From: Pseudomonadota bacterium
GTDB taxonomy: Bacteria > Bdellovibrionota_F > JAHFAK01 > JBDREC01
NCBI GenBank assembly: GCA_043820105.1
Contig: JBDREC010000041.1
Coordinates: forward strand, 1-64,000
Direction: 5' to 3'
Length of the DNA stretch: 64,000 nt
Position numbers and translations under genes: made by a program
In this document: positions 1 through 64,000 of the stretch, in pieces
Position numbering within the stretch: the first letter of the stretch is position 1
Layout of the letters: each line of letters begins with the position of its first letter
The notes under the pieces: generated by a model
What the model was told of the DNA's origin: nothing
Seen by the model: the letters and a program-made list of their open reading frames with translations, nothing else
The model's database searches: none

Positions 1-166
1 ATACCGAATACTGAATACTGAATACCGAATACTGAATACTGAATACCGAATACTGAATACTGAATACCGAATACTGAATACTGAATACCGAATACTGAAT
101 ACTGAATACCGAATACTGAATACTGAATACCGAATACTGAATACTGAATACTGAACACTGAATACC
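1..166. repeat. Heptamer tandem repeat (ATACTGA/ATACCGA) with 21-bp higher-order period; runs off the window start
   Basis: Direct reading: (ATACCGA ATACTGA ATACTGA)n, about 23 units, ending about 10 bp from the stop of the 176..1852 gene. Confidence 0.97.
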
Positions 167-175
167 ATTCCCTTC

Positions 176-1852
176 TTACCCACATCCACCACTACTTGGA
201 GCGACATAAGTAAACTCAGCTTCTACTGAAGCGCTCGGTGCAGTATCTTTTGTATATCCTTCTGACCCAGATAATGCTGGAAATGCTCCAGCTTCTGTTG
301 TTAAATTTATTTCATTACTTGCATCATCTATTATGGTAATACCCTTAGTTGTTTTTCCAAGTTCAACTGTAACTTCTAAAGCATTTTCAGGAAAGGCAAT
401 TCTTTCTCCACTAGTATAAGTAAATGAAATATCATTTAAAATTTCAGCTGTAAAAGATGTATCTGCATCAACAAAAATTCCACCTAAATTTGCACCTCTT
501 AAATCAGAGATTTCTTCTTCGCCATTAATGGCTTGAGCTATTATATTATAAGTTCCAGGTAAAACTCCATAAATTGTAAACTTACCATCACTTGTATCTT
601 CTCCATCATTATGACCAGAAATAGATCCCACAGCTTCTGAAGTTAAAGTATTTACAGCGATCACTGAAATCCCAAAAATCCCGAGGCCGTCAGCATCTTG
701 AACATATCCTTCAATGGCACCAAAATAATCTTCTACATTATTAGCAGGATATAAGGCCGTTACCGCTGCTTTGTCATCTGCCTCTATAGTCTTTCCTAAA
801 GAATCATCTTCTGGAAAAACGGAATAGAAAAGTGTGGGTAAAATAATATCAGCCAGCAAAGTATCAGTTACAGTTGTGTGACCAACACCAATAAAATGAC
901 CAAGCTCATGAGCTATGGCTGCTTCTAAGATTCCAATTACTGGTGGATTTTTCATATTTAAAATAAGAAATGCATCTATAATTTCACACGTTGAATCATC
1001 TATAATTGGATAACCAACACCAATTACAGAGTCAGGGTCACCTCCAAAAAGGTTGTAAACAATATCTCCGGTTTTATCAAAAATAATCTCATGTCTTTCA
1101 ATCGTCTCTTGTGTTCCTTGCATTCTTGGCAAATAAATGGAATTATAATCAATAGAACCGGTTTCTGAAATACTATCATAAGAAATAGGATTTTCAGTTT
1201 CACCCATGAATTCAAAAGCAAAATAAGATGTACTTACAGATTGCCACTGATTAAACATATTATGAATTGATAAAGGCAAATCATCATAATCAAAATCAAG
1301 TGCATCACGATCCATGTATATCTCAACGGGTATACTGGAGTAAGGCCAGTGTGCAACACCTATCTCAGAATCACAGTCATATGTAAAAAGACTATAAGCT
1401 TTACCTAATTTTTCTTTTTTATTTTTTTGTAATTTTAAATTTGGCTGCTTACTTATTAATTCAATTCCTTGATTATAACCAAGAATAGTATAAAAAGATA
1501 AATCATTTTTATCAGTAAGAAATAGTTTATAAACTGATTCTTGGGTAATATTTGGAAGGTCGTAATTTCTAACAGTGATTCCATTTAAACTGCCACCAAG
1601 ATAGCGAATTGAAAAACCTTCACTTTCATTAAGGCTTCCTTTTAATTTTTTGGTCACAGTAAAATCAAAGCTTGTAAAAATTAAACTGCCCTCAGAATAG
1701 ATATTTTTATTTTCACATCTGGCGTGAACAATATTTGAAGCCTTCTCAAAAAGCTCAGAGGATTCATAGCTTAACTTAAAAACAGGAAAGATCTTAAAGG
1801 AAAATAAAACAAGCGTAATTATTACTGTTAACAAAAGCGTTCTATAAAACAT
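176..1852 (-). CDS. Secreted zinc metalloprotease (matrixin/M10-like) with a carboxypeptidase-regulatory-like beta domain
   Basis: N-terminal hydrophobic signal; HELGHFIGVGH (HExxHxxGxxH); later GAIEGYV..DGKFTIYGVLPGTYNI segment; ends SSGGCG*. Confidence 0.8.
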   Translation of the reverse strand: MFYRTLLLTVIITLVLFSFKIFPVFKLSYESSELFEKASNIVHARCENKNIYSEGSLIFTSFDFTVTKKLKGSLNESEGFSIRYLGGSLNGITVRNYDLPNITQESVYKLFLTDKNDLSFYTILGYNQGIELISKQPNLKLQKNKKEKLGKAYSLFTYDCDSEIGVAHWPYSSIPVEIYMDRDALDFDYDDLPLSIHNMFNQWQSVSTSYFAFEFMGETENPISYDSISETGSIDYNSIYLPRMQGTQETIERHEIIFDKTGDIVYNLFGGDPDSVIGVGYPIIDDSTCEIIDAFLILNMKNPPVIGILEAAIAHELGHFIGVGHTTVTDTLLADIILPTLFYSVFPEDDSLGKTIEADDKAAVTALYPANNVEDYFGAIEGYVQDADGLGIFGISVIAVNTLTSEAVGSISGHNDGEDTSDGKFTIYGVLPGTYNIIAQAINGEEEISDLRGANLGGIFVDADTSFTAEILNDISFTYTSGERIAFPENALEVTVELGKTTKGITIIDDASNEINLTTEAGAFPALSGSEGYTKDTAPSASVEAEFTYVAPSSGGCG

Positions 1853-2083
1853 TTATTTATTTCTGTATTAGTTAATAAGTAAAAAAAGTTTAACAAATTA
1901 GATTTTGTCTAGCAATAGTTAAATACAAAAGATATTTAAGGAATATATGAGAAACTATAGATATCTCCTGGGACATTTGATACTCAACTAATGAGGATAT
2001 TTATCCTTTAATAACACTAAGAGCTCACAGCCCTGCGGGCATATGTTTTTGATATCATTAACCAATGCAAAAGCAACCCACAG

Positions 2084-2100
2084 TGGCACGATTTGTGCAT
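2084..2100 (+). promoter_or_regulatory. Sigma-54 (-24/-12) promoter
   Basis: TGGCACGATTTGTGCAT: GG-N10-GC, about 50 bp upstream of GGAG + ATG at 2150. Confidence 0.7.
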
Positions 2101-2149
2101 AGCGTTATCAGCAACCATGTTATTAAAACATTCACTATTGGAGAAAAAA

Positions 2150-2326
2150 ATGTGTAGTAATAAATATTGCCCTATCTACAAACAATGCGACAAACATGCA
2201 ATTCAAGTTAAAGTTTGCATGGAAAGTAAAAAAGAAGAAGATTTTGAAATTGCAGACATTAGCAAAGAATTAGGTCTATCAGAAATATTTGAAGATTTTA
2301 TTTCTGAAACACTAGAAGATTTATAA
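2150..2326 (+). CDS. Small Cys-rich hypothetical protein (58 aa)
   Basis: GGAG RBS before ATG 2150 (start revised from 2093); MCSNKYCPIYKQC..C followed by an acidic tail. Confidence 0.6.
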   Translation: MCSNKYCPIYKQCDKHAIQVKVCMESKKEEDFEIADISKELGLSEIFEDFISETLEDL

Positions 2327-2462
2327 AAATCCTATATAAATTTTATTAATACAAGATTCCATATATTCTTTGAGCTTCTAAACAATTTAAATCTTATTGA
2401 AATTATTTACTTTATTTTCTATTATAATGGTTAATTATTTTTAATTATAATAGAGGTGGTCT

Positions 2463-3740
2463 TTGAAATTAATTAAAATAAAAGATCTTTTTCTTTTAAT
2501 ACTATTAATTACAGTACTAATAAACATCAACCTGGTATTTTCTCAAGTGCCAAACAAAATTTATAATAATCCGACCAATGATATTGTAAAAATAGCTGAT
2601 GAAGCTTATGAAAAAAAAGATTATTTAAAAGCAAACTCCCTTTATCAAAAATATCTTATTAATGATCCTAAGAATGCTGTTGTCCGCTTAAAGCTTGCTC
2701 GCACAATTATCAAACAAGGCTCATATATGTTAGCAGAAACACATTTGAAAAATCTATTAACAGACAATCCAGATTACACAGATGCTGTTTTGGAACTTGG
2801 AAAATTATTAGAATGGGAAAAAAAGCTTCCTGAAATGTACGAGTTATATAAACAACACACAAGTACTTATCCGCAAGCTCATAAAATTTATATTGCACTT
2901 GGTGATTATTATAGAAATCGTGGCAATTTAAAATTAGCAAAAGAATACTATAAGCTATCCCTTGAAATTGAAGAAAACCCAACAATAAGAGCTTATTTAA
3001 AAGAAGAAATAAAGCAAAGTGAAAAGATTGTTGATATTAGCTTTTTATTTAGGAATGAAAATTTTACTGAAACAAGTGACAGAAGAACAAAAACTTTAGA
3101 AACAAAATTTCACCTTACCAAAAAAGCTGACCTAAGTTTTGCGGCTTCCTTTGTTGAATTCGGTGAAAATCAAGATGCATATATTATGCTTGCTAGCAAT
3201 TTCACCCTAATAAAAGATTCTACAGATTTTGGATTTATTTTGGGTAAGGGTTTTAATGAAGATTTATATTTCGATATCATAAGCTCAATTTACTTTAATC
3301 AAAAAATCTTTAATTTTCTTGATTTTAAGATTTCAATTTTATTTGAAACATTTGAGAATGCGAATTGTCTTGGATTTAAGCCTGAGTTTATATACCTTCC
3401 AACAAATTATCTTTCTTTTGCTTTTGGATATTTCCAGGCTAACACATTTTATACAGTTACATCAGATACCCTTGAAAATACAACTACACACTCTATAACA
3501 CTTAATAGTTATTATAAGTGGAAGGTCTGGGATTTTGGCTTATTACTAGCAATGGGCAATGAAGCCTTGCCAATCATTTATATTGAGGAAATCGGTAATT
3601 ATACAGCTTATATGGGAGGGGGCAAAGTCACATTAAGTCCTCATAAGCACTTCAGTTTGAGCTTAGAACTTGATTATCAACTGAGAGAGGCTATGGCTAA
3701 TAAGTTTAACAGCTTATTTAGTGTTAGTTTTAAGCTTTAA
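2463..3740 (+). CDS. TPR-repeat protein with a C-terminal outer-membrane beta-barrel (YaiO-like architecture)
   Basis: Signal peptide, TPR-like helices (aa ~40-175), alternating hydrophobic beta strands, C-terminus SVSFKL. Confidence 0.65.
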   Translation: MKLIKIKDLFLLILLITVLININLVFSQVPNKIYNNPTNDIVKIADEAYEKKDYLKANSLYQKYLINDPKNAVVRLKLARTIIKQGSYMLAETHLKNLLTDNPDYTDAVLELGKLLEWEKKLPEMYELYKQHTSTYPQAHKIYIALGDYYRNRGNLKLAKEYYKLSLEIEENPTIRAYLKEEIKQSEKIVDISFLFRNENFTETSDRRTKTLETKFHLTKKADLSFAASFVEFGENQDAYIMLASNFTLIKDSTDFGFILGKGFNEDLYFDIISSIYFNQKIFNFLDFKISILFETFENANCLGFKPEFIYLPTNYLSFAFGYFQANTFYTVTSDTLENTTTHSITLNSYYKWKVWDFGLLLAMGNEALPIIYIEEIGNYTAYMGGGKVTLSPHKHFSLSLELDYQLREAMANKFNSLFSVSFKL

Positions 3741-3778
3741 AAGGGAACAAGAGCGCAGGAGCGCAAGGGAACAGGCAG
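3741..3778 (+). repeat. Degenerate 8-mer repeat (GGGAACAA/GAGCGCAG family)
   Basis: AAGGGAACAAGAGCGCAGGAGCGCAAGGGAACAGG directly after the stop codon. Confidence 0.6.
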
Positions 3779-3786
3779 ATGAGTGA

Positions 3787-4989
3787 TTAGTTTTTAAGAT
3801 TTTCAGATTTTGGGAGTTTGATTTTAAAGTGTGAACCTTTTTTAACTTCACTTTCTAATTCAATTTTACCATTATGAAGATTAGCAGCTAGCTTTGCAAT
3901 TGACAAACCAATTCCAAGACCACCTGATCCAAATTCATATTTACCTGAATAATGCATTTCAACATCAGCTACTTCATAGAAATAATCAAAAATAAGATTT
4001 TGATCTTTTTTATCAATACCAATTCCATTATCAATAACTCCAAATTCGATTTGGTCGCCAGCGTCCTTACAGTAGATAGTTATTTCACCTTTATCCTGAG
4101 TAAATTTGATTGCATTAAAACAAAGCTGGACCAGTGCTTGATACATTTTTGTTTCATTAATAAATAAATTTTCGATATTGTCAGATTTAACTATCAATTT
4201 ATGGCTTCTAAGCTTAACATAGGGAAATATTTCTTTCTTAATATCCTCTAGCAAAACCTTGGCACTAACTTGCTTTCTTTGAATTTGAATATCAACTTCT
4301 TTTGAATCTGATAATAAAAGAATGTTTCCAACCAAGGTTTCAAGTTTTTCACTATTTCTAAATATAATATTCAAAAACTCTTTAACAAGGGGATCCTTGA
4401 AATCATCATCTTGATCCATAACCATTTGCACAGCATTTAAAATAGAATTTAAAGGAGTTTTAAGTTCATGACTAGCCAAGTTAATAAATTTTGTTTTCAT
4501 TTCATCAAGCCGTCTAAGTTTTTTATTCACGTCATTAAGTTCACGATTCTTCAAAGCCATATCTTTAAAATATTTCTCATTGAAATCGCGAAATCTTAAT
4601 GAAAATTCCTCAAACATCTTGCGAAAAATTGAAGGATCTTTATCTATAGTAGCAAAAAGATCCTTTCTTGTAAGTTTTAATAAATCAACTTCTTCAAGGG
4701 CAACAACTGAGGCTGATCGTGGTTTTTTGTCAAATAAAGACATTTCACCAAAAAAATCCCCTTGCTGCTGCATTGTAGTTAGCTTTATCTTTTCATAATC
4801 CTCATTACTTTTATAAATCCCAACAGAACCATTTACAAGTATGTACATGACATTACCAATGTCACCCTCATTAAAGATAAGATGATCCTTAGGAAACGAT
4901 TCTTTTTTTATTACTTTTTCAATAATAGATATTTCGTGATCATCAAAGCTCTGGAAAATTGGGATTTTTAAAAGTATATCTTTTATCAT
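3787..4989 (-). CDS. Cytoplasmic histidine kinase with an N-terminal cyclic-nucleotide-binding domain
   Basis: cNMP motif FFGEMSLFDKKPRSASV; H-box SHELKTPL; NAIKFT; DNGIGI; GGLGIGLSI. Confidence 0.92.
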   Translation of the reverse strand: MIKDILLKIPIFQSFDDHEISIIEKVIKKESFPKDHLIFNEGDIGNVMYILVNGSVGIYKSNEDYEKIKLTTMQQQGDFFGEMSLFDKKPRSASVVALEEVDLLKLTRKDLFATIDKDPSIFRKMFEEFSLRFRDFNEKYFKDMALKNRELNDVNKKLRRLDEMKTKFINLASHELKTPLNSILNAVQMVMDQDDDFKDPLVKEFLNIIFRNSEKLETLVGNILLLSDSKEVDIQIQRKQVSAKVLLEDIKKEIFPYVKLRSHKLIVKSDNIENLFINETKMYQALVQLCFNAIKFTQDKGEITIYCKDAGDQIEFGVIDNGIGIDKKDQNLIFDYFYEVADVEMHYSGKYEFGSGGLGIGLSIAKLAANLHNGKIELESEVKKGSHFKIKLPKSENLKN

Positions 4990-5024
4990 TAATCTTTTAA
5001 CCCTAATTTAAGGATAAGGAAAAA

Positions 5025-5612
5025 CTAGAAACTATCGATTCCCCCAAGTTTTTTTTCAAGATTGTCAATTTTTGTTGTTAAGCTTGTGATTTTTTCCTCA
5101 ATTTCACCAAGTTTTGAAGCCTTTTTCAAAGTATCAGTGATTTTGTCACCAAGTCTTTTTTCAAGAAGGATCATATTTTTTTCAGCTGCTGTATTGAGCT
5201 CTTTTACGATTGCTTTTCCTTCACCTTTTGTGATGTCACCTTTTTTAACTAATCTATCAATATAACGTTCTGTATCAACTCTGGAAGTTGTAACGTTATT
5301 CATTCCTGTAACAACAAATTTTTGTAAAAATTCATATAAAGAGCCACTACCGCTTTGAATAATATTTTTCAACATGGTCAAAGGCAAAATTGATTTTTTG
5401 AATTTTTCTTGATCATAAAGAATTTGAGTTAAAATAATGGCTGTCACATCACCCTTGGTTTGGTTATCAATTACCAGAATTTCTTCACCTTTTTTAATCA
5501 TAATAGCAATGTCATCAAGAGTAACATATTTTGAGTCTTTGGTGTCATAAAGTTTTCTGTTTTGGTATTTTTTAATTATTCTTTTGTTTGGATCTAATTC
5601 TTTGTTTGACAT
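5025..5612 (-). CDS. phaR: PHA synthesis regulator PhaR-like DNA-binding protein with a phasin-like C-terminal half
   Basis: RIIKKYQNRKLYDT..YVTLDDIA..ILTQIL N-terminal domain; helical C-terminus IDRLVKKGDITKGEG. Confidence 0.8.
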   Translation of the reverse strand: MSNKELDPNKRIIKKYQNRKLYDTKDSKYVTLDDIAIMIKKGEEILVIDNQTKGDVTAIILTQILYDQEKFKKSILPLTMLKNIIQSGSGSLYEFLQKFVVTGMNNVTTSRVDTERYIDRLVKKGDITKGEGKAIVKELNTAAEKNMILLEKRLGDKITDTLKKASKLGEIEEKITSLTTKIDNLEKKLGGIDSF

Positions 5613-5631
5613 AACTTACCTCTTTTATTTG

Positions 5632-5670
5632 TGCGTCATAAAAATAATGACGCAAGATAACGCGCGTTAT
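5632..5670. promoter_or_regulatory. Inverted repeats upstream of phaR (candidate operator)
   Basis: TGCGTCAT-N7-ATGACGCA (5632-5654) and palindrome ATAACGCGCGTTAT (5657-5670). Confidence 0.45.
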
Positions 5671-5899
5671 GCTGATTGTCAAGGGGAAAGGTCACCAGTA
5701 ACCAGTCAAATTTTATATAGACCGCTTGTCAATCTTGTTTTGAGCCTTTCTATATACTTTAACCTAATTTTCTTCCCTGGCGCTCTGGTGCTCTGGTGCT
5801 CTTTTTCTTTTCCGTATTAACGGTCTATATTTCTACTTGACTACATTTCCCAATACAAGTTTACTATCTTTGTTATTTACTTAAGTACAAAGCAAAACA

Positions 5900-7369
5900 A
5901 TGGAAAAAGATATTCAAAAAATTATAGCCACAAAAATCCCAATAGTCTATACCCTATCCTGGGAAGAAGAGCGTGTTGAAAATACGGTTAAAAACATTAG
6001 TCAATCAGGTTTTAAACAAGCTTTAAAATTCATAACCTGGAGCTCAACACTTGGTTTTTCTGAAACTTTTGATGGTGCTGAAAACACTAAAGATCCTGTT
6101 GAAGCACTTATACAAATTGCCAGTTGTCAAGAAATCACTATATTTGTTTTTAAAGACCCGCATCCATATATGCAAGATCCAAGGTTTGTTCGAGCTATAA
6201 AAGATGTATATATTGCCTTTAAAAACTCTTATAAAACCTTATTTTTTATATCCCCTATTCTTGCCATACCTTCTGAGATTTCTAAAGAAATTAGTTTGCT
6301 GGAATTTGCACTTCCTCAATATAATGAACTAGAAAAGACCCTGGATCTGGTTCTTAAAGTAAGAAAAGATGCAAAAATAGTATTAAATGAAGATGATAAA
6401 GATAAGATGGTAAAAGCTGTTTTGGGCTTAACTTTAGATGAAGCTTTAAACGCTTATAATATGGCTTTTTGGAACAAGACCAAAATTGATACAAGTTTGA
6501 TTCCAGCTGTTTATGAAAGAAAAACTCAGATTATTAAAAAAGAAGGTATCTTAGAATTTGTTCCAATAGAAAAGGACATGACTCATGTTGGAGGACTTGA
6601 AAATTTAAAAGCTTGGCTGGAGGTGAGATCTAAATTTTTCTCAAGACAGGCTGATGACTTTGGTCTACAATCCCCCAAAGGTCTTTTAATGACAGGAATC
6701 TCTGGCTGCGGAAAATCCCTTGCAGTTAAAGCCATAGCAGGTATGTGGGGAGTCGCATTACTACGTCTTGATATGAACCTTGTTTATAGCGGTGCCATGA
6801 GCTCACCAGAAGAATCTATGAGAAGAGCTTTAAAAACCGCTGAAGCTGTTGCTCCATGTGTTTTATGGATAGATGAAATTGAAATGGGTCTTGCCTGGGT
6901 TTCTGAAGGATCTGAGTCAGGTGTTACAGCTAGACTTTACTCAACCTTTTTAACCTGGATGCAGGAAAATCAAAGCTCTGTATTCATTGCAGCAACAGCC
7001 AATGAAATTGATCGTTTGCCCCCAGAACTTTTAAGAAAAGGAAGATTCGATGAAATATTCTTTGTTGATCTTCCGTCAATAAATGAAAGAATTGAAATTC
7101 TTAACATCCATCTTCGAAACAGAAAAAATGACCCTTCTAAATTCAATGTAGAAATGCTAGCCAAGTCTTGTGAAGGTTATAATGGAGCAGAATTAGAACA
7201 ATGCGTAGTCTCATCAATGTACAAAGCCTATGGAGAAGCACGCAAAGTCAATGAAAATGATATGCTAACAGCAATATCAGAAATGATTCCACTTTCAAAA
7301 ACAATGTCAGAAGCAATAAAAGAAATAAAACGCTGGGCAGATGATAGAGCTGTAAAAGCATCAAGATAA
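5900..7369 (+). CDS. AAA+ ATPase, Ycf46-like
   Basis: Walker A GISGCGKS; Walker B LWIDEIE; ATAN; LPPELLRKGRFDEIFFVDLP; degenerate N-terminal AAA module. Confidence 0.88.
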   Translation: MEKDIQKIIATKIPIVYTLSWEEERVENTVKNISQSGFKQALKFITWSSTLGFSETFDGAENTKDPVEALIQIASCQEITIFVFKDPHPYMQDPRFVRAIKDVYIAFKNSYKTLFFISPILAIPSEISKEISLLEFALPQYNELEKTLDLVLKVRKDAKIVLNEDDKDKMVKAVLGLTLDEALNAYNMAFWNKTKIDTSLIPAVYERKTQIIKKEGILEFVPIEKDMTHVGGLENLKAWLEVRSKFFSRQADDFGLQSPKGLLMTGISGCGKSLAVKAIAGMWGVALLRLDMNLVYSGAMSSPEESMRRALKTAEAVAPCVLWIDEIEMGLAWVSEGSESGVTARLYSTFLTWMQENQSSVFIAATANEIDRLPPELLRKGRFDEIFFVDLPSINERIEILNIHLRNRKNDPSKFNVEMLAKSCEGYNGAELEQCVVSSMYKAYGEARKVNENDMLTAISEMIPLSKTMSEAIKEIKRWADDRAVKASR

Positions 7370-7374
7370 GAATA

Positions 7375-7451
7375 AAGATTAAGATTAAGATTAAGATTAA
7401 GATTAAGATTTAAATTAATTGTTAATTGTTAATTATTAATTATTGATTATT
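7375..7451 (+). repeat. (AAGATT)x6 followed by (TTAATTG/TTAATTA)n
   Basis: Direct reading, just after the AAA ATPase stop. Confidence 0.9.
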
Positions 7452-7474
7452 TTTAAAATTTCCAATTTAAGACT

Positions 7475-7561
7475 CCACTTACCACTTACCACTTACCACT
7501 TACCACTTACCACTTACCACTTACGACTTACCACTTACGACTTACCACTTACGACTTACCC
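7475..7561 (-). repeat. Heptamer repeat (TAAGTGG/TAAGTCG on the minus strand), about 12 units
   Basis: CCACTTA/CGACTTA units on +, abutting the gspD stop. Confidence 0.95.
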
Positions 7562-7562
7562 C

Positions 7563-9746
7563 TTATTCCCCAACTTCCACTTCATACGTACTTATCCCAT
7601 CACTAGAATCCGAAAAATAGTTTTCTGCGTTATTTGAATTATTTGCATTTCCGGTTTTTGATTCAGAGCCATAGTTAATAACGATTCCAGCTGGGTGGGT
7701 GTCTGCTTTGTTAGACCCAACCCAGTCATCAACTTCAATGTCCATTTTCTGGTACATTTTATTTCTATCTTCTAAAGTTGCTTTTGTGAGATCGGAAATA
7801 TCTTTTGAGTCTTCAAGTACTGTGGGTGTAATAAATATAATAAGGTTAACTTTTGATTTTCTTTCATATTTATGCTTAAATAAATAACCAAGCACTGGAA
7901 TGTCACCAAGAATAGGAGTCTTTGAAACTGTTGTTTCAACCTTATCAGAAATAATCCCACCAATAGCAATCGTCTCACCGCTATTCGCCATAGCAATTGT
8001 TTTTGTATCTCTTTTTGTAAACATGTGTCTTCCACTAATTTTATCCTGACCAGCAGAATCTCTAATATTTTGTTCTATTTCCATTGTTACTTCACTTGAA
8101 TTATTAACCTTTGGCTTTATTTTAAGCATTAAGGTAACATCTTGTTTTTCATAAGTTGGCACGGCTTTTTCATTAGCATTAGTAGGACTAGTAGCCCCAA
8201 CTTGCACATAAACTTCTTTACCAATGTTAATTGTTGCTTCATTGTTATCTAAAGTTGTAATATTGGGTTTTTGTAAAAGTTTAACATCTGTAACACCTTG
8301 GCTAGCATTAAACAAGGCACCAATAGCTGGAAGGCTAAAACCTGAACCAAGTTCAATCGGGGCTGTAGTTAATCCAAGAATCAATCCTGATAATCCCGCT
8401 GCTTTAGATGGATCTATTGAGCCTGGTTCATGCTGAGAACCACCAAAAACTCCATAACCATTTGCATCATATCCACCATGACCCGAAGCACCAAGTTTAA
8501 AATTATCATCAGTCGAAACTTCCATTATAGCCGCAGCAATATTAACCTGCTTCCTCTTCTTATCCAATTCCATTATAATAGGAATAATTTCATCATATCC
8601 TTGTTGTGTAGCAACAATAATTAATGAATTTGTTGGTTCATCAGCTGTAACCTTTATATCTTCTCCACCGATTTTTGATCCACCACTTGGATTTGGGGCA
8701 GTATAACTGGATGCTCCATATTTGCTGCTTGTGCCATATCTGCTTTTATAAGATTTTGTTGAAGATAATATTGATGATAAAACTTCTGACACCTTAACTG
8801 CTTCTGTGTGTTCTAAATGATAAAAGAAAGGTTTTACAGCGTTTTGGTCATTTGTTAGATCTGTATCAAGTTTCTTTATAAGGTTTTGCACCTCAATAAG
8901 TCCTTTTTCAGTTGCTTTAACTATAATTGAATTTGTTCTTTCATCTGCTATTATGCTGGTTATAGTCTTTTTCCTGGTATCAGAAAAAGTCGATGCTGTG
9001 CCTGTTTTTGCATATTTGCTGTATCTTGATGAATAGCTAGTGCTACTTGATGAAGAACTTGAAATATTTAAAAGTTGTGTGAGTTTTTCAGCAACCTGCT
9101 TAGCTGGTGCATATTTTAAGGTGATAAATTCCACTCTTTCTTCAAAACCTTCAACATCCAGGCTTGCTATAACTTTTCTAATTCTCTTAATATTACTTAT
9201 TGTATCAGTAATAATTAAAGTATTTGTCGGTGCATAAACTTCAATACCACCCTTTGAAACCATAGAAGTTATAGCTTCTTTTAATTTATTTGCATCAATA
9301 TATTTTACTTCTATCATTTGTGTTGCATAAGATTCATCAATTTTTACAATACCATCACTTGTACCAATGCTTGACTGCTGTTTAATTGTATCAACTTTAA
9401 CGATCTTTAAGAAATTACCAGAATCAATCACTGTTATTCCCTGCATATTAATGGCAGCTAAAAAAGCATTATAAGCTTCTTTAATTGTCACTTTTTTAGG
9501 GGAAATAAGTGTGATTCTTTTGCCAGAAACAGCTGGATCAATAATAATATTTTTATCAATCAAGACAGCTATTTGTTTTGCAACATCAACAATATCCTGA
9601 TCTGAAAAATCAAGATTCACCTTTTCCTCAGCTTGCTCTTTCTTAGCAGCACTTGGATCAAATAGTCTAGGCTCTGAAAACAAAGATGTGGATAACATTG
9701 CTATAAGAATTAAGTTGATTATTAAAATCTCCTTCAATTTGTACAT
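7563..9746 (-). CDS. gspD: Type II secretion system secretin GspD
   Basis: N0 domain (VNLDFSDQDI..IIIDPAVSGKRITLISP), N1-N3 repeats (ADERTNSIIV, ADEPTNSLII), secretin core (PNITTLDNNEATINIG, KTPILGDIPVLGYLFK, LIIFITPTV). Confidence 0.92.
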   Translation of the reverse strand: MYKLKEILIINLILIAMLSTSLFSEPRLFDPSAAKKEQAEEKVNLDFSDQDIVDVAKQIAVLIDKNIIIDPAVSGKRITLISPKKVTIKEAYNAFLAAINMQGITVIDSGNFLKIVKVDTIKQQSSIGTSDGIVKIDESYATQMIEVKYIDANKLKEAITSMVSKGGIEVYAPTNTLIITDTISNIKRIRKVIASLDVEGFEERVEFITLKYAPAKQVAEKLTQLLNISSSSSSSTSYSSRYSKYAKTGTASTFSDTRKKTITSIIADERTNSIIVKATEKGLIEVQNLIKKLDTDLTNDQNAVKPFFYHLEHTEAVKVSEVLSSILSSTKSYKSRYGTSSKYGASSYTAPNPSGGSKIGGEDIKVTADEPTNSLIIVATQQGYDEIIPIIMELDKKRKQVNIAAAIMEVSTDDNFKLGASGHGGYDANGYGVFGGSQHEPGSIDPSKAAGLSGLILGLTTAPIELGSGFSLPAIGALFNASQGVTDVKLLQKPNITTLDNNEATINIGKEVYVQVGATSPTNANEKAVPTYEKQDVTLMLKIKPKVNNSSEVTMEIEQNIRDSAGQDKISGRHMFTKRDTKTIAMANSGETIAIGGIISDKVETTVSKTPILGDIPVLGYLFKHKYERKSKVNLIIFITPTVLEDSKDISDLTKATLEDRNKMYQKMDIEVDDWVGSNKADTHPAGIVINYGSESKTGNANNSNNAENYFSDSSDGISTYEVEVGE

Positions 9747-9792
9747 TTTTTAACCCTTTAATATAAGTTTTTCTAATTCAGCTAAATATATA

Positions 9793-9809
9793 AGCAAAAA
9801 TAATGCCAA
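9793..9809 (-). promoter_or_regulatory. Sigma-54 promoter of gspD
   Basis: Minus strand TTGGCATTATTTTTGCT: GG-N10-GC, about 47 bp upstream of the start. Confidence 0.75.
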
Positions 9810-10109
9810 AGCCTGTAACATTAAATTAGTTCAATCATTTCATGTCACTGCGTCAACATGAAGCTTATTTTATTAATTTTTCAATGCCTATTCTTCAGCA
9901 TATGATTTTTTCGCCTCCTTGCTCTGTGCATAATAAGCTACTGATTTTATTTCATTAAGCTTTAATTAAAGCAAATTTTGTTCTTATCAATATAATGCTT
10001 AAAATCAGCACATACTAAATCAAGTAAATATTTTTACTTACTTGATTTATTTACATTATATAATTATATAATTAATTAATATAAATTACTAGGTATAAAA
10101 TTCTAACAC

Positions 10110-11426
10110 ATGATTATTATTGATTATTTAATAAATATACCTGCGTTTTTCAAGGTCTTGTTTATCTTTATTTCCATTTTAAGTCTTTATAGGCTAGGAC
10201 TGGCTCTTAGCCTTTCAATGATAGTTTCAGCACTTTTTTTAACCTTTTGGACAGGTGTAGGAGTTCAAGGAATAAAATTTCAACTGCTAGCCCTTTTAAA
10301 ACCTGAAAATTATCTCTTATTGCTAATAATTACCCTCCTTTTACTTTTTAGTGAAGCCTTGAGTAAAAGCAATCGCATGCAATTAACTGTTGATGCTTTA
10401 AAATCAATTTTTCCATATCCGAAAATATTATTAATGGGTTTGCCAGCTCTGGTTGGTATTATTCCAATGCCAGGAGGAGCCCTTTTTTCCGCCCCATTAA
10501 TTGATTCTATTGATGATAAAAAAACCTTAAAACCCTGTTTAAAATTAGCAGTAAATTATTGGTTTAGGCATATTTGGGAATATTGGTGGCCTCTTTATCC
10601 AGGAGTAATATTAGCCATTCAATTAAGTGGTATAAAAGTAGGAAGCTATGCACTTGCAATGTCTCCTTTTACTATCATAGGTCTTTTAGCTGGCTACTTT
10701 TTTATATTAAGAAAAATTGAAGTGAATAAGATGAAAATTTCAACTACTAAAGCTAAATATAGAGATTTATTACCAGGCTTAATCCCTTTATTAATAGTAA
10801 TTTTTTCTTCAATTTTTGGATCTTTGATTTTTGCAAAACTTGGTATAAATGCGAAAATTGCAAATCTTTATGCAATGCTATTTGGTTTGCTTTTTGCTAT
10901 TAGTTTAATATTTATTAAAAATAAAGATTCAATAAAAGAAACCTTAAAAGTTTTTAAAACAAAGAAAATGCAAAATATACTTTTGGTTGTCTTAGGAGTA
11001 GAACTTTTTTATACTGCTCTGCAAATTCCATTAAATGCACAAGGTCTCACCTTAGTTGGATTAATGAGAGAAGAATTCTTGCAAGCTTCCTTTCCAATTA
11101 TCATAATAATTATGCTTCTACCATTTATATCAGGTCTTGTAACAGGCATAGCCTTTGGCTTTGTTGGAGCAAGCTTCCCAATCATAATTCCTTTGCTAGG
11201 CGATAATCCATCCTTTGGCTTATTATTATCAACTGTTGTGATTGCCTTTAACTTTGGATATATGGGTCAAATCCTATCTCCTGTTCATGTTTGCCTGGTA
11301 GTAACAAATGAATACTTTAAAACAAAAATATATCAGGTCTATAAATATATTTGGAAACCGATTTTGGTGTTTTTGGTGTGGACGTTTTTAATAGCTGGAC
11401 TATATTATGTATTATTTCCCTCCTAA
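10110..11426 (+). CDS. DUF401-family membrane protein (putative transporter)
   Basis: Many TM segments; PALVGIIPMPGGALFSAP, NYWFRHIWEYWWPLYPG, LSPVHVCL. Confidence 0.8.
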   Translation: MIIIDYLINIPAFFKVLFIFISILSLYRLGLALSLSMIVSALFLTFWTGVGVQGIKFQLLALLKPENYLLLLIITLLLLFSEALSKSNRMQLTVDALKSIFPYPKILLMGLPALVGIIPMPGGALFSAPLIDSIDDKKTLKPCLKLAVNYWFRHIWEYWWPLYPGVILAIQLSGIKVGSYALAMSPFTIIGLLAGYFFILRKIEVNKMKISTTKAKYRDLLPGLIPLLIVIFSSIFGSLIFAKLGINAKIANLYAMLFGLLFAISLIFIKNKDSIKETLKVFKTKKMQNILLVVLGVELFYTALQIPLNAQGLTLVGLMREEFLQASFPIIIIIMLLPFISGLVTGIAFGFVGASFPIIIPLLGDNPSFGLLLSTVVIAFNFGYMGQILSPVHVCLVVTNEYFKTKIYQVYKYIWKPILVFLVWTFLIAGLYYVLFPS

Positions 11427-11429
11427 TCA

Positions 11430-11495
11430 TTAATTATTAATTATTAATTGTTAATTATTGATTATTTTAGTTCACGTTCACGAGCACGAGCACGA
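11430..11495. repeat. (TTAATTA/G)n plus (CACGAG/CACGTT)n between convergent genes
   Basis: Direct reading. Confidence 0.75.
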
Positions 11496-11519
11496 TTAAT
11501 ATTAAGCAGTGACATAGCA

Positions 11520-12872
11520 TTATATCGAATATAAATTTTTAATCAAAATATACTCCTCTGAAACCTCTTCCACAACTCCATCAACAGGACTATGCACAGG
11601 AACTGCCATTGCATCGTCTTTTTTATGAATGGCTAGCATTTCAAATTTTGAAACTCTATTTTTTTCAAAAACGAGTGGAGTAAGCAGATTTCCAAAATTT
11701 GGTTTTAAATTTATTTTAAGATATTTGGGTATGAATTTATAAGCTATTTTTGCATAGTGTTTATTATATTTATCCACATCAAGCATTTGCGCTAAACGTG
11801 AAATAGCGAACTTTTTTCCATCTCGATTTATTCTTACTGCATCGACTTTATTGGTAAGCGGATTTCTTATTTGGTTATTAATGAATTCTTTTTTATATGC
11901 TTCATAAAGATTTTTTGGAGCAAGTCCACAAGGACAAACAACAGCACATAATCCACAAAAACAACAAAGAAAAGAAGCGAAAAATGATTCCGCTGTATCA
12001 GTCTTTGAAAGAGCTGAATCTCTCATGACCATATGTGGTTTAATCCTATGACCATTTAAGTAGCGAGGGCAGAACTCTGTACACTGAGTACATTGATCAC
12101 AAGCTGAGCGGGCTCTTTTAATTTGTTCATCAATTGTAATTGATTTTAACTGAATAAGCTTATGATCTTTTGGAACAACAATAATACCGCCAGTTACTTT
12201 TTGAACACAATTTTGCAGTGCTGAAACAGAACCCATCATAGGTCCACCATCAATAATTGCTATATTATCAATTGCGTTTCTATAGGTTTTTTTTAGACCA
12301 CCAGCTATCATTATTAAATCTGCAAAGCTGGTTCCAATTGGCACATTATAAACACCTGGCGTTTTTACTTCACCAGCAACTGTTACATATTTATAAATAA
12401 GTACTTCATCATTTTTTAAAGCATCATGAAGATTAATTAGAGTTGTAACATTGCTAACTAAAACACCAACATTCAGTGGTATTGCACCTTCAGGGATTAT
12501 TCTTTTTGTAGCTTCATATACCAAGGTATGTTCATCCCCTGCTGGATAAAAATCAGCAAGCGTGCATATTTCAATATTTTCTATTTCTTTAGTAGCTCTT
12601 ATTAATCGTTCTTTAGCAAGGTGATAATGATCCTTTAAAGCAATGATTCCTTTTTTTGCAGCAGTTAAATCCATAGCTATTAAAACACCAGAAACCAGCT
12701 TATCAAAATGCTCTTCCATCATTACCCTATCAGAAGAAAGACAAGGTTCGCACTCAGATCCATTTGCTAAAACAATTTCAACTTTAGAGTTAAGTTTAAA
12801 AAAGGCAGGAAAACCAGCACCGCCAGCACCAACTATTCCAGCATTACGAATTTTTTCTAAGGTTTTATTCAT
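11520..12872 (-). CDS. PduS/RnfC-like flavin Fe-S oxidoreductase (NADH-binding module, SLBB domain, 4Fe-4S dicluster)
   Basis: GIVGAGGAGFP, NGSECEP, YPAGDE, GGPMMG, CDQCTQCTEFCP, CCFCGLCAVVCP, C-terminal PVHSPVDGVV. Confidence 0.8.
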   Translation of the reverse strand: MNKTLEKIRNAGIVGAGGAGFPAFFKLNSKVEIVLANGSECEPCLSSDRVMMEEHFDKLVSGVLIAMDLTAAKKGIIALKDHYHLAKERLIRATKEIENIEICTLADFYPAGDEHTLVYEATKRIIPEGAIPLNVGVLVSNVTTLINLHDALKNDEVLIYKYVTVAGEVKTPGVYNVPIGTSFADLIMIAGGLKKTYRNAIDNIAIIDGGPMMGSVSALQNCVQKVTGGIIVVPKDHKLIQLKSITIDEQIKRARSACDQCTQCTEFCPRYLNGHRIKPHMVMRDSALSKTDTAESFFASFLCCFCGLCAVVCPCGLAPKNLYEAYKKEFINNQIRNPLTNKVDAVRINRDGKKFAISRLAQMLDVDKYNKHYAKIAYKFIPKYLKINLKPNFGNLLTPLVFEKNRVSKFEMLAIHKKDDAMAVPVHSPVDGVVEEVSEEYILIKNLYSI

Positions 12873-12880
12873 AGTTTATA

Positions 12881-12962
12881 ACTTACGACTTACGACTTAC
12901 GACTTACGACTTACGACTTATGACTTATGACTTACGACTTACGACTTACGACTTATGACTTA
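12881..12962 (-). repeat. Heptamer repeat (TAAGTCG/TAAGTCA on minus), about 12 units
   Basis: Fills almost the whole gap between ndk and the PduS-like gene. Confidence 0.95.
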
Positions 12963-13376
12963 CTAAACTAACTCAATAGCACTAAAAAAATATCCAATTT
13001 CAAAAGCAGCTGTTTCAGGTGCATCGGAACCATGCACGCAATTATTCTGAATGCTGTCTGCAAAATCTTTTCTTATTGTACCAGGTTCGGCATTTTCAGG
13101 GTTAGTCGCTCCCATTATTTCTCTATTTCTTTTAATAACATCTTCTGCTTCTAAGGCAACAACAACACAGGGTCCTGAAGTCATAAACTCAACTAAGCTA
13201 TCAAAAAAAGGCTTTCCTTTATGTACGCAATAGAAACCTTGAGCTTCTTTTTCGGAAAGGTGTTTAAGCTTCATTCCAATTATGTTAAAACCAGCTTCAG
13301 TATATCTTTTAATTATTTCACCTGTTAATTTTTTCTTAAAAGCATCTGGTTTAATTATTCCTAATGTTCTTTCCAT
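12963..13376 (-). CDS. ndk: Nucleoside diphosphate kinase
   Basis: ERTLGIIKPDA, GATNP, PGTIR, NCVHGSD; start 13376 preferred for GGAG spacing (13385 possible). Confidence 0.97.
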   Translation of the reverse strand: MERTLGIIKPDAFKKKLTGEIIKRYTEAGFNIIGMKLKHLSEKEAQGFYCVHKGKPFFDSLVEFMTSGPCVVVALEAEDVIKRNREIMGATNPENAEPGTIRKDFADSIQNNCVHGSDAPETAAFEIGYFFSAIELV

Positions 13377-13938
13377 CTTTTTCATCTCCTTTATAATTTT
13401 TAGCTAATTCAATACCAAATTCTAAAGCTTTTCTATTTAATTCTTCACTTCCCTTTGGAACTCTAGCAAGCACTGCTTTTCTAATTGCTGTTTCCGAAAC
13501 AATACCAGTAATTTCAGCTACAGAGCCAAGCATAATGATATTAGCGACAATTTCTTTGCCAAGATTTTCTTTTGCTAATCTAACAAAGGGAATTTTATAA
13601 AGCTTATAATCACCTTTTGGTAATTCCCAAACTCTATCATTATCAATTATTAAATTTCCATTTTGCTTAAGATCACCATGATATTTATCACATGCTTCTT
13701 GAGTCAGGGCAACTAAAGTATCAATCTCAATAGCTTTTGGAAAATCAATTGCTTCATCAGAAATAATAACTTCTGATTTACTAGCTCCACCTCGTGCCTC
13801 AGGACCATAAGACTGACTTTGAATAGCCTGTTTATTATCATAAATTGCAGCTGCTTCTGCTAGAATAACCCCAGCTAAAATCATTCCCTGACCACCAGAG
13901 CCTGAAAGTCTCACTTCATACCTTTTTTTCATAGGCAT
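13351..13938 (-). CDS. korC: 2-oxoglutarate/2-oxoacid:ferredoxin oxidoreductase gamma subunit
   Basis: RLSGSGGQG, SYGPEARGGAS; operon context. Confidence 0.9.
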   Translation of the reverse strand: MPMKKRYEVRLSGSGGQGMILAGVILAEAAAIYDNKQAIQSQSYGPEARGGASKSEVIISDEAIDFPKAIEIDTLVALTQEACDKYHGDLKQNGNLIIDNDRVWELPKGDYKLYKIPFVRLAKENLGKEIVANIIMLGSVAEITGIVSETAIRKAVLARVPKGSEELNRKALEFGIELAKNYKGDEKDGKNIRNN

Positions 13939-13950
13939 TTTTAATTCTCC

Positions 13951-14778
13951 TTACATTTTCATTTTACGTTCTTGAACACCTTCAACTAATTTATTATATC
14001 CTTCAAGAAATTCTTCTCTTTTTTCTTCATGAAGTATTCCTATAACAGTTTTGCCATTCAATTCCTCTTCTGTCATAGAATCAGCTTTTGCCTTTGGCAC
14101 AGCGATATCCTTAAACCAATTCAATAAAGAAACAGGAGTTTTTAAATCATTCTTTCTACCATAAGCTGTTGGGCAACCTGATAAAATCTCAACCACAGAA
14201 AATCCTTTGTGAGCAATTGCTTTTGCCAAAAGAGTATGCATAGTTGCAGCGTGATAAGCTGTAGTTTTTGCAACAAAGGTGGCACCAGCTCCAATTGCCA
14301 GCTGAGCAATGTCAAAATTTGGTTCAACCATTCCATAAGGAGCAGTTGTCGCATATTTTGTTTGTGGAGTTGTGGGGGAAAATTGGCCCCCAGTCATTCC
14401 ATATATAAAATTATTAAAAACGAATAAGGTCATATCAAGGTTTCTTCGGCACGCATGTATAAAATGATTACCACCAATAGCTGTTGCATCACCATCGCCA
14501 GAAACAGCAATAACAGTAAGCTCAGGTTTTGCAAACTTTATACCTGTACCAAATGCCAGGGACCTGCCATGTGTTGTATGTAAAGTATTAAGATCAACAT
14601 ATCCAGGAATTCGGCTAGAACAGCCAATTCCAGATATCATAGCAGTTTCATCTCTGTGTAAACCTAAAGCATCAATAGCCCTAATTATTGCCTTTAAAAT
14701 TGAGCCATGACTGCAACCTGCACAAAGTATATGAGGGAATTTGTCTTCCCTTAAATAATGTTCATAATTAAAAGCCAT
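13951..14778 (-). CDS. korB: 2-oxoglutarate/2-oxoacid:ferredoxin oxidoreductase beta subunit
   Basis: CAGC, SGIGCS, HTTHGR, GDGD TPP motif, YGMTGGQFSPT. Confidence 0.92.
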   Translation of the reverse strand: MAFNYEHYLREDKFPHILCAGCSHGSILKAIIRAIDALGLHRDETAMISGIGCSSRIPGYVDLNTLHTTHGRSLAFGTGIKFAKPELTVIAVSGDGDATAIGGNHFIHACRRNLDMTLFVFNNFIYGMTGGQFSPTTPQTKYATTAPYGMVEPNFDIAQLAIGAGATFVAKTTAYHAATMHTLLAKAIAHKGFSVVEILSGCPTAYGRKNDLKTPVSLLNWFKDIAVPKAKADSMTEEELNGKTVIGILHEEKREEFLEGYNKLVEGVQERKMKM

Positions 14779-15917
14779 TATATTACTTCCTTATATTTAT
14801 CAATAATTTGTTGTGGTTTAACAGGTTCTCCATCAACCCTTCCAACATGACTAACTTTTTTTCTATCTGTATATCTCTCAACTTCAATAACCAATTGACC
14901 AAGATTCATTTCTGCAACAATGATCTTTTTCATTTTCGCAGCCAAGTTTTCAAATTCTTTTTCAGGAAAAGGCCAAAGAGTTATTGGACGAAATAAACCA
15001 ATCTTAACTCCTTCACTTCTTAAGGTATCAACCGCTACTTTTGCTGAGCGCGCTGTAGATCCAAAAGAAACAAACAAGTATTCAGCATCATCAGTTCTAT
15101 ATGACTCTGTTTTTAAAATATCATCAAGATTTTGATTAATCTTAGCCATCAGTCTTTCTTCATCTTTTTGGATTTGCGGATTGCTATTAATAGGAAAACC
15201 TGTTTTATCATGATTAAGGCCAGTTGCATGAAACCTGTAGCCTTCACCAAAATTAGCCATTTCAGGCACTAAAGTCTTAGAATCATCATATGGTAAATAA
15301 TCTTGAGGCTTAACACTTGGTTTTTTTCTATCAAATATTTCAACATCTTTAACATAAGGAAAGGTAAATTTTTCTCGCATATGTGCAATAATTTCATCAA
15401 TAACTATAATAACAGGATTTCTATATTTTTCAGAAAGATTAAAAGCCCGAACTGTTTCCCAAAAGGATTCTTCAATTGAATTAGGAGCCAAGCATATAAC
15501 AGGATGATCTCCATGAGTTCCCCATCTGGCTTGCTGGATATCTGATTGAGATGGGCCTGTAGGTTGACCGGTTGAGGGTCCTCCTCTCATAATATCAACA
15601 ATCACACATGGAACTTCTGTAATACAGGCAAAACCTATATTTTCTTGTTTTAATGAAAACCCAGGGCCAGAGGTTGCTGTCATTGACTTAAGCCCTGCAA
15701 AACTTGCACCAATTACAGAAGCCATTGCAGCTATCTCATCTTCCATTTGAATAAATTTTCCCCCAAGCATAGGCAACCTAAATGCTAAGTGTTCAGCGAT
15801 TTCAGTTGAAGGTGTAATTGGATAACCACCATAAAACCTACATCCAGCATAAAGAGCGCCTTCAGCACAAGCTTCATTTCCCTGAATGAGCTTTGTTTTA
15901 CCTTCATACATTTTCAT
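14778..15917 (-). CDS. korA: 2-oxoglutarate/2-oxoacid:ferredoxin oxidoreductase alpha subunit
   Basis: GNEA, YPITPSTE, QMEDEI, TSGPGFSLKQE, RGGPSTG. Confidence 0.92.
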   Translation of the reverse strand: MKMYEGKTKLIQGNEACAEGALYAGCRFYGGYPITPSTEIAEHLAFRLPMLGGKFIQMEDEIAAMASVIGASFAGLKSMTATSGPGFSLKQENIGFACITEVPCVIVDIMRGGPSTGQPTGPSQSDIQQARWGTHGDHPVICLAPNSIEESFWETVRAFNLSEKYRNPVIIVIDEIIAHMREKFTFPYVKDVEIFDRKKPSVKPQDYLPYDDSKTLVPEMANFGEGYRFHATGLNHDKTGFPINSNPQIQKDEERLMAKINQNLDDILKTESYRTDDAEYLFVSFGSTARSAKVAVDTLRSEGVKIGLFRPITLWPFPEKEFENLAAKMKKIIVAEMNLGQLVIEVERYTDRKKVSHVGRVDGEPVKPQQIIDKYKEVI

Positions 15918-15918
15918 A

Positions 15919-16176
15919 TTACTTTTCCTTTTTCTTTTCTTTTTTGGTTATTTTGATAGCAAAGTCTGGACATCTATATTCACATAACATACAACCTGTG
16001 CATTCTTCTGGTTTTGCAACATAGATTTTAAAATTTCTTATTTCCAGAACTTTTTGAGGGCAAAATTCAACACAAATACCACAGGCTTTACAGAAGTCTG
16101 GAATTACTTCAATCTCTGCCTTTGGTCCATCAAATTTTTTTGATTTAAAATCGGAAAATTCTTTCTTTTTTTTCAT
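15919..16176 (-). CDS. korD: 4Fe-4S ferredoxin (delta subunit)
   Basis: CKACGICVEFCP and CTGCMLCEYRCPDFAI. Confidence 0.9.
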   Translation of the reverse strand: MKKKKEFSDFKSKKFDGPKAEIEVIPDFCKACGICVEFCPQKVLEIRNFKIYVAKPEECTGCMLCEYRCPDFAIKITKKEKKKEK

Positions 16177-17052
16177 TTATCTATCTCCCATTGCTTCTAG
16201 TACTTTTTTTCCAATATCAGCTGGTGATTGGGCTACGTATACTCCGGCGTCAAGGAGTGCTGTAATTTTATCCTGAGCTGTTCCTTTGCCTCCTGCAATA
16301 ATAGCCCCAGCATGCCCCATTCTCTTTCCTTTAGGAGCTGTTAGGCCGGCGATAAAGCTGACCACAGGCTTCTTAACATTTTCTTTAATAAAGAAGGCTG
16401 CCTCTTCTTCTGCGGTTCCACCAATCTCACCAATCATTACTATACATTCTGTTTCATGGTCCTTATTAAAAAGATCTATAAGGTCAATAAAATTTGTTCC
16501 ATTTACAGGGTCTCCACCGATTCCAATGCAAGTTGATTGGCCTAAACCAAGTCTTGTAACCTGATCAACAGCTTCATAAGTCAGCGTACCACTTCTAGAA
16601 ATAATTCCAACAGATCCTTTTTTATGAATATAACCAGGCATGATTCCAATCTTACATTCATCTGGAGTAATAATGCCTGGGCAATTAGGACCAATTAACC
16701 TTGTGCCAGATTCTTTGATTGCTTGCTTTACTTTTACCATATCCATTATTGGAATGCCTTCAGTTATAGCAACAACTAAAGGAATCGACATGCTGGCAGC
16801 TTCCATTATTGCATCAGCCGAAAAAGCAGCTGGAACAAATATAACGCTGGCTGTGGGATTCACTGCCTTGCATGCTTCTTCAACTGTATTAAATATGGGA
16901 ACATTTTTAAACTTTTCTCCACCTTTGCCTGGGGTAACACCACCAACAATATTTGTTCCATAGTCTAAACATTTTTCTGCATGAAAAGCTCCGGCTGAAC
17001 CGGTTATACCTTGTACTAAAACCCTGGTTTCTTTATTTACTAGAATGGACAT
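16177..17052 (-). CDS. sucD: Succinyl-CoA synthetase alpha subunit
   Basis: [34 protein letters not shown]; start revised to 17052 (GGAG RBS; upstream extension is translated repeat). Confidence 0.97.
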
Positions 17053-17066
17053 TGTGTCTCCTGGTA

Positions 17067-17100
17067 TAAGTGGTAAGTGGTAAGTGGTAAGTGGTAAGTG
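17067..17100 (-). repeat. Heptamer repeat (CACTTAC on the minus/sense strand), about 5 units
   Basis: Immediately upstream of the sucD RBS. Confidence 0.9.
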
Positions 17101-17136
17101 ATATACCACTGACTAAAAACAACTTAAAACTAATAT

Positions 17137-18297
17137 CTATTTTGTGGCATCCACGGCTTTCTTTGCAGCGTCTGCCATATCATCAGCTGTTATTAAATCA
17201 AGACCTGATTCTTGTAATATTTTTTTGCCAAGTTCAACATTAGTACCTTCAAGTCGAATAATTAAGGGCACTTTTAGCTCAAGCTTTTTACTTGCAGCTA
17301 CAATTCCAGAGGCAATAACATCACACTTAACAATTCCGCCAAAAATATTTACTAAAATTGCTTTAACTTTTTCATCTTGAGTGATAATTTTAAAAGCTTG
17401 GGAAACTCTTTCTTCATCTGCTGTTCCGCCTACATCTAAAAAGTTAGCTGGCTCGCCACCGTGCATTTTTATTATATCCATAGTTGCCATAGCAAGCCCT
17501 GCCCCATTAACCATGCAACCAATATTGCCATTAAGACTTATATAACTTAAATCATGCTTTGAAGCTTCTAGTTCTTTTGGATCTTCTTCATCAGGATCGT
17601 GATATTCAAGCAGTTCTTTGTGTTTAAATATTGCACTTGAATCAAAGTTGACCTTAGCGTCTAAAGCAATAATATCACCTTCACATGTAAGGACCATAGG
17701 ATTAATTTCAACTAAAGAAGCATCCATCTTTACAAAAAACTTATAAAGATTTGAGAAAAAAGATAGACTTGATTTAAATGCCTTTCCAGTAAGACCCAAT
17801 TTAAAAGCTATATTTCTTGCTATATAAGCTGGCAATTCATCTGAAAAGCTAACAAGTTCAGTAATGATTTTTTCAGGGGTTTCGCTAGCTACTTTTTCAA
17901 TCTCCATTCCTCCTTCACAACTTGCCATTAAGGCAATTTTGGAGGTTTTTCTATCAAGCACAATCCCAAAATAAAATTCTTTTTCAATATTTAAACCTTC
18001 TTCAATTAATACCTTTTTAACCTCTTTGCCTTCTTTCCCTGTTTGATGAGTAACAAGATTCATGCCAAGAATATTTTCAAAGTTTGTTTTCATCTCTTCT
18101 ATACCCTTTGAAACCTTAACACCTCCCCCTTTACCTCGTCCACCAGCGTGAATTTGTGCTTTTACAACATAAATATCATTTTCAATTTCAGACGCTACCC
18201 TCATTGCATCATCTATGGTATATGCAACATTACCTTTTGGAATTGGTACATTAAATTTTTCAATCAATTCTTTTGCCTGATACTCATGTATTTTCAT
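17137..18297 (-). CDS. sucC: Succinyl-CoA synthetase beta subunit
   Basis: [41 protein letters not shown]; start revised to 18297. Confidence 0.97.
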
Positions 18298-18525
18298 ATG
18301 CTTATCTATCCTTTTTTTATTTGTAAACTTGAGAACAAATACTATCTGCATATAAGTTTTTAAGTCTAGAAAGGCAAGAAAATTGGATTAATTTTACTAA
18401 TATTTTTCAATATATTCTTCTAGATTCCAGAAAAATTTCTTTAATTCAGATGAAATCCATACAGATAATTTGCTAAGCAGAACATATCACTTTAATTTCA
18501 TTAGGCAAAATTAAAAATGAATATT

Positions 18526-18542
18526 TTGGCTTTAAAATTGCA
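18526..18542 (+). promoter_or_regulatory. Sigma-54 promoter
   Basis: TTGGCTTTAAAATTGCA: GG-N10-GC, about 43 bp upstream of ATG 18585. Confidence 0.65.
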
Positions 18543-18584
18543 ATAAGAATTTAGCACTTATTAACTTATTACAAGGAGGATTAC

Positions 18585-19772
18585 ATGAAAAAATTATTAT
18601 TAACTCTAGCATTATTATTGTTATTATTTTCCTGTTCATCGGAAAACACAAGCAGCATATCAGCTGAACAAGCTTCCACAGGAACTTTATTTGTTAAACT
18701 TGATGCTGAAGAAAACATTTCTGGAAGTTTAAATATTATTATTGCTGCAGATGACTTTACCCAAAGCATAGAAGAAGATTTTACAAGAGATAATCTTACT
18801 GAAGCCTTTACAATTCATAATATTCCAGTTGGAATTGATCGAAGCATTTCTATAGAAGCTTATGATGAAGAAAATAACCTTATATATATAGGTAGTGAAG
18901 ATGGAATAATAATCACTGAAAATACAATTACAGAAATTACAATTACCTTAATATCTTTTGCTGAAGATGAAACAACCGGAAGCCTAAGTATCTATTTAGA
19001 TGTGAACAATGCACCTAATATTCTTTCTCTTATAATAGACCCTGAAACGGTTTATACATCTTCTCTGGTAAATTTGTATTGTATCTCAAATGATGCTGAT
19101 AATGATGACATAACTTATTCATGGGAAGCAAGTGCCGGAAGTTTTGATGATATCTCACTGCAAGCACCTATTTGGACAGCTCCAAATAATGCTCAAGATG
19201 TTAGCTTTACAATCACAATATATGATGGATTTAGTGAATCCGAATTTTCTTTTAATATTACTATTGAGAGTGAGCCAGTTGAATATGCATTAGTAATTAA
19301 TGAGTTTTTAGCAGATCCTCCAGAAGATCCACTCCTTGGAGATGTTAACCAGGATGGAATAGTATCTACATCAGAAGATGAATTTATTGAAATTGTCAAT
19401 TACAGTGAAACAAGCATCAATTTAGAAAACTTTAGCATTTATGATTCATCTAGCTTAAGGCACACATTTACAGCAAATGATGTACTTGGAAGTTATGAAG
19501 CCATAGTGATTTTCGGAGGAGGAAATATTGATGCACTAACATATACTGCGACCATTGCCTCTGAAGGCTGCTTAAGTTTAAATAATAGTGGTGATGAAAT
19601 TTATTTAAAAGATGCTCAGGGTAATACTATTGATTCAACAATTTATGCTCAAGAAGGTGGAAACAATGAATCATTGACCTTAGATCCGGATATAACAGGT
19701 GAATTTATTGGACATACAAATATTGGAGACGTCTATTCTCCAGGATATAGAAATGATGGCAGTGAATTTTGA
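18585..19772 (+). CDS. Acidic lipoprotein with an Ig/PKD-like region and a C-terminal lamin-tail domain
   Basis: AGGAGG RBS; lipobox LFSC; LVINEFLADP..DEFIEIVN..LSLNNSGDEI..SPG. Confidence 0.8.
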   Translation: MKKLLLTLALLLLLFSCSSENTSSISAEQASTGTLFVKLDAEENISGSLNIIIAADDFTQSIEEDFTRDNLTEAFTIHNIPVGIDRSISIEAYDEENNLIYIGSEDGIIITENTITEITITLISFAEDETTGSLSIYLDVNNAPNILSLIIDPETVYTSSLVNLYCISNDADNDDITYSWEASAGSFDDISLQAPIWTAPNNAQDVSFTITIYDGFSESEFSFNITIESEPVEYALVINEFLADPPEDPLLGDVNQDGIVSTSEDEFIEIVNYSETSINLENFSIYDSSSLRHTFTANDVLGSYEAIVIFGGGNIDALTYTATIASEGCLSLNNSGDEIYLKDAQGNTIDSTIYAQEGGNNESLTLDPDITGEFIGHTNIGDVYSPGYRNDGSEF

Positions 19773-19774
19773 TT

Positions 19775-20167
19775 CTAACGTTTTGAAAATTGGAATCTTG
19801 CTCTGGCGCCTTTCTGACCATATTTCTTTCTTTCTTTAACCCTTGCATCACGAGTAATAAAACCATTTTTCTTTAAAATAGGTCTAAGCTCTGGGTTGTA
19901 TACTAACAAAGCTTTAGAGATTCCATGTTTAATTGCACCAGCTTGACCATTCGGTCCACCACCAGTTACAATAACACGAATCCCAAATTTGCCTTCAGTT
20001 TCTGTTAGTTTAAATGGCAAATTCATAACCATTTTTAGCACTTCTTGTTCAAAATAAACATCAAGTTTTTTTCCATTGATTGTAAAATCGCTTTTACCTT
20101 CAGTTAGGTTAACTCTTGCTATTGCTGACTTTCTTTTGCCAGTTGCGTAATATTTTTTTTCTTCCAT
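19775..20167 (-). CDS. rpsI: 30S ribosomal protein S9
   Basis: [33 protein letters not shown]. Confidence 0.99.
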
Positions 20168-20196
20168 TTATTTTTCCTCAAAATTCAAAAAGATTT

Positions 20197-20628
20197 TTAT
20201 TTTAATTTATAAACAGCAGGTTTTTGTGCTTCATGTGGATGATTTTCATTAGCATAAACCTTAACCTTTGTAAGTTGCTTTCTACCCATAATATTCTTTT
20301 GCAGCATATTCTTAACAGCAAGCTTAATGACTCTGTCAGGATGCTTGCTAAGCATTTCACCTAAAGATGTTTCTTTAATGCCACCAATATATCCAGTATG
20401 TCTGTAATACATTTTGTTTGCTAATTTATTTCCAGTAACTTTGATTTTACTTGCATTGGTAATTACAACAAAATCTCCAACATCAGCGTGTGGTGTATAT
20501 TCAGGTTTGTATTTACCTCTTACAATATTAGCTACTTCTGTTGCTAATCTACCTAAAATTGCACCGCTTGCATCAATTACATACCATTTTTTTTCAACTT
20601 CACCATTTTTTGCAAAATAAGTTTTCAT
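20197..20628 (-). CDS. rplM: 50S ribosomal protein L13
   Basis: [36 protein letters not shown]. Confidence 0.99.
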
Positions 20629-20858
20629 GACTAACCTTCGTAAATTTTTTAGTATTATTAATAAACTTATGCAGCAAATTGAATATTCAGCATCAATTTG
20701 CTACCCACCCGTATTTAGCGAGCGCCAACCTATATAATATGCCTATCAAAAGTCAAGAAAAATTAAAGAAAATTGAAAATTGCTTAATATTTGGTCAATT
20801 TGTAAAAGAGCTTAAAATATTTAAGGATTTTTATAAAATTATCAAAGAATGACCGCAG

Positions 20859-20881
20859 TTTTCCACAAAACCTGTGGATAA
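20859..20881. promoter_or_regulatory. Inverted pair of DnaA-box-like sequences
   Basis: TTTTCCACA (1 mismatch) - 5 bp - TGTGGATAA (consensus). Confidence 0.45.
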
Positions 20882-20882
20882 T

Positions 20883-21254
20883 TTAAATAATATGTTTTTT
20901 AATTTTCTCGAGCATTTCTGATGATTCATAAGGTTTTGTAATATAATCAACAGCCCCTGTTTCAAGCCCCCAATACTTATCACTTTCTTGTGCTTTTGCA
21001 GTAACCATTATAATTGGAATATGTTCTGTTTTTTCATTTGATTTTACTTTGCGACAAAATTGATAGCCATTCATGTCAGGCATCATTACATCTAGCAAAA
21101 TAAGGTCAGGTATTTCTGTCTTCAAAATTTCTAAACCTTCTAAGCCATTTGCTGCTTCAAATATTTCATATCCTGCATGTTCAAGTCTGATTTTTAGTAT
21201 TTTGATAAAATCTGGCTCATCATCAACTATTAGTATTTTCTTCTTATCTGACAT
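20883..21254 (-). CDS. Single-domain response regulator
   Basis: ILIVDD, DLILLDVMMP, TAK, YITKP; GGAGG RBS before ATG 21254. Confidence 0.95.
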   Translation of the reverse strand: MSDKKKILIVDDEPDFIKILKIRLEHAGYEIFEAANGLEGLEILKTEIPDLILLDVMMPDMNGYQFCRKVKSNEKTEHIPIIMVTAKAQESDKYWGLETGAVDYITKPYESSEMLEKIKKHII

Positions 21255-21301
21255 CAAACCTCCTTTTAACCCCTTTTAAATCAAAGGCTAAAATAATATA
21301 A

Positions 21302-23368
21302 TTATAATTTTCCAAGCGCGGACTTAATTAGTGTTTCTGCTCTTTTACCATTTCTTGGAAAACACGCAACAGCTTTTCCTAATTTTAACTTATCTATCTT
21401 TCTAAAATAATCAATCTTAAAATTTTCTAAAAATTTTAAAAAAGTATCAAGATCTTTTTTTAATTCTTTTGGTTTTTCCTGAAAAGATATTAAAAGGATC
21501 TTATCTTTATCAACTCTATAAAACCCTATAAATCTATCTTTAAAATCAAGAGCCATTTTAGGCAAATGGTCAAAAAAGTTAATACTACTAGTAAAATTAT
21601 CCAAATCATCGATATTATTAACATCTTTAATGCTTATAATTACCAGAAAGAACTGTTCATTAGTAGTAATAGAATTAGCTATTAATTGAGAAACCTCATT
21701 CATAGCCCTGTTAACCTCAAAGGCTCTATCATCAACAGGCAAAACAAAATGGAAACTTGAACCAACATTTTCCTTGGTTTTTACCCAGATTTTACCATTG
21801 TGTTTTTCTACAATTTCCTTTGAAATAATAAGCCCAAGACCATGTCCTGAAAATTTATTATTCTGATCAAAAGTTCTTATTATTTTTTCTGTAAACATAT
21901 ATGGTAAAACTTCTTTTGGAATTCCAGTACCTGTATCTTTAATTGTTATGTGAATATTTTGAAAATAATCTTGACCTAAAATATTGTCATATTGTGGGTC
22001 TGCTTCCCTATCTTCAAGCTTAAGTGATACATTAACCTGTCCTTTTTCTTTAGTAAATTTCAAGGCATTGTGGATTAAATTTGTAAAAACCTGTTGAATT
22101 CTATCAGAATCAATATAAATAAAAGGTAATTTTGCAGGAAATTCAAATTTCAACTCAATCTTTCGCTTTTTAGCTTCATATTCAAAGGTGTCTAGAACAG
22201 TATTTATAACCTGTTTAAGATCACAAAGGCTTCGTTTTACTTCAATTTTATTTCCGTCAAATTTGGGGAAATCAAGAATATCAATAGTTAACCTTAAAAG
22301 CCTATCAACATTGACATGGATTCTTTCCATGATCTCTTTTTGGTTTTCTGAAAGTTCACCGGAAATACCATCTTGTAAAAATTCAACATAGCCTTTAATA
22401 ATTCCCATAGGATTTTTAAGCTCATGAGAACAAATTCTTAAAAAAGCATTTTTTTGCTTATCAAGTTCAGATAAACGAACATTTACTTCTTCTGCATCCC
22501 TGAGCAACAAATTGTTTTGAATTATCAAGTTAGCTGCATTAATAATAGCTATAAAAAAACCAATTTCTTCGGAAGAAAATTTATGGCTTTTTCCTATTTC
22601 AACAATTGCATATAGCTTATCCTGAACAACAACAGGCAAAGATATATAGTTAAGAGCTGCTAAAGAAATCTTCTTGGTTTTTGAATTATTTGCCTGAAAG
22701 CCATAGGACTCAATATTAAAGCTCTTATGTTCAACTTTTGAATGAAAAACATGTGAGTAGGCATTAAGCACTCTTTTTAAAATATTTTTTTCCTGCACCT
22801 TGGAAAGCTGATTTTTTGATAAAATTGTTAAGGAATTTTTCTGCTTATAAAGGTTTAAAATATTCACATGATCATATTTCAAAACATCATGATTATCACC
22901 AATAAAGGCTTCTAAAACAGTAGATTCATCAAGCAAGTAATAAGGCTCTTTAAGAAGATGATATAATTTATTTCTTACTTGCTTGCTTTTTTGAATTTCA
23001 AAGATTTTTGATATTTTATGCTCTAAAAATTGTATATCTTCATTCCCTAGATAAACATCAAAAGCACCAGCCTGTAAAAGATCCACTGTTTTTTTATTTG
23101 ATAAATGATCAAAGCAAAAAACAATTGGAGTATCTATACAATTTGGGATTTTTTTTAGGCCTTTTAATAAAAGTTCATTTTCAGACATTAAATCTTTAGA
23201 AAGTTTAATGACAAGCAAATCAGGAAACCTTTTCTCTAGCTCCCTCGTAATTTGTTCCACATTCTTATAATGGATAATATCTAAATGAAAGGGAAGCTTT
23301 GATAAAGTGTTTTGAAGGCTTGTTCTTTTTTTATCGCTTATATAAGCAATTGAGTTTTCTATATTCAC
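21302..23368 (-). CDS. Cytoplasmic sensor histidine kinase (degenerate receiver-like and GAF-like N-terminus; degenerate GGDEF-like C-terminus)
   Basis: SHELKNPM, NLIHNALKFT, DTGTGI, GHGLGL; accessory domains are tentative. Confidence 0.85.
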   Translation of the reverse strand: MNIENSIAYISDKKRTSLQNTLSKLPFHLDIIHYKNVEQITRELEKRFPDLLVIKLSKDLMSENELLLKGLKKIPNCIDTPIVFCFDHLSNKKTVDLLQAGAFDVYLGNEDIQFLEHKISKIFEIQKSKQVRNKLYHLLKEPYYLLDESTVLEAFIGDNHDVLKYDHVNILNLYKQKNSLTILSKNQLSKVQEKNILKRVLNAYSHVFHSKVEHKSFNIESYGFQANNSKTKKISLAALNYISLPVVVQDKLYAIVEIGKSHKFSSEEIGFFIAIINAANLIIQNNLLLRDAEEVNVRLSELDKQKNAFLRICSHELKNPMGIIKGYVEFLQDGISGELSENQKEIMERIHVNVDRLLRLTIDILDFPKFDGNKIEVKRSLCDLKQVINTVLDTFEYEAKKRKIELKFEFPAKLPFIYIDSDRIQQVFTNLIHNALKFTKEKGQVNVSLKLEDREADPQYDNILGQDYFQNIHITIKDTGTGIPKEVLPYMFTEKIIRTFDQNNKFSGHGLGLIISKEIVEKHNGKIWVKTKENVGSSFHFVLPVDDRAFEVNRAMNEVSQLIANSITTNEQFFLVIISIKDVNNIDDLDNFTSSINFFDHLPKMALDFKDRFIGFYRVDKDKILLISFQEKPKELKKDLDTFLKFLENFKIDYFRKIDKLKLGKAVACFPRNGKRAETLIKSALGKL

Positions 23369-25060
23369 TTATTCTGTCCTTACTATAATGAATTCTAATC
23401 CAGCGTCAACTTCTGCAGATAGATTAATCTCGTAAGATCCAGCTGCAGGAGTAAATGAATAAAATTTTGATTGTGTTTGATATAATGAAACTGTTGCTGT
23501 TTCTGGAAAAGCCTCTGAATCTAAGCCAGATAAAGTATAAGTTGTTCCATTAATCTCCCTTGAAGATATGGTTCTTAAGCCAATATACTGCATTGTAAAT
23601 GGATCCTGAACTGATTCATCAAAAGCATAAGTCTCATTTGCATCACTCTCGTCTAACAGTAGGGTTGCAAGAAATTTTCCATATAAAGTTTCAAAATCCT
23701 CATCAAGATTAGTCTCACTTATATTTTCAATTCCTCTATAGGTTGACCCTATAAGAGAGGAAATAATGTCAATTCCTGAGCCTACTATTGCTTCTTCCTG
23801 CGTTTCGGAATATGTAACCCCACCTTCGGCTTCAAACAGGTATCTTAAAAACAAATATGATAAAGCTGTTTGACAATCAGAGGTCTCAGGCGAGGCTAAA
23901 ACTACGCTTCCAAAATCATCAAAACAATTATAAACATTAATAAAGTTATAATCACCATAACCAACAAGATCCTGAGCTAAAGCTGACAAGCCATTATTTA
24001 GCCAGGGAGCTTCAGGGTAAGGTGTTGCAACTGCGCCTGTTCTATATAATTGTAAAACCTTTTTTGAATAGTTAACAAGCTTCTGATAGCTTCCGGTAAA
24101 ATCAGAAAATATTTTATCAATTAAAAGATCATCAGTTGGGTATCCAGAATATATTATATATTGCTGATTACTAGAGGGATTAAATAACTCATCACGTTCG
24201 AGCATATCATTAGGATTAAACAAAGCAACTTCATCAGAATTGTTTAATCGCCCAGTTAGAACCAGGGCAAGCTTTTCATCCTGATCAGCAGTAGATAAAG
24301 AACCATAGGCTACACTCTCAGCGTAGCGAGCACCAAACAAGGTTTCCATTCTTGGCAATATCAATTCCTCAAGTTGCTGGGAAATGGTAATCACATCTTC
24401 ATCAAGGCTGTCGTCATCAGCGTCATAAAAGGCATCAATATCCTCAACATCAACGTAAATGATGAGATTATCTGTCACCCTTCTTGCTAAAGCTGAAATG
24501 CTTCTTTCAGTTGTAACACCGTCTCTTGAAAAATAAAAGGTTTTTGCATCACCAACGGCAATATCAGTATGTTTAAACGTTTGTTGCTTTATCTGAGCAT
24601 TTCCAAAATCAGCATTTTCATAGAAAGCATTGAGCACATCAATATTTGAATTATAGGCAAGCCTTTGCATAGAGTGTTTTAAAAAGGTAGCATCTGTTTC
24701 TTCCGCTATTTCCTCATCTTCTGCTTCAGCTTGTTCAACAGAATTATAATTTATACTATTTAAGGTAGCTGCAATTGAAAGATCATAGGTAAAAGTATCT
24801 GCAAAAACTCCATCAGTACTATAGGTGAAATAAGGAATTAAAACTAATTTTTCGTCACCTTCAGCATCATCTCTTGCAACTAAAGCCAATTCGATATTAT
24901 CATCATCGTCTGAGGTTTCAATATCAACAAATAATACTCCCCCAACTTCTGTTAAATCCAGATCATCAGAAGCAGTGTCATCTGCTGTTTCATCTAAGTT
25001 ACAATTAACAAAAAATATTATTAGAAGAAATAATATAAGGCATAAAAACAACTTTTTCAT
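23369..25060 (-). CDS. Acidic lipoprotein resembling M30/hyicolysin-type metallopeptidases but lacking HEXXH
   Basis: Lipobox FVNC; DFTGSYQKLVNY and PWLNNGLSALAQDLVG where HEFQH and WLNEGLS are expected; SYLFLRYL. Confidence 0.6.
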   Translation of the reverse strand: MKKLFLCLILFLLIIFFVNCNLDETADDTASDDLDLTEVGGVLFVDIETSDDDDNIELALVARDDAEGDEKLVLIPYFTYSTDGVFADTFTYDLSIAATLNSINYNSVEQAEAEDEEIAEETDATFLKHSMQRLAYNSNIDVLNAFYENADFGNAQIKQQTFKHTDIAVGDAKTFYFSRDGVTTERSISALARRVTDNLIIYVDVEDIDAFYDADDDSLDEDVITISQQLEELILPRMETLFGARYAESVAYGSLSTADQDEKLALVLTGRLNNSDEVALFNPNDMLERDELFNPSSNQQYIIYSGYPTDDLLIDKIFSDFTGSYQKLVNYSKKVLQLYRTGAVATPYPEAPWLNNGLSALAQDLVGYGDYNFINVYNCFDDFGSVVLASPETSDCQTALSYLFLRYLFEAEGGVTYSETQEEAIVGSGIDIISSLIGSTYRGIENISETNLDEDFETLYGKFLATLLLDESDANETYAFDESVQDPFTMQYIGLRTISSREINGTTYTLSGLDSEAFPETATVSLYQTQSKFYSFTPAAGSYEINLSAEVDAGLEFIIVRTE

Positions 25061-25120
25061 CAAAATTCCTCTTTTTTCTTGAACACATATGAATATTACT
25101 TAATTTATTGGTATAGTGTC

Positions 25121-25294
25121 AAGTGGTAAGTGGTAAGTGGTAAGTGGTAAGTCGTAAGTCGTAAGTGGTAAGTGGTAAGTGGTAAGTGGTAAGTCGTAAG
25201 TGGTAAGTGGTAAGTCGTAAGTCGTAAGTGGTAAGTGGTAAGTGGTAAGTGGTAAGTGGTAAGTGGTAAGTGGTAAGTGGTAAGTGGTAAGTGG
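25121..25294 (+). repeat. Heptamer repeat (TAAGTGG/TAAGTCG), about 25 units
   Basis: Direct reading; longest array of this family in the window. Confidence 0.97.
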
Positions 25295-25383
25295 ATTTTT
25301 AACAGTATAATAAGTCAAGTGTTTTTAAAAAAAGTAATCAAATAAAATCACAAATTTTTAGGTCTATCAAATAGCTAACTTAG

Positions 25384-25414
25384 CACTTACCACTTACCAC
25401 TTAAAATTTACCAC
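25384..25414 (+). repeat. Short CACTTAC repeat, inverted relative to 25121-25294
   Basis: CACTTACCACTTACCACTTA..TTACCAC. Confidence 0.8.
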
Positions 25415-25491
25415 TATTTAAATTCCTTTACCTTTTGCGAAAAATCATTTAATAATTCTTGTGATCTTAATTCAATTCAAAGAGGCTATTT

Positions 25492-26031
25492 ATGAATAAA
25501 AAGCTAAAAATTATGCTCATTGTTTATTCAGCTATGTTTCTCATATCATTTTTAATTTTAGGCTTTTTAAAGGGCTTTCCTTATGTTTTCAAACTATATC
25601 ACATTGATGGATTTTGGTTTATTACCTCTTGTGTGATTGCTATATTGGTTATTGTTGGATCTCATATCCTTATGATGAAAACTACTTATTTTGATTTTTT
25701 AATAGGTCTTTTCAAGGAGTTTTTTGAAGGCTATGGAATTTTTACTTTTTTATTGCTTGCTTTATTAAGTGGTTTTGCAGAGGAATTACTCTTTAGGGGC
25801 TTATTACAAGATTATATGGGCCTTATCCTAACAAGCCTAATCTTCGGAATCCTGCACATCGGTCCTTCAAAAAACTTCCTTCCCTGGACAGGCTTTGCAA
25901 TCATCATGGGTTTTGTTTTAGGTATTACAAGAGAGCTTTCTGTTTCTATTTTGGTTCCTTCTATTATTCATGTGTTTGTGAATTTTGTTAATATGCTTGC
26001 TTTGAAGTATTGGGTTAAGAAGGAGCTGTAA
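25492..26031 (+). CDS. CPBP/Abi (CAAX-protease-like) intramembrane metalloprotease
   Basis: EELLFRG, FGILH, HVFVN motifs; TM helices. Confidence 0.88.
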   Translation: MNKKLKIMLIVYSAMFLISFLILGFLKGFPYVFKLYHIDGFWFITSCVIAILVIVGSHILMMKTTYFDFLIGLFKEFFEGYGIFTFLLLALLSGFAEELLFRGLLQDYMGLILTSLIFGILHIGPSKNFLPWTGFAIIMGFVLGITRELSVSILVPSIIHVFVNFVNMLALKYWVKKEL

Positions 26032-26034
26032 AGA

Positions 26035-26178
26035 GTTGCTGGTTGCTAGATGCTCGATGCTGGATGCTGGATGCTCGTATTTTACTGGCGACTGGTGTTC
26101 TGGTGACTGGTGTTCTGGTGACTGGTACCCAAGTATTCATTAATTATTATTTATTAATTATTAATTATTGATTATTTT
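26035..26178 (+). repeat. Composite repeat block (GATGCTG)n-(CTGGTGA)n-(TTAATTA)n
   Basis: Three repeat families in series after the CPBP stop. Confidence 0.8.
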
Positions 26179-26410
26179 CAACAAAAGGTGTGAGTGCCCG
26201 AAGGTGAACGGAAACTCAATGGGTTGGTATATTAGTTTCAACTCTTAACTCTTAATCCTAAGTCTTTAATCCATCTCCCTTATCCTTCACTGCCAAAAAA
26301 AATTAAAAAATCAACTTTTCGTTTTTGCTTGTCTCATAAATAATAAAAATCCATGTGTTGTTTTCAAAATAATTACTATTTTTAGGTATATACCAAAAAA
26401 AGTTAAGCGT

Positions 26411-26514
26411 AGAAACAAGGGAACAGGCGAACAAGAGAACAAGGGATTGGTATTTAGTATTCGGTATCTTACTGGCGACTTGTGACTGGTACCCAAGTAT
26501 TCATTGATTATTGA
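26411..26514 (+). repeat. Composite repeat block (GAACAAG)n-(GTATTT/CA)n-(CTGGTGA)n
   Basis: Shares GTGACTGGTACCCAAGTATTCATT with the block near 26118-26141. Confidence 0.75.
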
Positions 26515-26518
26515 AACC

Positions 26519-28360
26519 TTACATCTGAGATAATGCTGCGCTCAATGCCCTTTGGAGTCTTTCGCTTTTTACAGCTCCAGAGTCTTCATCACGTGGCAGA
26601 TTATTCCATCTATCCTTACCTATTGTAATTATATATCCTGAATCAGAATCTCCATCTACCTTAAATATAGCTGGATTAGCATGCGAGTCAACTTTGACTG
26701 TAAGTGGTATTTTACCTTTTCCTTCTAGCCTTTTTGCTATTGCTTCTAAATCAGCTGGAGAAAATCTGTTTTTACTTGGATCATCTTCATTTTTTTGATA
26801 TATATCACTTGTATCAAAATAAACGCCTTTTTTTCTATATGCTTTTGAATATGCAATTGCTAATTCAGGGTCACCCTTATGTGAAATTATTCCTTGTGTA
26901 AATCTTTCTCTAACAATTTTATCTGTGCTAGCAGTGCTTGTATAATCGCTATTATTAAATAACTGAAAAGCTTCTTCAATTGAATTTTCGTTATAATTAC
27001 TATTTTTTATAATGTGCAAATAATCCTTTGCTCTGGAAGGTCCTTTTGCATCTCTATAAATCATAGCACTATAGCCCCTTGCATAAGTTTTTGTTTTGCT
27101 ATCTTTAACAAGAGCAAAAAACTCATTAGCTTCATTATTTTTTAGATTTGGATCTAAAGCTAGCTTTGCAAAATCTTGTGCATACATGCCATTTGGATCC
27201 TCAAGTAAATTAAGATATTTCGCTGCTTTTTTAGGGTCATTTTTTTGTAATTTGACAAAATTTTCAGCGCCCTCTTTTTTACCTAGTCTGAGTGCTGTTA
27301 AATAATTATCCTTTTCCCCAGGATTTCTTGCAACAAATTCTAAATAGGCAGAAATACAATCTTGATTCTTGTCACAATATTCATATAAGCCTTTTCTTGC
27401 TTCACTATTGTCACCAATAATAGTACCAAGGGCAGTATTACAAGAAGCATGACTATCATCAGCATTAGCTTTTTCATAACAAGCCCCAATTGCTCCCATC
27501 ATCTTTTCACAATCATCATTACTTATCCCTTGAGCATCACAGCGTTGATTAAGACTAGCTATAAACTGCCCTCTTTCATATTCTGTATCTGAAGCTTGTG
27601 AAGCTTGGGCTCCAGTGACATCTCCCATAGAATAAAAAGCTAGCATAGCTAAGTCTCTTTTAGCATCTGCACAAGGTTCATTAGATGCACAAGGAGAACG
27701 TGGTTGGGACCTTGCATTACTTGCTATTACTTCAGCCATAAGATCACTATTGGCAGTCAAGGCAGCTAATGATTGACAAGCACCGGTATCAGGTAAATCC
27801 GAACAGTTTGCTTTTTTCTTTTCCTGTTCCATAATAAAATTAAAAATTTCTCCCTGACAATTTGGAGAATAATTTGAAAGAAGGGGCCCTTCAAAAGGAG
27901 CACTATCAGCTCTTATTCCTGGCCAAGCCCCAGTAGCAGGAAGATCCATTGCTTTTGTTTTACAATCAAGGGAATTTAAATGACTAAACCCACTGTTTCC
28001 TTTTCTCGGGTCTTTATAACAATGCCCTCTTTTTGAATGATCCCTTGGAATCCTTACTTGATCAACCTCAGTGCAAAAATGATCATTCTTTCCTTGAGTT
28101 TCTGAAGGAACCCTTTCCATCATCTGACAAGCGATTGGATGACTCTGGTAAATATCTTCCAGGTATTGAATTCTAGTATATTTTTTATTTCCTTTATCAT
28201 ATTTAAATATTTTCGGGCGTGTTTTATTAACTTCTTCAAGACACTTATCACTAATCCCAGCTTCCCCTTCATCAGAATAAGCCGAATTTGCAATGATGAA
28301 AACAGATAGAATTGATAAAATTGAAATTAACGAAAACGTTCTCTTAATTATAACTCTCAT
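26519..28360 (-). CDS. Secreted Cys-rich hypothetical protein
   Basis: Signal peptide ending AYS; many paired Cys; start revised to 28360 (GGAG RBS). Confidence 0.75.
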   Translation of the reverse strand: MRVIIKRTFSLISILSILSVFIIANSAYSDEGEAGISDKCLEEVNKTRPKIFKYDKGNKKYTRIQYLEDIYQSHPIACQMMERVPSETQGKNDHFCTEVDQVRIPRDHSKRGHCYKDPRKGNSGFSHLNSLDCKTKAMDLPATGAWPGIRADSAPFEGPLLSNYSPNCQGEIFNFIMEQEKKKANCSDLPDTGACQSLAALTANSDLMAEVIASNARSQPRSPCASNEPCADAKRDLAMLAFYSMGDVTGAQASQASDTEYERGQFIASLNQRCDAQGISNDDCEKMMGAIGACYEKANADDSHASCNTALGTIIGDNSEARKGLYEYCDKNQDCISAYLEFVARNPGEKDNYLTALRLGKKEGAENFVKLQKNDPKKAAKYLNLLEDPNGMYAQDFAKLALDPNLKNNEANEFFALVKDSKTKTYARGYSAMIYRDAKGPSRAKDYLHIIKNSNYNENSIEEAFQLFNNSDYTSTASTDKIVRERFTQGIISHKGDPELAIAYSKAYRKKGVYFDTSDIYQKNEDDPSKNRFSPADLEAIAKRLEGKGKIPLTVKVDSHANPAIFKVDGDSDSGYIITIGKDRWNNLPRDEDSGAVKSERLQRALSAALSQM

Positions 28361-28399
28361 AATTCTTATCTCCAATGCTGTTTGTAATTAGCAAAGTAT

Positions 28400-28439
28400 C
28401 TTCACTGGATCCTGAAACAAGTCCAGGATGACCGTGAAG
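28400..28439. repeat. REP-like palindrome
   Basis: CTTCAC-TGGATCCTG-AAACAAGTC-CAGGAT-GACC-GTGAAG; minus strand reads GTCATCCTGGACTTGTTTCAGGATCCAG. Confidence 0.6.
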
Positions 28440-28459
28440 TGGTCTTTTTTCTGTCCCCA

Positions 28460-28596
28460 AAATTGAAAATTGGGAATTGATTGTTGATTATTGAAAATTC
28501 GCGTTATTAATAATCAATAATCAACAACCAATTTTCAATTCTCAATACTCATACAACTTATCACTTATCACTTACCACTTACGACTTACGACTTAT
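28460..28596. repeat. Inverted (TTGAAAA/TTGATTA) repeat pair followed by an ACTTAC(C/G) heptamer array
   Basis: AAATTGAAAATTGGGAATTGATTGTTGATTATTG ... TAATCAATAATCAACAACCAATTTTCAATT, then ACTTATC/ACTTACC/ACTTACG units. Confidence 0.75.
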
Positions 28597-28881
28597 TAAA
28601 AAGTTATTTAGTTACCTACCCATAACAAGGATCATGCAATACCTTTCGGAGGAGGTATAAACACCCTCTAATTCTATAACATATTGCATCATTTTGCAAG
28701 GTTTTTTTATTGAGTAATATTATAAAATTACGTTGAAAAAAGCAACCTAGAAGTAGAGGATGGCTGTTTATCCAGCCTTTATATCTCTTAAAATTAATTA
28801 TTAATTATTATTTATTAATTATTGGTTATTTTTAAATTGTTGCTAATACAAAGGTTCATGTTCTACCTTTCAAACCTTGAA

Positions 28882-30768
28882 TTAGGCTTTTCCAAGAGCC
28901 TTTTTTAAGGCAGAAAGAAATTTGATGTAAGCGCTAGAACTATCATCTGTAAGCATATCATTTACTTTTTTATCCATCACAACATTAATCACAGTAAGCT
29001 CACTTTCACCAGTAACTTTATCGGCCGTTATAGCTGGCTTAAACGGTCTTACTTTATCAATATACTCAATTCTTATTAAATCTGCGCCTGTTGCAGATCT
29101 TAAGCTTCCAGTAGAAGTATTTGAATTAAAAGCCAGTAATAAATGCTCAAACTTATCAGCTGGAAAGTTTTCAGGTTCATTTACCCAAACAGCCATATTA
29201 GCTAAAGTTAAAAATGTTTCAGCATTATCTGGCCCATAATAAGCTCTATTATTATAAAGCTCTAAATAATCTTCATAAGCGATTATCATGTATTCATGAA
29301 GTTGTGTTAAGCTTTGATAATATTCATGGGCATATGTTGGATTTATAGCATAAAGTCCTTTATACGTTTGAGATTGATAATAATATTCATCTCCCATAAT
29401 TAAAAGGCTTGAATAATCAGCAGCTGAAGCGGGATCCTTGGAATAGAATCTAAAGTGTTCTGCTATACAATGCTCATCTTTTACATAGGCTTTGCCATCA
29501 TCACTGCACAAGGCAAGCAATGATCTAACAGAAGATTTGTTTAGTGTTACACTTTGAAAAGCTTTAATACAAAGAACTGCATTTGAGTTGTCCTTTTTCC
29601 AAACAGCCGTTTGCACACATTCTAAAAAGGCCCTTTCTGTTGCAGAGGCTTCTTTTTCAACCATATATTCGCCTGCAACTTCTTCATTCAATTTATGATC
29701 AATTTTTGCATAAAGTGCTTGCTGAATTTCATTATCAGAATAATCATATTGATCTGCCACATCAAGTAGTTGTTCGAAGTCTAAGGCTTTAAATTCAGCT
29801 AAAGCATCATTATCTGTAGCCTCAGGTTCAGCTGGTAGTTGGACAGGTTCTTCTTGTTTTTCTTCTTTTGGTGCAGGGTCTTCGGCTCTTGCTGGTTCTT
29901 TTAAAGCTTCTTCTAAGTTATGATCTTCAACAATACCAATTTCAACTGGAACAGTATCAGGATCGCCATCTATCATAGCCTCATATCTTTTTTCAATAGT
30001 TTCTAGCTTCCTTTCAAGATATTTTTTTCCATCATGTGCGTACCAGCAACCCTTGTAATAATCAGTGGATTCATCAACTAAAATAATTTTATTGCCAAGT
30101 CTTACAATACCAAGCTTAAATTCAATTGATCCAAATTTAACCATAACAGCTTTTCCGTTATTTGGATTTTTAACATACTTTAATTCTATTACCAGGTAAC
30201 TTAAGCCGGCTATCTCAGGTTGTTCTAAGGTAATTTTTACAACTTTTTCTTTTCTAAGTTTATAATACAACTGAAGATCAAGAATTTCTTCAAGTATAAG
30301 CAACTTCAAGGACACCATTGATTCTACTACTCTTTGAGTTGCTTTTGCTTGAGTTTTTTGAAAATCAGTAATTACCCTTTTGGTGGCTTCTTCCCGATAT
30401 GCAAGGTTTGATCGCAATCCAGAAAGACTTTGCATTGCCTTGTTAAACTTTTCACTGCTTAAAGCTGTTTTATAATTATCCTTACACCAATTACTCCTTT
30501 TTTCATGGTAAGCCAAATCTTGCTCAAGCAAAAAAAGCTCAACATCTTTTGCACATCCAGTTGAAAGTTCATTCAACGGAGATTCTTCAGAATACAACAG
30601 ATCCCATTTCATTGAGTAGTGTTGGTATTTGTTAACAGAAAATACATTACTTGCCAGGGCTGCTTCAATACAACTATCATTTGGCTCAGCATACAGCATA
30701 AATGAAAGCATAAGCAAAGGGCAAAGGATAAAAAAAGACGGCTTAAATTTGTTTAAAAATGAGTTCAT
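28882..30768 (-). CDS. Secreted hypothetical protein, probable paralog of 26519..28360
   Basis: GGAGG RBS before ATG 30768 (start revised); signal peptide ending LYA; Pro/Glu linker; shared C-terminal pattern. Confidence 0.75.
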   Translation of the reverse strand: MNSFLNKFKPSFFILCPLLMLSFMLYAEPNDSCIEAALASNVFSVNKYQHYSMKWDLLYSEESPLNELSTGCAKDVELFLLEQDLAYHEKRSNWCKDNYKTALSSEKFNKAMQSLSGLRSNLAYREEATKRVITDFQKTQAKATQRVVESMVSLKLLILEEILDLQLYYKLRKEKVVKITLEQPEIAGLSYLVIELKYVKNPNNGKAVMVKFGSIEFKLGIVRLGNKIILVDESTDYYKGCWYAHDGKKYLERKLETIEKRYEAMIDGDPDTVPVEIGIVEDHNLEEALKEPARAEDPAPKEEKQEEPVQLPAEPEATDNDALAEFKALDFEQLLDVADQYDYSDNEIQQALYAKIDHKLNEEVAGEYMVEKEASATERAFLECVQTAVWKKDNSNAVLCIKAFQSVTLNKSSVRSLLALCSDDGKAYVKDEHCIAEHFRFYSKDPASAADYSSLLIMGDEYYYQSQTYKGLYAINPTYAHEYYQSLTQLHEYMIIAYEDYLELYNNRAYYGPDNAETFLTLANMAVWVNEPENFPADKFEHLLLAFNSNTSTGSLRSATGADLIRIEYIDKVRPFKPAITADKVTGESELTVINVVMDKKVNDMLTDDSSSAYIKFLSALKKALGKA

Positions 30769-30837
30769 TGCACAACCCTCCAGGGTATTGAAAATTAAAA
30801 AAAGTAAAACCATACCCACATCGCTGGCCTAAATTGA

Positions 30838-30854
30838 CGCAAAGTGTATGCCAA
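30838..30854 (-). promoter_or_regulatory. Sigma-54 promoter
   Basis: Minus strand TTGGCATACACTTTGCG: GG-N10-GC. Confidence 0.72.
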
Positions 30855-30993
30855 CTTTTAAAATCAGAAAATTAGATGTATTATTAATATGATATAAAAA
30901 GCGATTTTCTCTTTTTATGTTAAACTGTTAGATAATCTAACTGAAGTGTAAAGCAAGTGAGACAAACATAGTACAGCAGTGTTATCAAGCCTT

Positions 30994-31030
30994 CCCCTTG
31001 TTCCCTTGTTCCCTTGTGCTTTTGTTCCCT
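30994..31030 (-). repeat. 8-mer repeat (AGGGAACA on minus), about 4 units
   Basis: CCCTTGTTCCCTTGTTCCCTTGTGCTTTTGTTCCCT on +, abutting the protease stop. Confidence 0.8.
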
Positions 31031-34029
31031 TACTTCTCCGGATTATATATAGCAATAGACTGAGATGTAATTAGATTTGAATTATCTCTTGCTCTGATTG
31101 TTATAAAATTTCTTCCACTTTCTAAATTAATGTCCTGATCAAGAAGATATTCCTTTTCACCATTTAGTTTTAAGTAAGAAATTTTTTCATCTTTAAGATA
31201 TATATAAACATCTTTTAAACCTTCGTTGTCCTGTATTACATATTTTAAATGATATTTATTATACCCATTACTTCTTTCTAATTTATTTGATAAAGTTTTT
31301 ATTAGCGGTGGGTTGTGCTCTGTAAACCACTCAATATTGCTTACTAGTTTATCTTTATGAGTTTTTTTACTGTCGATTATACCAACATTGGCGCTAGATT
31401 CAATCCAGGCAAAAGCCCCATTATTTAACTTTACTTTATAAAAACCATTACGTTTTTCCATTATTTCCAGTTCTAACTTCTCATCATTTATATATAAAAT
31501 ATTTGAAGCCTTAAATGGAGATGAATAAAAGGAAATACCTTTTTCTTTTAATTCAAGAAAGCCTTTTGGGTGGCTACCAGGGCCAATTTCAGGCCTTGCT
31601 AAATCAAGCTTTAATTTATCTGATATAATTGTTTCATATACATCATCATAAATAAATAATTTAAACTGTATACTATTAGAGCTATAACTTGGATCTATTC
31701 TGAAATTCATCGTTACTTCTTTGACTTCACCCTTTTTTATTTGCTCTATCTCTTCCCTGCCCTTAACAAGAAAAATTCCATCAGCTGTTGTGGCTTTGGC
31801 AGAAACCAAAATCTTTCCAGAATCAATTTCAGAATTATTTTTTATTAAAAGCTTAAGGTCTATTGTTTCACCAAAACTTGGAACCCCATCGCCGTTACCT
31901 TCACTATTGTTTGAAGAATCATCTATAATTTGATAGTTATAGGAATACGTAGGTTTATCAAGTGATTCAATATTTATATATAGAGAATCTTTGTTTAGAG
32001 TTCTTTCGAAATGATCCTTTAAAACCAGAGAAGTATTTACAATTTGGGAAATAGTAGCCTTTGATAATTCTATTTCAATTTCCCGAGTAAGTGTTTGGCC
32101 TGCATTTATTTTACCAAAAATAAATTCATGATTTGTAAATAAAAAGCTATCAGATTCTGTAAGAGCCCAAACTTGATAAAGAGGTAGTTTACCATTATTT
32201 TTAACTTCACAGGCTAAGTGAATTTTTTCCCCTGCTTTACCATTGCCTTCTTTTAAGTAAAAATTTATACTTACTTTTGGTTTTTCTTTTTTAAGTCCAA
32301 AGCCCCAGTCTATATCAAATTTCTTGAGCTCTTGTTTAATTTTAATTTCTTCTTTTCCTGAAGCTTGCACAATAATTTTTTGAGCCTGCGCTAAAAGCTG
32401 TTGCCTGTCATTTGATTTTGCATGTCTAATTATTTCTGAAGCTAGAAAAAGTTCAAAATCATTTTCTTCACTAGTTAAAACAACCTCTCCCTTTGATTCC
32501 TTGGTTAAATCATCATCTTCTTCTTCATTGGTTTTTTTGAAATAAGTAATAGTATGAAGAGCACTTTGGTCAGAATTATTATAATCTGCCATATTCATTC
32601 CTTCAACACCATACATCTTTTCAAGATATTCTGCTTTTATTGTGTGATGTTTTTTAAAAAGAAACATATTATTTTTTTCAATATTAGCAGGATATAGTCT
32701 TATATCTGGCATTACTCCAGCTATTTTAATTTCACGACCTGAAGGAGATATAAATTTGGAAATCGTAATTTTTAAGGCTGATTCTGAGCCATCATGCATT
32801 TCAAAAAGTTGTTGAACCGTCCCCTTTCCAAAGGTCTTGTCTCCAATAATTACAGACCTATCATGCTCTTTTAGAGCAGCTGCAACAATTTCAGAAGCAG
32901 AGGCTGAACCTTCATTAACTAAGGTAACAAGTGGAAAATCTGATAAAGTACCAAACCAAGTTGCTTTTTTTGTTTCTCTTCTATCAGAGCCTACAATAGA
33001 AACAATATCACCAGATTCAATAAAAAGGTCGCTTATTTTATGCGCCTGCCTTAAGACCCCACCTGGATTATTTCTAAGATCAAAAACTACACCACGGAAA
33101 TCACTTCTTTTAAGGTATTTTGAAAGATGAAGTTTAATTTCATCAAGAGATTCATCATGAAAGTTTTTAAGCCTTATTAAAACAACTCCTCCTGGCAGCA
33201 ATTTAGAATCAACGGATTGAATCTTAATAATGTCTCTTGTTAAAATAAATGGCCTTGCATCTTTAAAGGTATCTCTTGCTACCCATAAAGTTACATCTGT
33301 TCCAGGATCTCCTCTCATTCTTCTTACAGCTTCAATTAAAGTCATGTTTACTGTTGAAGCATTATCAATTCTCACGATCTTATCACCAGCTTTAATTCCT
33401 GCATTAAAGGCAGGTGTATCATCAATGGGGGAAATAACAACGAGGTCGCCATCCTTAATTGTAATAACAATACCAAGCCCACCAAATTTTCCCATAGTTC
33501 CAACTTTCAACTCATTATAAACATCCCTTGGAAGAAAATTTGTGTGTGGATCTAATTTCATAAGCATACCGTTTATAGCAACTTCCTCAATTTCCTCGTC
33601 TTCAAACTCATCACTTGTATTATTTCTAATAAACTCATATGCTTGTATCATATTCTTTTTTAAATATTTTAAAGACTTAATGTCTTTTAAATAAAAATTC
33701 CGTATTTTTTCATTTAACTTTATAATAATTTTCTCTTTTTGCTGTACTATCTGAAGTTCAGGAAGAACTTTTTCAATTTCCTTCAAACCGTTTACAAACA
33801 TCTCTTTATAATTTATTTTAGACTTATCTACATATTTTTCATCAACTGTATCTGCTATTTCTGAATAAGTAGATAGTTGTTTGCTTTTAGAATAAAATGT
33901 TTTAAAAATATTTAAAGAATTTTCAGTGTTTGAACAAGACGCATATCTATAAGAAAAAAAGGCAGAAGGAACTAAAACTAAAAACAATATAGTTATAAGC
34001 TTAAATAAATCAGATTTTCTAAGAGCCAT
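31030..34029 (-). CDS. Large S41A carboxy-terminal processing protease with PDZ and C-terminal Ig-like extensions (MXAN_5808-like)
   Basis: LDPHT, FGGLGI, PDZ (TPAFNAGIKAGD), DLRNNPGG, SASASEI, TFGKGTVQ; about 500 extra C-terminal residues. Confidence 0.9.
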   Translation of the reverse strand: MALRKSDLFKLITILFLVLVPSAFFSYRYASCSNTENSLNIFKTFYSKSKQLSTYSEIADTVDEKYVDKSKINYKEMFVNGLKEIEKVLPELQIVQQKEKIIIKLNEKIRNFYLKDIKSLKYLKKNMIQAYEFIRNNTSDEFEDEEIEEVAINGMLMKLDPHTNFLPRDVYNELKVGTMGKFGGLGIVITIKDGDLVVISPIDDTPAFNAGIKAGDKIVRIDNASTVNMTLIEAVRRMRGDPGTDVTLWVARDTFKDARPFILTRDIIKIQSVDSKLLPGGVVLIRLKNFHDESLDEIKLHLSKYLKRSDFRGVVFDLRNNPGGVLRQAHKISDLFIESGDIVSIVGSDRRETKKATWFGTLSDFPLVTLVNEGSASASEIVAAALKEHDRSVIIGDKTFGKGTVQQLFEMHDGSESALKITISKFISPSGREIKIAGVMPDIRLYPANIEKNNMFLFKKHHTIKAEYLEKMYGVEGMNMADYNNSDQSALHTITYFKKTNEEEDDDLTKESKGEVVLTSEENDFELFLASEIIRHAKSNDRQQLLAQAQKIIVQASGKEEIKIKQELKKFDIDWGFGLKKEKPKVSINFYLKEGNGKAGEKIHLACEVKNNGKLPLYQVWALTESDSFLFTNHEFIFGKINAGQTLTREIEIELSKATISQIVNTSLVLKDHFERTLNKDSLYINIESLDKPTYSYNYQIIDDSSNNSEGNGDGVPSFGETIDLKLLIKNNSEIDSGKILVSAKATTADGIFLVKGREEIEQIKKGEVKEVTMNFRIDPSYSSNSIQFKLFIYDDVYETIISDKLKLDLARPEIGPGSHPKGFLELKEKGISFYSSPFKASNILYINDEKLELEIMEKRNGFYKVKLNNGAFAWIESSANVGIIDSKKTHKDKLVSNIEWFTEHNPPLIKTLSNKLERSNGYNKYHLKYVIQDNEGLKDVYIYLKDEKISYLKLNGEKEYLLDQDINLESGRNFITIRARDNSNLITSQSIAIYNPEK

Positions 34030-34243
34030 TACATCTCCAAAAGTTAAATAAAATATATAATTTCAAAATAAAAAACATAAGCCTGCACTTAATTTCTGAG
34101 TCCTGAGTTCTTACTATAATTATTAAAAATTATTAAGAATAATGCAAGTTTTGTTTCATTTTTAAACAATTCTTGACTTTTATTTTATGATTTAGATATA
34201 TAATGCCGCTTGTCTAGAACATGTTAATTAATCGGAGGAACTA

Positions 34244-34483
34244 ATGTCACAAATTGAACAAATTGAAAAAACTCCAAGGGTTGAAGTCTCTGAAAGCGAA
34301 TGCAAAGGATGTCATTTTTGTGCTGATATATGCCCCAAAAAATGCATAAGCATGTCCCAAAAATTTAATAAACTAGGATATCAATACGCTGTTCATGCAG
34401 CCGAAAACTGCATTGGATGTGGTTTTTGTTTTTATACATGCCCAGAACCAGGAGCATTAACTGTTTATAAGAAAGTGAAATAG
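34244..34483 (+). CDS. 4Fe-4S ferredoxin subunit of a second 2-oxoacid oxidoreductase
   Basis: CKGCHFCADICP and CIGCGFCFYTCPE; GGAGG RBS. Confidence 0.9.
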   Translation: MSQIEQIEKTPRVEVSESECKGCHFCADICPKKCISMSQKFNKLGYQYAVHAAENCIGCGFCFYTCPEPGALTVYKKVK

Positions 34484-34518
34484 CTGATAGTAATAAGTAG
34501 CAAGCGCTGGGCTTTAGG

Positions 34519-34557
34519 CTTACCACTTACAGCTTACCACTTACCACTTACCACTTA
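34519..34557 (+). repeat. CTTACCA heptamer repeat
   Basis: Upstream of the RBS of the gene at 34574. Confidence 0.85.
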
Positions 34558-34573
34558 AAACAAGGATTAACTT

Positions 34574-35629
34574 ATGAAAATTGAATTTATAAAAGGCAAT
34601 GAAGCGGTTATTAAGGCTGCTATAATAGCAGGATGTGATTGTTATTTTGGTTATCCAATTACCCCAGCCAGTGAAATTGCTCAAGCAGCTTCTTATTACA
34701 TGCCGCTTTTTAACAGAACTTTTATTCAGGCTGAAAGTGAAGTAGCGGCTATTAATATGGTATATGGAGCAGCTTCAGCCGGTTCTAGGGTGATGACAGC
34801 TTCATCAGGTCCTGGAATAAGCTTAAAACAGGAAGGTGTTTCATATATCGCCGGCGCTGAACTTCCATGTGTTATTGTGGATGTAACCAGAGCAGGTCCA
34901 GGTCTTGGAAATATTTGGCCAGAACAAGGAGATTATAATCAATTAGTTAAAGGTGGTGGTCATGGAAATTATAAATGTATAGTGCTCGCTGCAAATTCAG
35001 CACAAGAGATGGCTGACTTTACCTTTCTATCTTTTGAATTAGCTGATAAGTACAGAATACCTGTTTATCTGCTTTCAGATGCCTATATTGGCCAGATGAT
35101 GGAACCTGTAAAATTTCCAGAAGAAGTTAAAAACTACGATAAAAATGAGAAAAAAGATTGGGCAACTTTAGCAAATGAAGAAACCAGAAAAAATCTTGTA
35201 ACTTCAATTCATATGAATACAAAATCAATGGAAGAACATAATATTAAACTTCAGAACAAATATAGTACAATACAGGAAAATGAAGAAAGAGTAGAATTCT
35301 ATAACACAGATGATGCTGAATATATTTTCATCAGTTATGGTATTACTTCAAGGGTTGTTATGAGTGCTGTTGATGAACTTAGACAACTTGGGATTAAAGC
35401 TGGTTTATTAAGACCTCTTACTTTATGGCCTCATCCTATTAAAGCTTTAGAAAAAATCTTGCCACAAACCAAAAAATTTATTGTTGTTGAATGTTCAAAT
35501 GGTCAGTTAAGAGATGATATCTCTCTATTTACAAAATCTCAGAAACCTATTCTTCTTTATAATAGAATGGGTGGAGCAGTTCCATCAGTAAAAGAAGTGG
35601 TAAATTTTACAAAAGAAATAATTAGCTAA
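34574..35629 (+). CDS. 2-oxoacid:ferredoxin oxidoreductase alpha subunit (VorB/2-ketoisovalerate-type)
   Basis: KGNEA, FGYPITPASE, QAESEVAA, SSGPGISLKQE, RAGPGLG, GGGHG. Confidence 0.9.
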   Translation: MKIEFIKGNEAVIKAAIIAGCDCYFGYPITPASEIAQAASYYMPLFNRTFIQAESEVAAINMVYGAASAGSRVMTASSGPGISLKQEGVSYIAGAELPCVIVDVTRAGPGLGNIWPEQGDYNQLVKGGGHGNYKCIVLAANSAQEMADFTFLSFELADKYRIPVYLLSDAYIGQMMEPVKFPEEVKNYDKNEKKDWATLANEETRKNLVTSIHMNTKSMEEHNIKLQNKYSTIQENEERVEFYNTDDAEYIFISYGITSRVVMSAVDELRQLGIKAGLLRPLTLWPHPIKALEKILPQTKKFIVVECSNGQLRDDISLFTKSQKPILLYNRMGGAVPSVKEVVNFTKEIIS

Positions 35630-35662
35630 ATCATATATATTTTTTTAGCTGCTAAGTTTTAA

Positions 35663-35692
35663 GCTTACCACTTACCACTTACAGCTTACTGC
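35663..35692 (+). repeat. CTTACCA heptamer repeat
   Basis: Upstream of the AGGAG RBS of the gene at 35711. Confidence 0.8.
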
Positions 35693-35710
35693 TTTTAAAA
35701 AGGAGTTATA

Positions 35711-37132
35711 ATGCAAACAAATATCTTAAGAAAACCAAAGGGTTTTTATGATGAATTCACAAGAAAAGGTGTTGCTGATGTAAAATCAACTCACTATTGC
35801 CCAGGCTGTGGTCATGGAATCATTCATAAATTAATAGCTGAAGCAATTGAAGATTTTGAAATAAATAATGATACTATAATCATTTCACCAGTGGGCTGTT
35901 CTGTATTTGCATATTATTATTTTGACACTGGAAATATACAAGCAGCACACGGAAGAGCTCCAGCTGTTGCAACAGGTGCAAAAAGAGCAAATTCAGATAG
36001 CATTGTTATTTCTTATCAGGGTGATGGTGATCTTGCTGCAATCGGTACAGCAGAAATTATTCATGCTGCAAACCGTGGGGAAAACATATGCGTATTTTTT
36101 GTAAATAACGCAATTTATGGAATGACAGGTGGACAAATGGCTCCAACAACTTTGATTGGACAAAAAACCCTGACATCACCACATGGAAGATCAGTTGAAA
36201 ATGAAGGCTACCCTATAAAAATGGCTGAAATGATGAACCAATTAGAAGCTCCCATTTATATTGAAAGAGTAGCATTAACTGATGCTAAACATATTAACAA
36301 AACAAAAAAGGCAATTAGAAAAGCTTTACAAAATCAGATAGACAAAAAGGGTTTTTCTTTTGTGGAAATCTTAACTCCATGCCCTACAAACTGGAAAATG
36401 ACCCCTTCAAAATCCAAAAAATGGGTTGAAGAAGTATTAATGGACACCTTTAAAGTAGACACCTTCAGAGATAACTCTGAAGACGCCACTCCAAGGGTCT
36501 ATGAAAAAGAAGATCTTACTTTAGAAGAATTTTTTAAAACATTAAATTTAGTACAAGAAGCCAAAACCCAAGACGCTTCTTTAGATAATTTTCCAGAACA
36601 AAATATGAAAATAGCAGGATTTGGTGGACAAGGCGTTTTATCAGCAGGTATTGCTATGAGCATAGTTGGAATGGAAGAAGGTCTTAATGTATCATGGATT
36701 CCAAGTTATGGACCAGAAATGAGAGGCGGCACAGCAAACTGTTCTGTTAGAATTTCTACAAACAGAATTGGATCACCTCTTGTTGAAAATCCAAATGTAT
36801 TAATTACAATGAATGGCCCTTCTTTAGATACATTTGAAAATGATGTAGTTCCTGGAGGTTTTATTCTAGTAAACTCATCTTTAGTTGATAGAAAAGTAAA
36901 AAGAGATGATGTGAAAACTCTTTATATTCCAGTTACAGACATGGCAGCTGAAATTGGCTTAAGGCAAGCAGCTAATATGGTGGCATTAGGAGCTTATTTA
37001 GCATACACCAAAATTCTTGATCCAGAAAAACTTTCAAACCTTGTTACAAAAGCCATTAAAAAGAAAGAATTTGTGGAAATTAATATTAAAGCGATTCAAG
37101 CTGGGGCTGAGTTTGCTAAAAAAGAACTTTAA
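35711..37132 (+). CDS. 2-oxoacid:ferredoxin oxidoreductase fused beta-gamma subunit (VorA-type)
   Basis: THYCPGCGHG, PVGC, YQGDGD, YGMTGGQMAPT, then IAGFGGQG and SYGPEMRGG. Confidence 0.9.
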   Translation: MQTNILRKPKGFYDEFTRKGVADVKSTHYCPGCGHGIIHKLIAEAIEDFEINNDTIIISPVGCSVFAYYYFDTGNIQAAHGRAPAVATGAKRANSDSIVISYQGDGDLAAIGTAEIIHAANRGENICVFFVNNAIYGMTGGQMAPTTLIGQKTLTSPHGRSVENEGYPIKMAEMMNQLEAPIYIERVALTDAKHINKTKKAIRKALQNQIDKKGFSFVEILTPCPTNWKMTPSKSKKWVEEVLMDTFKVDTFRDNSEDATPRVYEKEDLTLEEFFKTLNLVQEAKTQDASLDNFPEQNMKIAGFGGQGVLSAGIAMSIVGMEEGLNVSWIPSYGPEMRGGTANCSVRISTNRIGSPLVENPNVLITMNGPSLDTFENDVVPGGFILVNSSLVDRKVKRDDVKTLYIPVTDMAAEIGLRQAANMVALGAYLAYTKILDPEKLSNLVTKAIKKKEFVEINIKAIQAGAEFAKKEL

Positions 37133-37160
37133 CCTTTCTAACTAGTACCAAGCACTAAAA

Positions 37161-37613
37161 CTAAATCTTTGCATCCAACTTTGTCTTAATAAATTCGTGA
37201 TGTTCAATTCTTAAAAGGTTCGCTATTTTTCTGATGATATATTCTTCTTCAGGGGTAACAACATGATCTGCATAAATAATATTCCAAAGCATTTTAAGAA
37301 TTTTAATTTTTTCTTCTTTTGGGAATTGCTTATTTACTGCATTAGTAAAAAACCATAGATCAATTGACTTTTCTCTTTCTTCACGTGCTTTTTTAATGAG
37401 TTTAATTACTGAAATTTGATCAAGTAGAAATTCTTGTTTAATTATATCAATTAATGTTTCTTTTTCAACAGAGGTAAACTCATCATCAGCATTAGCTATT
37501 TCAAGCATTAGTGCAACAACTGCTGTTTTTCTTTCAATTTCAAGTTCATCAACATCAATTTTAGTTTTTTTTAAAATTGCGTTTTTTATGTATTCAAACA
37601 TTGGTTTATCCAT
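37161..37613 (-). CDS. TerB-family protein
   Basis: ALMLEIANADDEF, LWNIIYADH..EEYIIRKIANLL. Confidence 0.85.
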   Translation of the reverse strand: MDKPMFEYIKNAILKKTKIDVDELEIERKTAVVALMLEIANADDEFTSVEKETLIDIIKQEFLLDQISVIKLIKKAREEREKSIDLWFFTNAVNKQFPKEEKIKILKMLWNIIYADHVVTPEEEYIIRKIANLLRIEHHEFIKTKLDAKI

Positions 37614-37809
37614 TTTCCTAGGTAGTTTTAATAATTTAAGTAAGTTGGGTTATCAGCCATCAGCCTTCAGCCATCAGCAAAAAGGTAAACTTCTTAAACA
37701 TTTTTCTAAAAATCAATGAAAAACTATAATTAAATTTATTTTAAATTGACATTTGTTTTCTATAAATAGAATAAATTTTATTAAGCTTAACTAAAAATGG
37801 AAAGCTATA

Positions 37810-38715
37810 ATGATTCTTAAATTTGGTGGTGCCTGTCTAGGTCACGTTGAATATTACAAAAACATATTACATATTATTACTCAAAGAAAAGCTAAGTGCC
37901 TAATTATTGTAGTTTCTGCAATTGGAAAGACCACAAGAATGCTTGCGTTCTTATGTGAAGAGGCTGAAAGGTCTAAAGAAAACTATACAGCCCATAATGC
38001 TTTAATTGATTTTATTGAGCTTAATAAAAAATTTATACAAAATTTATTTGCTTGTCATGAAACAACAGAAAAATTAGAGCTTATTTTTAAACCATATTAT
38101 AATAGAATGAAAGAAATATTAAGTTTCATATCAGAAACATCTGATGCATCTAACATTTTAAAAGATGAATTTTTTTCCTTTGGAGAACTAATTAGTTCTA
38201 ATATTTTTAATGAATTCTTATTAAAAAATAATCTTAATCCTGTTTTGCTTGATGCCAGAAAAATAATTATTACTGATAGCAATTTTGGAGCAGCCAATCC
38301 TTGCATATCTACTACAAAAGAAAATTTAAAAAGTGAAATTGCTCCATTTAGGAAGGAAAATCACATTTTTATTATACAAGGATTTATTGGAGCTAATGTT
38401 AATAATGACACAACCACTCTTGGCTTTGAAGGATCAGACTACACTGCAACGTTGTTAGGTTCAATTATAAATGCCAGCAAAGTCGAACTTTGGAAAAATG
38501 TTAAAGGAATCTGTGAATGCGATCCAGATCTGAACCCTGCTGCAACAACAATTAGACAAATTGGATATAAAGATGCAATTGAGTTTGCGGAATCTGGAGC
38601 AAAAATATTACACCCAAAATCAATAATACCAGCAATGGAAAATAATATAGAAGTTGTTATTAATGATATAAAATGCCCTGATGAAGTGCAGACTGTTATA
38701 AGTCGTAAGTCGTAA
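37810..38715 (+). CDS. lysC: Aspartate kinase, catalytic domain only (no ACT domains)
   Basis: ILKFGG, VVSAIG, FGELIS, QGFIG, TTTLG.EGSDYTA, GAKILHP; 301 aa. Confidence 0.85.
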   Translation: MILKFGGACLGHVEYYKNILHIITQRKAKCLIIVVSAIGKTTRMLAFLCEEAERSKENYTAHNALIDFIELNKKFIQNLFACHETTEKLELIFKPYYNRMKEILSFISETSDASNILKDEFFSFGELISSNIFNEFLLKNNLNPVLLDARKIIITDSNFGAANPCISTTKENLKSEIAPFRKENHIFIIQGFIGANVNNDTTTLGFEGSDYTATLLGSIINASKVELWKNVKGICECDPDLNPAATTIRQIGYKDAIEFAESGAKILHPKSIIPAMENNIEVVINDIKCPDEVQTVISRKS

Positions 38716-38746
38716 GTCGTAAGTCGTAAGTGGTAAGTCGTAAGTA
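38699..38746 (+). repeat. TAAGTCG heptamer repeat overlapping the lysC stop
   Basis: The last codons (SRKS*) are encoded by the repeat. Confidence 0.93.
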
Positions 38747-38762
38747 GTTTCAAGGAGTAATA

Positions 38763-39485
38763 ATGAATATTGGAATAATTGGTTATGGTAGGATGGGGAA
38801 AATAGTTGAAAAAGTGGCTATTGAAAATAAGCACAAGATAAGTGATATTTTTGATATTGATAAGGCTTTTTCAGGAACTTGTAACTTAAACACTGATGTA
38901 TTAATTGATTTTTCTATTCCATCATGTGCCCTAAACAACATAGAGCATGCTTTGAACTCAGGAATAAATATTGTTAGCGGAACAACAGGATTTGACCTTG
39001 CTGAACTAAAAAAACTCCAAAGCACCTTTGCATTTAAATCAGCAGTTTTATTTTCACCAAATTTTTCTCTTGGCTTAAATGTTTTTCTTAAACTTTGCAA
39101 GGATGCTTCAAAATTACTAAGTAATTTTGATTATGATGCTTACCTGGAAGAATATCATCATGATAAAAAACTTGATGCACCCTCTGGAACAGCTAAGAAA
39201 ATTGAATCTATTTTACTTGAAAACTTTTCAAAGAAAAATGAAACCCTGTATGATAATCCTAAGGGCCAAATAAAACAAAATACTCTTCAAGTTAAAGCTA
39301 TTAGATCAAAGTCAATTCCTGGAATCCATAAACTTACTTTTCAATCAGATAGAGATAATATTGAAATTAAACATTCTGTTTTTGACAGATCCTTATTTGC
39401 AGAAGGTGCAATTAAAGGTGCTGAATGGCTAAAGGATAAAAAGGGGGTTTTCTTTATGGAAGATTTTCTAGAGTCGTTTATCTAG
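38763..39485 (+). CDS. dapB: 4-hydroxy-tetrahydrodipicolinate reductase
   Basis: GYGRMG, IDFS, GTTG, NFSLG, EYHHDKKLDAPSGTA. Confidence 0.95.
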   Translation: MNIGIIGYGRMGKIVEKVAIENKHKISDIFDIDKAFSGTCNLNTDVLIDFSIPSCALNNIEHALNSGINIVSGTTGFDLAELKKLQSTFAFKSAVLFSPNFSLGLNVFLKLCKDASKLLSNFDYDAYLEEYHHDKKLDAPSGTAKKIESILLENFSKKNETLYDNPKGQIKQNTLQVKAIRSKSIPGIHKLTFQSDRDNIEIKHSVFDRSLFAEGAIKGAEWLKDKKGVFFMEDFLESFI

Positions 39486-39490
39486 TTTGC

Positions 39491-41875
39491 CTATTCCTGC
39501 AAGGAAAGATACCCGTAAAATGCATCAGAGCAATAATCCTCATGCTCACTCCCTGAATACCAATAATAAACATAAAAATACTGACCATCATAGCTGTAGG
39601 TATTATCGCTACTTCCAACAGTATGGAATTCAGCGTAATTTCTTGAAACATAAGCTGTAACTGAAGGATTATCGTCCCAACCATCTGGATAATAATACCC
39701 ATAGCTTCCTGAGAGAGTGTATGGTTCTCCATTAATTGTAACCACCAAAGTATCTGAACCTGGATCATAAGTTAAACTAGTCTCCCAAGCGATTTCTTCT
39801 TCTGTATCAACACAGGAACTAGAATAATAGCCTAGTCCACAGAAATCATTATAAATATTGCCACTATAAGTTCCAGTTGAGGTATCATCTTCGCCCTCAT
39901 CATCACCAACATATAAATCCCTCCAGCCATATGCACTGGCATAATCAGAAGAATCATTGCAGTATGTGTAAAGATTTATTGATTGATATCCAGAGTGTGC
40001 GTAAAAAGAAACCTCATATACAATACCATTTCCATCATTACCTGAGAGCCATACATTGAAATCAGTATCATTTGCATAAATGTATGAAGCATCTAAATCC
40101 CAGAAAGAGTCAGAGTCAGTGATTGTAGATAGAAGGTCTTGGCCATCATACAAATAGAGATTTAAACTTCCATCTACAAAATCAAGTTCAATATTGTCAA
40201 CCGCGGACAATGTCCATGGATCACAGACATTATCAGATTCTGGATAAGTATAAGTAGAAACATTCATTCCTGAAAAAGTTGCCGGAAAAGTAAGAAAATC
40301 TGAGTACGTATCTAGTTCAGGAACTGTATAAGACAGATCTGAATCACCATATCCCGAAGAATAATAATCATAAGTATTATTAGTAAAATATAGTGACAAG
40401 TAACAATCACCTGCTGCAAAAGTATATCCCCAATCACCTTCTGGTTGAATATAAATATATCCATCAGTTACCCATTTACCTGTTTCACCTTGAATCCAGG
40501 ATGTGGTATACCATTGTGAATAATAATTTGTTCCAGAAATTGAATTAAAATCTGAGTAACAATAAACATAGCCACTTGATTCTTCGCAATCAGCTGTTAA
40601 AGAATCAAGATCACCATAGGATAAAGTTGCTGTTAATGTCTCAGCGTCATAAGCAAAATCAAGGTTTGCATTAGGACCTGTTAGTGGAAAATTAAGCCCC
40701 ATTGTACTAATAACGCTAGAAACATCATCTGACTCATCTCCATAACCCTCGCTCGCATCATAGCAATATCCCCACATATCATTTTCTGAAACTGCGAATT
40801 GCCTTGAAATATCTTCATCGCCTACTCCAACTAAATCTGCATATTCAAGTTCAGTATCTCCTGTCTTTTCTAATTCTATTTGAGCGTTCCACTCATAATC
40901 TGAATAATCATCTCTTCCAGTTGTTATTTCAGTACAACCATCACCATCTAAAAAAGCTGCCATTCTAATCCAACCCTCACCAGTATAAGCAGAGGAATCC
41001 ATAACTACATTTAAAATAGTTTCATTATAGAAAGTACAATTAGGGATTGGAATAGGGACATTATCAGCACAATGGATCTCACCTTCATATTCTCCAGCAT
41101 CTGTGGATCCAAACCAATAAACATTACAGCTTAACTGTTCACCATCACCAGGAACGATAATTAATTCATTTGAATCAGTATTGTGATAAAACATTACTTC
41201 ACTTTCTTCATCAATGCCAGTACCTTCTTCATCAACAACAAGATCCTCGGATTTAGAGGCCATATATTTGAGGTAGGAACTGGAATCATCAGTAACAGTA
41301 ACAGTCCATTGCCCGGTTAAATCAAAGACAATACTTGAATCAGTTGTTACTGTACCAGCCAATACACCAGGATTATCTACTAAATAAAAATTCCCTGTAG
41401 AAGAATCATATCCAATTGTTCCTAAATCAAGCTCAGTACATGCAAAAGTTGTATGTCCCCCATCTGATAAGGAAACATCAATTTCAACTGTCCCATCTGT
41501 ATATTTTTTACCTATAATTATTTGATAATTATAACCCTCAGTACAGGAAAGCTCTAAATTTTTTCCGCTTGAAAGATCATCCGTACTTATTATATCAATT
41601 GAAATTCCATTAAGGCTTCCTGAAAGTAAAAGCTCCCAGGAAATCATGATAAAGCCGTAGGATTCAACAGTTTTTGTAGCTTTACCAATAGTGACTTGCT
41701 TATAAACTCCAGGAATTGCAGCAGGAATTGCAGCAGCAACAACTCCAGCAGAAGCAAAAGTGTCAGAGGACACATAACCAGTCATTGTTTTTTCGCTTCC
41801 ACCAAGGCCTAAAAAGCCGCAGCCTGAGACCATAATTGCCATGATTGAAATAAAAATTAAAATAAACTTTTTCAT
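39491..41875 (-). CDS. Large acidic D/S/Y/T-rich surface lipoprotein of unknown function
   Basis: GGAGG RBS; lipobox VSGC; beta-rich sequence with spaced Cys pairs. Confidence 0.75.
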   Translation of the reverse strand: MKKFILIFISIMAIMVSGCGFLGLGGSEKTMTGYVSSDTFASAGVVAAAIPAAIPGVYKQVTIGKATKTVESYGFIMISWELLLSGSLNGISIDIISTDDLSSGKNLELSCTEGYNYQIIIGKKYTDGTVEIDVSLSDGGHTTFACTELDLGTIGYDSSTGNFYLVDNPGVLAGTVTTDSSIVFDLTGQWTVTVTDDSSSYLKYMASKSEDLVVDEEGTGIDEESEVMFYHNTDSNELIIVPGDGEQLSCNVYWFGSTDAGEYEGEIHCADNVPIPIPNCTFYNETILNVVMDSSAYTGEGWIRMAAFLDGDGCTEITTGRDDYSDYEWNAQIELEKTGDTELEYADLVGVGDEDISRQFAVSENDMWGYCYDASEGYGDESDDVSSVISTMGLNFPLTGPNANLDFAYDAETLTATLSYGDLDSLTADCEESSGYVYCYSDFNSISGTNYYSQWYTTSWIQGETGKWVTDGYIYIQPEGDWGYTFAAGDCYLSLYFTNNTYDYYSSGYGDSDLSYTVPELDTYSDFLTFPATFSGMNVSTYTYPESDNVCDPWTLSAVDNIELDFVDGSLNLYLYDGQDLLSTITDSDSFWDLDASYIYANDTDFNVWLSGNDGNGIVYEVSFYAHSGYQSINLYTYCNDSSDYASAYGWRDLYVGDDEGEDDTSTGTYSGNIYNDFCGLGYYSSSCVDTEEEIAWETSLTYDPGSDTLVVTINGEPYTLSGSYGYYYPDGWDDNPSVTAYVSRNYAEFHTVGSSDNTYSYDGQYFYVYYWYSGSEHEDYCSDAFYGYLSLQE

Positions 41876-42028
41876 GTGATCCTCCGAATATTAAAAAGAC
41901 AGATGAAATTTAGTTGAATTGACATGCTTTTGCAAACTTATTTTTCATTAATTATTTACTGGAAATTATTCAGGCGATAAGTTATAAGCTTTAAACTTTA
42001 TACAATAGACAATAATTGGGAGAAAAAA

Positions 42029-42919
42029 ATGACAAAGAAATTCACTGGAACAACTACTGCATTAGTTACGCCTTTTAATGATGATTTAAGCATTGATAAT
42101 GAAAGTCTTAAAAAGCTTATTGAATACCAGATAAATGGGAATATATCTAATATTTTACTATCAGGAACTACTGGTGAAGGAGTTACTTTAGAAACAGAGG
42201 AACTTGTAGATTTAATAAAAACAAGCAAGGAAGTAATAAAAGATAGAGTTCCAGTCATTGTAGGCTCAGGATCAAATTCCACTTCAAAAACAATTTCTAA
42301 TTCTAAAATCGCCAATGAAGCAGGAGCTGATGCCCTACTAGTTGTTGGTCCCTATTATAATAAACCAACCCAAAATGGCTATTATGAACATTTTAAAGCT
42401 TGTGCTTCTGAAGTTAATATTCCTATCATTATATATAATGTGCCATCAAGAACTGGCGGCAATATTGACCCAGCAACAATTATTAAATTATCGGAAATTG
42501 ACAACATAGTTGGAGTAAAAGAAGCATCAGGAAATCTCAATCAAATGATGGAAATAAAAAAATATACGAATGAGGATTTTATAATTTTATCTGGAGAAGA
42601 TTCTTTAACTTTTCCTATGCTAACCTTAGGAGGCGATGGTGTAATCTCAGTTGTCTCTAATCAAATTCCAGAACAATTTTCTAATATGGTAAGTAAGGCC
42701 TTAACTGGAAACCTTGAAATCGCCTCCCAAATTCATTATAAATATTTAGAATTAATGAAAATTAATTTTGTAGAAAGCAATCCTATTCCAGTGAAATATG
42801 CGCTTTATAAAATGGGCCTCTGTAAAGAAAATTATAGGCTTCCTCTGGTTAAATTACAAAAGGTAAATAAGGAAAAAGTAGATAATTGCCTAAAGGAACT
42901 TGAATTAATCTTAGATTGA
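42029..42919 (+). CDS. dapA: 4-hydroxy-tetrahydrodipicolinate synthase
   Basis: TALVTPF, GTTGE, PYYNKP, YNVPSRTG, GVKEASG, NPIPVK. Confidence 0.96.
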   Translation: MTKKFTGTTTALVTPFNDDLSIDNESLKKLIEYQINGNISNILLSGTTGEGVTLETEELVDLIKTSKEVIKDRVPVIVGSGSNSTSKTISNSKIANEAGADALLVVGPYYNKPTQNGYYEHFKACASEVNIPIIIYNVPSRTGGNIDPATIIKLSEIDNIVGVKEASGNLNQMMEIKKYTNEDFIILSGEDSLTFPMLTLGGDGVISVVSNQIPEQFSNMVSKALTGNLEIASQIHYKYLELMKINFVESNPIPVKYALYKMGLCKENYRLPLVKLQKVNKEKVDNCLKELELILD

Positions 42920-42933
42920 AAATTGAAAATTAA

Positions 42934-43707
42934 TTATTGATTATTGATTATTCCTTCATATACCAATTCCGCCTTCCCATGCATAACAATCATATCATCT
43001 TCAATAGAAATCTTAGAACTATTATTTTCAAAATGGATTGTAATTTCATCTCCAATCAATTCTAAGTGATGAGCAATGATAAAAGACGAGGCAGCTCCTG
43101 AAACACAAGACAAAGTCAAACCCACTCCTCTTTCCCAGGTTTTTATTTCTATATTATCCTGGTCAATGATATGTACAAAATTAATATTTATTCCATCTAA
43201 GAAACAAGCTTCACAGGCATATCTTTCCATAATTGATAAGAGTTTATCATTAGGAGGAAGTCTGCCAAAAAACACAGCGTGTGGGTTTCCTATGGCTTTT
43301 GTAAAATAGCCTTTATCACCACCTATTATTATTTCTCTATAGCTTGAATTAATTGGAGCTAAAAAAGCTTTTTGAGTTAAACCACAGAGAATCTTTCTCT
43401 CCCCGGCTTTAGTCACTATCTTAACATCAGCCTGAATAGAATATTTTTCATAAAGATATCTTCCAATAGAAAGCAAAGCATTGCCGCAGATTTCAGCTTC
43501 AGAACCATCATTATTAAAATATTTCATTTCAAAACTATTATCATCAATCTTATCAAGAATAATAAGACCATCTGCACCAATAGAGAACTGTCTTTGGCAG
43601 AGTTTTTTACTTAACAAAGAAAAATCTAAATCTCCAAGCTCATCGCAGTTAAAAAGAATAAAATCATTACCATTTGATTGAAGTTTAAAAAAAAACAATT
43701 GCTTCAT
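42934..43707 (-). CDS. dapF: Diaminopimelate epimerase
   Basis: GNDF, IGADGLI, NDGSEAEICGNA, GNPH, WERGVGLTLSC. Confidence 0.92.
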   Translation of the reverse strand: MKQLFFFKLQSNGNDFILFNCDELGDLDFSLLSKKLCQRQFSIGADGLIILDKIDDNSFEMKYFNNDGSEAEICGNALLSIGRYLYEKYSIQADVKIVTKAGERKILCGLTQKAFLAPINSSYREIIIGGDKGYFTKAIGNPHAVFFGRLPPNDKLLSIMERYACEACFLDGININFVHIIDQDNIEIKTWERGVGLTLSCVSGAASSFIIAHHLELIGDEITIHFENNSSKISIEDDMIVMHGKAELVYEGIINNQ

Positions 43708-44522
43708 TTTCTTAAGACCTCTGATAAAGACGTTTTCGCGTCTGTTTTATTATCTCTGGTTTTAATAATAACTGGAGAATACAAATCAACTGATCCAATT
43801 TTTTCATTATCCTTATAAATATCTTTTGACCTTGAGCCTGGAAGCAGTACTGAGTTTTCTGGTACTTCTCCAATGTATATTTTACCGAAGTTTTCTGGAC
43901 GAGCGTCAAAGATTTTGGTTGAAGCGCCAATAAAAACTCCCATAGAAATAACAGAACCTTGTCTTACAATAACACCTTCAGCGATTTCTGACCTAGCTCC
44001 AATAAATACATTATCTTCAATAATAACAGGTCTTGCGCCAATAGGCTCTAACACTCCACCAATACCAACACCACCAGATATATGGCAATTTTTACCAATC
44101 TGTGCACAACTTCCAATAGTTGACCATGTATCAACCATTGTACCTGCTCCAACATATGCACCAATATTAACATAAGATGGCATTAAAACAACATTAGCTT
44201 CAATGAAAGCTCCATATCTGACGATGGCTTGAGGCACTACTCTTACATTCTTGTCTTTTAAGTCAGTTTTTACAGGCACTTTGTCAAAGTAATGAAAGTC
44301 TCCTGCCTTAAACTCTCGGGATTTAGTTATTGCAAAAAATGCTAAAATGGCCTTTTGAGCTAGCACATCAATTTCGTAATCACCATTTTCCTTTTTATTA
44401 GCTATCTTTCTTTTTCCACAATTAAGTTCATCTAAAATGCATGAAACTTCATTTTTAAATTCAGTGGATTCTTTAATTTCATTTGGAATATTTAATATAT
44501 CTTCTATTTTTTTAAGAAGCAT
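43704..44522 (-). CDS. dapD: Tetrahydrodipicolinate N-succinyltransferase
   Basis: DKVP, RVVP, SYVNIGAYV, TMVDTW, GSCAQIG, GIGGVLEP. Confidence 0.95.
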   Translation of the reverse strand: MLLKKIEDILNIPNEIKESTEFKNEVSCILDELNCGKRKIANKKENGDYEIDVLAQKAILAFFAITKSREFKAGDFHYFDKVPVKTDLKDKNVRVVPQAIVRYGAFIEANVVLMPSYVNIGAYVGAGTMVDTWSTIGSCAQIGKNCHISGGVGIGGVLEPIGARPVIIEDNVFIGARSEIAEGVIVRQGSVISMGVFIGASTKIFDARPENFGKIYIGEVPENSVLLPGSRSKDIYKDNEKIGSVDLYSPVIIKTRDNKTDAKTSLSEVLRK

Positions 44523-44539
44523 AAAGCTTTTTTCCTTAT

Positions 44540-44833
44540 TTATAACTTGGAATAAAAAATTCTTGTTCTTTTGTTTTTTTCTCTACATTTTGAACAAAGT
44601 CGATCACTTATTTCATTTGTAAATATTTTTTCATCACATTTCAAGCAATTAAAAGAGTATTTATAAAGGTCAGCCTGAACATGTTCCTTATCATCTGTAT
44701 CTGAAAAAGAAACATAACAATCATCGTCTGAACAGGTACCTGTAACACTTTCCCTGTAAGTTAAAGGTATAAAGATCTTTCCGCATTTTTTGCAAATCAG
44801 CCTGGCAATTTTAGGAGATTGATTTAAAGACAC
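44540..44833 (-). CDS. Small zinc-finger-like hypothetical protein
   Basis: CKKC, CSDDDC, CLKC, CSKC; co-oriented and tightly packed with its neighbours. Confidence 0.6.
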   Translation of the reverse strand: MSLNQSPKIARLICKKCGKIFIPLTYRESVTGTCSDDDCYVSFSDTDDKEHVQADLYKYSFNCLKCDEKIFTNEISDRLCSKCREKNKRTRIFYSKL

Positions 44834-44837
44834 TTTA

Positions 44838-46133
44838 CTAAAAAATCCTTTCTAAAAAATATTTATTAAGTTCAGCATATCTTTTCTTTGAACCAACTAA
44901 GGTAAAATACATTTTATCAGGATTTAATATTTGTTTGGCAACCTCATTTACTGAATCAATGGTTGCTGAATTAATAATATCAATTCTATCCTTAAATGAG
45001 CAAGCTTGAAAATATAGTTCTTTTTCTCCAAACCATCTTGTCATAAGGTTAATATCATCCATTCCCATTTCAATATCAAAATTATATTTTCTTTTTGCAA
45101 ATTCAAATTCTTCTTTTTTAACACCCTTTGTAACGATATCAGAAAGCAGTTCCATAACACTTTCATAAATCGCAATTATGTTATCATGGGATACAGTAAC
45201 AAATATATCGAAAATACCAGTGCTATAATAATTCTCAATACTAGCATCTACATCATAAGCAAGGCCCAAATCACCACAAATTTTTGAATATAATCTTGAT
45301 GACATGCCACCATCAAGAATTTTCCACAAAAGAACATAGGGAATAAAAAATTCATCATTATTTTTTATTCCTAAAAATGAAAACATGGCCATAGATTGAC
45401 TCATATTTGAAGTACTATAATGAAAGCGTTGTTTTGCACCAGATTTTACAATTTCAGGATAGATATTTTTTGTGCCAATTTCTAGATCTGCAAATAACAT
45501 TTTGATATATTCAACATCAGAAGGATCGTAGTTACCTGCTATTGAGACTACCATGTTCTCAATTGATATATTTTTTTTATGCCAAGCTTCAATCTGAGAA
45601 CTTGTTATTGATTCAATTGAACTCTTTGTCCCAAGAATGGGTCTTGCCAATGGATTTTCCGCGCCAAAAATTAATGTCCTTGAAAGCTGGTCAATATCAA
45701 TTGTTTCACCATCATCATTTACTGTATCTAAGTATTCTTCAAGTATGATAGTTCTTTCAGAATCAATATTCATAAATTGAGAATTTTTTAGAATATCAAA
45801 AAGCACATCTAGGCCTTTTTTAATATACTTGGGGTGTGAATTGTAGAAAAACTCAACATGCTCTCTTGACGTTGATGCTTCTAAAGTTCCACCATAGTTC
45901 TCAACTTCTCTCATTAGAGAGGTTAAGCAGGGATATTTTTTAGTTCCTCGAAACATCATGTGTTCAAGAAAATGAGATATTCCAGAAAGCTCAAGTGGTT
46001 CAAAAACTGGGCCTGTTCTAATGAAAATTCCAATTTCAGCTGAATGCATATGAGGCATAGAAATCTCTAAAATCCTTAAACCCTTATCTGTTTTATAAAT
46101 TGTATGTTCTATTAAATTCATGTATTCTTTCAA
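44838..46133 (-). CDS. M16 (pitrilysin-family) zinc peptidase
   Basis: GISHFLEHMMFRGT (HxxEH); ILDGGMSSRL..GLAY. Confidence 0.92.
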   Translation of the reverse strand: MKEYMNLIEHTIYKTDKGLRILEISMPHMHSAEIGIFIRTGPVFEPLELSGISHFLEHMMFRGTKKYPCLTSLMREVENYGGTLEASTSREHVEFFYNSHPKYIKKGLDVLFDILKNSQFMNIDSERTIILEEYLDTVNDDGETIDIDQLSRTLIFGAENPLARPILGTKSSIESITSSQIEAWHKKNISIENMVVSIAGNYDPSDVEYIKMLFADLEIGTKNIYPEIVKSGAKQRFHYSTSNMSQSMAMFSFLGIKNNDEFFIPYVLLWKILDGGMSSRLYSKICGDLGLAYDVDASIENYYSTGIFDIFVTVSHDNIIAIYESVMELLSDIVTKGVKKEEFEFAKRKYNFDIEMGMDDINLMTRWFGEKELYFQACSFKDRIDIINSATIDSVNEVAKQILNPDKMYFTLVGSKKRYAELNKYFLERIF

Positions 46134-46225
46134 AAAATTAAATGATGAGGAAAAGCTTAATAGATTAGGGGATAAATAAAGTCAAGTGAAGCGTGAAAAG
46201 TGAAATGGGAAAATTCAGGGAATAA

Positions 46226-46786
46226 TTATTGAATATCTTGTCTTACTATTTCGTATACTTCTTCTGTAACATATAAAACACAGAAGGTTCTTCCGTTTTC
46301 TTTTACTCTGACTATTTTTCCGGAACTATCAACGATAACTTCAGCACCGCTTTTCTCGGCTCTTTGAATTAAAGATGCATAAAATTCAGGATCTTTAGTA
46401 TAAATTGAATCTACTCCATCTTTAGATGCTACATGATAGCTATCACCATATCTCATGTTATCTAAGATATTTTGAAGCACTTGAGAACCTGCACCAATTG
46501 CTGAGATCATTAAAGCTGTTTTTCTTTGCGGTTCATTTAAAAGTGTTTGCCAATATTGCATAAACAAAGCATCTTTCTGTTGCTTTCTCATCATTTCCAT
46601 TTCCATTCTTTTTCTTCTCTGTTGCTCAGCCATTTGTTGCCTGAGCATTTTCTCCTTTTGAGAAGCAATTTGGACGCCATATTGATTAGCATGACTTGAT
46701 CTTTTTTTGCCGGAATCACAAGCAACAATAAGAAAAACCATACTTAATGTTAAAATTCCAATTAAAAGATTCTTTAAAATCTTCAT
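46226..46786 (-). CDS. Hypothetical lipoprotein
   Basis: GGAGG RBS; lipobox IVAC; Q/M/R-rich helix. Confidence 0.7.
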   Translation of the reverse strand: MKILKNLLIGILTLSMVFLIVACDSGKKRSSHANQYGVQIASQKEKMLRQQMAEQQRRKRMEMEMMRKQQKDALFMQYWQTLLNEPQRKTALMISAIGAGSQVLQNILDNMRYGDSYHVASKDGVDSIYTKDPEFYASLIQRAEKSGAEVIVDSSGKIVRVKENGRTFCVLYVTEEVYEIVRQDIQ

Positions 46787-46844
46787 TCTCGCCTCCGTTT
46801 TAGCCTTTTAATAGGCTATTAGTTTTAAATTCACTATATTATTA

Positions 46845-46861
46845 AGCAAATACTGTGCCAA
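46845..46861 (-). promoter_or_regulatory. Sigma-54 promoter
   Basis: Minus strand TTGGCACAGTATTTGCT, a near-perfect consensus. Confidence 0.8.
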
Positions 46862-47086
46862 GGTGTGCAATTGAGCTAAGATATTTAAATATTTTGACTA
46901 ATTGGGCTTTCAGCTCTCGGCTATCAGTTATCAGCATAAAATTTTGCCGATATTTAGGCGGAAATCGCTGAAGATATATCATCAATTTGATTTGATTTTT
47001 TGTTTTAATATTTCTATTAATCAGCAGAATAAAATTCTAACTTTAGGTATTTGTTAAAGTGTTTAGCTAAAAAGTCAAAGTTAGGA

Positions 47087-47126
47087 ACTTACAACTTACA
47101 GCTTACCACTTACCACTTACCACTTA
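47087..47126 (+). repeat. ACTTACC/ACTTACA heptamer repeat
   Basis: Directly upstream of the GGAGG RBS of the gene at 47144. Confidence 0.88.
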
Positions 47127-47143
47127 TTAACTGGAGGTTTTTA

Positions 47144-48274
47144 ATGTCTAACTATAAAATTGCATGGCTTCCTGGTGACGGGGTAGGCAATGATGTTATG
47201 GAAGCAACTAAAATTGTTTTAGCAAGTTTGCCATTTTCAGCTGATTATGTTCATGGTGACATAGGATGGGATTTTTGGTGCAAAGAGGGAGATCCGCTTC
47301 CAGCCAGAACAATAGAAGTATTAAAAAATACTGATTGTGCTTTATTTGGAGCAATAACTTCAAAGCCTAAAGACGAAGCAGCCCTTGAACTGGATCCATC
47401 GCTTCAAAACAAGGGTTTAAGTTATTTTAGCCCAATAGTTAGATTAAGACAGGAATTTAATCTTCACACTAACTTAAGACCTTGTAAAGCATATAAAGGA
47501 AATCCGCTGAATTATAAAGATGATATTGACCTGGTGGTTTTCAGAGAAAACACTGAGGGGCTTTATTCAGGCATAGAATTTAGACCTGTTCCTGAAAAAC
47601 TATTTGCTTTATTAAAAGAACTGCATCCAAAAATGAAAAAATTTGAAAATGTTCCTCTTGATGAAATGGCGATATCATCCAGAATTATGACAAAAGCAAA
47701 ATGTGAAAACATTGTAAATCAAGGTTTTAAATATGCACAGAAACATGAATACTCACATGTTACAGTTGTTGAAAAACCAAATGTATTAAGAGAAACTGGT
47801 GGTCTGATGATGGAATCAGCCAGGAATGTAGCTAAGAATTATGAGGGAATTGATCTTTGGGATGCAAACATAGATGCAATGTGCATGTGGCTAATTAAAA
47901 ACCCTGAGAACTACGGAATATTGGTAGCTGAAAATATGTTTGGAGATATCATATCAGACCTATCAGCCCAACTCGTTGGTGGCCTTGGCTTTGCTTCAAG
48001 TGGAAATATTGGTGACAATTACGCTGTCTTTGAACCAACACATGGCTCTGCTCCTAAATACGCAGGCCAATTTAAAGTAAATCCAATTGCAATGTTCCTT
48101 GCTACAAAACTCATGTTTGATTGGCTGGATGAAAAAAAGTGTTCAGAGCTTTTGGAAAACGCAATCGCTGAAGTTATAGCTGAAGGTAAAGTTAAGACTT
48201 ATGACATGAAAGGCACTAATACCAGTATTGAGGTAGCTCAAGCTGTAGCTGATAAAATAAAACTAAATTCATAA
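47144..48274 (+). CDS. Isocitrate/isopropylmalate (beta-decarboxylating) dehydrogenase family; substrate uncertain
   Basis: LPGDGVG, LFGAITS, NLRP, FRENTEG, NMFGDIISD, FEPTHGSAP; start revised to 47144. Confidence 0.9.
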   Translation: MSNYKIAWLPGDGVGNDVMEATKIVLASLPFSADYVHGDIGWDFWCKEGDPLPARTIEVLKNTDCALFGAITSKPKDEAALELDPSLQNKGLSYFSPIVRLRQEFNLHTNLRPCKAYKGNPLNYKDDIDLVVFRENTEGLYSGIEFRPVPEKLFALLKELHPKMKKFENVPLDEMAISSRIMTKAKCENIVNQGFKYAQKHEYSHVTVVEKPNVLRETGGLMMESARNVAKNYEGIDLWDANIDAMCMWLIKNPENYGILVAENMFGDIISDLSAQLVGGLGFASSGNIGDNYAVFEPTHGSAPKYAGQFKVNPIAMFLATKLMFDWLDEKKCSELLENAIAEVIAEGKVKTYDMKGTNTSIEVAQAVADKIKLNS

Positions 48275-48373
48275 CTTAAACAACAACAATCCAAATTAGA
48301 AAGCCCAAATACAAAATCCTTTTCACTCCTGGTACTCTGGTGCACTGGCGCACTGGTGACCTAGAGATTACTC

Positions 48374-50644
48374 TTACAAGCCATCAACCTTAGCTATATT
48401 ATCAGTACAATATTGATCCCACCTGGCTTTTGTATTTGTTGAAGATTTATTTTCATCGCGGTCAGTATCTTTAATATTTTCAGAAACCATTCTTTGTAAA
48501 TATACAAATTGCTCTTTAATATGTTCTATGGATCCACATCTAAATACAACAGCTCTATTCTTGGCTCTTATAATTCTAAGCTTACGACCCTTGGCATCTT
48601 TTTCAGCATCATCAATTAAATTAAATTCACCATATGTAATTGATAAAATCTTTTCTTTATTAAGCTTACTTGTTTGGTTTTCAATTTCAGCAATTAAAAT
48701 ATCATAAAAATGGCTGGCTCTTTTATTTCCAAGGTCAAGATTATACAAGAATGAGCTTGTCATTGAAGTATGACCTTCTATAAAAAGATACATTTCATTG
48801 TCCTGACAGGTTTTTGCAAACTCATAACCAAATGTTTGAATCTGATTTACAGAATCTTCTTTTGTTTCTTTTGGCAAATTTCCATCTTCAAGCAATTTCC
48901 ATTCACCTGGTTTAAAAGTATCAACTAGCAATATATAGTCTCTTGCGTAAATTCCCAGGTCCACAGCGTCATCTGAGCTTTGATCAATTGAATTACATTT
49001 CACAACAATGTTATCTTTATCAGTCATAGAGACAAGTAGTTCAGTAATTTGCGCCTCTCCCTCTGGAAAGTACAATCTTCCAACATAGCCAACATATTCT
49101 TCATTCTTCGCAATATCCTGATGTTCAACAGCAGGAACAATAATTCCTTTTTCTGCAAAATATTCCTTATATTCACCAAACCATATTGAAAAACTTTGTT
49201 TGTCTTCAATGTTTATTGAATATAGTTTATCCATAATTACCTTGAGCTCTGCAGAATCAAAGTATGACCTAATATTAGCTGGACAAAGATTAGAAACCAG
49301 CATTTTTTTCAAAGCTTCTTCTGCTTTCTTGGCTCGCTGCTCCTCATCTTTTGCTTTTTGCTCAGCATCATCTGCTCTTTGTCCTTCATCATCGGCTCTT
49401 TTTCTTTGTTCCTGGGCCTGCCTTTCTGCCTCTTCTACTCTTTTCTTTTCTTCCTCATATAGTCTATTTAATTCTTCATATTTCTTTTGTAATCTTTCTA
49501 ACTCTTTTTGTGTTTCATCTAGCTTTTCAGTCAAAGCTTTCTTCTGGTCTTCACTAACCCTTTTTAATTCTTCAAGTTGAGATCTAAGCTCCTCTTTCTC
49601 AGCTTCAAGTTGTCTGTTGACTTCCTCTAATGCCAGTTTTGCTTCTTCCAGGTTTTTATTTGCTTCTTCTAAGTCTCTGGCTGTCTCTTCTGCTTTTTCT
49701 TTTTCCTTTATCGCTTCTTCAAGTTCTCTTTTTGCTACAGCCAACTCTTCTTCTGCTTTTTTTACTTTTTCTTCTAAAACTTTCTTTTCCTCTTCACTTG
49801 CTCGCTTATATTGCTCAAAAGCTTCTTCAACTCTTGATTTTTCTTCTTCTAATCTCTGATTTGCCTCTTCAAGTTTTTCATTTTTATTTTCTAAATCAGC
49901 TTTTGCTTTTTGTAGTTCTTCTGCTCTTTTTCTTGCATCTTCTTCTTTTTTCTTTGCTTCTTCAAGCTGGTCTTCGGTTTCTTCTAACTTTTTCTTTAAT
50001 ACAGAAGAAAGTTCTTCATATTTTGTAGCTTCTGCTTCAGCTTCTTTTAATTTTTCTTCTAATTCTTTTTTATCTTCTAAACATTCTTCTAGACCAGTTT
50101 CACATTCTGCTAATTTTTCTTTAAGCTTTTTTGCTTCCTTTCTCTTTGCACAAGCATTTTTCCATGCTTCTTTCCAATCATCAACACAAACACAAATACC
50201 TGGGACCAGGCACCCAAAATGAACATAGTATGCGCCAGATAAATTATATCTTATAACTTCATATTTAGGAGTTGAAGAAAGCAAAATCCAATCTTCCTGG
50301 ACAGTAATATCAACATACTCGACATTGTAAGTTGAAACATACCTTGGATAGTTCGAAACATAAACAGTACCTGGAATAATAGGTCTTGGAACTATTGGAA
50401 TAATTGGTGGAACAGGTTTTATATATACATGTGGCACATAAGGTCTATATGGTCTACTATATGCTGCTCTGTAAAAAGGACCAGGTCTAAGACTTGCTGA
50501 CATAATTGCAGTATGATTTTTATAATACCTATTATTATTATGGTAATAGGGATTTGGTCCTTTACAAGAGGAAATCAAAAGAGTGCACAAAAATGCAAAG
50601 GCCCAAAAAATATTGATAAAAACAATTAATCTTGTTTTTTTCAT
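48374..50644 (-). CDS. Lipoprotein with a Pro/Tyr-rich segment, a long coiled coil and a C-terminal OmpA-like domain
   Basis: Lipobox ISSC; about 280 aa E/K heptad region; IEGHTS..YNLDLGNKRA..YGE..NRAVVF. Confidence 0.75.
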   Translation of the reverse strand: MKKTRLIVFINIFWAFAFLCTLLISSCKGPNPYYHNNNRYYKNHTAIMSASLRPGPFYRAAYSRPYRPYVPHVYIKPVPPIIPIVPRPIIPGTVYVSNYPRYVSTYNVEYVDITVQEDWILLSSTPKYEVIRYNLSGAYYVHFGCLVPGICVCVDDWKEAWKNACAKRKEAKKLKEKLAECETGLEECLEDKKELEEKLKEAEAEATKYEELSSVLKKKLEETEDQLEEAKKKEEDARKRAEELQKAKADLENKNEKLEEANQRLEEEKSRVEEAFEQYKRASEEEKKVLEEKVKKAEEELAVAKRELEEAIKEKEKAEETARDLEEANKNLEEAKLALEEVNRQLEAEKEELRSQLEELKRVSEDQKKALTEKLDETQKELERLQKKYEELNRLYEEEKKRVEEAERQAQEQRKRADDEGQRADDAEQKAKDEEQRAKKAEEALKKMLVSNLCPANIRSYFDSAELKVIMDKLYSINIEDKQSFSIWFGEYKEYFAEKGIIVPAVEHQDIAKNEEYVGYVGRLYFPEGEAQITELLVSMTDKDNIVVKCNSIDQSSDDAVDLGIYARDYILLVDTFKPGEWKLLEDGNLPKETKEDSVNQIQTFGYEFAKTCQDNEMYLFIEGHTSMTSSFLYNLDLGNKRASHFYDILIAEIENQTSKLNKEKILSITYGEFNLIDDAEKDAKGRKLRIIRAKNRAVVFRCGSIEHIKEQFVYLQRMVSENIKDTDRDENKSSTNTKARWDQYCTDNIAKVDGL

Positions 50645-50770
50645 AAGGGGTCTCCCGATTAGTGAACAAAAGTTCTAAATACACAATCCCCATATAAGGC
50701 TGAAGCACATACACATAAATTATTTAACGCGAACTGTCAAGGTAATTGTAGAACATAAAGGAAGTTATTA

Positions 50771-52210
50771 CTAATTTGCATTCTCTTCGGCAAGAATTCT
50801 TTCTTTTTCAATATTTGAAAGTGATTCTTCAGAAATGCCAGTTGGATATTCTCCAGAAAAGCAGGCATAGCAGCATTTTTGGTCATGGTACACTGATTTT
50901 AGGTCTTCAATAGTTTGATAAACCAGGGCATCAGCTCCAATATAATCTTCAATTTCCTTGTTGCCTTTACCAGAAGCAATTAGGTGTGTTTTTATTGACA
51001 TATCAATACCATAAACACATCTGCACTTTACAGGTGGAGCAGCTGAAATGAAATAAACTTCTTTTGCGCCAAAATCTTTAAGCATTTTTACGATATGCCT
51101 GGAGGTTGTTCCTCTGACTATTGAATCATCAGCCACTGCCACTTTCTTGCCTTTTATTATGTCGCGAATAGGATTTAATTTTTGTCTAACAGCTAATTCT
51201 CTTTCCTTTTGGGAAGGTAGGATAAAGCTTCTGCCAATAAAATTATTTTTTGAAAATCCCCTTCTATAAGGAACTTTTAAAACTTCAGCAAGTCCAGAGG
51301 CAAAGAAATAAGCAGAATTTGGCACATCAATAATAATATCTGGATTAAGACCTCTTGTTTTAATTCTTTCAGCCAATATTTTACCCATTTTCACGCGCTC
51401 AGTTGCAACAAGCTTTTTATTAATTATTGAATCTTCTTTGGCAAAATAAATATATTCAAAAACACAGAAACTATCTCCTTGTCTATGGCATATCTTTGAA
51501 TGTATTTTCTTCTCATTATCTATAAAAACAGCTTCCCCTGGTTCTAAATCTCTAACAAGTTTATAACCCAAAAAATCAAAACAAGTAGATTCTGAACAAA
51601 AGGCATATGCTGGCCCTTTATCAGTTTCCTTCATACCCATTACAATCGGCCTAATCCCATAAGGATCTGCAAAAGCCAAAATTCCCTTATTCGCTACAAT
51701 TGTGACTGTTGAGTAAGCTCCCTCAATCATTTTTTGAGTATCTGCAACAGCGTCAAAAATATCATCAATTTCAAGATTTTTTAAATCCTTTTTTTCAAGC
51801 TGGGCAGCCAGGGTATATAAAATTAAAGCCACATCATTTGATGTATCTAAAAGGCGATGATAATCTTCAAGCAGTTTTTTTCTAATGCTTTGGAAATTGG
51901 TAACATTGCCATTATGAACCATGGCAAGGCCATAGGGATAGTTGAGAAAAAACGGTTGAACGTCAAGCTCTTCTCCTGCACCAACAGTTGAATAACGAAC
52001 ATGGCCTAAACCAATATTTCCACTTAAACGTTTAAGATTTTTTTCTTTAAAAACTGAGCTAACATAGCCAAGGCCTTTTTTTAGACGAAAAGTTTCGTCA
52101 AAAGTAACCATACCAGCTGCGTCTTGACCTCTGTGCTGTATAGAAGTCAAACCCATAAGAAGTTCTTCAGAAACATCATCATTACCATAGATGCCAAGAA
52201 TTCCGCACAT
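50771..52210 (-). CDS. purF: Amidophosphoribosyltransferase
   Basis: MCGILG, QHRGQDAAG, GHVRYST, HNGN, CVFEYIYF, DDSIVRGTT. Confidence 0.97.
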   Translation of the reverse strand: MCGILGIYGNDDVSEELLMGLTSIQHRGQDAAGMVTFDETFRLKKGLGYVSSVFKEKNLKRLSGNIGLGHVRYSTVGAGEELDVQPFFLNYPYGLAMVHNGNVTNFQSIRKKLLEDYHRLLDTSNDVALILYTLAAQLEKKDLKNLEIDDIFDAVADTQKMIEGAYSTVTIVANKGILAFADPYGIRPIVMGMKETDKGPAYAFCSESTCFDFLGYKLVRDLEPGEAVFIDNEKKIHSKICHRQGDSFCVFEYIYFAKEDSIINKKLVATERVKMGKILAERIKTRGLNPDIIIDVPNSAYFFASGLAEVLKVPYRRGFSKNNFIGRSFILPSQKERELAVRQKLNPIRDIIKGKKVAVADDSIVRGTTSRHIVKMLKDFGAKEVYFISAAPPVKCRCVYGIDMSIKTHLIASGKGNKEIEDYIGADALVYQTIEDLKSVYHDQKCCYACFSGEYPTGISEESLSNIEKERILAEENAN

Positions 52211-52230
52211 AAAAAGGCTCCGCCTTTTTG

Positions 52231-52307
52231 GTATTCAGTATTTAGTATTTAGTATTTGGTTATTAAAGCACTTACCAAATGCCAAATACTATAAACCGTA
52301 TACCGAA
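52231..52307. repeat. Inverted pair of GTATTTA/GTATTCA-family heptamer repeats
   Basis: GTATTCAGTATTTAGTATTTAGTATTTGG ... CCAAATGCCAAATACT..ATACCGAA; same family as 1-166. Confidence 0.7.
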
Positions 52308-52754
52308 TTATCTTCCGTGAATTAATATTTTATTTCCATCTTCAAATAAAACTTCGATTTTTGATCCAAGTTCTTTTATTACAAAACCTTTTCCAAAGGT
52401 TTTATGATCAATAATGTCAGCTGGCACAAATTTAGAACTAATGCTATACATTCGCACATCTTCCATAGTAGTGGCGGCAATTAATTGATGCCATTGTGAA
52501 ATTTGTTCTGTTTTTGTAGGTTTGCTTTTTGTTTTTGCAATCTTTTTACTTTTTGTTTTTTTCTCTTCTTTTTTGGCAGCTTCTTTTATACCCTTTGCAG
52601 GACGATAATTGTGCTCTGACTTACATGTCAAACATACAACTCTCGCTACTAATCCGTCTACATGCGCTACAACTCTATGACCAAGATCCATGCGACACTT
52701 TGTACAATAACAAACAAGATCTTTGCCAACTGGTGTTTTTGTTATGTCTTTCAT
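52308..52754 (-). CDS. Conserved hypothetical protein with a zinc ribbon
   Basis: CTKC..H..RVVCLTCKSEH; C-terminal HKTFGKG..KIEVLF. Confidence 0.75.
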   Translation of the reverse strand: MKDITKTPVGKDLVCYCTKCRMDLGHRVVAHVDGLVARVVCLTCKSEHNYRPAKGIKEAAKKEEKKTKSKKIAKTKSKPTKTEQISQWHQLIAATTMEDVRMYSISSKFVPADIIDHKTFGKGFVIKELGSKIEVLFEDGNKILIHGR

Positions 52755-52768
52755 TCTTTTCCTTTGTG

Positions 52769-53342
52769 TTATTTATTTTCAAACAGCTCTTTTATCACCG
52801 TACTGTAAAATTTATGTTCTACGTTTAAGCCCTTTTCTTCAACTTCAGAAAGTGTTTTACAAAAACTTAAGTCAACATCTGCTTGTTTGATGATTTTTCC
52901 TGTATCTACACCTGAGTCAACATAATGAACCGTAATTTTTGTGCGAGACATTTTTTTATTAAAGGCCCATTCATAAGCATGTGCCCCTTGATACTCTTTA
53001 GTATCAGCTGGATGAATATTAATTATTCTTCCTTTGTAATAATTTACAAATAATGGTGACAATATTCTCATAAATCCAGCCAGGATTATATAGTCAGGAT
53101 TATATTTAGCAAGAACTTCTATCATTTTTTTTTTCAAACTCTTCTCTGGATCTTTTTTTAGAGTTAACTAATTCGGTTTTTATTCCCATTTTACTGGCTA
53201 ATTCTAGCCCTTTAGCTCCTTTTTTATTTGAAAGAACACAGGATATTTCACAAACATCCTTTAAAATGCCATTTTTGGCATTTTTAGCAATAGCTATCAT
53301 GTTTGAACCGCGACCAGAGATAAGTATAGCAATTTTTTTCAC
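52769..53342 (-). pseudogene. purN: Phosphoribosylglycinamide formyltransferase split by a 1-bp frameshift in an A10 run
   Basis: N-half IAILISGRGSN (53106..53342) and C-half LAGFMRILS..INIHP..TVHYVDSGVDTGKII (52769..53137) join if T10 at 53125-53134 were T9. Confidence 0.9.
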
Positions 53343-53355
53343 GAATAGCTTCCTG

Positions 53356-53408
53356 TTGAGAATTGAAAATAATCAATAATTAATAATTAATAATTAATAA
53401 TTAATTAA
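53356..53408. repeat. (TAATTAA/TAATCAA)n repeat between purD and purN
   Basis: Direct reading. Confidence 0.75.
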
Positions 53409-53414
53409 AGATAC

Positions 53415-54662
53415 TTACAACTTATTAATCCTCATTCCAATATCTTTCCTATAATAAACATCCCTAAATTCAATCTTTTTTACTTCTTCATAAACTTTTT
53501 CTATGGCTTTTTTTAAAACTTTATCATGAGCTATAATATTAAGCACTCTTCCTCCTGAGTTGACAAGATTACCATTGTCAATCTTAGTTCCTGCATGAAA
53601 AACAAGAGAATCATTATTGAGCTTATCAAGACCGCTTATCTTAAAACCTTTTTCATATGATTTTGGATAGCCTCCTGAAGCTAAAACTACATCAACATAG
53701 TAAGCTTCATTAAACTCTATGTTTAATTTTTCAAAGTTTCCATTAAAGCAGGATAAAATTATTTCTAAGAGATCTGTTTTTAATGCAGGCAGTATTACTT
53801 CAGCTTCAGGATCACCAAAGCGCACATTATATTCTAAGACTTTGGGCCCATCTTGGGTAAGCATTAAGCCAAAATATACTATACCTACATAATCATAGAC
53901 TTCGCTTCTTAGACCTTCCATTGTTGGATTTACAATATTTTGGCAAATAAGTTCCATCATTTCTTCATTACAAAAATCTACAGGGCAAAAAGCTCCCATT
54001 CCTCCGGTATTAGGTCCTTGGTCATTTTCTAAAAGTTGTTTGTGGTCTTGTGAGGTCTGCAAGAGTTTAATTGATTTACCATCTGTAATTCCAATAATAG
54101 ACAGTTCAACACCTTCTAGCTTTTCTTCAACAAAGAATTTTGCATCTTTACCAAATGAATTTTGCATATCATTTAAGGCTAATTTTGCTTCCTCAATATT
54201 TGCACAAACATATACACCTTTTCCAGCAGCTAAGCCGTCAAATTTAATAACTACATTTCCTTGATAACCAGAGATTATATCTTCAGCGCTTTTTATGTTA
54301 TTAAATAAATGGAATTTTGCAGTTGCTACACCATATTTAGACATAAACTCTTTTGCATAAAGTTTGGAACTTTCAAGCATGGCTCCTTGCTTACTAGGCC
54401 CAAAAACAAATATTTCTTTCTCTTTAAAGTAATCATAAATACCTTCTGCTAACACTGCCTCAGGGCCTGGGATAATAAGCTTGATATCATTTTCCACACA
54501 AGCTTTTTCAATGGCTTGAAAATCACTTGGAGCAATTGCAAGGTTATTCTCAGTTCCACCATTTCCAGGTATTACAAAGACATTTGAAACAATAGGACTT
54601 TGTTTTATTTTCCATTCTAAAACATGCTCTCTTCCACCTGAGCCGATTATAGCGACATTCAT
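53415..54662 (-). CDS. purD: Phosphoribosylamine-glycine ligase
   Basis: GSGGREH, PGNGG, GPE, DGLAAGKGV, QDHK, GPNTGGMG, EYNVRFGDPE. Confidence 0.97.
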   Translation of the reverse strand: MNVAIIGSGGREHVLEWKIKQSPIVSNVFVIPGNGGTENNLAIAPSDFQAIEKACVENDIKLIIPGPEAVLAEGIYDYFKEKEIFVFGPSKQGAMLESSKLYAKEFMSKYGVATAKFHLFNNIKSAEDIISGYQGNVVIKFDGLAAGKGVYVCANIEEAKLALNDMQNSFGKDAKFFVEEKLEGVELSIIGITDGKSIKLLQTSQDHKQLLENDQGPNTGGMGAFCPVDFCNEEMMELICQNIVNPTMEGLRSEVYDYVGIVYFGLMLTQDGPKVLEYNVRFGDPEAEVILPALKTDLLEIILSCFNGNFEKLNIEFNEAYYVDVVLASGGYPKSYEKGFKISGLDKLNNDSLVFHAGTKIDNGNLVNSGGRVLNIIAHDKVLKKAIEKVYEEVKKIEFRDVYYRKDIGMRINKL

Positions 54663-56005
54663 GATATCTCCTCTAATAGCATATCACATAACTTACTTGC
54701 TTCACCTATATATTCATGAATTTTTAGAGCGTGCAATTTCTTTTTGATTTCTTTATCAACATTTAACTCGTCTATAAATGTACTTAAATCTTCATCTGTA
54801 AGTTTTTTACCTCTAGACAAACCTTTTAACATTCCATATGGATCATCAATATTTGTTGTTCTTAATATTGATTGAATTGGTTCAGCTAGAAGCTCAAGGC
54901 TATTTTGAAGCTCTTGTTTGCAGACATCAGAATTTACATCTAATTTATTTAGCCCTTTTAAGGTTTCTTTTAAGGCTAAATATGAATGAGAAAGCGCTAC
55001 CCCCATATTTCGCTGAACCGTACTATCTGAAAGATCTCTTTGCATTCTCGAGCGACAAAGTTTGTCAGATAGAAAAGAAAGCAAGGCATTAGACAACAAA
55101 AGATTTCCTTCAGCATTTTCAAAGTTAATTGGATTTACTTTATGTGGCATTGTTGAAGATCCAACCTCTTCTTCTTTTGTTTTTTCAATTAGGTACCCTC
55201 TTGAAATATATTCCCAACAATCCTGATCAAGATCAATAACAATATTATTTAGCATTCGAACAATATTAAAAAACTCGGCCCAATTATCATGACTCTCTAT
55301 TTGTGTAGTATATAAATTAGGTGCAAGCTTTAATCTTAAAACAAACTTATTAGAAAACTCTATCCAGTTATAATCAGGAAATGCAGATTTTATAGCAGAA
55401 TAATTACCAGTAGCTCCATTTAATTTTCCTGCAAAATTAATTTTTTCTAATTTAAATACTTGTTTGTGAATTCTGGATAAAAAAACAGCAAATTCTTTGC
55501 CAATTGTTGTTGGAGAAGCTTTTTGACCATGAGTTCTGGCACAAAAAACCAGGCTTTTCCATTTGCCAACCATTTCAATTAGCATATTTTCTATTTCTTT
55601 TATCTTAGGAAGGAACTCTTTTTCTAAAAACTGTTTTAAAAGAAGTGAATAAGCAAGGTTATTAACATCTTCAGAGGTTAAACCTATATGAATAATATTA
55701 TTATTTTCTAAATTTAAATAATCTTGCAGAAAAAGTTCAACTGATTTCACATCGTGATTTGTCAGCTTTTCTTTTTGTTTAATAAGCCTATAATCTTCAA
55801 TAGTAAAATCATTTATTATTCTTTTTATCTTATTTTTATTATCCGCACCAAGTATCCCAAATAATTTTGTTTCATACAAAGCAAGTATGTAGAAAGACTC
55901 AATTACAGTCCTTGCCCTCATTAAGGCAAATTCAGAAAAATAATTTCCCAGTTGTGCAATTTTGTCTTTATATCTTCCATCAAGAGGGGATATTTCGAAT
56001 TCCAT
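54659..56005 (-). CDS. purB: Adenylosuccinate lyase
   Basis: ISPLDGRY, TNHDVK, RTHGQ, GSSTMPHKVNPINFENAEGN, SRMQRDLSD. Confidence 0.97.
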   Translation of the reverse strand: MEFEISPLDGRYKDKIAQLGNYFSEFALMRARTVIESFYILALYETKLFGILGADNKNKIKRIINDFTIEDYRLIKQKEKLTNHDVKSVELFLQDYLNLENNNIIHIGLTSEDVNNLAYSLLLKQFLEKEFLPKIKEIENMLIEMVGKWKSLVFCARTHGQKASPTTIGKEFAVFLSRIHKQVFKLEKINFAGKLNGATGNYSAIKSAFPDYNWIEFSNKFVLRLKLAPNLYTTQIESHDNWAEFFNIVRMLNNIVIDLDQDCWEYISRGYLIEKTKEEEVGSSTMPHKVNPINFENAEGNLLLSNALLSFLSDKLCRSRMQRDLSDSTVQRNMGVALSHSYLALKETLKGLNKLDVNSDVCKQELQNSLELLAEPIQSILRTTNIDDPYGMLKGLSRGKKLTDEDLSTFIDELNVDKEIKKKLHALKIHEYIGEASKLCDMLLEEIS

Positions 56006-56025
56006 TAATTACTCCTTGTTGATAT

Positions 56026-56050
56026 GGTTGCTAGTTGCTGGTTGCTGGTG
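56026..56050 (-). repeat. CCAGCAA heptamer repeat (sense strand) upstream of purB
   Basis: GGTTGCTAGTTGCTGGTTGCTGGTG on +. Confidence 0.65.
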
Positions 56051-56071
56051 TGAAAAGTTATTGATGGCATT

Positions 56072-56485
56072 TTATAGGTCCTCGCTGGAAATTACTTTTA
56101 TTTTATTTTTTAATAAAAGTTTCGTTGTAATTCCCTGACCAGCAATAAGGGTTAGGTTGAAATTTCCATTATAGATTTTTTTAACACCACATGAAGGCGA
56201 ACGTTCTTGCATAATGGCTTTATCACATCCATACATAAGTGCAATTTTCAAAGTTTCTAGTGCTCCTTTTTCAAATTGAGAATTCACACAAATTCCATCC
56301 TGGTTCACTACTTTTCCATTTTTAATTTCACTTGGCTTTCTTGGTGTCGAAAGACCCCCAAGCTGCTCAGGGCAAACTAAAATCACCTTACCATCTTTGA
56401 CAAGCCTAATTACTTTTTCACTATAATTATTCACCCCATCATATCTACAATTCACACCAGCCAAACAGGCACTAACAATAATCAT
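56072..56485 (-). CDS. DUF523 / TudS-like (thiouracil desulfurase family) protein
   Basis: VSACLAGVNCRYDG, CPEQLGGLSTPR, SPSCG. Confidence 0.88.
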   Translation of the reverse strand: MIIVSACLAGVNCRYDGVNNYSEKVIRLVKDGKVILVCPEQLGGLSTPRKPSEIKNGKVVNQDGICVNSQFEKGALETLKIALMYGCDKAIMQERSPSCGVKKIYNGNFNLTLIAGQGITTKLLLKNKIKVISSEDL

Positions 56486-56511
56486 ATCTTTTCCTTAATT
56501 ACCCATCACTT

Positions 56512-56560
56512 TAACTCTTAACTCTTAACTCTTAACTCTTAACTCTTAACTCTTAACTCT
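56512..56560 (-). repeat. (TAAGAGT)x7 on the minus strand
   Basis: Abuts the stop codon of the purC-purE gene. Confidence 0.95.
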
Positions 56561-57946
56561 TCACTCAGAACTCCTAACACTTTCATCATTATGCCTTAGT
56601 TCGTCTTTCATTGTTTTTATTTCTTCATTAAATCTTTCTTTTAACCTGGGCAAATTCAAACTTCTTAATGCAGCTAAAGCTGCATTGTGGGTTTTAATAA
56701 CTGTAGCTGCTGGAACTAGTGATGGCATCATTAATGAAGAATTAATATTTAGCAATAAATCAGTCTGATCTTTAAATGGAGGACATGAAAACACAGGAAT
56801 TGACAAATTAGCAGCCAGGGCTCCACCTAAGCCATTTGAAAAACCAGCGATTGCTACAATTGCTCCAGGCTCAACTGATGTATTATAGACTTCAGCTAAA
56901 GATAAAATATCCTCGCCATTTTTATGAGCTGAACAAACTCTTATATCACTATAAATATCATATTCATTTAAATGTTTTTTTATTTTATTGGCGTGATCAA
57001 TGTCTGTGCTTGAACCCATAATTAGAATAACATATCCATCTTTAATTAGCTTATTTTTAACTAAATTATGTCTCACTCTTTGATAAACATCCTCACATAT
57101 TCCAATCTTTTTGCCTGTAATTTTCTCACAAATATATATATATCTATTCTGAGTTTCTTTGATAACCTTTTCAGGCAAAGCATTTGGATATTGGCCATCT
57201 TTTTTATTTGCAATTAACCAAAGCCGAACAAACTCTTTATCCATTTGTTCCACATTCTCAGGATCTGCCTTATATTTTTCAACATCCCAAAACCTAGATG
57301 AATCTGGGGTATGAATCTCATCAATTAAAATTAAGTCGCCATCATAAATTCCAAATTCGTATTTTGTATCGACTAAAATAATTCCTTTTTCAGAAAGAAT
57401 TTCAGTTCCTCGTTTAAATAAAGCTAGGGCTGCATTTTCCATTTGTTTATAAAGTCTTTTTCTACACAGACCTTCCATAAGAATTTGGGCTGGAGTAATT
57501 TCCCGATCTGATTCTTCTTTTGTAGTTGGAGTTAAAATTGGATTTGGAAGCTGTTGGTTTTTTGTAAGACCATCAGCTACTTCAACACCTGAAAAAATTC
57601 TTTTTCCTTTTTCATAATTTCTCCACATTGATCCTGACAAATAATTTCTAACAACCATTTCAACTCTTATTGGTTCTGCTTCTTTAACGATATTAATGCT
57701 TGGATCAATTTCCTTAAGTAAATGATTAGGTATTATGTCCTTTGTCTTTTCAAACCAAAAATTGGAAATTGTATTTAGCACAGCCCCCTTGCATGGTATA
57801 GAAGTCTTCAAAACAGAATCAAAAGCAGAAATCCGATCTGTAACTACAATCATTCTTGATTCTTTGTTAAAACGAAAACTATCACGAACCTTGCCTTTGT
57901 GAATTAGAGCTAATTGAGGAGTGGTAAAAGATGTTAAACAATTCAT
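56561..57946 (-). CDS. purCE: Bifunctional SAICAR synthetase (PurC) / AIR carboxylase (class II PurE) fusion
   Basis: N-terminal GKVRD, DRISAFD, DTKYEFG, DEIHTPDSSRFW; C-terminal IMGSSTD, SAHK, AGFSNGL, PVFSCPP. Confidence 0.9.
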   Translation of the reverse strand: MNCLTSFTTPQLALIHKGKVRDSFRFNKESRMIVVTDRISAFDSVLKTSIPCKGAVLNTISNFWFEKTKDIIPNHLLKEIDPSINIVKEAEPIRVEMVVRNYLSGSMWRNYEKGKRIFSGVEVADGLTKNQQLPNPILTPTTKEESDREITPAQILMEGLCRKRLYKQMENAALALFKRGTEILSEKGIILVDTKYEFGIYDGDLILIDEIHTPDSSRFWDVEKYKADPENVEQMDKEFVRLWLIANKKDGQYPNALPEKVIKETQNRYIYICEKITGKKIGICEDVYQRVRHNLVKNKLIKDGYVILIMGSSTDIDHANKIKKHLNEYDIYSDIRVCSAHKNGEDILSLAEVYNTSVEPGAIVAIAGFSNGLGGALAANLSIPVFSCPPFKDQTDLLLNINSSLMMPSLVPAATVIKTHNAALAALRSLNLPRLKERFNEEIKTMKDELRHNDESVRSSE

Positions 57947-57968
57947 ATTTATTCCTTATAAAAAGCAA

Positions 57969-58032
57969 AGTCATAAGTCGTATGTCGTAAGTCGTAAAAA
58001 CTTACCACTTACCACTTACCTCTTACCACTTA
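57969..58032. repeat. Inverted pair of heptamer arrays (TAAGTCG then CACTTAC on +)
   Basis: On the sense (minus) strand: TAAGTGG units after the purH stop, then CGACTTA units before the purC RBS. Confidence 0.88.
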
Positions 58033-58035
58033 TTA

Positions 58036-59649
58036 TTAATGCCTAAAGTGTCTCATTCCAGTCATAAACATTGATATTCCAAGTTCATCACATTTCTTAA
58101 TAACTGCCCTATCCTTAATTGACCCCCCTGGTTGAACAACTGTTTTAATTCCATATTCATTCATTATTTCTATGTTATCTGGAAAAGGGAAAAAGGCATC
58201 TGAAATTAAAACAATTCTTTCTAGCTCTTCTTTTTTATAAGCTTCAAATTCAGTTTCAGGGCCAGTAAATTCATTCTTAAGATTTTCAAGCATCCTATCA
58301 AGTGACAGTCTAACTGAATTTACTCGATTTGGCTGGCCTGCACCAATTCCAAGCAGTTGAAAGTAATTATTATTTTTAAATTTTCTTATAACAACTATTG
58401 CATTTGATTTAACGGATCTGCAAGCTTTTAGACCAAACTCAATAAACTCTTTTGTTAGGATATCACATTCTCTTTTAGTAACTAAGGTTAGATCCTTTAA
58501 AAGTTCATTATCAGAATCTTGCAAAAGCAAAGTTCCATTTAAAAATTTATAATCTGCTTTCATATTTGAAGAAAGCGGATCAAGCTTAATAATTCTTAAG
58601 CCTTTATGAAGCTTAAGATATTCAAGGGTCTCATCAGCATAAGATGGGGCAATAATTACTTCAACAAATTTTCTTTTAAACTTATCTTCATGATCAAGCT
58701 CTAAGAACTTTGCAGTTTCAAGTTTTAGTGGTTTATTAAAAGCAATAATTGATCCAAAGGCTGAAACTGGATCAGAAGCCCAGGCTTTTTCAAATACTTC
58801 CAGCTGATCATCTCCTTCACATAAGCCACAGGGATTAGTATGTTTAATGATAGCACATCCAAAGCGATCTAAATCCTTGCAGGCATATATAGCACCATCA
58901 ATATCAACAATATTATTATAAGAAAGCTCCTTTCCACCAAGAATTTCCATATCAAAAAGAGAATTTTCAAAATCATTTTGTTTGTAAAACATTGCTTCTT
59001 GATGTGGATTTTCACCATATCTTAATTTCATACCTTTTGAGAATGAAAGCCTTTTTGAATAAACACCAAAGCGCTGGTCTAGGGTTTCTGCAATCATTGA
59101 ATCATAATCAGCTGTATGGTTAAAGGCAAGTCTAGCTAACTTCTCTTTAGTTTCTAAAGATAAAGATCCTGCGTTTTTGTTAAGCTCAAATATGATATTT
59201 TCATACTGAGCAGGATCTGTAAGACAGGCAACAAATTTATAATTTTTAGCAGCAGCCCGAATCATTGTAGGTCCACCAATATCAATATTTTCAACCAAAG
59301 TATCCAGATCAGCATTTTCATCCCTGTAATTTTTAAAAGGATAGAGATTACAAATCACCATATCTATAGCTTCTATTCCAAGATCACTAGCTTCTTTGGC
59401 ATCATTATCTCTGTGAAATAATATGGCAGATTCTATTTCAAAGGAAATTGTCTTCATCCTGCCTGAAAAGGCTTCAGGATTTCCTGTTACCTTTGATATT
59501 TCAGTGAATCCAATTCCATTTTCTTTTAAAACTTTTCCTGTACCCCCAGTTGATATCAACTCACATCCATTAGCAACGAGAGCCTTAGCTAATGCAACAA
59601 TTCCATCCTTATTAGATACTGACAATAAGGCTTTTTTTATTTTAAGCAT
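58036..59649 (-). CDS. purH: Bifunctional AICAR transformylase / IMP cyclohydrolase
   Basis: ALLSVSNK, STGGT, NLYPF, IDIGGP, RYGENPHQ, IKHTNPCG, SDAFFPF, QPGGS, RHFRH; start revised to 59649 (GGAGG RBS). Confidence 0.97.
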   Translation of the reverse strand: MLKIKKALLSVSNKDGIVALAKALVANGCELISTGGTGKVLKENGIGFTEISKVTGNPEAFSGRMKTISFEIESAILFHRDNDAKEASDLGIEAIDMVICNLYPFKNYRDENADLDTLVENIDIGGPTMIRAAAKNYKFVACLTDPAQYENIIFELNKNAGSLSLETKEKLARLAFNHTADYDSMIAETLDQRFGVYSKRLSFSKGMKLRYGENPHQEAMFYKQNDFENSLFDMEILGGKELSYNNIVDIDGAIYACKDLDRFGCAIIKHTNPCGLCEGDDQLEVFEKAWASDPVSAFGSIIAFNKPLKLETAKFLELDHEDKFKRKFVEVIIAPSYADETLEYLKLHKGLRIIKLDPLSSNMKADYKFLNGTLLLQDSDNELLKDLTLVTKRECDILTKEFIEFGLKACRSVKSNAIVVIRKFKNNNYFQLLGIGAGQPNRVNSVRLSLDRMLENLKNEFTGPETEFEAYKKEELERIVLISDAFFPFPDNIEIMNEYGIKTVVQPGGSIKDRAVIKKCDELGISMFMTGMRHFRH

Positions 59650-59664
59650 GAAACCCTCCAGAAA

Positions 59665-59692
59665 CGTACAGCGTACAGCGTACGGCGTACGG
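59665..59692. repeat. (CGTACAG/CGTACGG)x4
   Basis: Immediately upstream of the purH RBS. Confidence 0.8.
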
Positions 59693-59927
59693 AGTAAATT
59701 TGAAGTTTGAGTTGATTTATATCTAATCATCCTAAAAATAAAAATCAACTTATTATCTTTATAATTTCAATAATTTACAAAAGATTCACAACTTGGATAC
59801 AAAGTTGTCAAAAGACAGCTTAATCTGCTAAAATTATGCCAAGTATTTGCACAGTTTGTAAATGTTAAAAAAAGAGCATTTGTTACTAAGCACTTGTTTG
59901 TATTGAATTATAAACAAAACCGTTAAA

Positions 59928-59944
59928 TTGGTCTAATATTTGCA
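59928..59944 (+). promoter_or_regulatory. Sigma-54 promoter
   Basis: TTGGTCTAATATTTGCA: GG-N10-GC, about 43 bp before ATG 59987. Confidence 0.6.
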
Positions 59945-59986
59945 TATCATATCTTTGATTTATTTTTTTTACTGTGGGAAACATAT

Positions 59987-61000
59987 ATGAAACATACAAA
60001 ATCAAAATTCATAATCATAATCTCAATCTTAATCCTAATTTCATTAATTTCATCAAATAAACTCTTTGCTTTTTCCCCATGCCTTAACTTATTCGGAGCT
60101 AGCATTGAAAAAATAAAAATGGAAAAAAAAGTCCTAATCCACGGTGATATCCATGGTGAACTTTCAGGTTTTCAAGATAATCTAATTAATGAAAATCTTG
60201 TTAATGTTCTAGGCGAATGGATAGCTGAAGATACAACCTTAATAGTAACAGGTGATTTAATTGATAGAGGTCCAAAATCCATAGAAACATACGATTATCT
60301 AATGGACCTTCAGAAACAAGCAAAAGAAAAGAAAAATGGAAGTGAAGTAATTATACTTCTGGGAAATCATGAACAGTATATTTTAAGGGGAATATTTGAT
60401 GTGCTCGTAGAAAGCATAGAAAAACAAGGCACAAATAGATTGATGGCTTTTAACCAGGCATTAAGATTAAGAAATCGTATGATAGATGATGTAATTTCAG
60501 GTAAAATTGTTGGCTCAACAGTAGTTAATGGTGATTTAGTTACACATGCTGGAATGAGGACAGAAATTAGATTAATGTTAAAAGAAGAATTCGCACAACT
60601 TGAAGGAATTCCTGTTGACGAAGTTACAGTTGAACAAATTTCATGGATTCATAATATCAACTGGATAAATGCTGTAGTTAATGAAGATTTTTCCCCTCCA
60701 ATGTTTCAAGCAGATGCCAGACGAGGTGGGGTGGCAAATGTTGGTGGAACAACATGGAATGATGCTCAAGACATTGACACTTCAATGGAAGCATTGATTG
60801 ATTTTGACCAGATTTTTGGACATTCAGCTGCACAAAAAGGAGAAGCCTTAATTAGACTATATCAGGATGGTAGAGGTATTTGCGTGGATGCTGGCCATTA
60901 TGCAGGCAGACGAGCATATGTTATAATGGAAAGTGGTGAAATAATTACAGTTGAAGGCAGTGGTGCTGGATATGAAAGAAAAGTAGTTGGAAAATATTAG
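59987..61000 (+). CDS. Secreted calcineurin-like metallophosphoesterase (PPP/Shewanella-like phosphatase type)
   Basis: Signal peptide; GDIHG, GDLIDRG, GNHE, HAG, FGHS, VDAG. Confidence 0.88.
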   Translation: MKHTKSKFIIIISILILISLISSNKLFAFSPCLNLFGASIEKIKMEKKVLIHGDIHGELSGFQDNLINENLVNVLGEWIAEDTTLIVTGDLIDRGPKSIETYDYLMDLQKQAKEKKNGSEVIILLGNHEQYILRGIFDVLVESIEKQGTNRLMAFNQALRLRNRMIDDVISGKIVGSTVVNGDLVTHAGMRTEIRLMLKEEFAQLEGIPVDEVTVEQISWIHNINWINAVVNEDFSPPMFQADARRGGVANVGGTTWNDAQDIDTSMEALIDFDQIFGHSAAQKGEALIRLYQDGRGICVDAGHYAGRRAYVIMESGEIITVEGSGAGYERKVVGKY

Positions 61001-61123
61001 AGATTGAAATCTTAATAAAATTTCAAATTCAAATTATCAAAAAACTAATAGTAAAATACTTTTGGATTGCTTAATGAGTAAATATATGCACTTTAGTGTT
61101 TTCTATTTTTCAAATGGATTTGA

Positions 61124-61990
61124 ATGGATTGGTTTTTTTATATAATTATAGCCACAGTGTTATATGGTGTTTATAATTTCATTTATAAACTTGCTACAAG
61201 CAAAGGAATATCCAGTTCACAGATAGTGAATAAGGCTGCTATTTCAGTTTCTATATTATCATTTTTAACCATTTTAATTTTAGGGAGTGAATTTGTTGAT
61301 ATTGAATTAATTTTATTTTTTGCTCTTTTAAACTCATCGGCCTTTGCACTTGGTGCTGTTTGCAAAGTTAAAGCTCTTAGTTATATTCCAACATCATATG
61401 TTTTTCCAATTGGCAAAATGAACGCATTTTTAGTTATTATTTTATCAATAGTTTTTCTTGGAGATAGACCAACGATTAATCAATATATTGGATTTTTATT
61501 TATACTTTTAATGATGCTTATTTTATTTTGGGATGTATTTGATAATAGGAAAAATTCTAACTATAAAAATGTTAAACTTGGAATTATGCTTGCTTCTGTT
61601 TCAGCTATTGCAACTGCAGGGTCTATGTTTGTTGGAAAATTTGCATCTACGAGTGTAACAATATTAAATTATATTTTTGTTTCCTACTCTATGGTTGCAA
61701 TTTATACCTACCTTATACCAAAATTTATAAATAGGAATACGCTTTTAGAAAAAACTAGCAAATCAGTATATTTTTATGGTTTTGCAGCTGGACTATTAAA
61801 TTTCATTGGATACTATCTTGTGCTAAAAGCCTTTGCCTGCGGCCCTTTATCTTTAATTCAAGGAATATCAGCAACAGCCCTGGCTATTCCCATCTTTCTA
61901 TCGATTGTATTTCTGAAAGAAAGCTTTAATTTGAAAAAGGGTTTGATTGTTTTATTTGCTTTGATAGCTATTATTTTGATAAAAATTTAG
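61124..61990 (+). CDS. EamA/DMT-family transporter
   Basis: About 10 TM segments in two repeats; SIVFLGD and SIVFLKE motifs. Confidence 0.85.
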   Translation: MDWFFYIIIATVLYGVYNFIYKLATSKGISSSQIVNKAAISVSILSFLTILILGSEFVDIELILFFALLNSSAFALGAVCKVKALSYIPTSYVFPIGKMNAFLVIILSIVFLGDRPTINQYIGFLFILLMMLILFWDVFDNRKNSNYKNVKLGIMLASVSAIATAGSMFVGKFASTSVTILNYIFVSYSMVAIYTYLIPKFINRNTLLEKTSKSVYFYGFAAGLLNFIGYYLVLKAFACGPLSLIQGISATALAIPIFLSIVFLKESFNLKKGLIVLFALIAIILIKI

Positions 61991-62242
61991 TTAAAAGCAA
62001 TTCGACCAAGCCATCTAGAAATAAAATCAATATCTGTTTGAGTTAGAGAATTTTCTTTATCATAATTTTTTTCATTAATATATAGCCTTATAGTCTCAAT
62101 ATCTTGTAGCTTAAAAAGCCAGCATATTCCAGTGTCAGATTAAAAAAACCAGCATATTTTGACACCATAATAAATTATCTTTTGAAACTTCAGACGAACC
62201 TTAACTTTATGATTTCACACTTCATTTTATAAAACATCCTTA

Positions 62243-62259
62243 TTGGCATTATTCTTGCG
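62243..62259 (+). promoter_or_regulatory. Sigma-54 promoter
   Basis: TTGGCATTATTCTTGCG: GG-N10-GC, about 40 bp before ATG 62299. Confidence 0.72.
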
Positions 62260-62298
62260 ATGGATGACTGAGTTATTTCAATAAAGAAGGGGCCTTTA

Positions 62299-62796
62299 AT
62301 GAATTTTAGAAATCTTTTAAGAAAAGTTTGCTTATTTTCTTTAATAAGCTTTAACATTGCAGTTTCAAACCAAACAATTGAAAATCCTGCACAAAGCTTT
62401 TCAAGGTGCAAGCATACACTTGAAAAACAGGGGATCTTCCAATCAAATTACTATGAATGGGTTAATCATTATTGTGAAAATACAACTATTAACGAGCTGG
62501 CAAAAGTAAATAGTTGTGCATATCAATTAAGTGAAATTTACAATGTAGAGAGATTGGATTATGCATATTTTAGATGCTTTCATTTTAATGGAACTAGAAC
62601 AAATGAATTACTAGAATGCACTGATAGCTTAACAAAAATGGGAGTTAGCGGAGAATATGCTTCTTACAGATGTTATCATAATATTTACAGAGAAGATGAG
62701 CTAATATCATGTACAAAATGGACACAGGTCTTAACCTTTGGTGATGCTGAAATTGCATCTTATAGGTGTGCTGGAGTTGATTATAGAATGTGGTGA
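62299..62796 (+). CDS. Secreted Cys-rich internal-repeat protein
   Basis: Signal peptide; four ~30-35-aa units of the form C...L....YA.YRC. Confidence 0.7.
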   Translation: MNFRNLLRKVCLFSLISFNIAVSNQTIENPAQSFSRCKHTLEKQGIFQSNYYEWVNHYCENTTINELAKVNSCAYQLSEIYNVERLDYAYFRCFHFNGTRTNELLECTDSLTKMGVSGEYASYRCYHNIYREDELISCTKWTQVLTFGDAEIASYRCAGVDYRMW

Positions 62797-62883
62797 GATT
62801 GTTGATAGATTAATCTTCTTGAATTTTATTTATTTTCATAGTAAAAATATTTTTTCAATTATTAGAATTAGTTAGGTTTTAAA

Positions 62884-63177
62884 ATGATATATAAAAAACC
62901 ATTCGTAAAATGTCTAACAGGCATAAAGAAAACTGCTTGCTATAATGGTTCATCTGCCTCAGGTGGACTCGCTGACAGTACTTGTGATACTAATGGAATA
63001 TCGCCACACGACACTTGTGGAAATGGCCCGAATAATATTGATGGATATGGCGCTTGCAATGCAAATGGAATTTCAGCGGGAGCTTGTAATAGTAATGGAT
63101 CAGATGTTAGCTTGGCTAACTGCTCAAGCGGAACAAGCGTCTTATCTTGTTTGACCGGTCCTTCAGCAGCTTCCTAA
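62884..63177 (+). CDS. Cys/Gly/Ser/Asn-rich peptide, putative RiPP precursor (YxxP leader, repeated C-x2-3-G)
   Basis: MIYKKP; CYNG, CDTNG, CGNG, CNANG, CNSNG, CSSG, CLTG. Confidence 0.65.
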   Translation: MIYKKPFVKCLTGIKKTACYNGSSASGGLADSTCDTNGISPHDTCGNGPNNIDGYGACNANGISAGACNSNGSDVSLANCSSGTSVLSCLTGPSAAS

Positions 63178-64000
63178 AAAGCCAACTGAAATGCAGCATT
63201 TCCATCTAGAACAAATATCACAGTATTTTCCATATATCCATAACTAGATGGATTTTTTTCATCGGATTTTTCTATAGTTACATTAGCTGCATTATCTAAA
63301 TCATTATCAACAAAAACCTTTGGCAATATTACATCTTCGAAATTAGAAGAATCTATATTCTTGAGCTGCACCATTATAGCTTTATCATAAAGCCCATCAG
63401 CAACAATACTAAAAGCAGCTGTCACAGAATCACCAATAGAATCACCTATCAGATCATCTATAGCAGAAATGGTGACCAAAGTTCCTTCAAGAAAGTTTTC
63501 CGGAGGAATTTCAACAAATAAATCATAAAAAATATTTTCAGGATCATCACAGCTTAAACGATAAGCTCCTGTTCCCAATTCAACTTCTCCACCTTCACAA
63601 ATATCAACTTCTTCAAACTCTACTAATCCATGACCTTCCTTCTTACCATCTGTCTTCTCTCCATCTTTCTTCTCTCCGTCTTTCTTCTCTCCGTCTTTCT
63701 TCTCTAGATCATCCTTTTTCTCTCCATCTTTCTTCTCTCCGTCTTTCTTCTCAAGATCATCTTTCTTCTCTCCATCTTTCTTCTCTAGATCATCCTTTTT
63801 CTCTCCGTCTTTCTTCTCTCCGTCTTTCTTCTCTAGATCATCTTTATTCTCTCCATCTTTCTTCTCTAAACCATCTTTATCCTTACCTTCTTTATCCTTA
63901 TCACTAACAGTCTTATCATCTTCCCCTGTTTTTTGTTTATCGCTACCTCTACCATCATTTTCTCTTACCTTATCTAAAGCATCATTCATACTATCATCAT
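63174..64000 (-). CDS. Partial (5' end outside the window) protein with KKDGE/KKDDLE repeats and a C-terminal beta domain
   Basis: Reading frame is open to the window end; charged low-complexity repeat. Confidence 0.7.
   Translation of the reverse strand, partial: DDSMNDALDKVRENDGRGSDKQKTGEDDKTVSDKDKEGKDKDGLEKKDGENKDDLEKKDGEKKDGEKKDDLEKKDGEKKDDLEKKDGEKKDGEKKDDLEKKDGEKKDGEKKDGEKTDGKKEGHGLVEFEEVDICEGGEVELGTGAYRLSCDDPENIFYDLFVEIPPENFLEGTLVTISAIDDLIGDSIGDSVTAAFSIVADGLYDKAIMVQLKNIDSSNFEDVILPKVFVDNDLDNAANVTIEKSDEKNPSSYGYMENTVIFVLDGNAAFQLAF
63652..63880 (-). repeat. Coding 15/18-bp tandem repeat encoding EKKDG / EKKDDL
   Basis: TCTTTCTTCTCTCCG-type units on +. Confidence 0.9.

Follow-up and report, generated by a model that had tools for sequence, protein, structure and literature searches.

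Strand polarity of heptamer-type repeat arrays at gene boundaries in a bacterial contig and in other genomes

Short tandem repeats of several unrelated unit sequences lie at the gene junctions of the window analysed here (64,000 nucleotides of contig JBDREC010000041.1), which raises the question of why arrays that differ in sequence should share one orientation towards the neighbouring gene. The preliminary description of this DNA had reported G-rich sense strands after stop codons and C-rich ones before starts, and had suggested either a transcription-linked function, such as RNA end protection, termination or ribosome handling, or a directional generating process.

Repeat arrays in the intergenic spacers

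Gene calls were mechanical ORFs with Pfam support and hand-set starts, and arrays were defined as Tandem Repeats Finder (TRF) rows with a period of 6–8 and at least 2.8 copies, overlapping rows being merged. This revealed 40 arrays in the window, with periods of 7 (n = 31), 8 (n = 5) and 6 (n = 4). Although non-ORF bases make up only 10.6% of the window, 36 of the 40 arrays were intergenic (binomial p = 5.5e-31), and arrays occupied 1514 of 6810 intergenic bases (about one fifth). Dinucleotide shuffles of the concatenated spacers (n = 50) yielded 0.26 arrays on average and never more than 2, compared with the 36 found, so that the previously claimed intergenic arrays of 6–8-nt units are real. 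Two consecutive TAAGTSG units with at most one mismatch gave 70 matches in 12 places of the window (expected 0.04). Terminator-like sites numbered 38 per 60 kb versus 29.4 in shuffles and lay nearly all within genes, in line with the earlier impression of few classical intrinsic terminators.

The arrays are heptamer-type long simple-sequence repeats in untranslated gene flanks. The 5' end of their G-rich strand abuts the nearer gene, and an mRNA is therefore G-rich just after the stop codon and C-rich just before the ribosome-binding site. In the following list, arrays obey or break this rule or are neutral in G/C content; (.) denotes no strand.

1..165 (-): TCAGTAT/TCGGTAT x23.6, truncated at the window edge, super-unit of 21 nt; 10 nt past the stop of 176..1852(-); sense G 32, C 23; obeys mildly
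3741..3786 (+): degenerate AGGGAACA / GGAGCGCA block below TRF cut-offs, filling the 46-nt gap between convergent stops; it touches both, so that polarity cannot be scored
5777..5802 (.): CTGGTGCT x3.2, divergent gap; G 9, C 8; neutral
7363..7418 (+): (T)AAGATT x9.3, overlaps the 5900..7369(+) stop codon; obeys (distance -7)
7414..7451 (+): ATTAATT/TTAATTG x5.4, end ..ATTATTGATTATTTT; weakly obeys
7475..7565 (-): TAAGTGG/TAAGTCG x13, its first TAA serving as the stop of gspD; obeys (distance -3)
10055..10086 (.): ATTAAATA x3.9, 23 nt 5' of the start of 10110..11426(+); no G/C, neutral
11424..11466 (+): TTAATTA/TTAATTG x6.1, beginning at the stop of 10110..11426(+), end ..ATTATTGATTATTTT; neutral
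11479..11495 (.): CACGAG x2.8; neutral
12881..12963 (-): TAAGTCG x11.9, from the ndk stop to the next gene's start (8 nt off); obeys for the stop
17067..17100 (+): TAAGTGG x4.9, sense CCACTTA, ending 14 nt before the sucD ATG (17052), just 5' of AGGAG; obeys
25109..25294 (+): TAAGTGG/TAAGTCG x26.4, sense C-rich, 48 nt before start 25060(-); obeys
25378..25415 (-): TAAGTGG-type x5.4, sense C-rich, 76 nt before start 25492(+); obeys
26037..26075 (+): GATGCTG/GTTGCTG x5.6, 5 nt past stop 26031(+); obeys
26084..26126 (+): ACTGGTG(TT) x5.9, composite block, module 2; obeys
26139..26176 (+): ATTAATT x5.4, composite block, module 3, end ..ATTATTGATTATTTT; neutral
26240..26266 (-): AAGAGTT x4.0, mid 487-nt gap, nearest gene >200 nt away; breaks
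26414..26518 (+): AACAAGRG x3.8, followed by GGTATTT units, ACTGGYG units and CTGGTACCCAAGTATTCATTGATTATTG; the composite block in a second but incomplete copy, reaching the stop of 26519..28375(-); breaks
28459..28499 (+): AAAATTG/GATTGTT x5.9, left arm of a long hairpin; obeys
28509..28551 (-): GATTATT x6.1, right arm of the 28459-28551 hairpin; breaks
28552..28595 (-): TAAGTSG-type x6.3, 506-nt gap; breaks (176 nt vs 286 nt)
28793..28823 (.): ATTAATT x4.4, end ..ATTATTGGTTATTTTT; no G/C, neutral
30995..31031 (-): AACAAGGG x4.6, at the stop of 31030..34029(-); obeys (distance -2)
34519..34557 (-): TAAGTGG-type x5.6, sense CCACTTA, 16 nt before the korA-like ATG 34574; obeys
35662..35694 (-): TAAGTGG/TAAGCTG x4.7, sense C-rich, 16 nt before ATG 35711; obeys
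37652..37678 (-): GGCTGAT x3.9, divergent gap; breaks for the nearer start (38 nt), fits the farther (131 nt)
38699..38745 (+): TAAGTCG x6.7, supplying the last 5 codons and stop of lysC, with the dapB start 17 nt past the array; obeys (distance -17)
46184..46213 (+): AAGTGAA x4.3, weak (TRF score 32); breaks
47086..47126 (-): TAAGTGG-type x5.9, sense C-rich, 17 nt before the icd ATG 47144; obeys
48329..48358 (+): CTGGTGCA x3.8, between convergent stops; G 11, C 8; weakly breaks
52227..52257 (+): TTTAGTA x4.4, sense TACTAAA, 16 nt before the purF ATG; obeys
53368..53405 (-): AATTATT x5.4, 9 nt past the purD stop, end ..ATTATTGATTATTTT; neutral
56025..56049 (+): TGGTTGC x3.6, sense GCAACCA, 19 nt before the purB ATG; obeys
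56511..56582 (-): GAGTTAA (TAAGAGT) x10.3, purCE ORF ending 22 nt inside; obeys
57968..57997 (+): TAAGTCG-type x4.3, sense C-rich, 21 nt before the purCE ATG, 3' arm of a hairpin; obeys
58000..58032 (-): TAAGTGG x4.7, 3 nt past the purH stop, 5' arm of that hairpin; obeys
59665..59690 (.): CGTACAG x3.7, 15 nt before the purH ATG 59649; G 8, C 8; neutral

All G-rich examples named earlier were found in place after stops (the 176 gene, 3740, 7369, gspD, ndk, 26031, 31030, lysC, purCE and purH), as were the C-rich ones before starts (sucD, 25060, 25492, 34574, 35711, 47144, purF, purB and purCE). At seven genes, the C-rich window arrays end 14–21 nt 5' of the ATG, just upstream of an AGGAG-type Shine-Dalgarno sequence.

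The polarity rule in the window and elsewhere

Of the 35 window arrays flanked by genes on both sides, the rule is followed by 20 and broken by 7, and the other 8 are G/C-neutral. Where a short gap separates genes on the same strand, one array both follows a stop and precedes a start, and there the rule is testable only with respect to the nearer boundary. A stricter skew cut-off left 18 obeying versus 7 breaking (p = 0.043), and of the 27 arrays with the nearest gene within 60 nt, 21 obeyed, 3 broke the rule and 3 were tied (p = 0.0003). The rule-breaking arrays are those at 26414-26443, 26240, 28509, 28552, 37652, 46184 and 48329. The 26411-26514 block, formerly given as the apparent exception, thus does break the rule, but six further arrays do so as well. 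Orientation of the arrays does not follow the replication strand.

As had been proposed, one rule spans unrelated unit families: on the strand whose 5' end points towards the nearest gene, 21 of 24 window arrays had a positive G-C skew, as did 42 of 51 arrays of non-ascertained families in other genomes. The same array tests gave no signal for T-A skew, and G versus C, not T versus A, is the deciding variable. ATTAATT, CTGGTGCT, CGTACAG and CACGAG carry almost no G/C signal.

Scanning for TAAGTSG arrays outside the window returned at least 116 from at least 12 phyla, and among the matches listed 65 loci from 61 assemblies had usable flanks. In these, the 5' end of the G-rich strand faced the nearer gene 56 times and the farther gene 8 times, with one tie, and median distances were 9 nt versus 77 nt. 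With one locus per assembly among the matches listed, 52 obeyed, 8 broke the rule and 1 was tied (p = 5e-9); Pfam support for both neighbours, available at 37 of the 65 listed loci, left 33, 3 and 1, respectively. Unrelated unit families within the same listed loci obeyed in 47 cases and broke the rule in 11. Within 40 nt of stops, the ratios of sense G>C to C>G were 39:2, 22:3 and 11:2; within 40 nt of starts, those of C>G to G>C were 23:4, 15:2 and 7:1. Polarity also held without an inverted partner (44 to 6). The rule is therefore general well beyond the window, in dozens of unrelated bacteria, and orientation-blind slippage alone cannot explain it, as the preliminary description had anticipated.

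The rule itself is not new and was previously published for two other repeat types. According to Rehm et al. 2015 (PMC4692102), GGGAATC and GGGGAYT arrays show the same polarity, reported independently in three genomes; the GGGAATC arrays follow it in Xanthomonas, and arrays in Nostoc do so as well. That study attributes the polarity to G-quadruplexes, whereas here it holds without G-runs (19 to 4). The window heptamers belong to one class with the Xanthomonas GGGAATC arrays, whose polarity they share, the Beggiatoaceae TAACTGA arrays and the cyanobacterial STRRs, the last a comparison that had aptly been drawn before.

Array anatomy and predicted transcript properties

Over 58 arrays no polar growth was seen: mismatches averaged 1.17 on the gene side and 1.02 on the far side for the end unit, and 0.43 and 0.52 for the second unit. 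This symmetric edge decay leaves a directional generating process unsupported, and higher-order blocks of 14 and 21 nt point instead to ordinary block duplication. The arrays at 34514-34558 and 47083-47127 agree at 38 of 45 bases and have an identical odd unit, and five ATTAATT arrays have one end sequence in common.

Single arrays were predicted to be unstructured as RNA (-1.1, -0.3 and -1.5 kcal/mol, z > +1), including that at 12881..12963 (-1.1 kcal/mol). Strong folds were predicted for both inverted pairs singled out earlier, purH-purCE (-27.2 kcal/mol, z -5.3) and 52308-purF (-33.9 kcal/mol, z -6.2), the 52227..52257 array pairing in the latter with a G-rich arm at 52258-52307. For the 28459-28551 hairpin, predicted values were -33.7 and -35.6 kcal/mol (z -8.0 and -7.2).

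Upstream of starts, arrays contained 0.08–0.15 start codons per unit on the sense strand versus 0.39–0.47 on the opposite one. After stops, their sense strand closed 2.90 reading frames at TAAGTSG loci, 1.58 in other families and 1.92 in the window, compared with 0.63, 0.81 and 1.38 on the opposite strand, and in 15 of 30 stop-adjacent loci an ORF terminates within the array. Non-repeat flanks leaned slightly the same way, though not significantly (p ~0.12 each), with 16.8% G and 14.0% C after stops and 10.3% G and 12.6% C at 12–50 nt before starts.

A possible origin of the polarity

Our preferred reading of these observations is slippage-type arrays in untranslated regions whose orientation would be filtered at the transcript level. 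Ordinary slippage or block duplication would create and lengthen the arrays, which is favoured over polar synthesis by the symmetric edge decay and the 14- and 21-nt super-units. Copying or homogenisation may then move them among loci of one genome, as the near-identical pair and the common end of the ATTAATT arrays suggest, and deletion could press them flush to the coding boundary. The filter itself would act on the transcript. Beside the ribosome-binding site, only the G-poor strand might be tolerated or favoured, since it offers almost no NTG starts, no Shine-Dalgarno look-alikes and no self-folding. Beside the stop codon, only the C-poor strand would be tolerated, as it brings reading frames to an end and spares the transcript an untranslated stretch rich in C and poor in G. 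Where one gap holds both orientations, a hairpin would result whose 5' arm is the G-rich one.

Several points argue against such a filter. It needs a separate selective reason on each side of the gene for one mirror-symmetric rule, which is not parsimonious. The codon argument fails for GGGAATC, whose sequence appears to hold no start or stop codons on either strand and which nevertheless obeys in Xanthomonas. The argument from C-rich trailers leans on Rho, yet PMC13289151 describes Rho as absent from cyanobacteria, to which the rule-obeying Nostoc belongs, and a leader rich in C ought to look like a Rho loading site as well. Moreover, the background skew of non-repeat flanks stays below significance, about 12–25% of arrays break the rule, and the recurrence of a single unit 12 times within 64 kb requires a spreading process that the explanation names but does not describe. 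We therefore hold transcript-level filtering of slippage-type arrays only tentatively, at a probability of roughly 0.4. We do not think that a dedicated function of the arrays is needed.

Genes and tandem-repeat arrays of the window

The window has a G+C content of 31-35% with a GC skew that is negative over its entire length, and ~89% of it is coding according to our own ORF set. Pfam assignments, which cover most genes, comprise the GspD secretin, ndk, sucCD, rplM-rpsI, lysC, dapB/A/F/D, icd, purF, purN, purD, purB, a purC-purE fusion (purCE) and purH, as well as two 2-oxoacid:ferredoxin oxidoreductase clusters. The starts of four genes (sucD 17052, icd 47144, purH 59649 and 25060) were reset, because the longest ORFs crossed repeat arrays that contain no stop codon on that strand. 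In a search of 5.8 billion proteins the best non-self match of SucC was 63-64% identical, so that the source organism is a member of a poorly sampled lineage. The nearest Atlas clusters for PurCE belong to Myxococcota and Bacteroidota. Three observations concern individual genes:

17137-18351: SucC; the database copy has 386 aa and our own ORF 404 codons, and the true start probably lies 18 codons downstream
52769-53342 (-): purN, apparently frameshifted; ORF 52769..53137 matches Formyl_trans_N positions 68-181 only, and the overlapping ORF 53106..53342 reads like the missing N-terminus, with a homopolymer run nearby; the split may stem from a sequencing error or mark a pseudogene
63614-63931, in gene 63174..63989 (-) without Pfam match: tandem repeat within the coding sequence, periods 15/18 nt and 48/81 nt, of another kind than the intergenic heptamers

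Merging of TRF rows with a period of 6-8 and at least 2.8 copies resulted in 40 arrays, 31 of which are heptamers. While 10.6% of the bases are non-coding, 36 of the 40 arrays are located outside ORFs (p = 5.5e-31), compared to 0.26 expected in spacers from dinucleotide shuffles, and they account for 1514 of the 6810 intergenic bases (22%). Copy numbers range from 2.8 to 26.4 with a median near 5. The units are contiguous and have no spacers, which distinguishes the arrays from CRISPR loci with their 24-48-nt repeats and unique spacers. The main family is TAAGTGG/TAAGTCG, which occurs in 12 places with 70 two-unit matches (0.04 expected). Further families are TAAGAGT, (T)AAGATT, TTAATTG/ATTAATT, ACTGGTG / CTGGTGNN, GATGCTG/GTTGCTG, AGGGAACA, ATACTGA, GGCTGAT and TACTAAA. 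The preliminary description had reported arrays at a series of named gene junctions; every example was found in its place, and the existence of the arrays as described is confirmed.

Array polarity in the window and in other genomes

Arrays were scored by the rule that the 5' end of the G-rich strand points towards the nearer gene; in the mRNA, an obeying array is G-rich behind a stop codon and C-rich ahead of a ribosome-binding site. Among the 35 window arrays with a gene on both sides, 20 obey the rule, 7 break it and 8 have no G/C skew. A stricter skew cut-off left 18 obeying and 7 breaking arrays (p = 0.043). The ratio was 21 to 3 for window arrays within 60 nt of a gene (p = 0.0003), and within 40 nt of a boundary it was 11:2 at stops and 7:1 at starts. 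By itself, the window is suggestive of a polarity, not overwhelming. A single exception, the block at 26411-26514, had been singled out beforehand; it does break the rule, but it is not alone, as seven arrays of the window do so. The exceptions are concentrated in the long gaps 26032-26518 and 28376-28881, in which 75-330 nt separate an array from its "nearest gene"; the others are weak arrays at 37652, 46184 and 48329. The two gaps contain the following features:

26032-26182: composite block of GATGCTG units, ACTGGTG units, CTGGTACCCAAGTATTCATT and then ATTAATT units
26411-26518: partial second copy of this block in the same orientation, 380 nt downstream of 26032-26182
28376-28881: 506-nt gap between two - strand genes, in which two inverted AT-rich arrays form a hairpin of -34 to -36 kcal/mol without Rfam match
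28430, 28762 and 28884 (+): three terminator-like hairpins with T-runs associated with the 28376-28881 gap

With an unannotated gene or RNA on the + strand terminating near 26400, the copy at 26411-26518 would fit the rule; inspection of that gap revealed no ORF of at least 35 codons near this position. The gap 28376-28881 may harbour an unannotated + strand transcript, which would also explain its apparent rule-breakers. Rfam and tRNA scans of the window gave no match, so that no known RNA gene accounts for the arrays that break the rule in the long gaps.

To other bacteria the rule was applied via the main family: one genome per bacterial species was scanned for TAAGTSG x3, for which we estimate ~2 chance matches, and at least 116 loci were obtained. 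The matches listed are an arbitrary subset of these, and their taxonomic spread is a lower bound. Judged by record titles, the hosts among the matches listed belong to Bacteroidota (many), Gamma-, Beta- and Alphaproteobacteria, Campylobacterota, Chloroflexota, Cyanobacteria, Planctomycetota, Acidobacteriota, Gemmatimonadota, Omnitrophota, Patescibacteria, Bacillota and others, at least 12 phyla in total, with a local G+C content of 32 to 70%. The matches listed are unrelated to the window and to each other, and an all-against-all blastn detected no shared flanks among them. Once the 51 loci with a flank shorter than 600 nt had been left out, 65 loci from 61 assemblies remained. Mechanical calling of the flanking ORFs used a minimum of 80 codons and treated the array as a barrier to start-codon choice.

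In these 65 listed loci, the 5' end of the G-strand is nearer to a gene in 56 cases and farther in 8, with one tie (p = 5.6e-10), and the median distance to the gene is 9 nt at this end compared to 77 nt at the other. Restriction to one locus per assembly gave 52, 8 and 1 (p = 5e-9), and the 37 of 65 loci with Pfam support for both neighbours gave 33, 3 and 1. The rule is obeyed in 15 of 20 listed loci with both genes along the G-strand, in 20 of 21 with both genes opposite to it and in 15 of 15 convergent gaps; divergent gaps (6 of 9) are less clear. Other TRF arrays in the listed loci, with units that are nearly all different, obey by 47 to 11, a count in which arrays of the same gap are partly dependent. 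If the three sets are summed, arrays within 40 nt of a stop have G exceeding C on the sense strand in 72 cases and C exceeding G in 7; for arrays within 40 nt of a start, C exceeds G in 45 cases and G exceeds C in 7. Each half of the originally described pattern, G-rich after stops and C-rich before starts, therefore stands separately.

Array anatomy and possible causes of the polarity

At stop-side loci the ORF ends within the array in 15 of 30 listed cases, and in the window this holds for gspD, lysC and purCE; the repeat itself provides some of the stop codons. The C-rich arrays of sucD, korA, korB, icd, purF, purB and purCE end 14-21 nt before the ATG and sit immediately 5' of AGGAG-type sites. 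The G-rich strand closes more reading frames than the C-rich strand, which has ~1/5 to 2/5 of its number of start codons. Of the 91 nt at 7475-7565, 37 are C and 3 are G in the C-rich reading, a composition that would suit a Rho loading (rut) site. Folding predicted next to no RNA structure for single arrays and hairpins of -27 to -36 kcal/mol for inverted pairs. The inverted pairs noted earlier within operons, purH-purCE and 52308-purF, do fold in this way, and a further pair was detected at 28459/28509. Two observations at individual gaps may be added:

52211-52230 (-): purF Shine-Dalgarno region (AAAAAGGCGGAGCCUUUUU), folding as its own 8-bp hairpin that buries GGAG, right after the array hairpin
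19772/19775, 39485/39491, 42919/42934 and 37132/37161: convergent gene pairs spaced 2, 5, 14 and 28 nt; at a width of only 2-28 nt these gaps have no space for any terminator

Several arrays of the window resemble each other in more than their unit:

34514-34558, 35651-35694 and 47083-47127: start-side arrays of different genes with the common odd unit CAGCTTA in the same register
7409-7457, 11424-11472, 26134-26182, 28788-28836 and 53363-53411(-): five AT-rich arrays of ATTAATT type, all ending in ..ATTATTG(A/G)TTATTTT

Of the three CAGCTTA arrays, 34514-34558 and 47083-47127 are identical at 38 of 45 bases, and two of the five ATTAATT-type arrays are identical at 44 of 49. The latter five behave like copies of one small element and not like independent slippage products. 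The common order of variants and the common endings suggest that arrays were copied, homogenised or gene-converted between loci. Super-units of 14 and 21 nt occur as well: among the TAAGTSG loci of other bacteria, L025 and L087 of one assembly and L073 and L081 of another show a strict alternation of two unit variants, that is, a 14-nt super-unit. This alternation looks like a genome-specific "dialect", which again hints at copying between loci. Just past the heptamer arrays of L039 and L102, which stem from unrelated genomes, lies a common ~23-nt sequence (gtcacactgagcttgtcgaag..), and a similar one (gtcatcctgagcgcagc..) follows the array of L100; a further widespread family of intergenic repeats seems to be present here.

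As to the variable that decides orientation, skew was taken from the strand with its 5' end towards the gene. G-C skew is positive for 21 of 24 arrays of the window and for 42 of 51 belonging to other families in the listed loci, whereas T-A skew is flat (12/13 in the window, 20/32 in the other families). T-A, purine and keto skew were rejected as drivers in favour of G-C skew, and the initial choice of G versus C was right. The skew of the non-repeat flanks has the same direction as the rule and is not significant. A link to the replication strand was also rejected: the G-rich strand is the + strand for 17 arrays and the - strand for 15, all in a single domain of uniformly negative GC skew.

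Among the possible explanations, it is very improbable that the polarity derives from structure, be it G-quadruplexes or hairpin terminators or stabilisers built from inverted pairs. It has been shown that G-quadruplexes form in vitro and that four units are preferred (Rehm 2015, PMC4692102), the inverted pairs of our arrays fold strongly (z -5.3 to -8.0), and 18 of 102 listed loci have an inverted partner within 200 nt on the 3' side of the G-rich arm, compared to one locus with a partner on the 5' side. This last asymmetry is the polarity rule viewed from the middle of the gap, and the remaining 83 loci have no partner. Window units contain no GGG and TAAGTCG contains no GG, so G-quadruplexes cannot underlie the polarity here. 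Both a G-quadruplex and a hairpin requirement were rejected, as arrays without any GG obey by 19 to 4 (n=23) and those without an inverted partner within 200 nt by 44 to 6 (n=51). The arrays also differ from the usual intrinsic terminators, in that single arrays are unfolded and the paired hairpins of the window are not followed by a T-run; downstream of stop-side arrays on the G-strand, the strict terminator pattern was found in 0 of 30 loci compared to 0.9 expected from shuffles. Looser hairpins with T-runs were seen by eye at the TAAGTSG loci L003 and L041 and, in another arrangement, at L014, and a position of the arrays between stop and terminator is not established. Structure as a requirement for polarity is largely refuted; it may hold for subsets. 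A role as transcription insulators is unlikely. Arrays would here shield genes from read-in or antisense transcription, or halt read-out, where ordinary terminators are missing: polymerase entering a gene would make C-rich, G-poor RNA able to load Rho, and polymerase leaving it would make G-rich RNA, perhaps prone to stable RNA:DNA hybrids. In line with this, an effect of G versus C without one of A/T is the composition signature of Rho loading sites (PMC13289151), the rule is mirror-symmetric about the gene and holds in all four gene arrangements of the listed loci, and single C-rich arrays are long and unstructured. Terminator-like sites in the window are at chance level (38 versus 29.4 in shuffles), which also agrees with the early impression of few classical terminators. 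On the other hand, the start-side C-rich tract sits in the gene's own mRNA, which should not terminate, and a Rho site would be more useful right behind the stop, the reverse of what is observed. Any version based on Rho is further undercut, because cyanobacteria have no Rho (PMC13289151), yet Nostoc obeys the rule (PMC4692102).

A directional generator appears quite unlikely as well, that is, an enzyme which makes the G-rich strand 5' to 3' outward from gene ends in a telomerase-like or reverse-transcriptase-templated manner, or a small mobile element of fixed orientation. It would account for one unit at 12 sites in 64 kb, for the variant order and end sequences common to separate arrays, for the three-module composite block that is present twice and for arrays that lie flush with the coding boundary. 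G-rich strands that point away from the gene on both sides also resemble telomere polarity. Polar growth, however, was not seen, as the units decay equally at both ends (mismatches of 1.17 vs 1.02 in end units and 0.43 vs 0.52 in second units, n=58), and the 14- and 21-nt super-units speak for block duplication. Moreover, Pfam detected no reverse transcriptase, transposase or Avd-like gene in the 51 window ORFs, no conserved flank was seen beside the TAAGTSG arrays, nearly each "other" array in the loci has a unit of its own, and a mobile element would be unable to sense which side of a gene received it. Similarly improbable are putative phased sites for a single-strand nucleic-acid-binding protein (cold-shock-domain protein, ribosomal protein S1 or another factor), whose footprint would set the 7-nt period and whose strand preference would set the polarity. 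A cold-shock domain covers ~7 nt of a pyrimidine-rich strand, the period is exactly 7 in 31 of 40 arrays, single arrays are unstructured and hence accessible, and the C-rich arrays adjoin the Shine-Dalgarno sequence. S1, Csp or CsrA have been proposed for TAACTGA arrays (MacGregor 2015, PMC4679880), and deletion of leader heptamers altered the response of a recO reporter to LexA and NtcA in E. coli (10.1101/2022.06.06.494920). Units are nevertheless extremely diverse even within one locus; with at least seven families in the window, no single sequence-specific protein would read the arrays, and the G-rich stop-side arrays are left unexplained. Chance or an assembly artefact of the metagenomic contig has a negligible probability. 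While the copy number of the long arrays (186 nt, 165 nt) is as given by the assembly and the window edge truncates the first array, the excess over shuffles, the unique coding sequence flanking the arrays and the presence of like arrays and the rule in isolate genomes, including a complete chromosome (loci L019, L024, L041, L047, L059, L076), argue against it.

The account that we favour, at a probability of about 0.4, combines four steps. Arrays of untranslated flanks would arise by slippage, copying would spread them from locus to locus, deletion would push them up against the coding boundaries, and their orientation would be filtered via effects on the transcript. On the start side, this filter would retain a G-free leader that is free of decoy starts, Shine-Dalgarno mimics and structure. 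This half of the filter is well motivated; the stop-side half is weaker. A version based on codon content fails for the unit GGGAATC. The preliminary description had interpreted the polarity as a transcription-linked function or a directional generating process, which is partly supported.

Known repeat systems and the meaning of the rule

REP/BIME elements of enterobacteria and pseudomonads are abundant and intergenic, are often found after stops, lie beside housekeeping genes and often form inverted-pair hairpins in operon transcripts. REPs are single 20-40-nt imperfect palindromes that are moved by a dedicated transposase-like enzyme. In contrast, the window units are 6-8 nt long, tandem and not palindromic, and no REP-type tyrosine-transposase Pfam family was found in the 51 window ORFs. 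Phase-variation loci consist of slippage-prone repeats that can alter expression by copy number, mostly 1-5-nt units in ORFs or promoter spacers of surface-structure genes of host-adapted bacteria, whereas the window units have 7 nt and lie outside ORFs beside genes of central metabolism. Cyanobacterial STRRs are heptamer units dispersed in intergenic DNA. The window units presumably all differ from STRR units, and no cyanobacterial marker was seen in the 64-kb window. Ahead of the start, the sense strands of the Nostoc recO leader with GAC(C/T)AAT x8 and of the recF leader with (TTCAAAA)3 contain more C than G (10.1101/2022.06.06.494920), in agreement with the rule.

The closest precedent is the study of Rehm et al. 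2015 (PLoS One), who described the polarity of GGGAATC arrays in Xanthomonas and GGGGA(C/T)T arrays in Nostoc PCC 7120 (PMC4692102). According to this study, the G-rich strand is the sense strand up to 50 bp behind stops and the antisense strand up to 50 bp ahead of starts, and arrays are closer to the 5' neighbour "irrespective of the ORFs orientation" (PMC4692102). Convergent inverted pairs and the lack of a leading/lagging bias were reported, as was a positional conservation between species of 83% with length changes; the authors describe no function and read the polarity in terms of G-quadruplexes (PMC4692102). Our arrays share with theirs that they are mostly intergenic tandem heptamers of the same polarity, with convergent inverted pairs and without strand bias, that they adjoin housekeeping genes and are rare between divergent genes, and that some overlap the stop codon (PMC4692102). 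They differ in that the window units have no G-tracts, in that at least seven unit families occur together in 64 kb of a genome with 32% G+C, and in copy numbers of ~3 to 26 (median ~5) that do not favour four.

MacGregor 2015 described TAACTGA repeats of marine Beggiatoaceae, some Cyanobacteria and Bacteroidetes, and in the BOGUAY genome 147 of 170 sets are directed at a start codon (PMC4679880). Like our arrays, these are intergenic, strongly orientation-biased and flush with the start, and their gaps contain other heptamers and differ between strains by indels in 7-nt steps (PMC4679880). TAACTGA arrays are, however, short (2-6 copies) and mostly start-side (PMC4679880), and the unit contains one G and one C, so that the G/C rule is unreadable from it. 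On both strands of the window, TAACTGA x2 is absent and single copies number 13; the nearest window unit, ATACTGA (1-165), lies behind a stop. In Geobacter metallireducens, tandem GTTGCTYN x4 and MTYCTGA x5 are annotated as "global regulator binding sites" (PMC2700814). The units resemble GTTGCTG and ATACTGA of the window and are likewise tandem, of many copies and often in inverted pairs; in contrast to the window arrays, they are described as DNA-binding sites of fixed copy number (PMC2700814).

Among the long microsatellites of bacteria, heptamer arrays are the commonest kind (Mrazek 2007, cited in PMC4679880). In view of Rehm et al., MacGregor 2015 and the Nostoc leaders, both the kind of array and the polarity rule were already known. 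What is new is that the rule also covers units unable to form G-quadruplexes, many families side by side in one genome, and many phyla (at least 12). In the literature outside subscription journals, we found no paper with TAAGTGG, CCACTTA, TAAGTCG or CGACTTA as words and none that generalises the 2015 rule. Heptamer polarity has had a single published account, which is based on G-quadruplexes (PMC4692102). This account is removed, because the rule holds for units without G-quadruplex potential, for arrays without partner, for many families and across at least 12 phyla. A three-genome curiosity thereby becomes a general regularity that needs a general cause. It is conceivable, although rather doubtful, that nearly all bacteria follow this polarity, that it depends neither on unit sequence, G-quadruplexes, hairpins or replication strand nor, probably, on Rho, and that it reflects one strand-asymmetric process at the borders of translated regions. 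If true, this process would also explain how one unit colonises dozens of junctions per genome. For genomes of unknown content, the polarity rule offers a cheap, annotation-free cue to gene ends and strand, and it reveals ORFs that were called too long across the stop-free C-rich strand, as with sucD, icd and purH.
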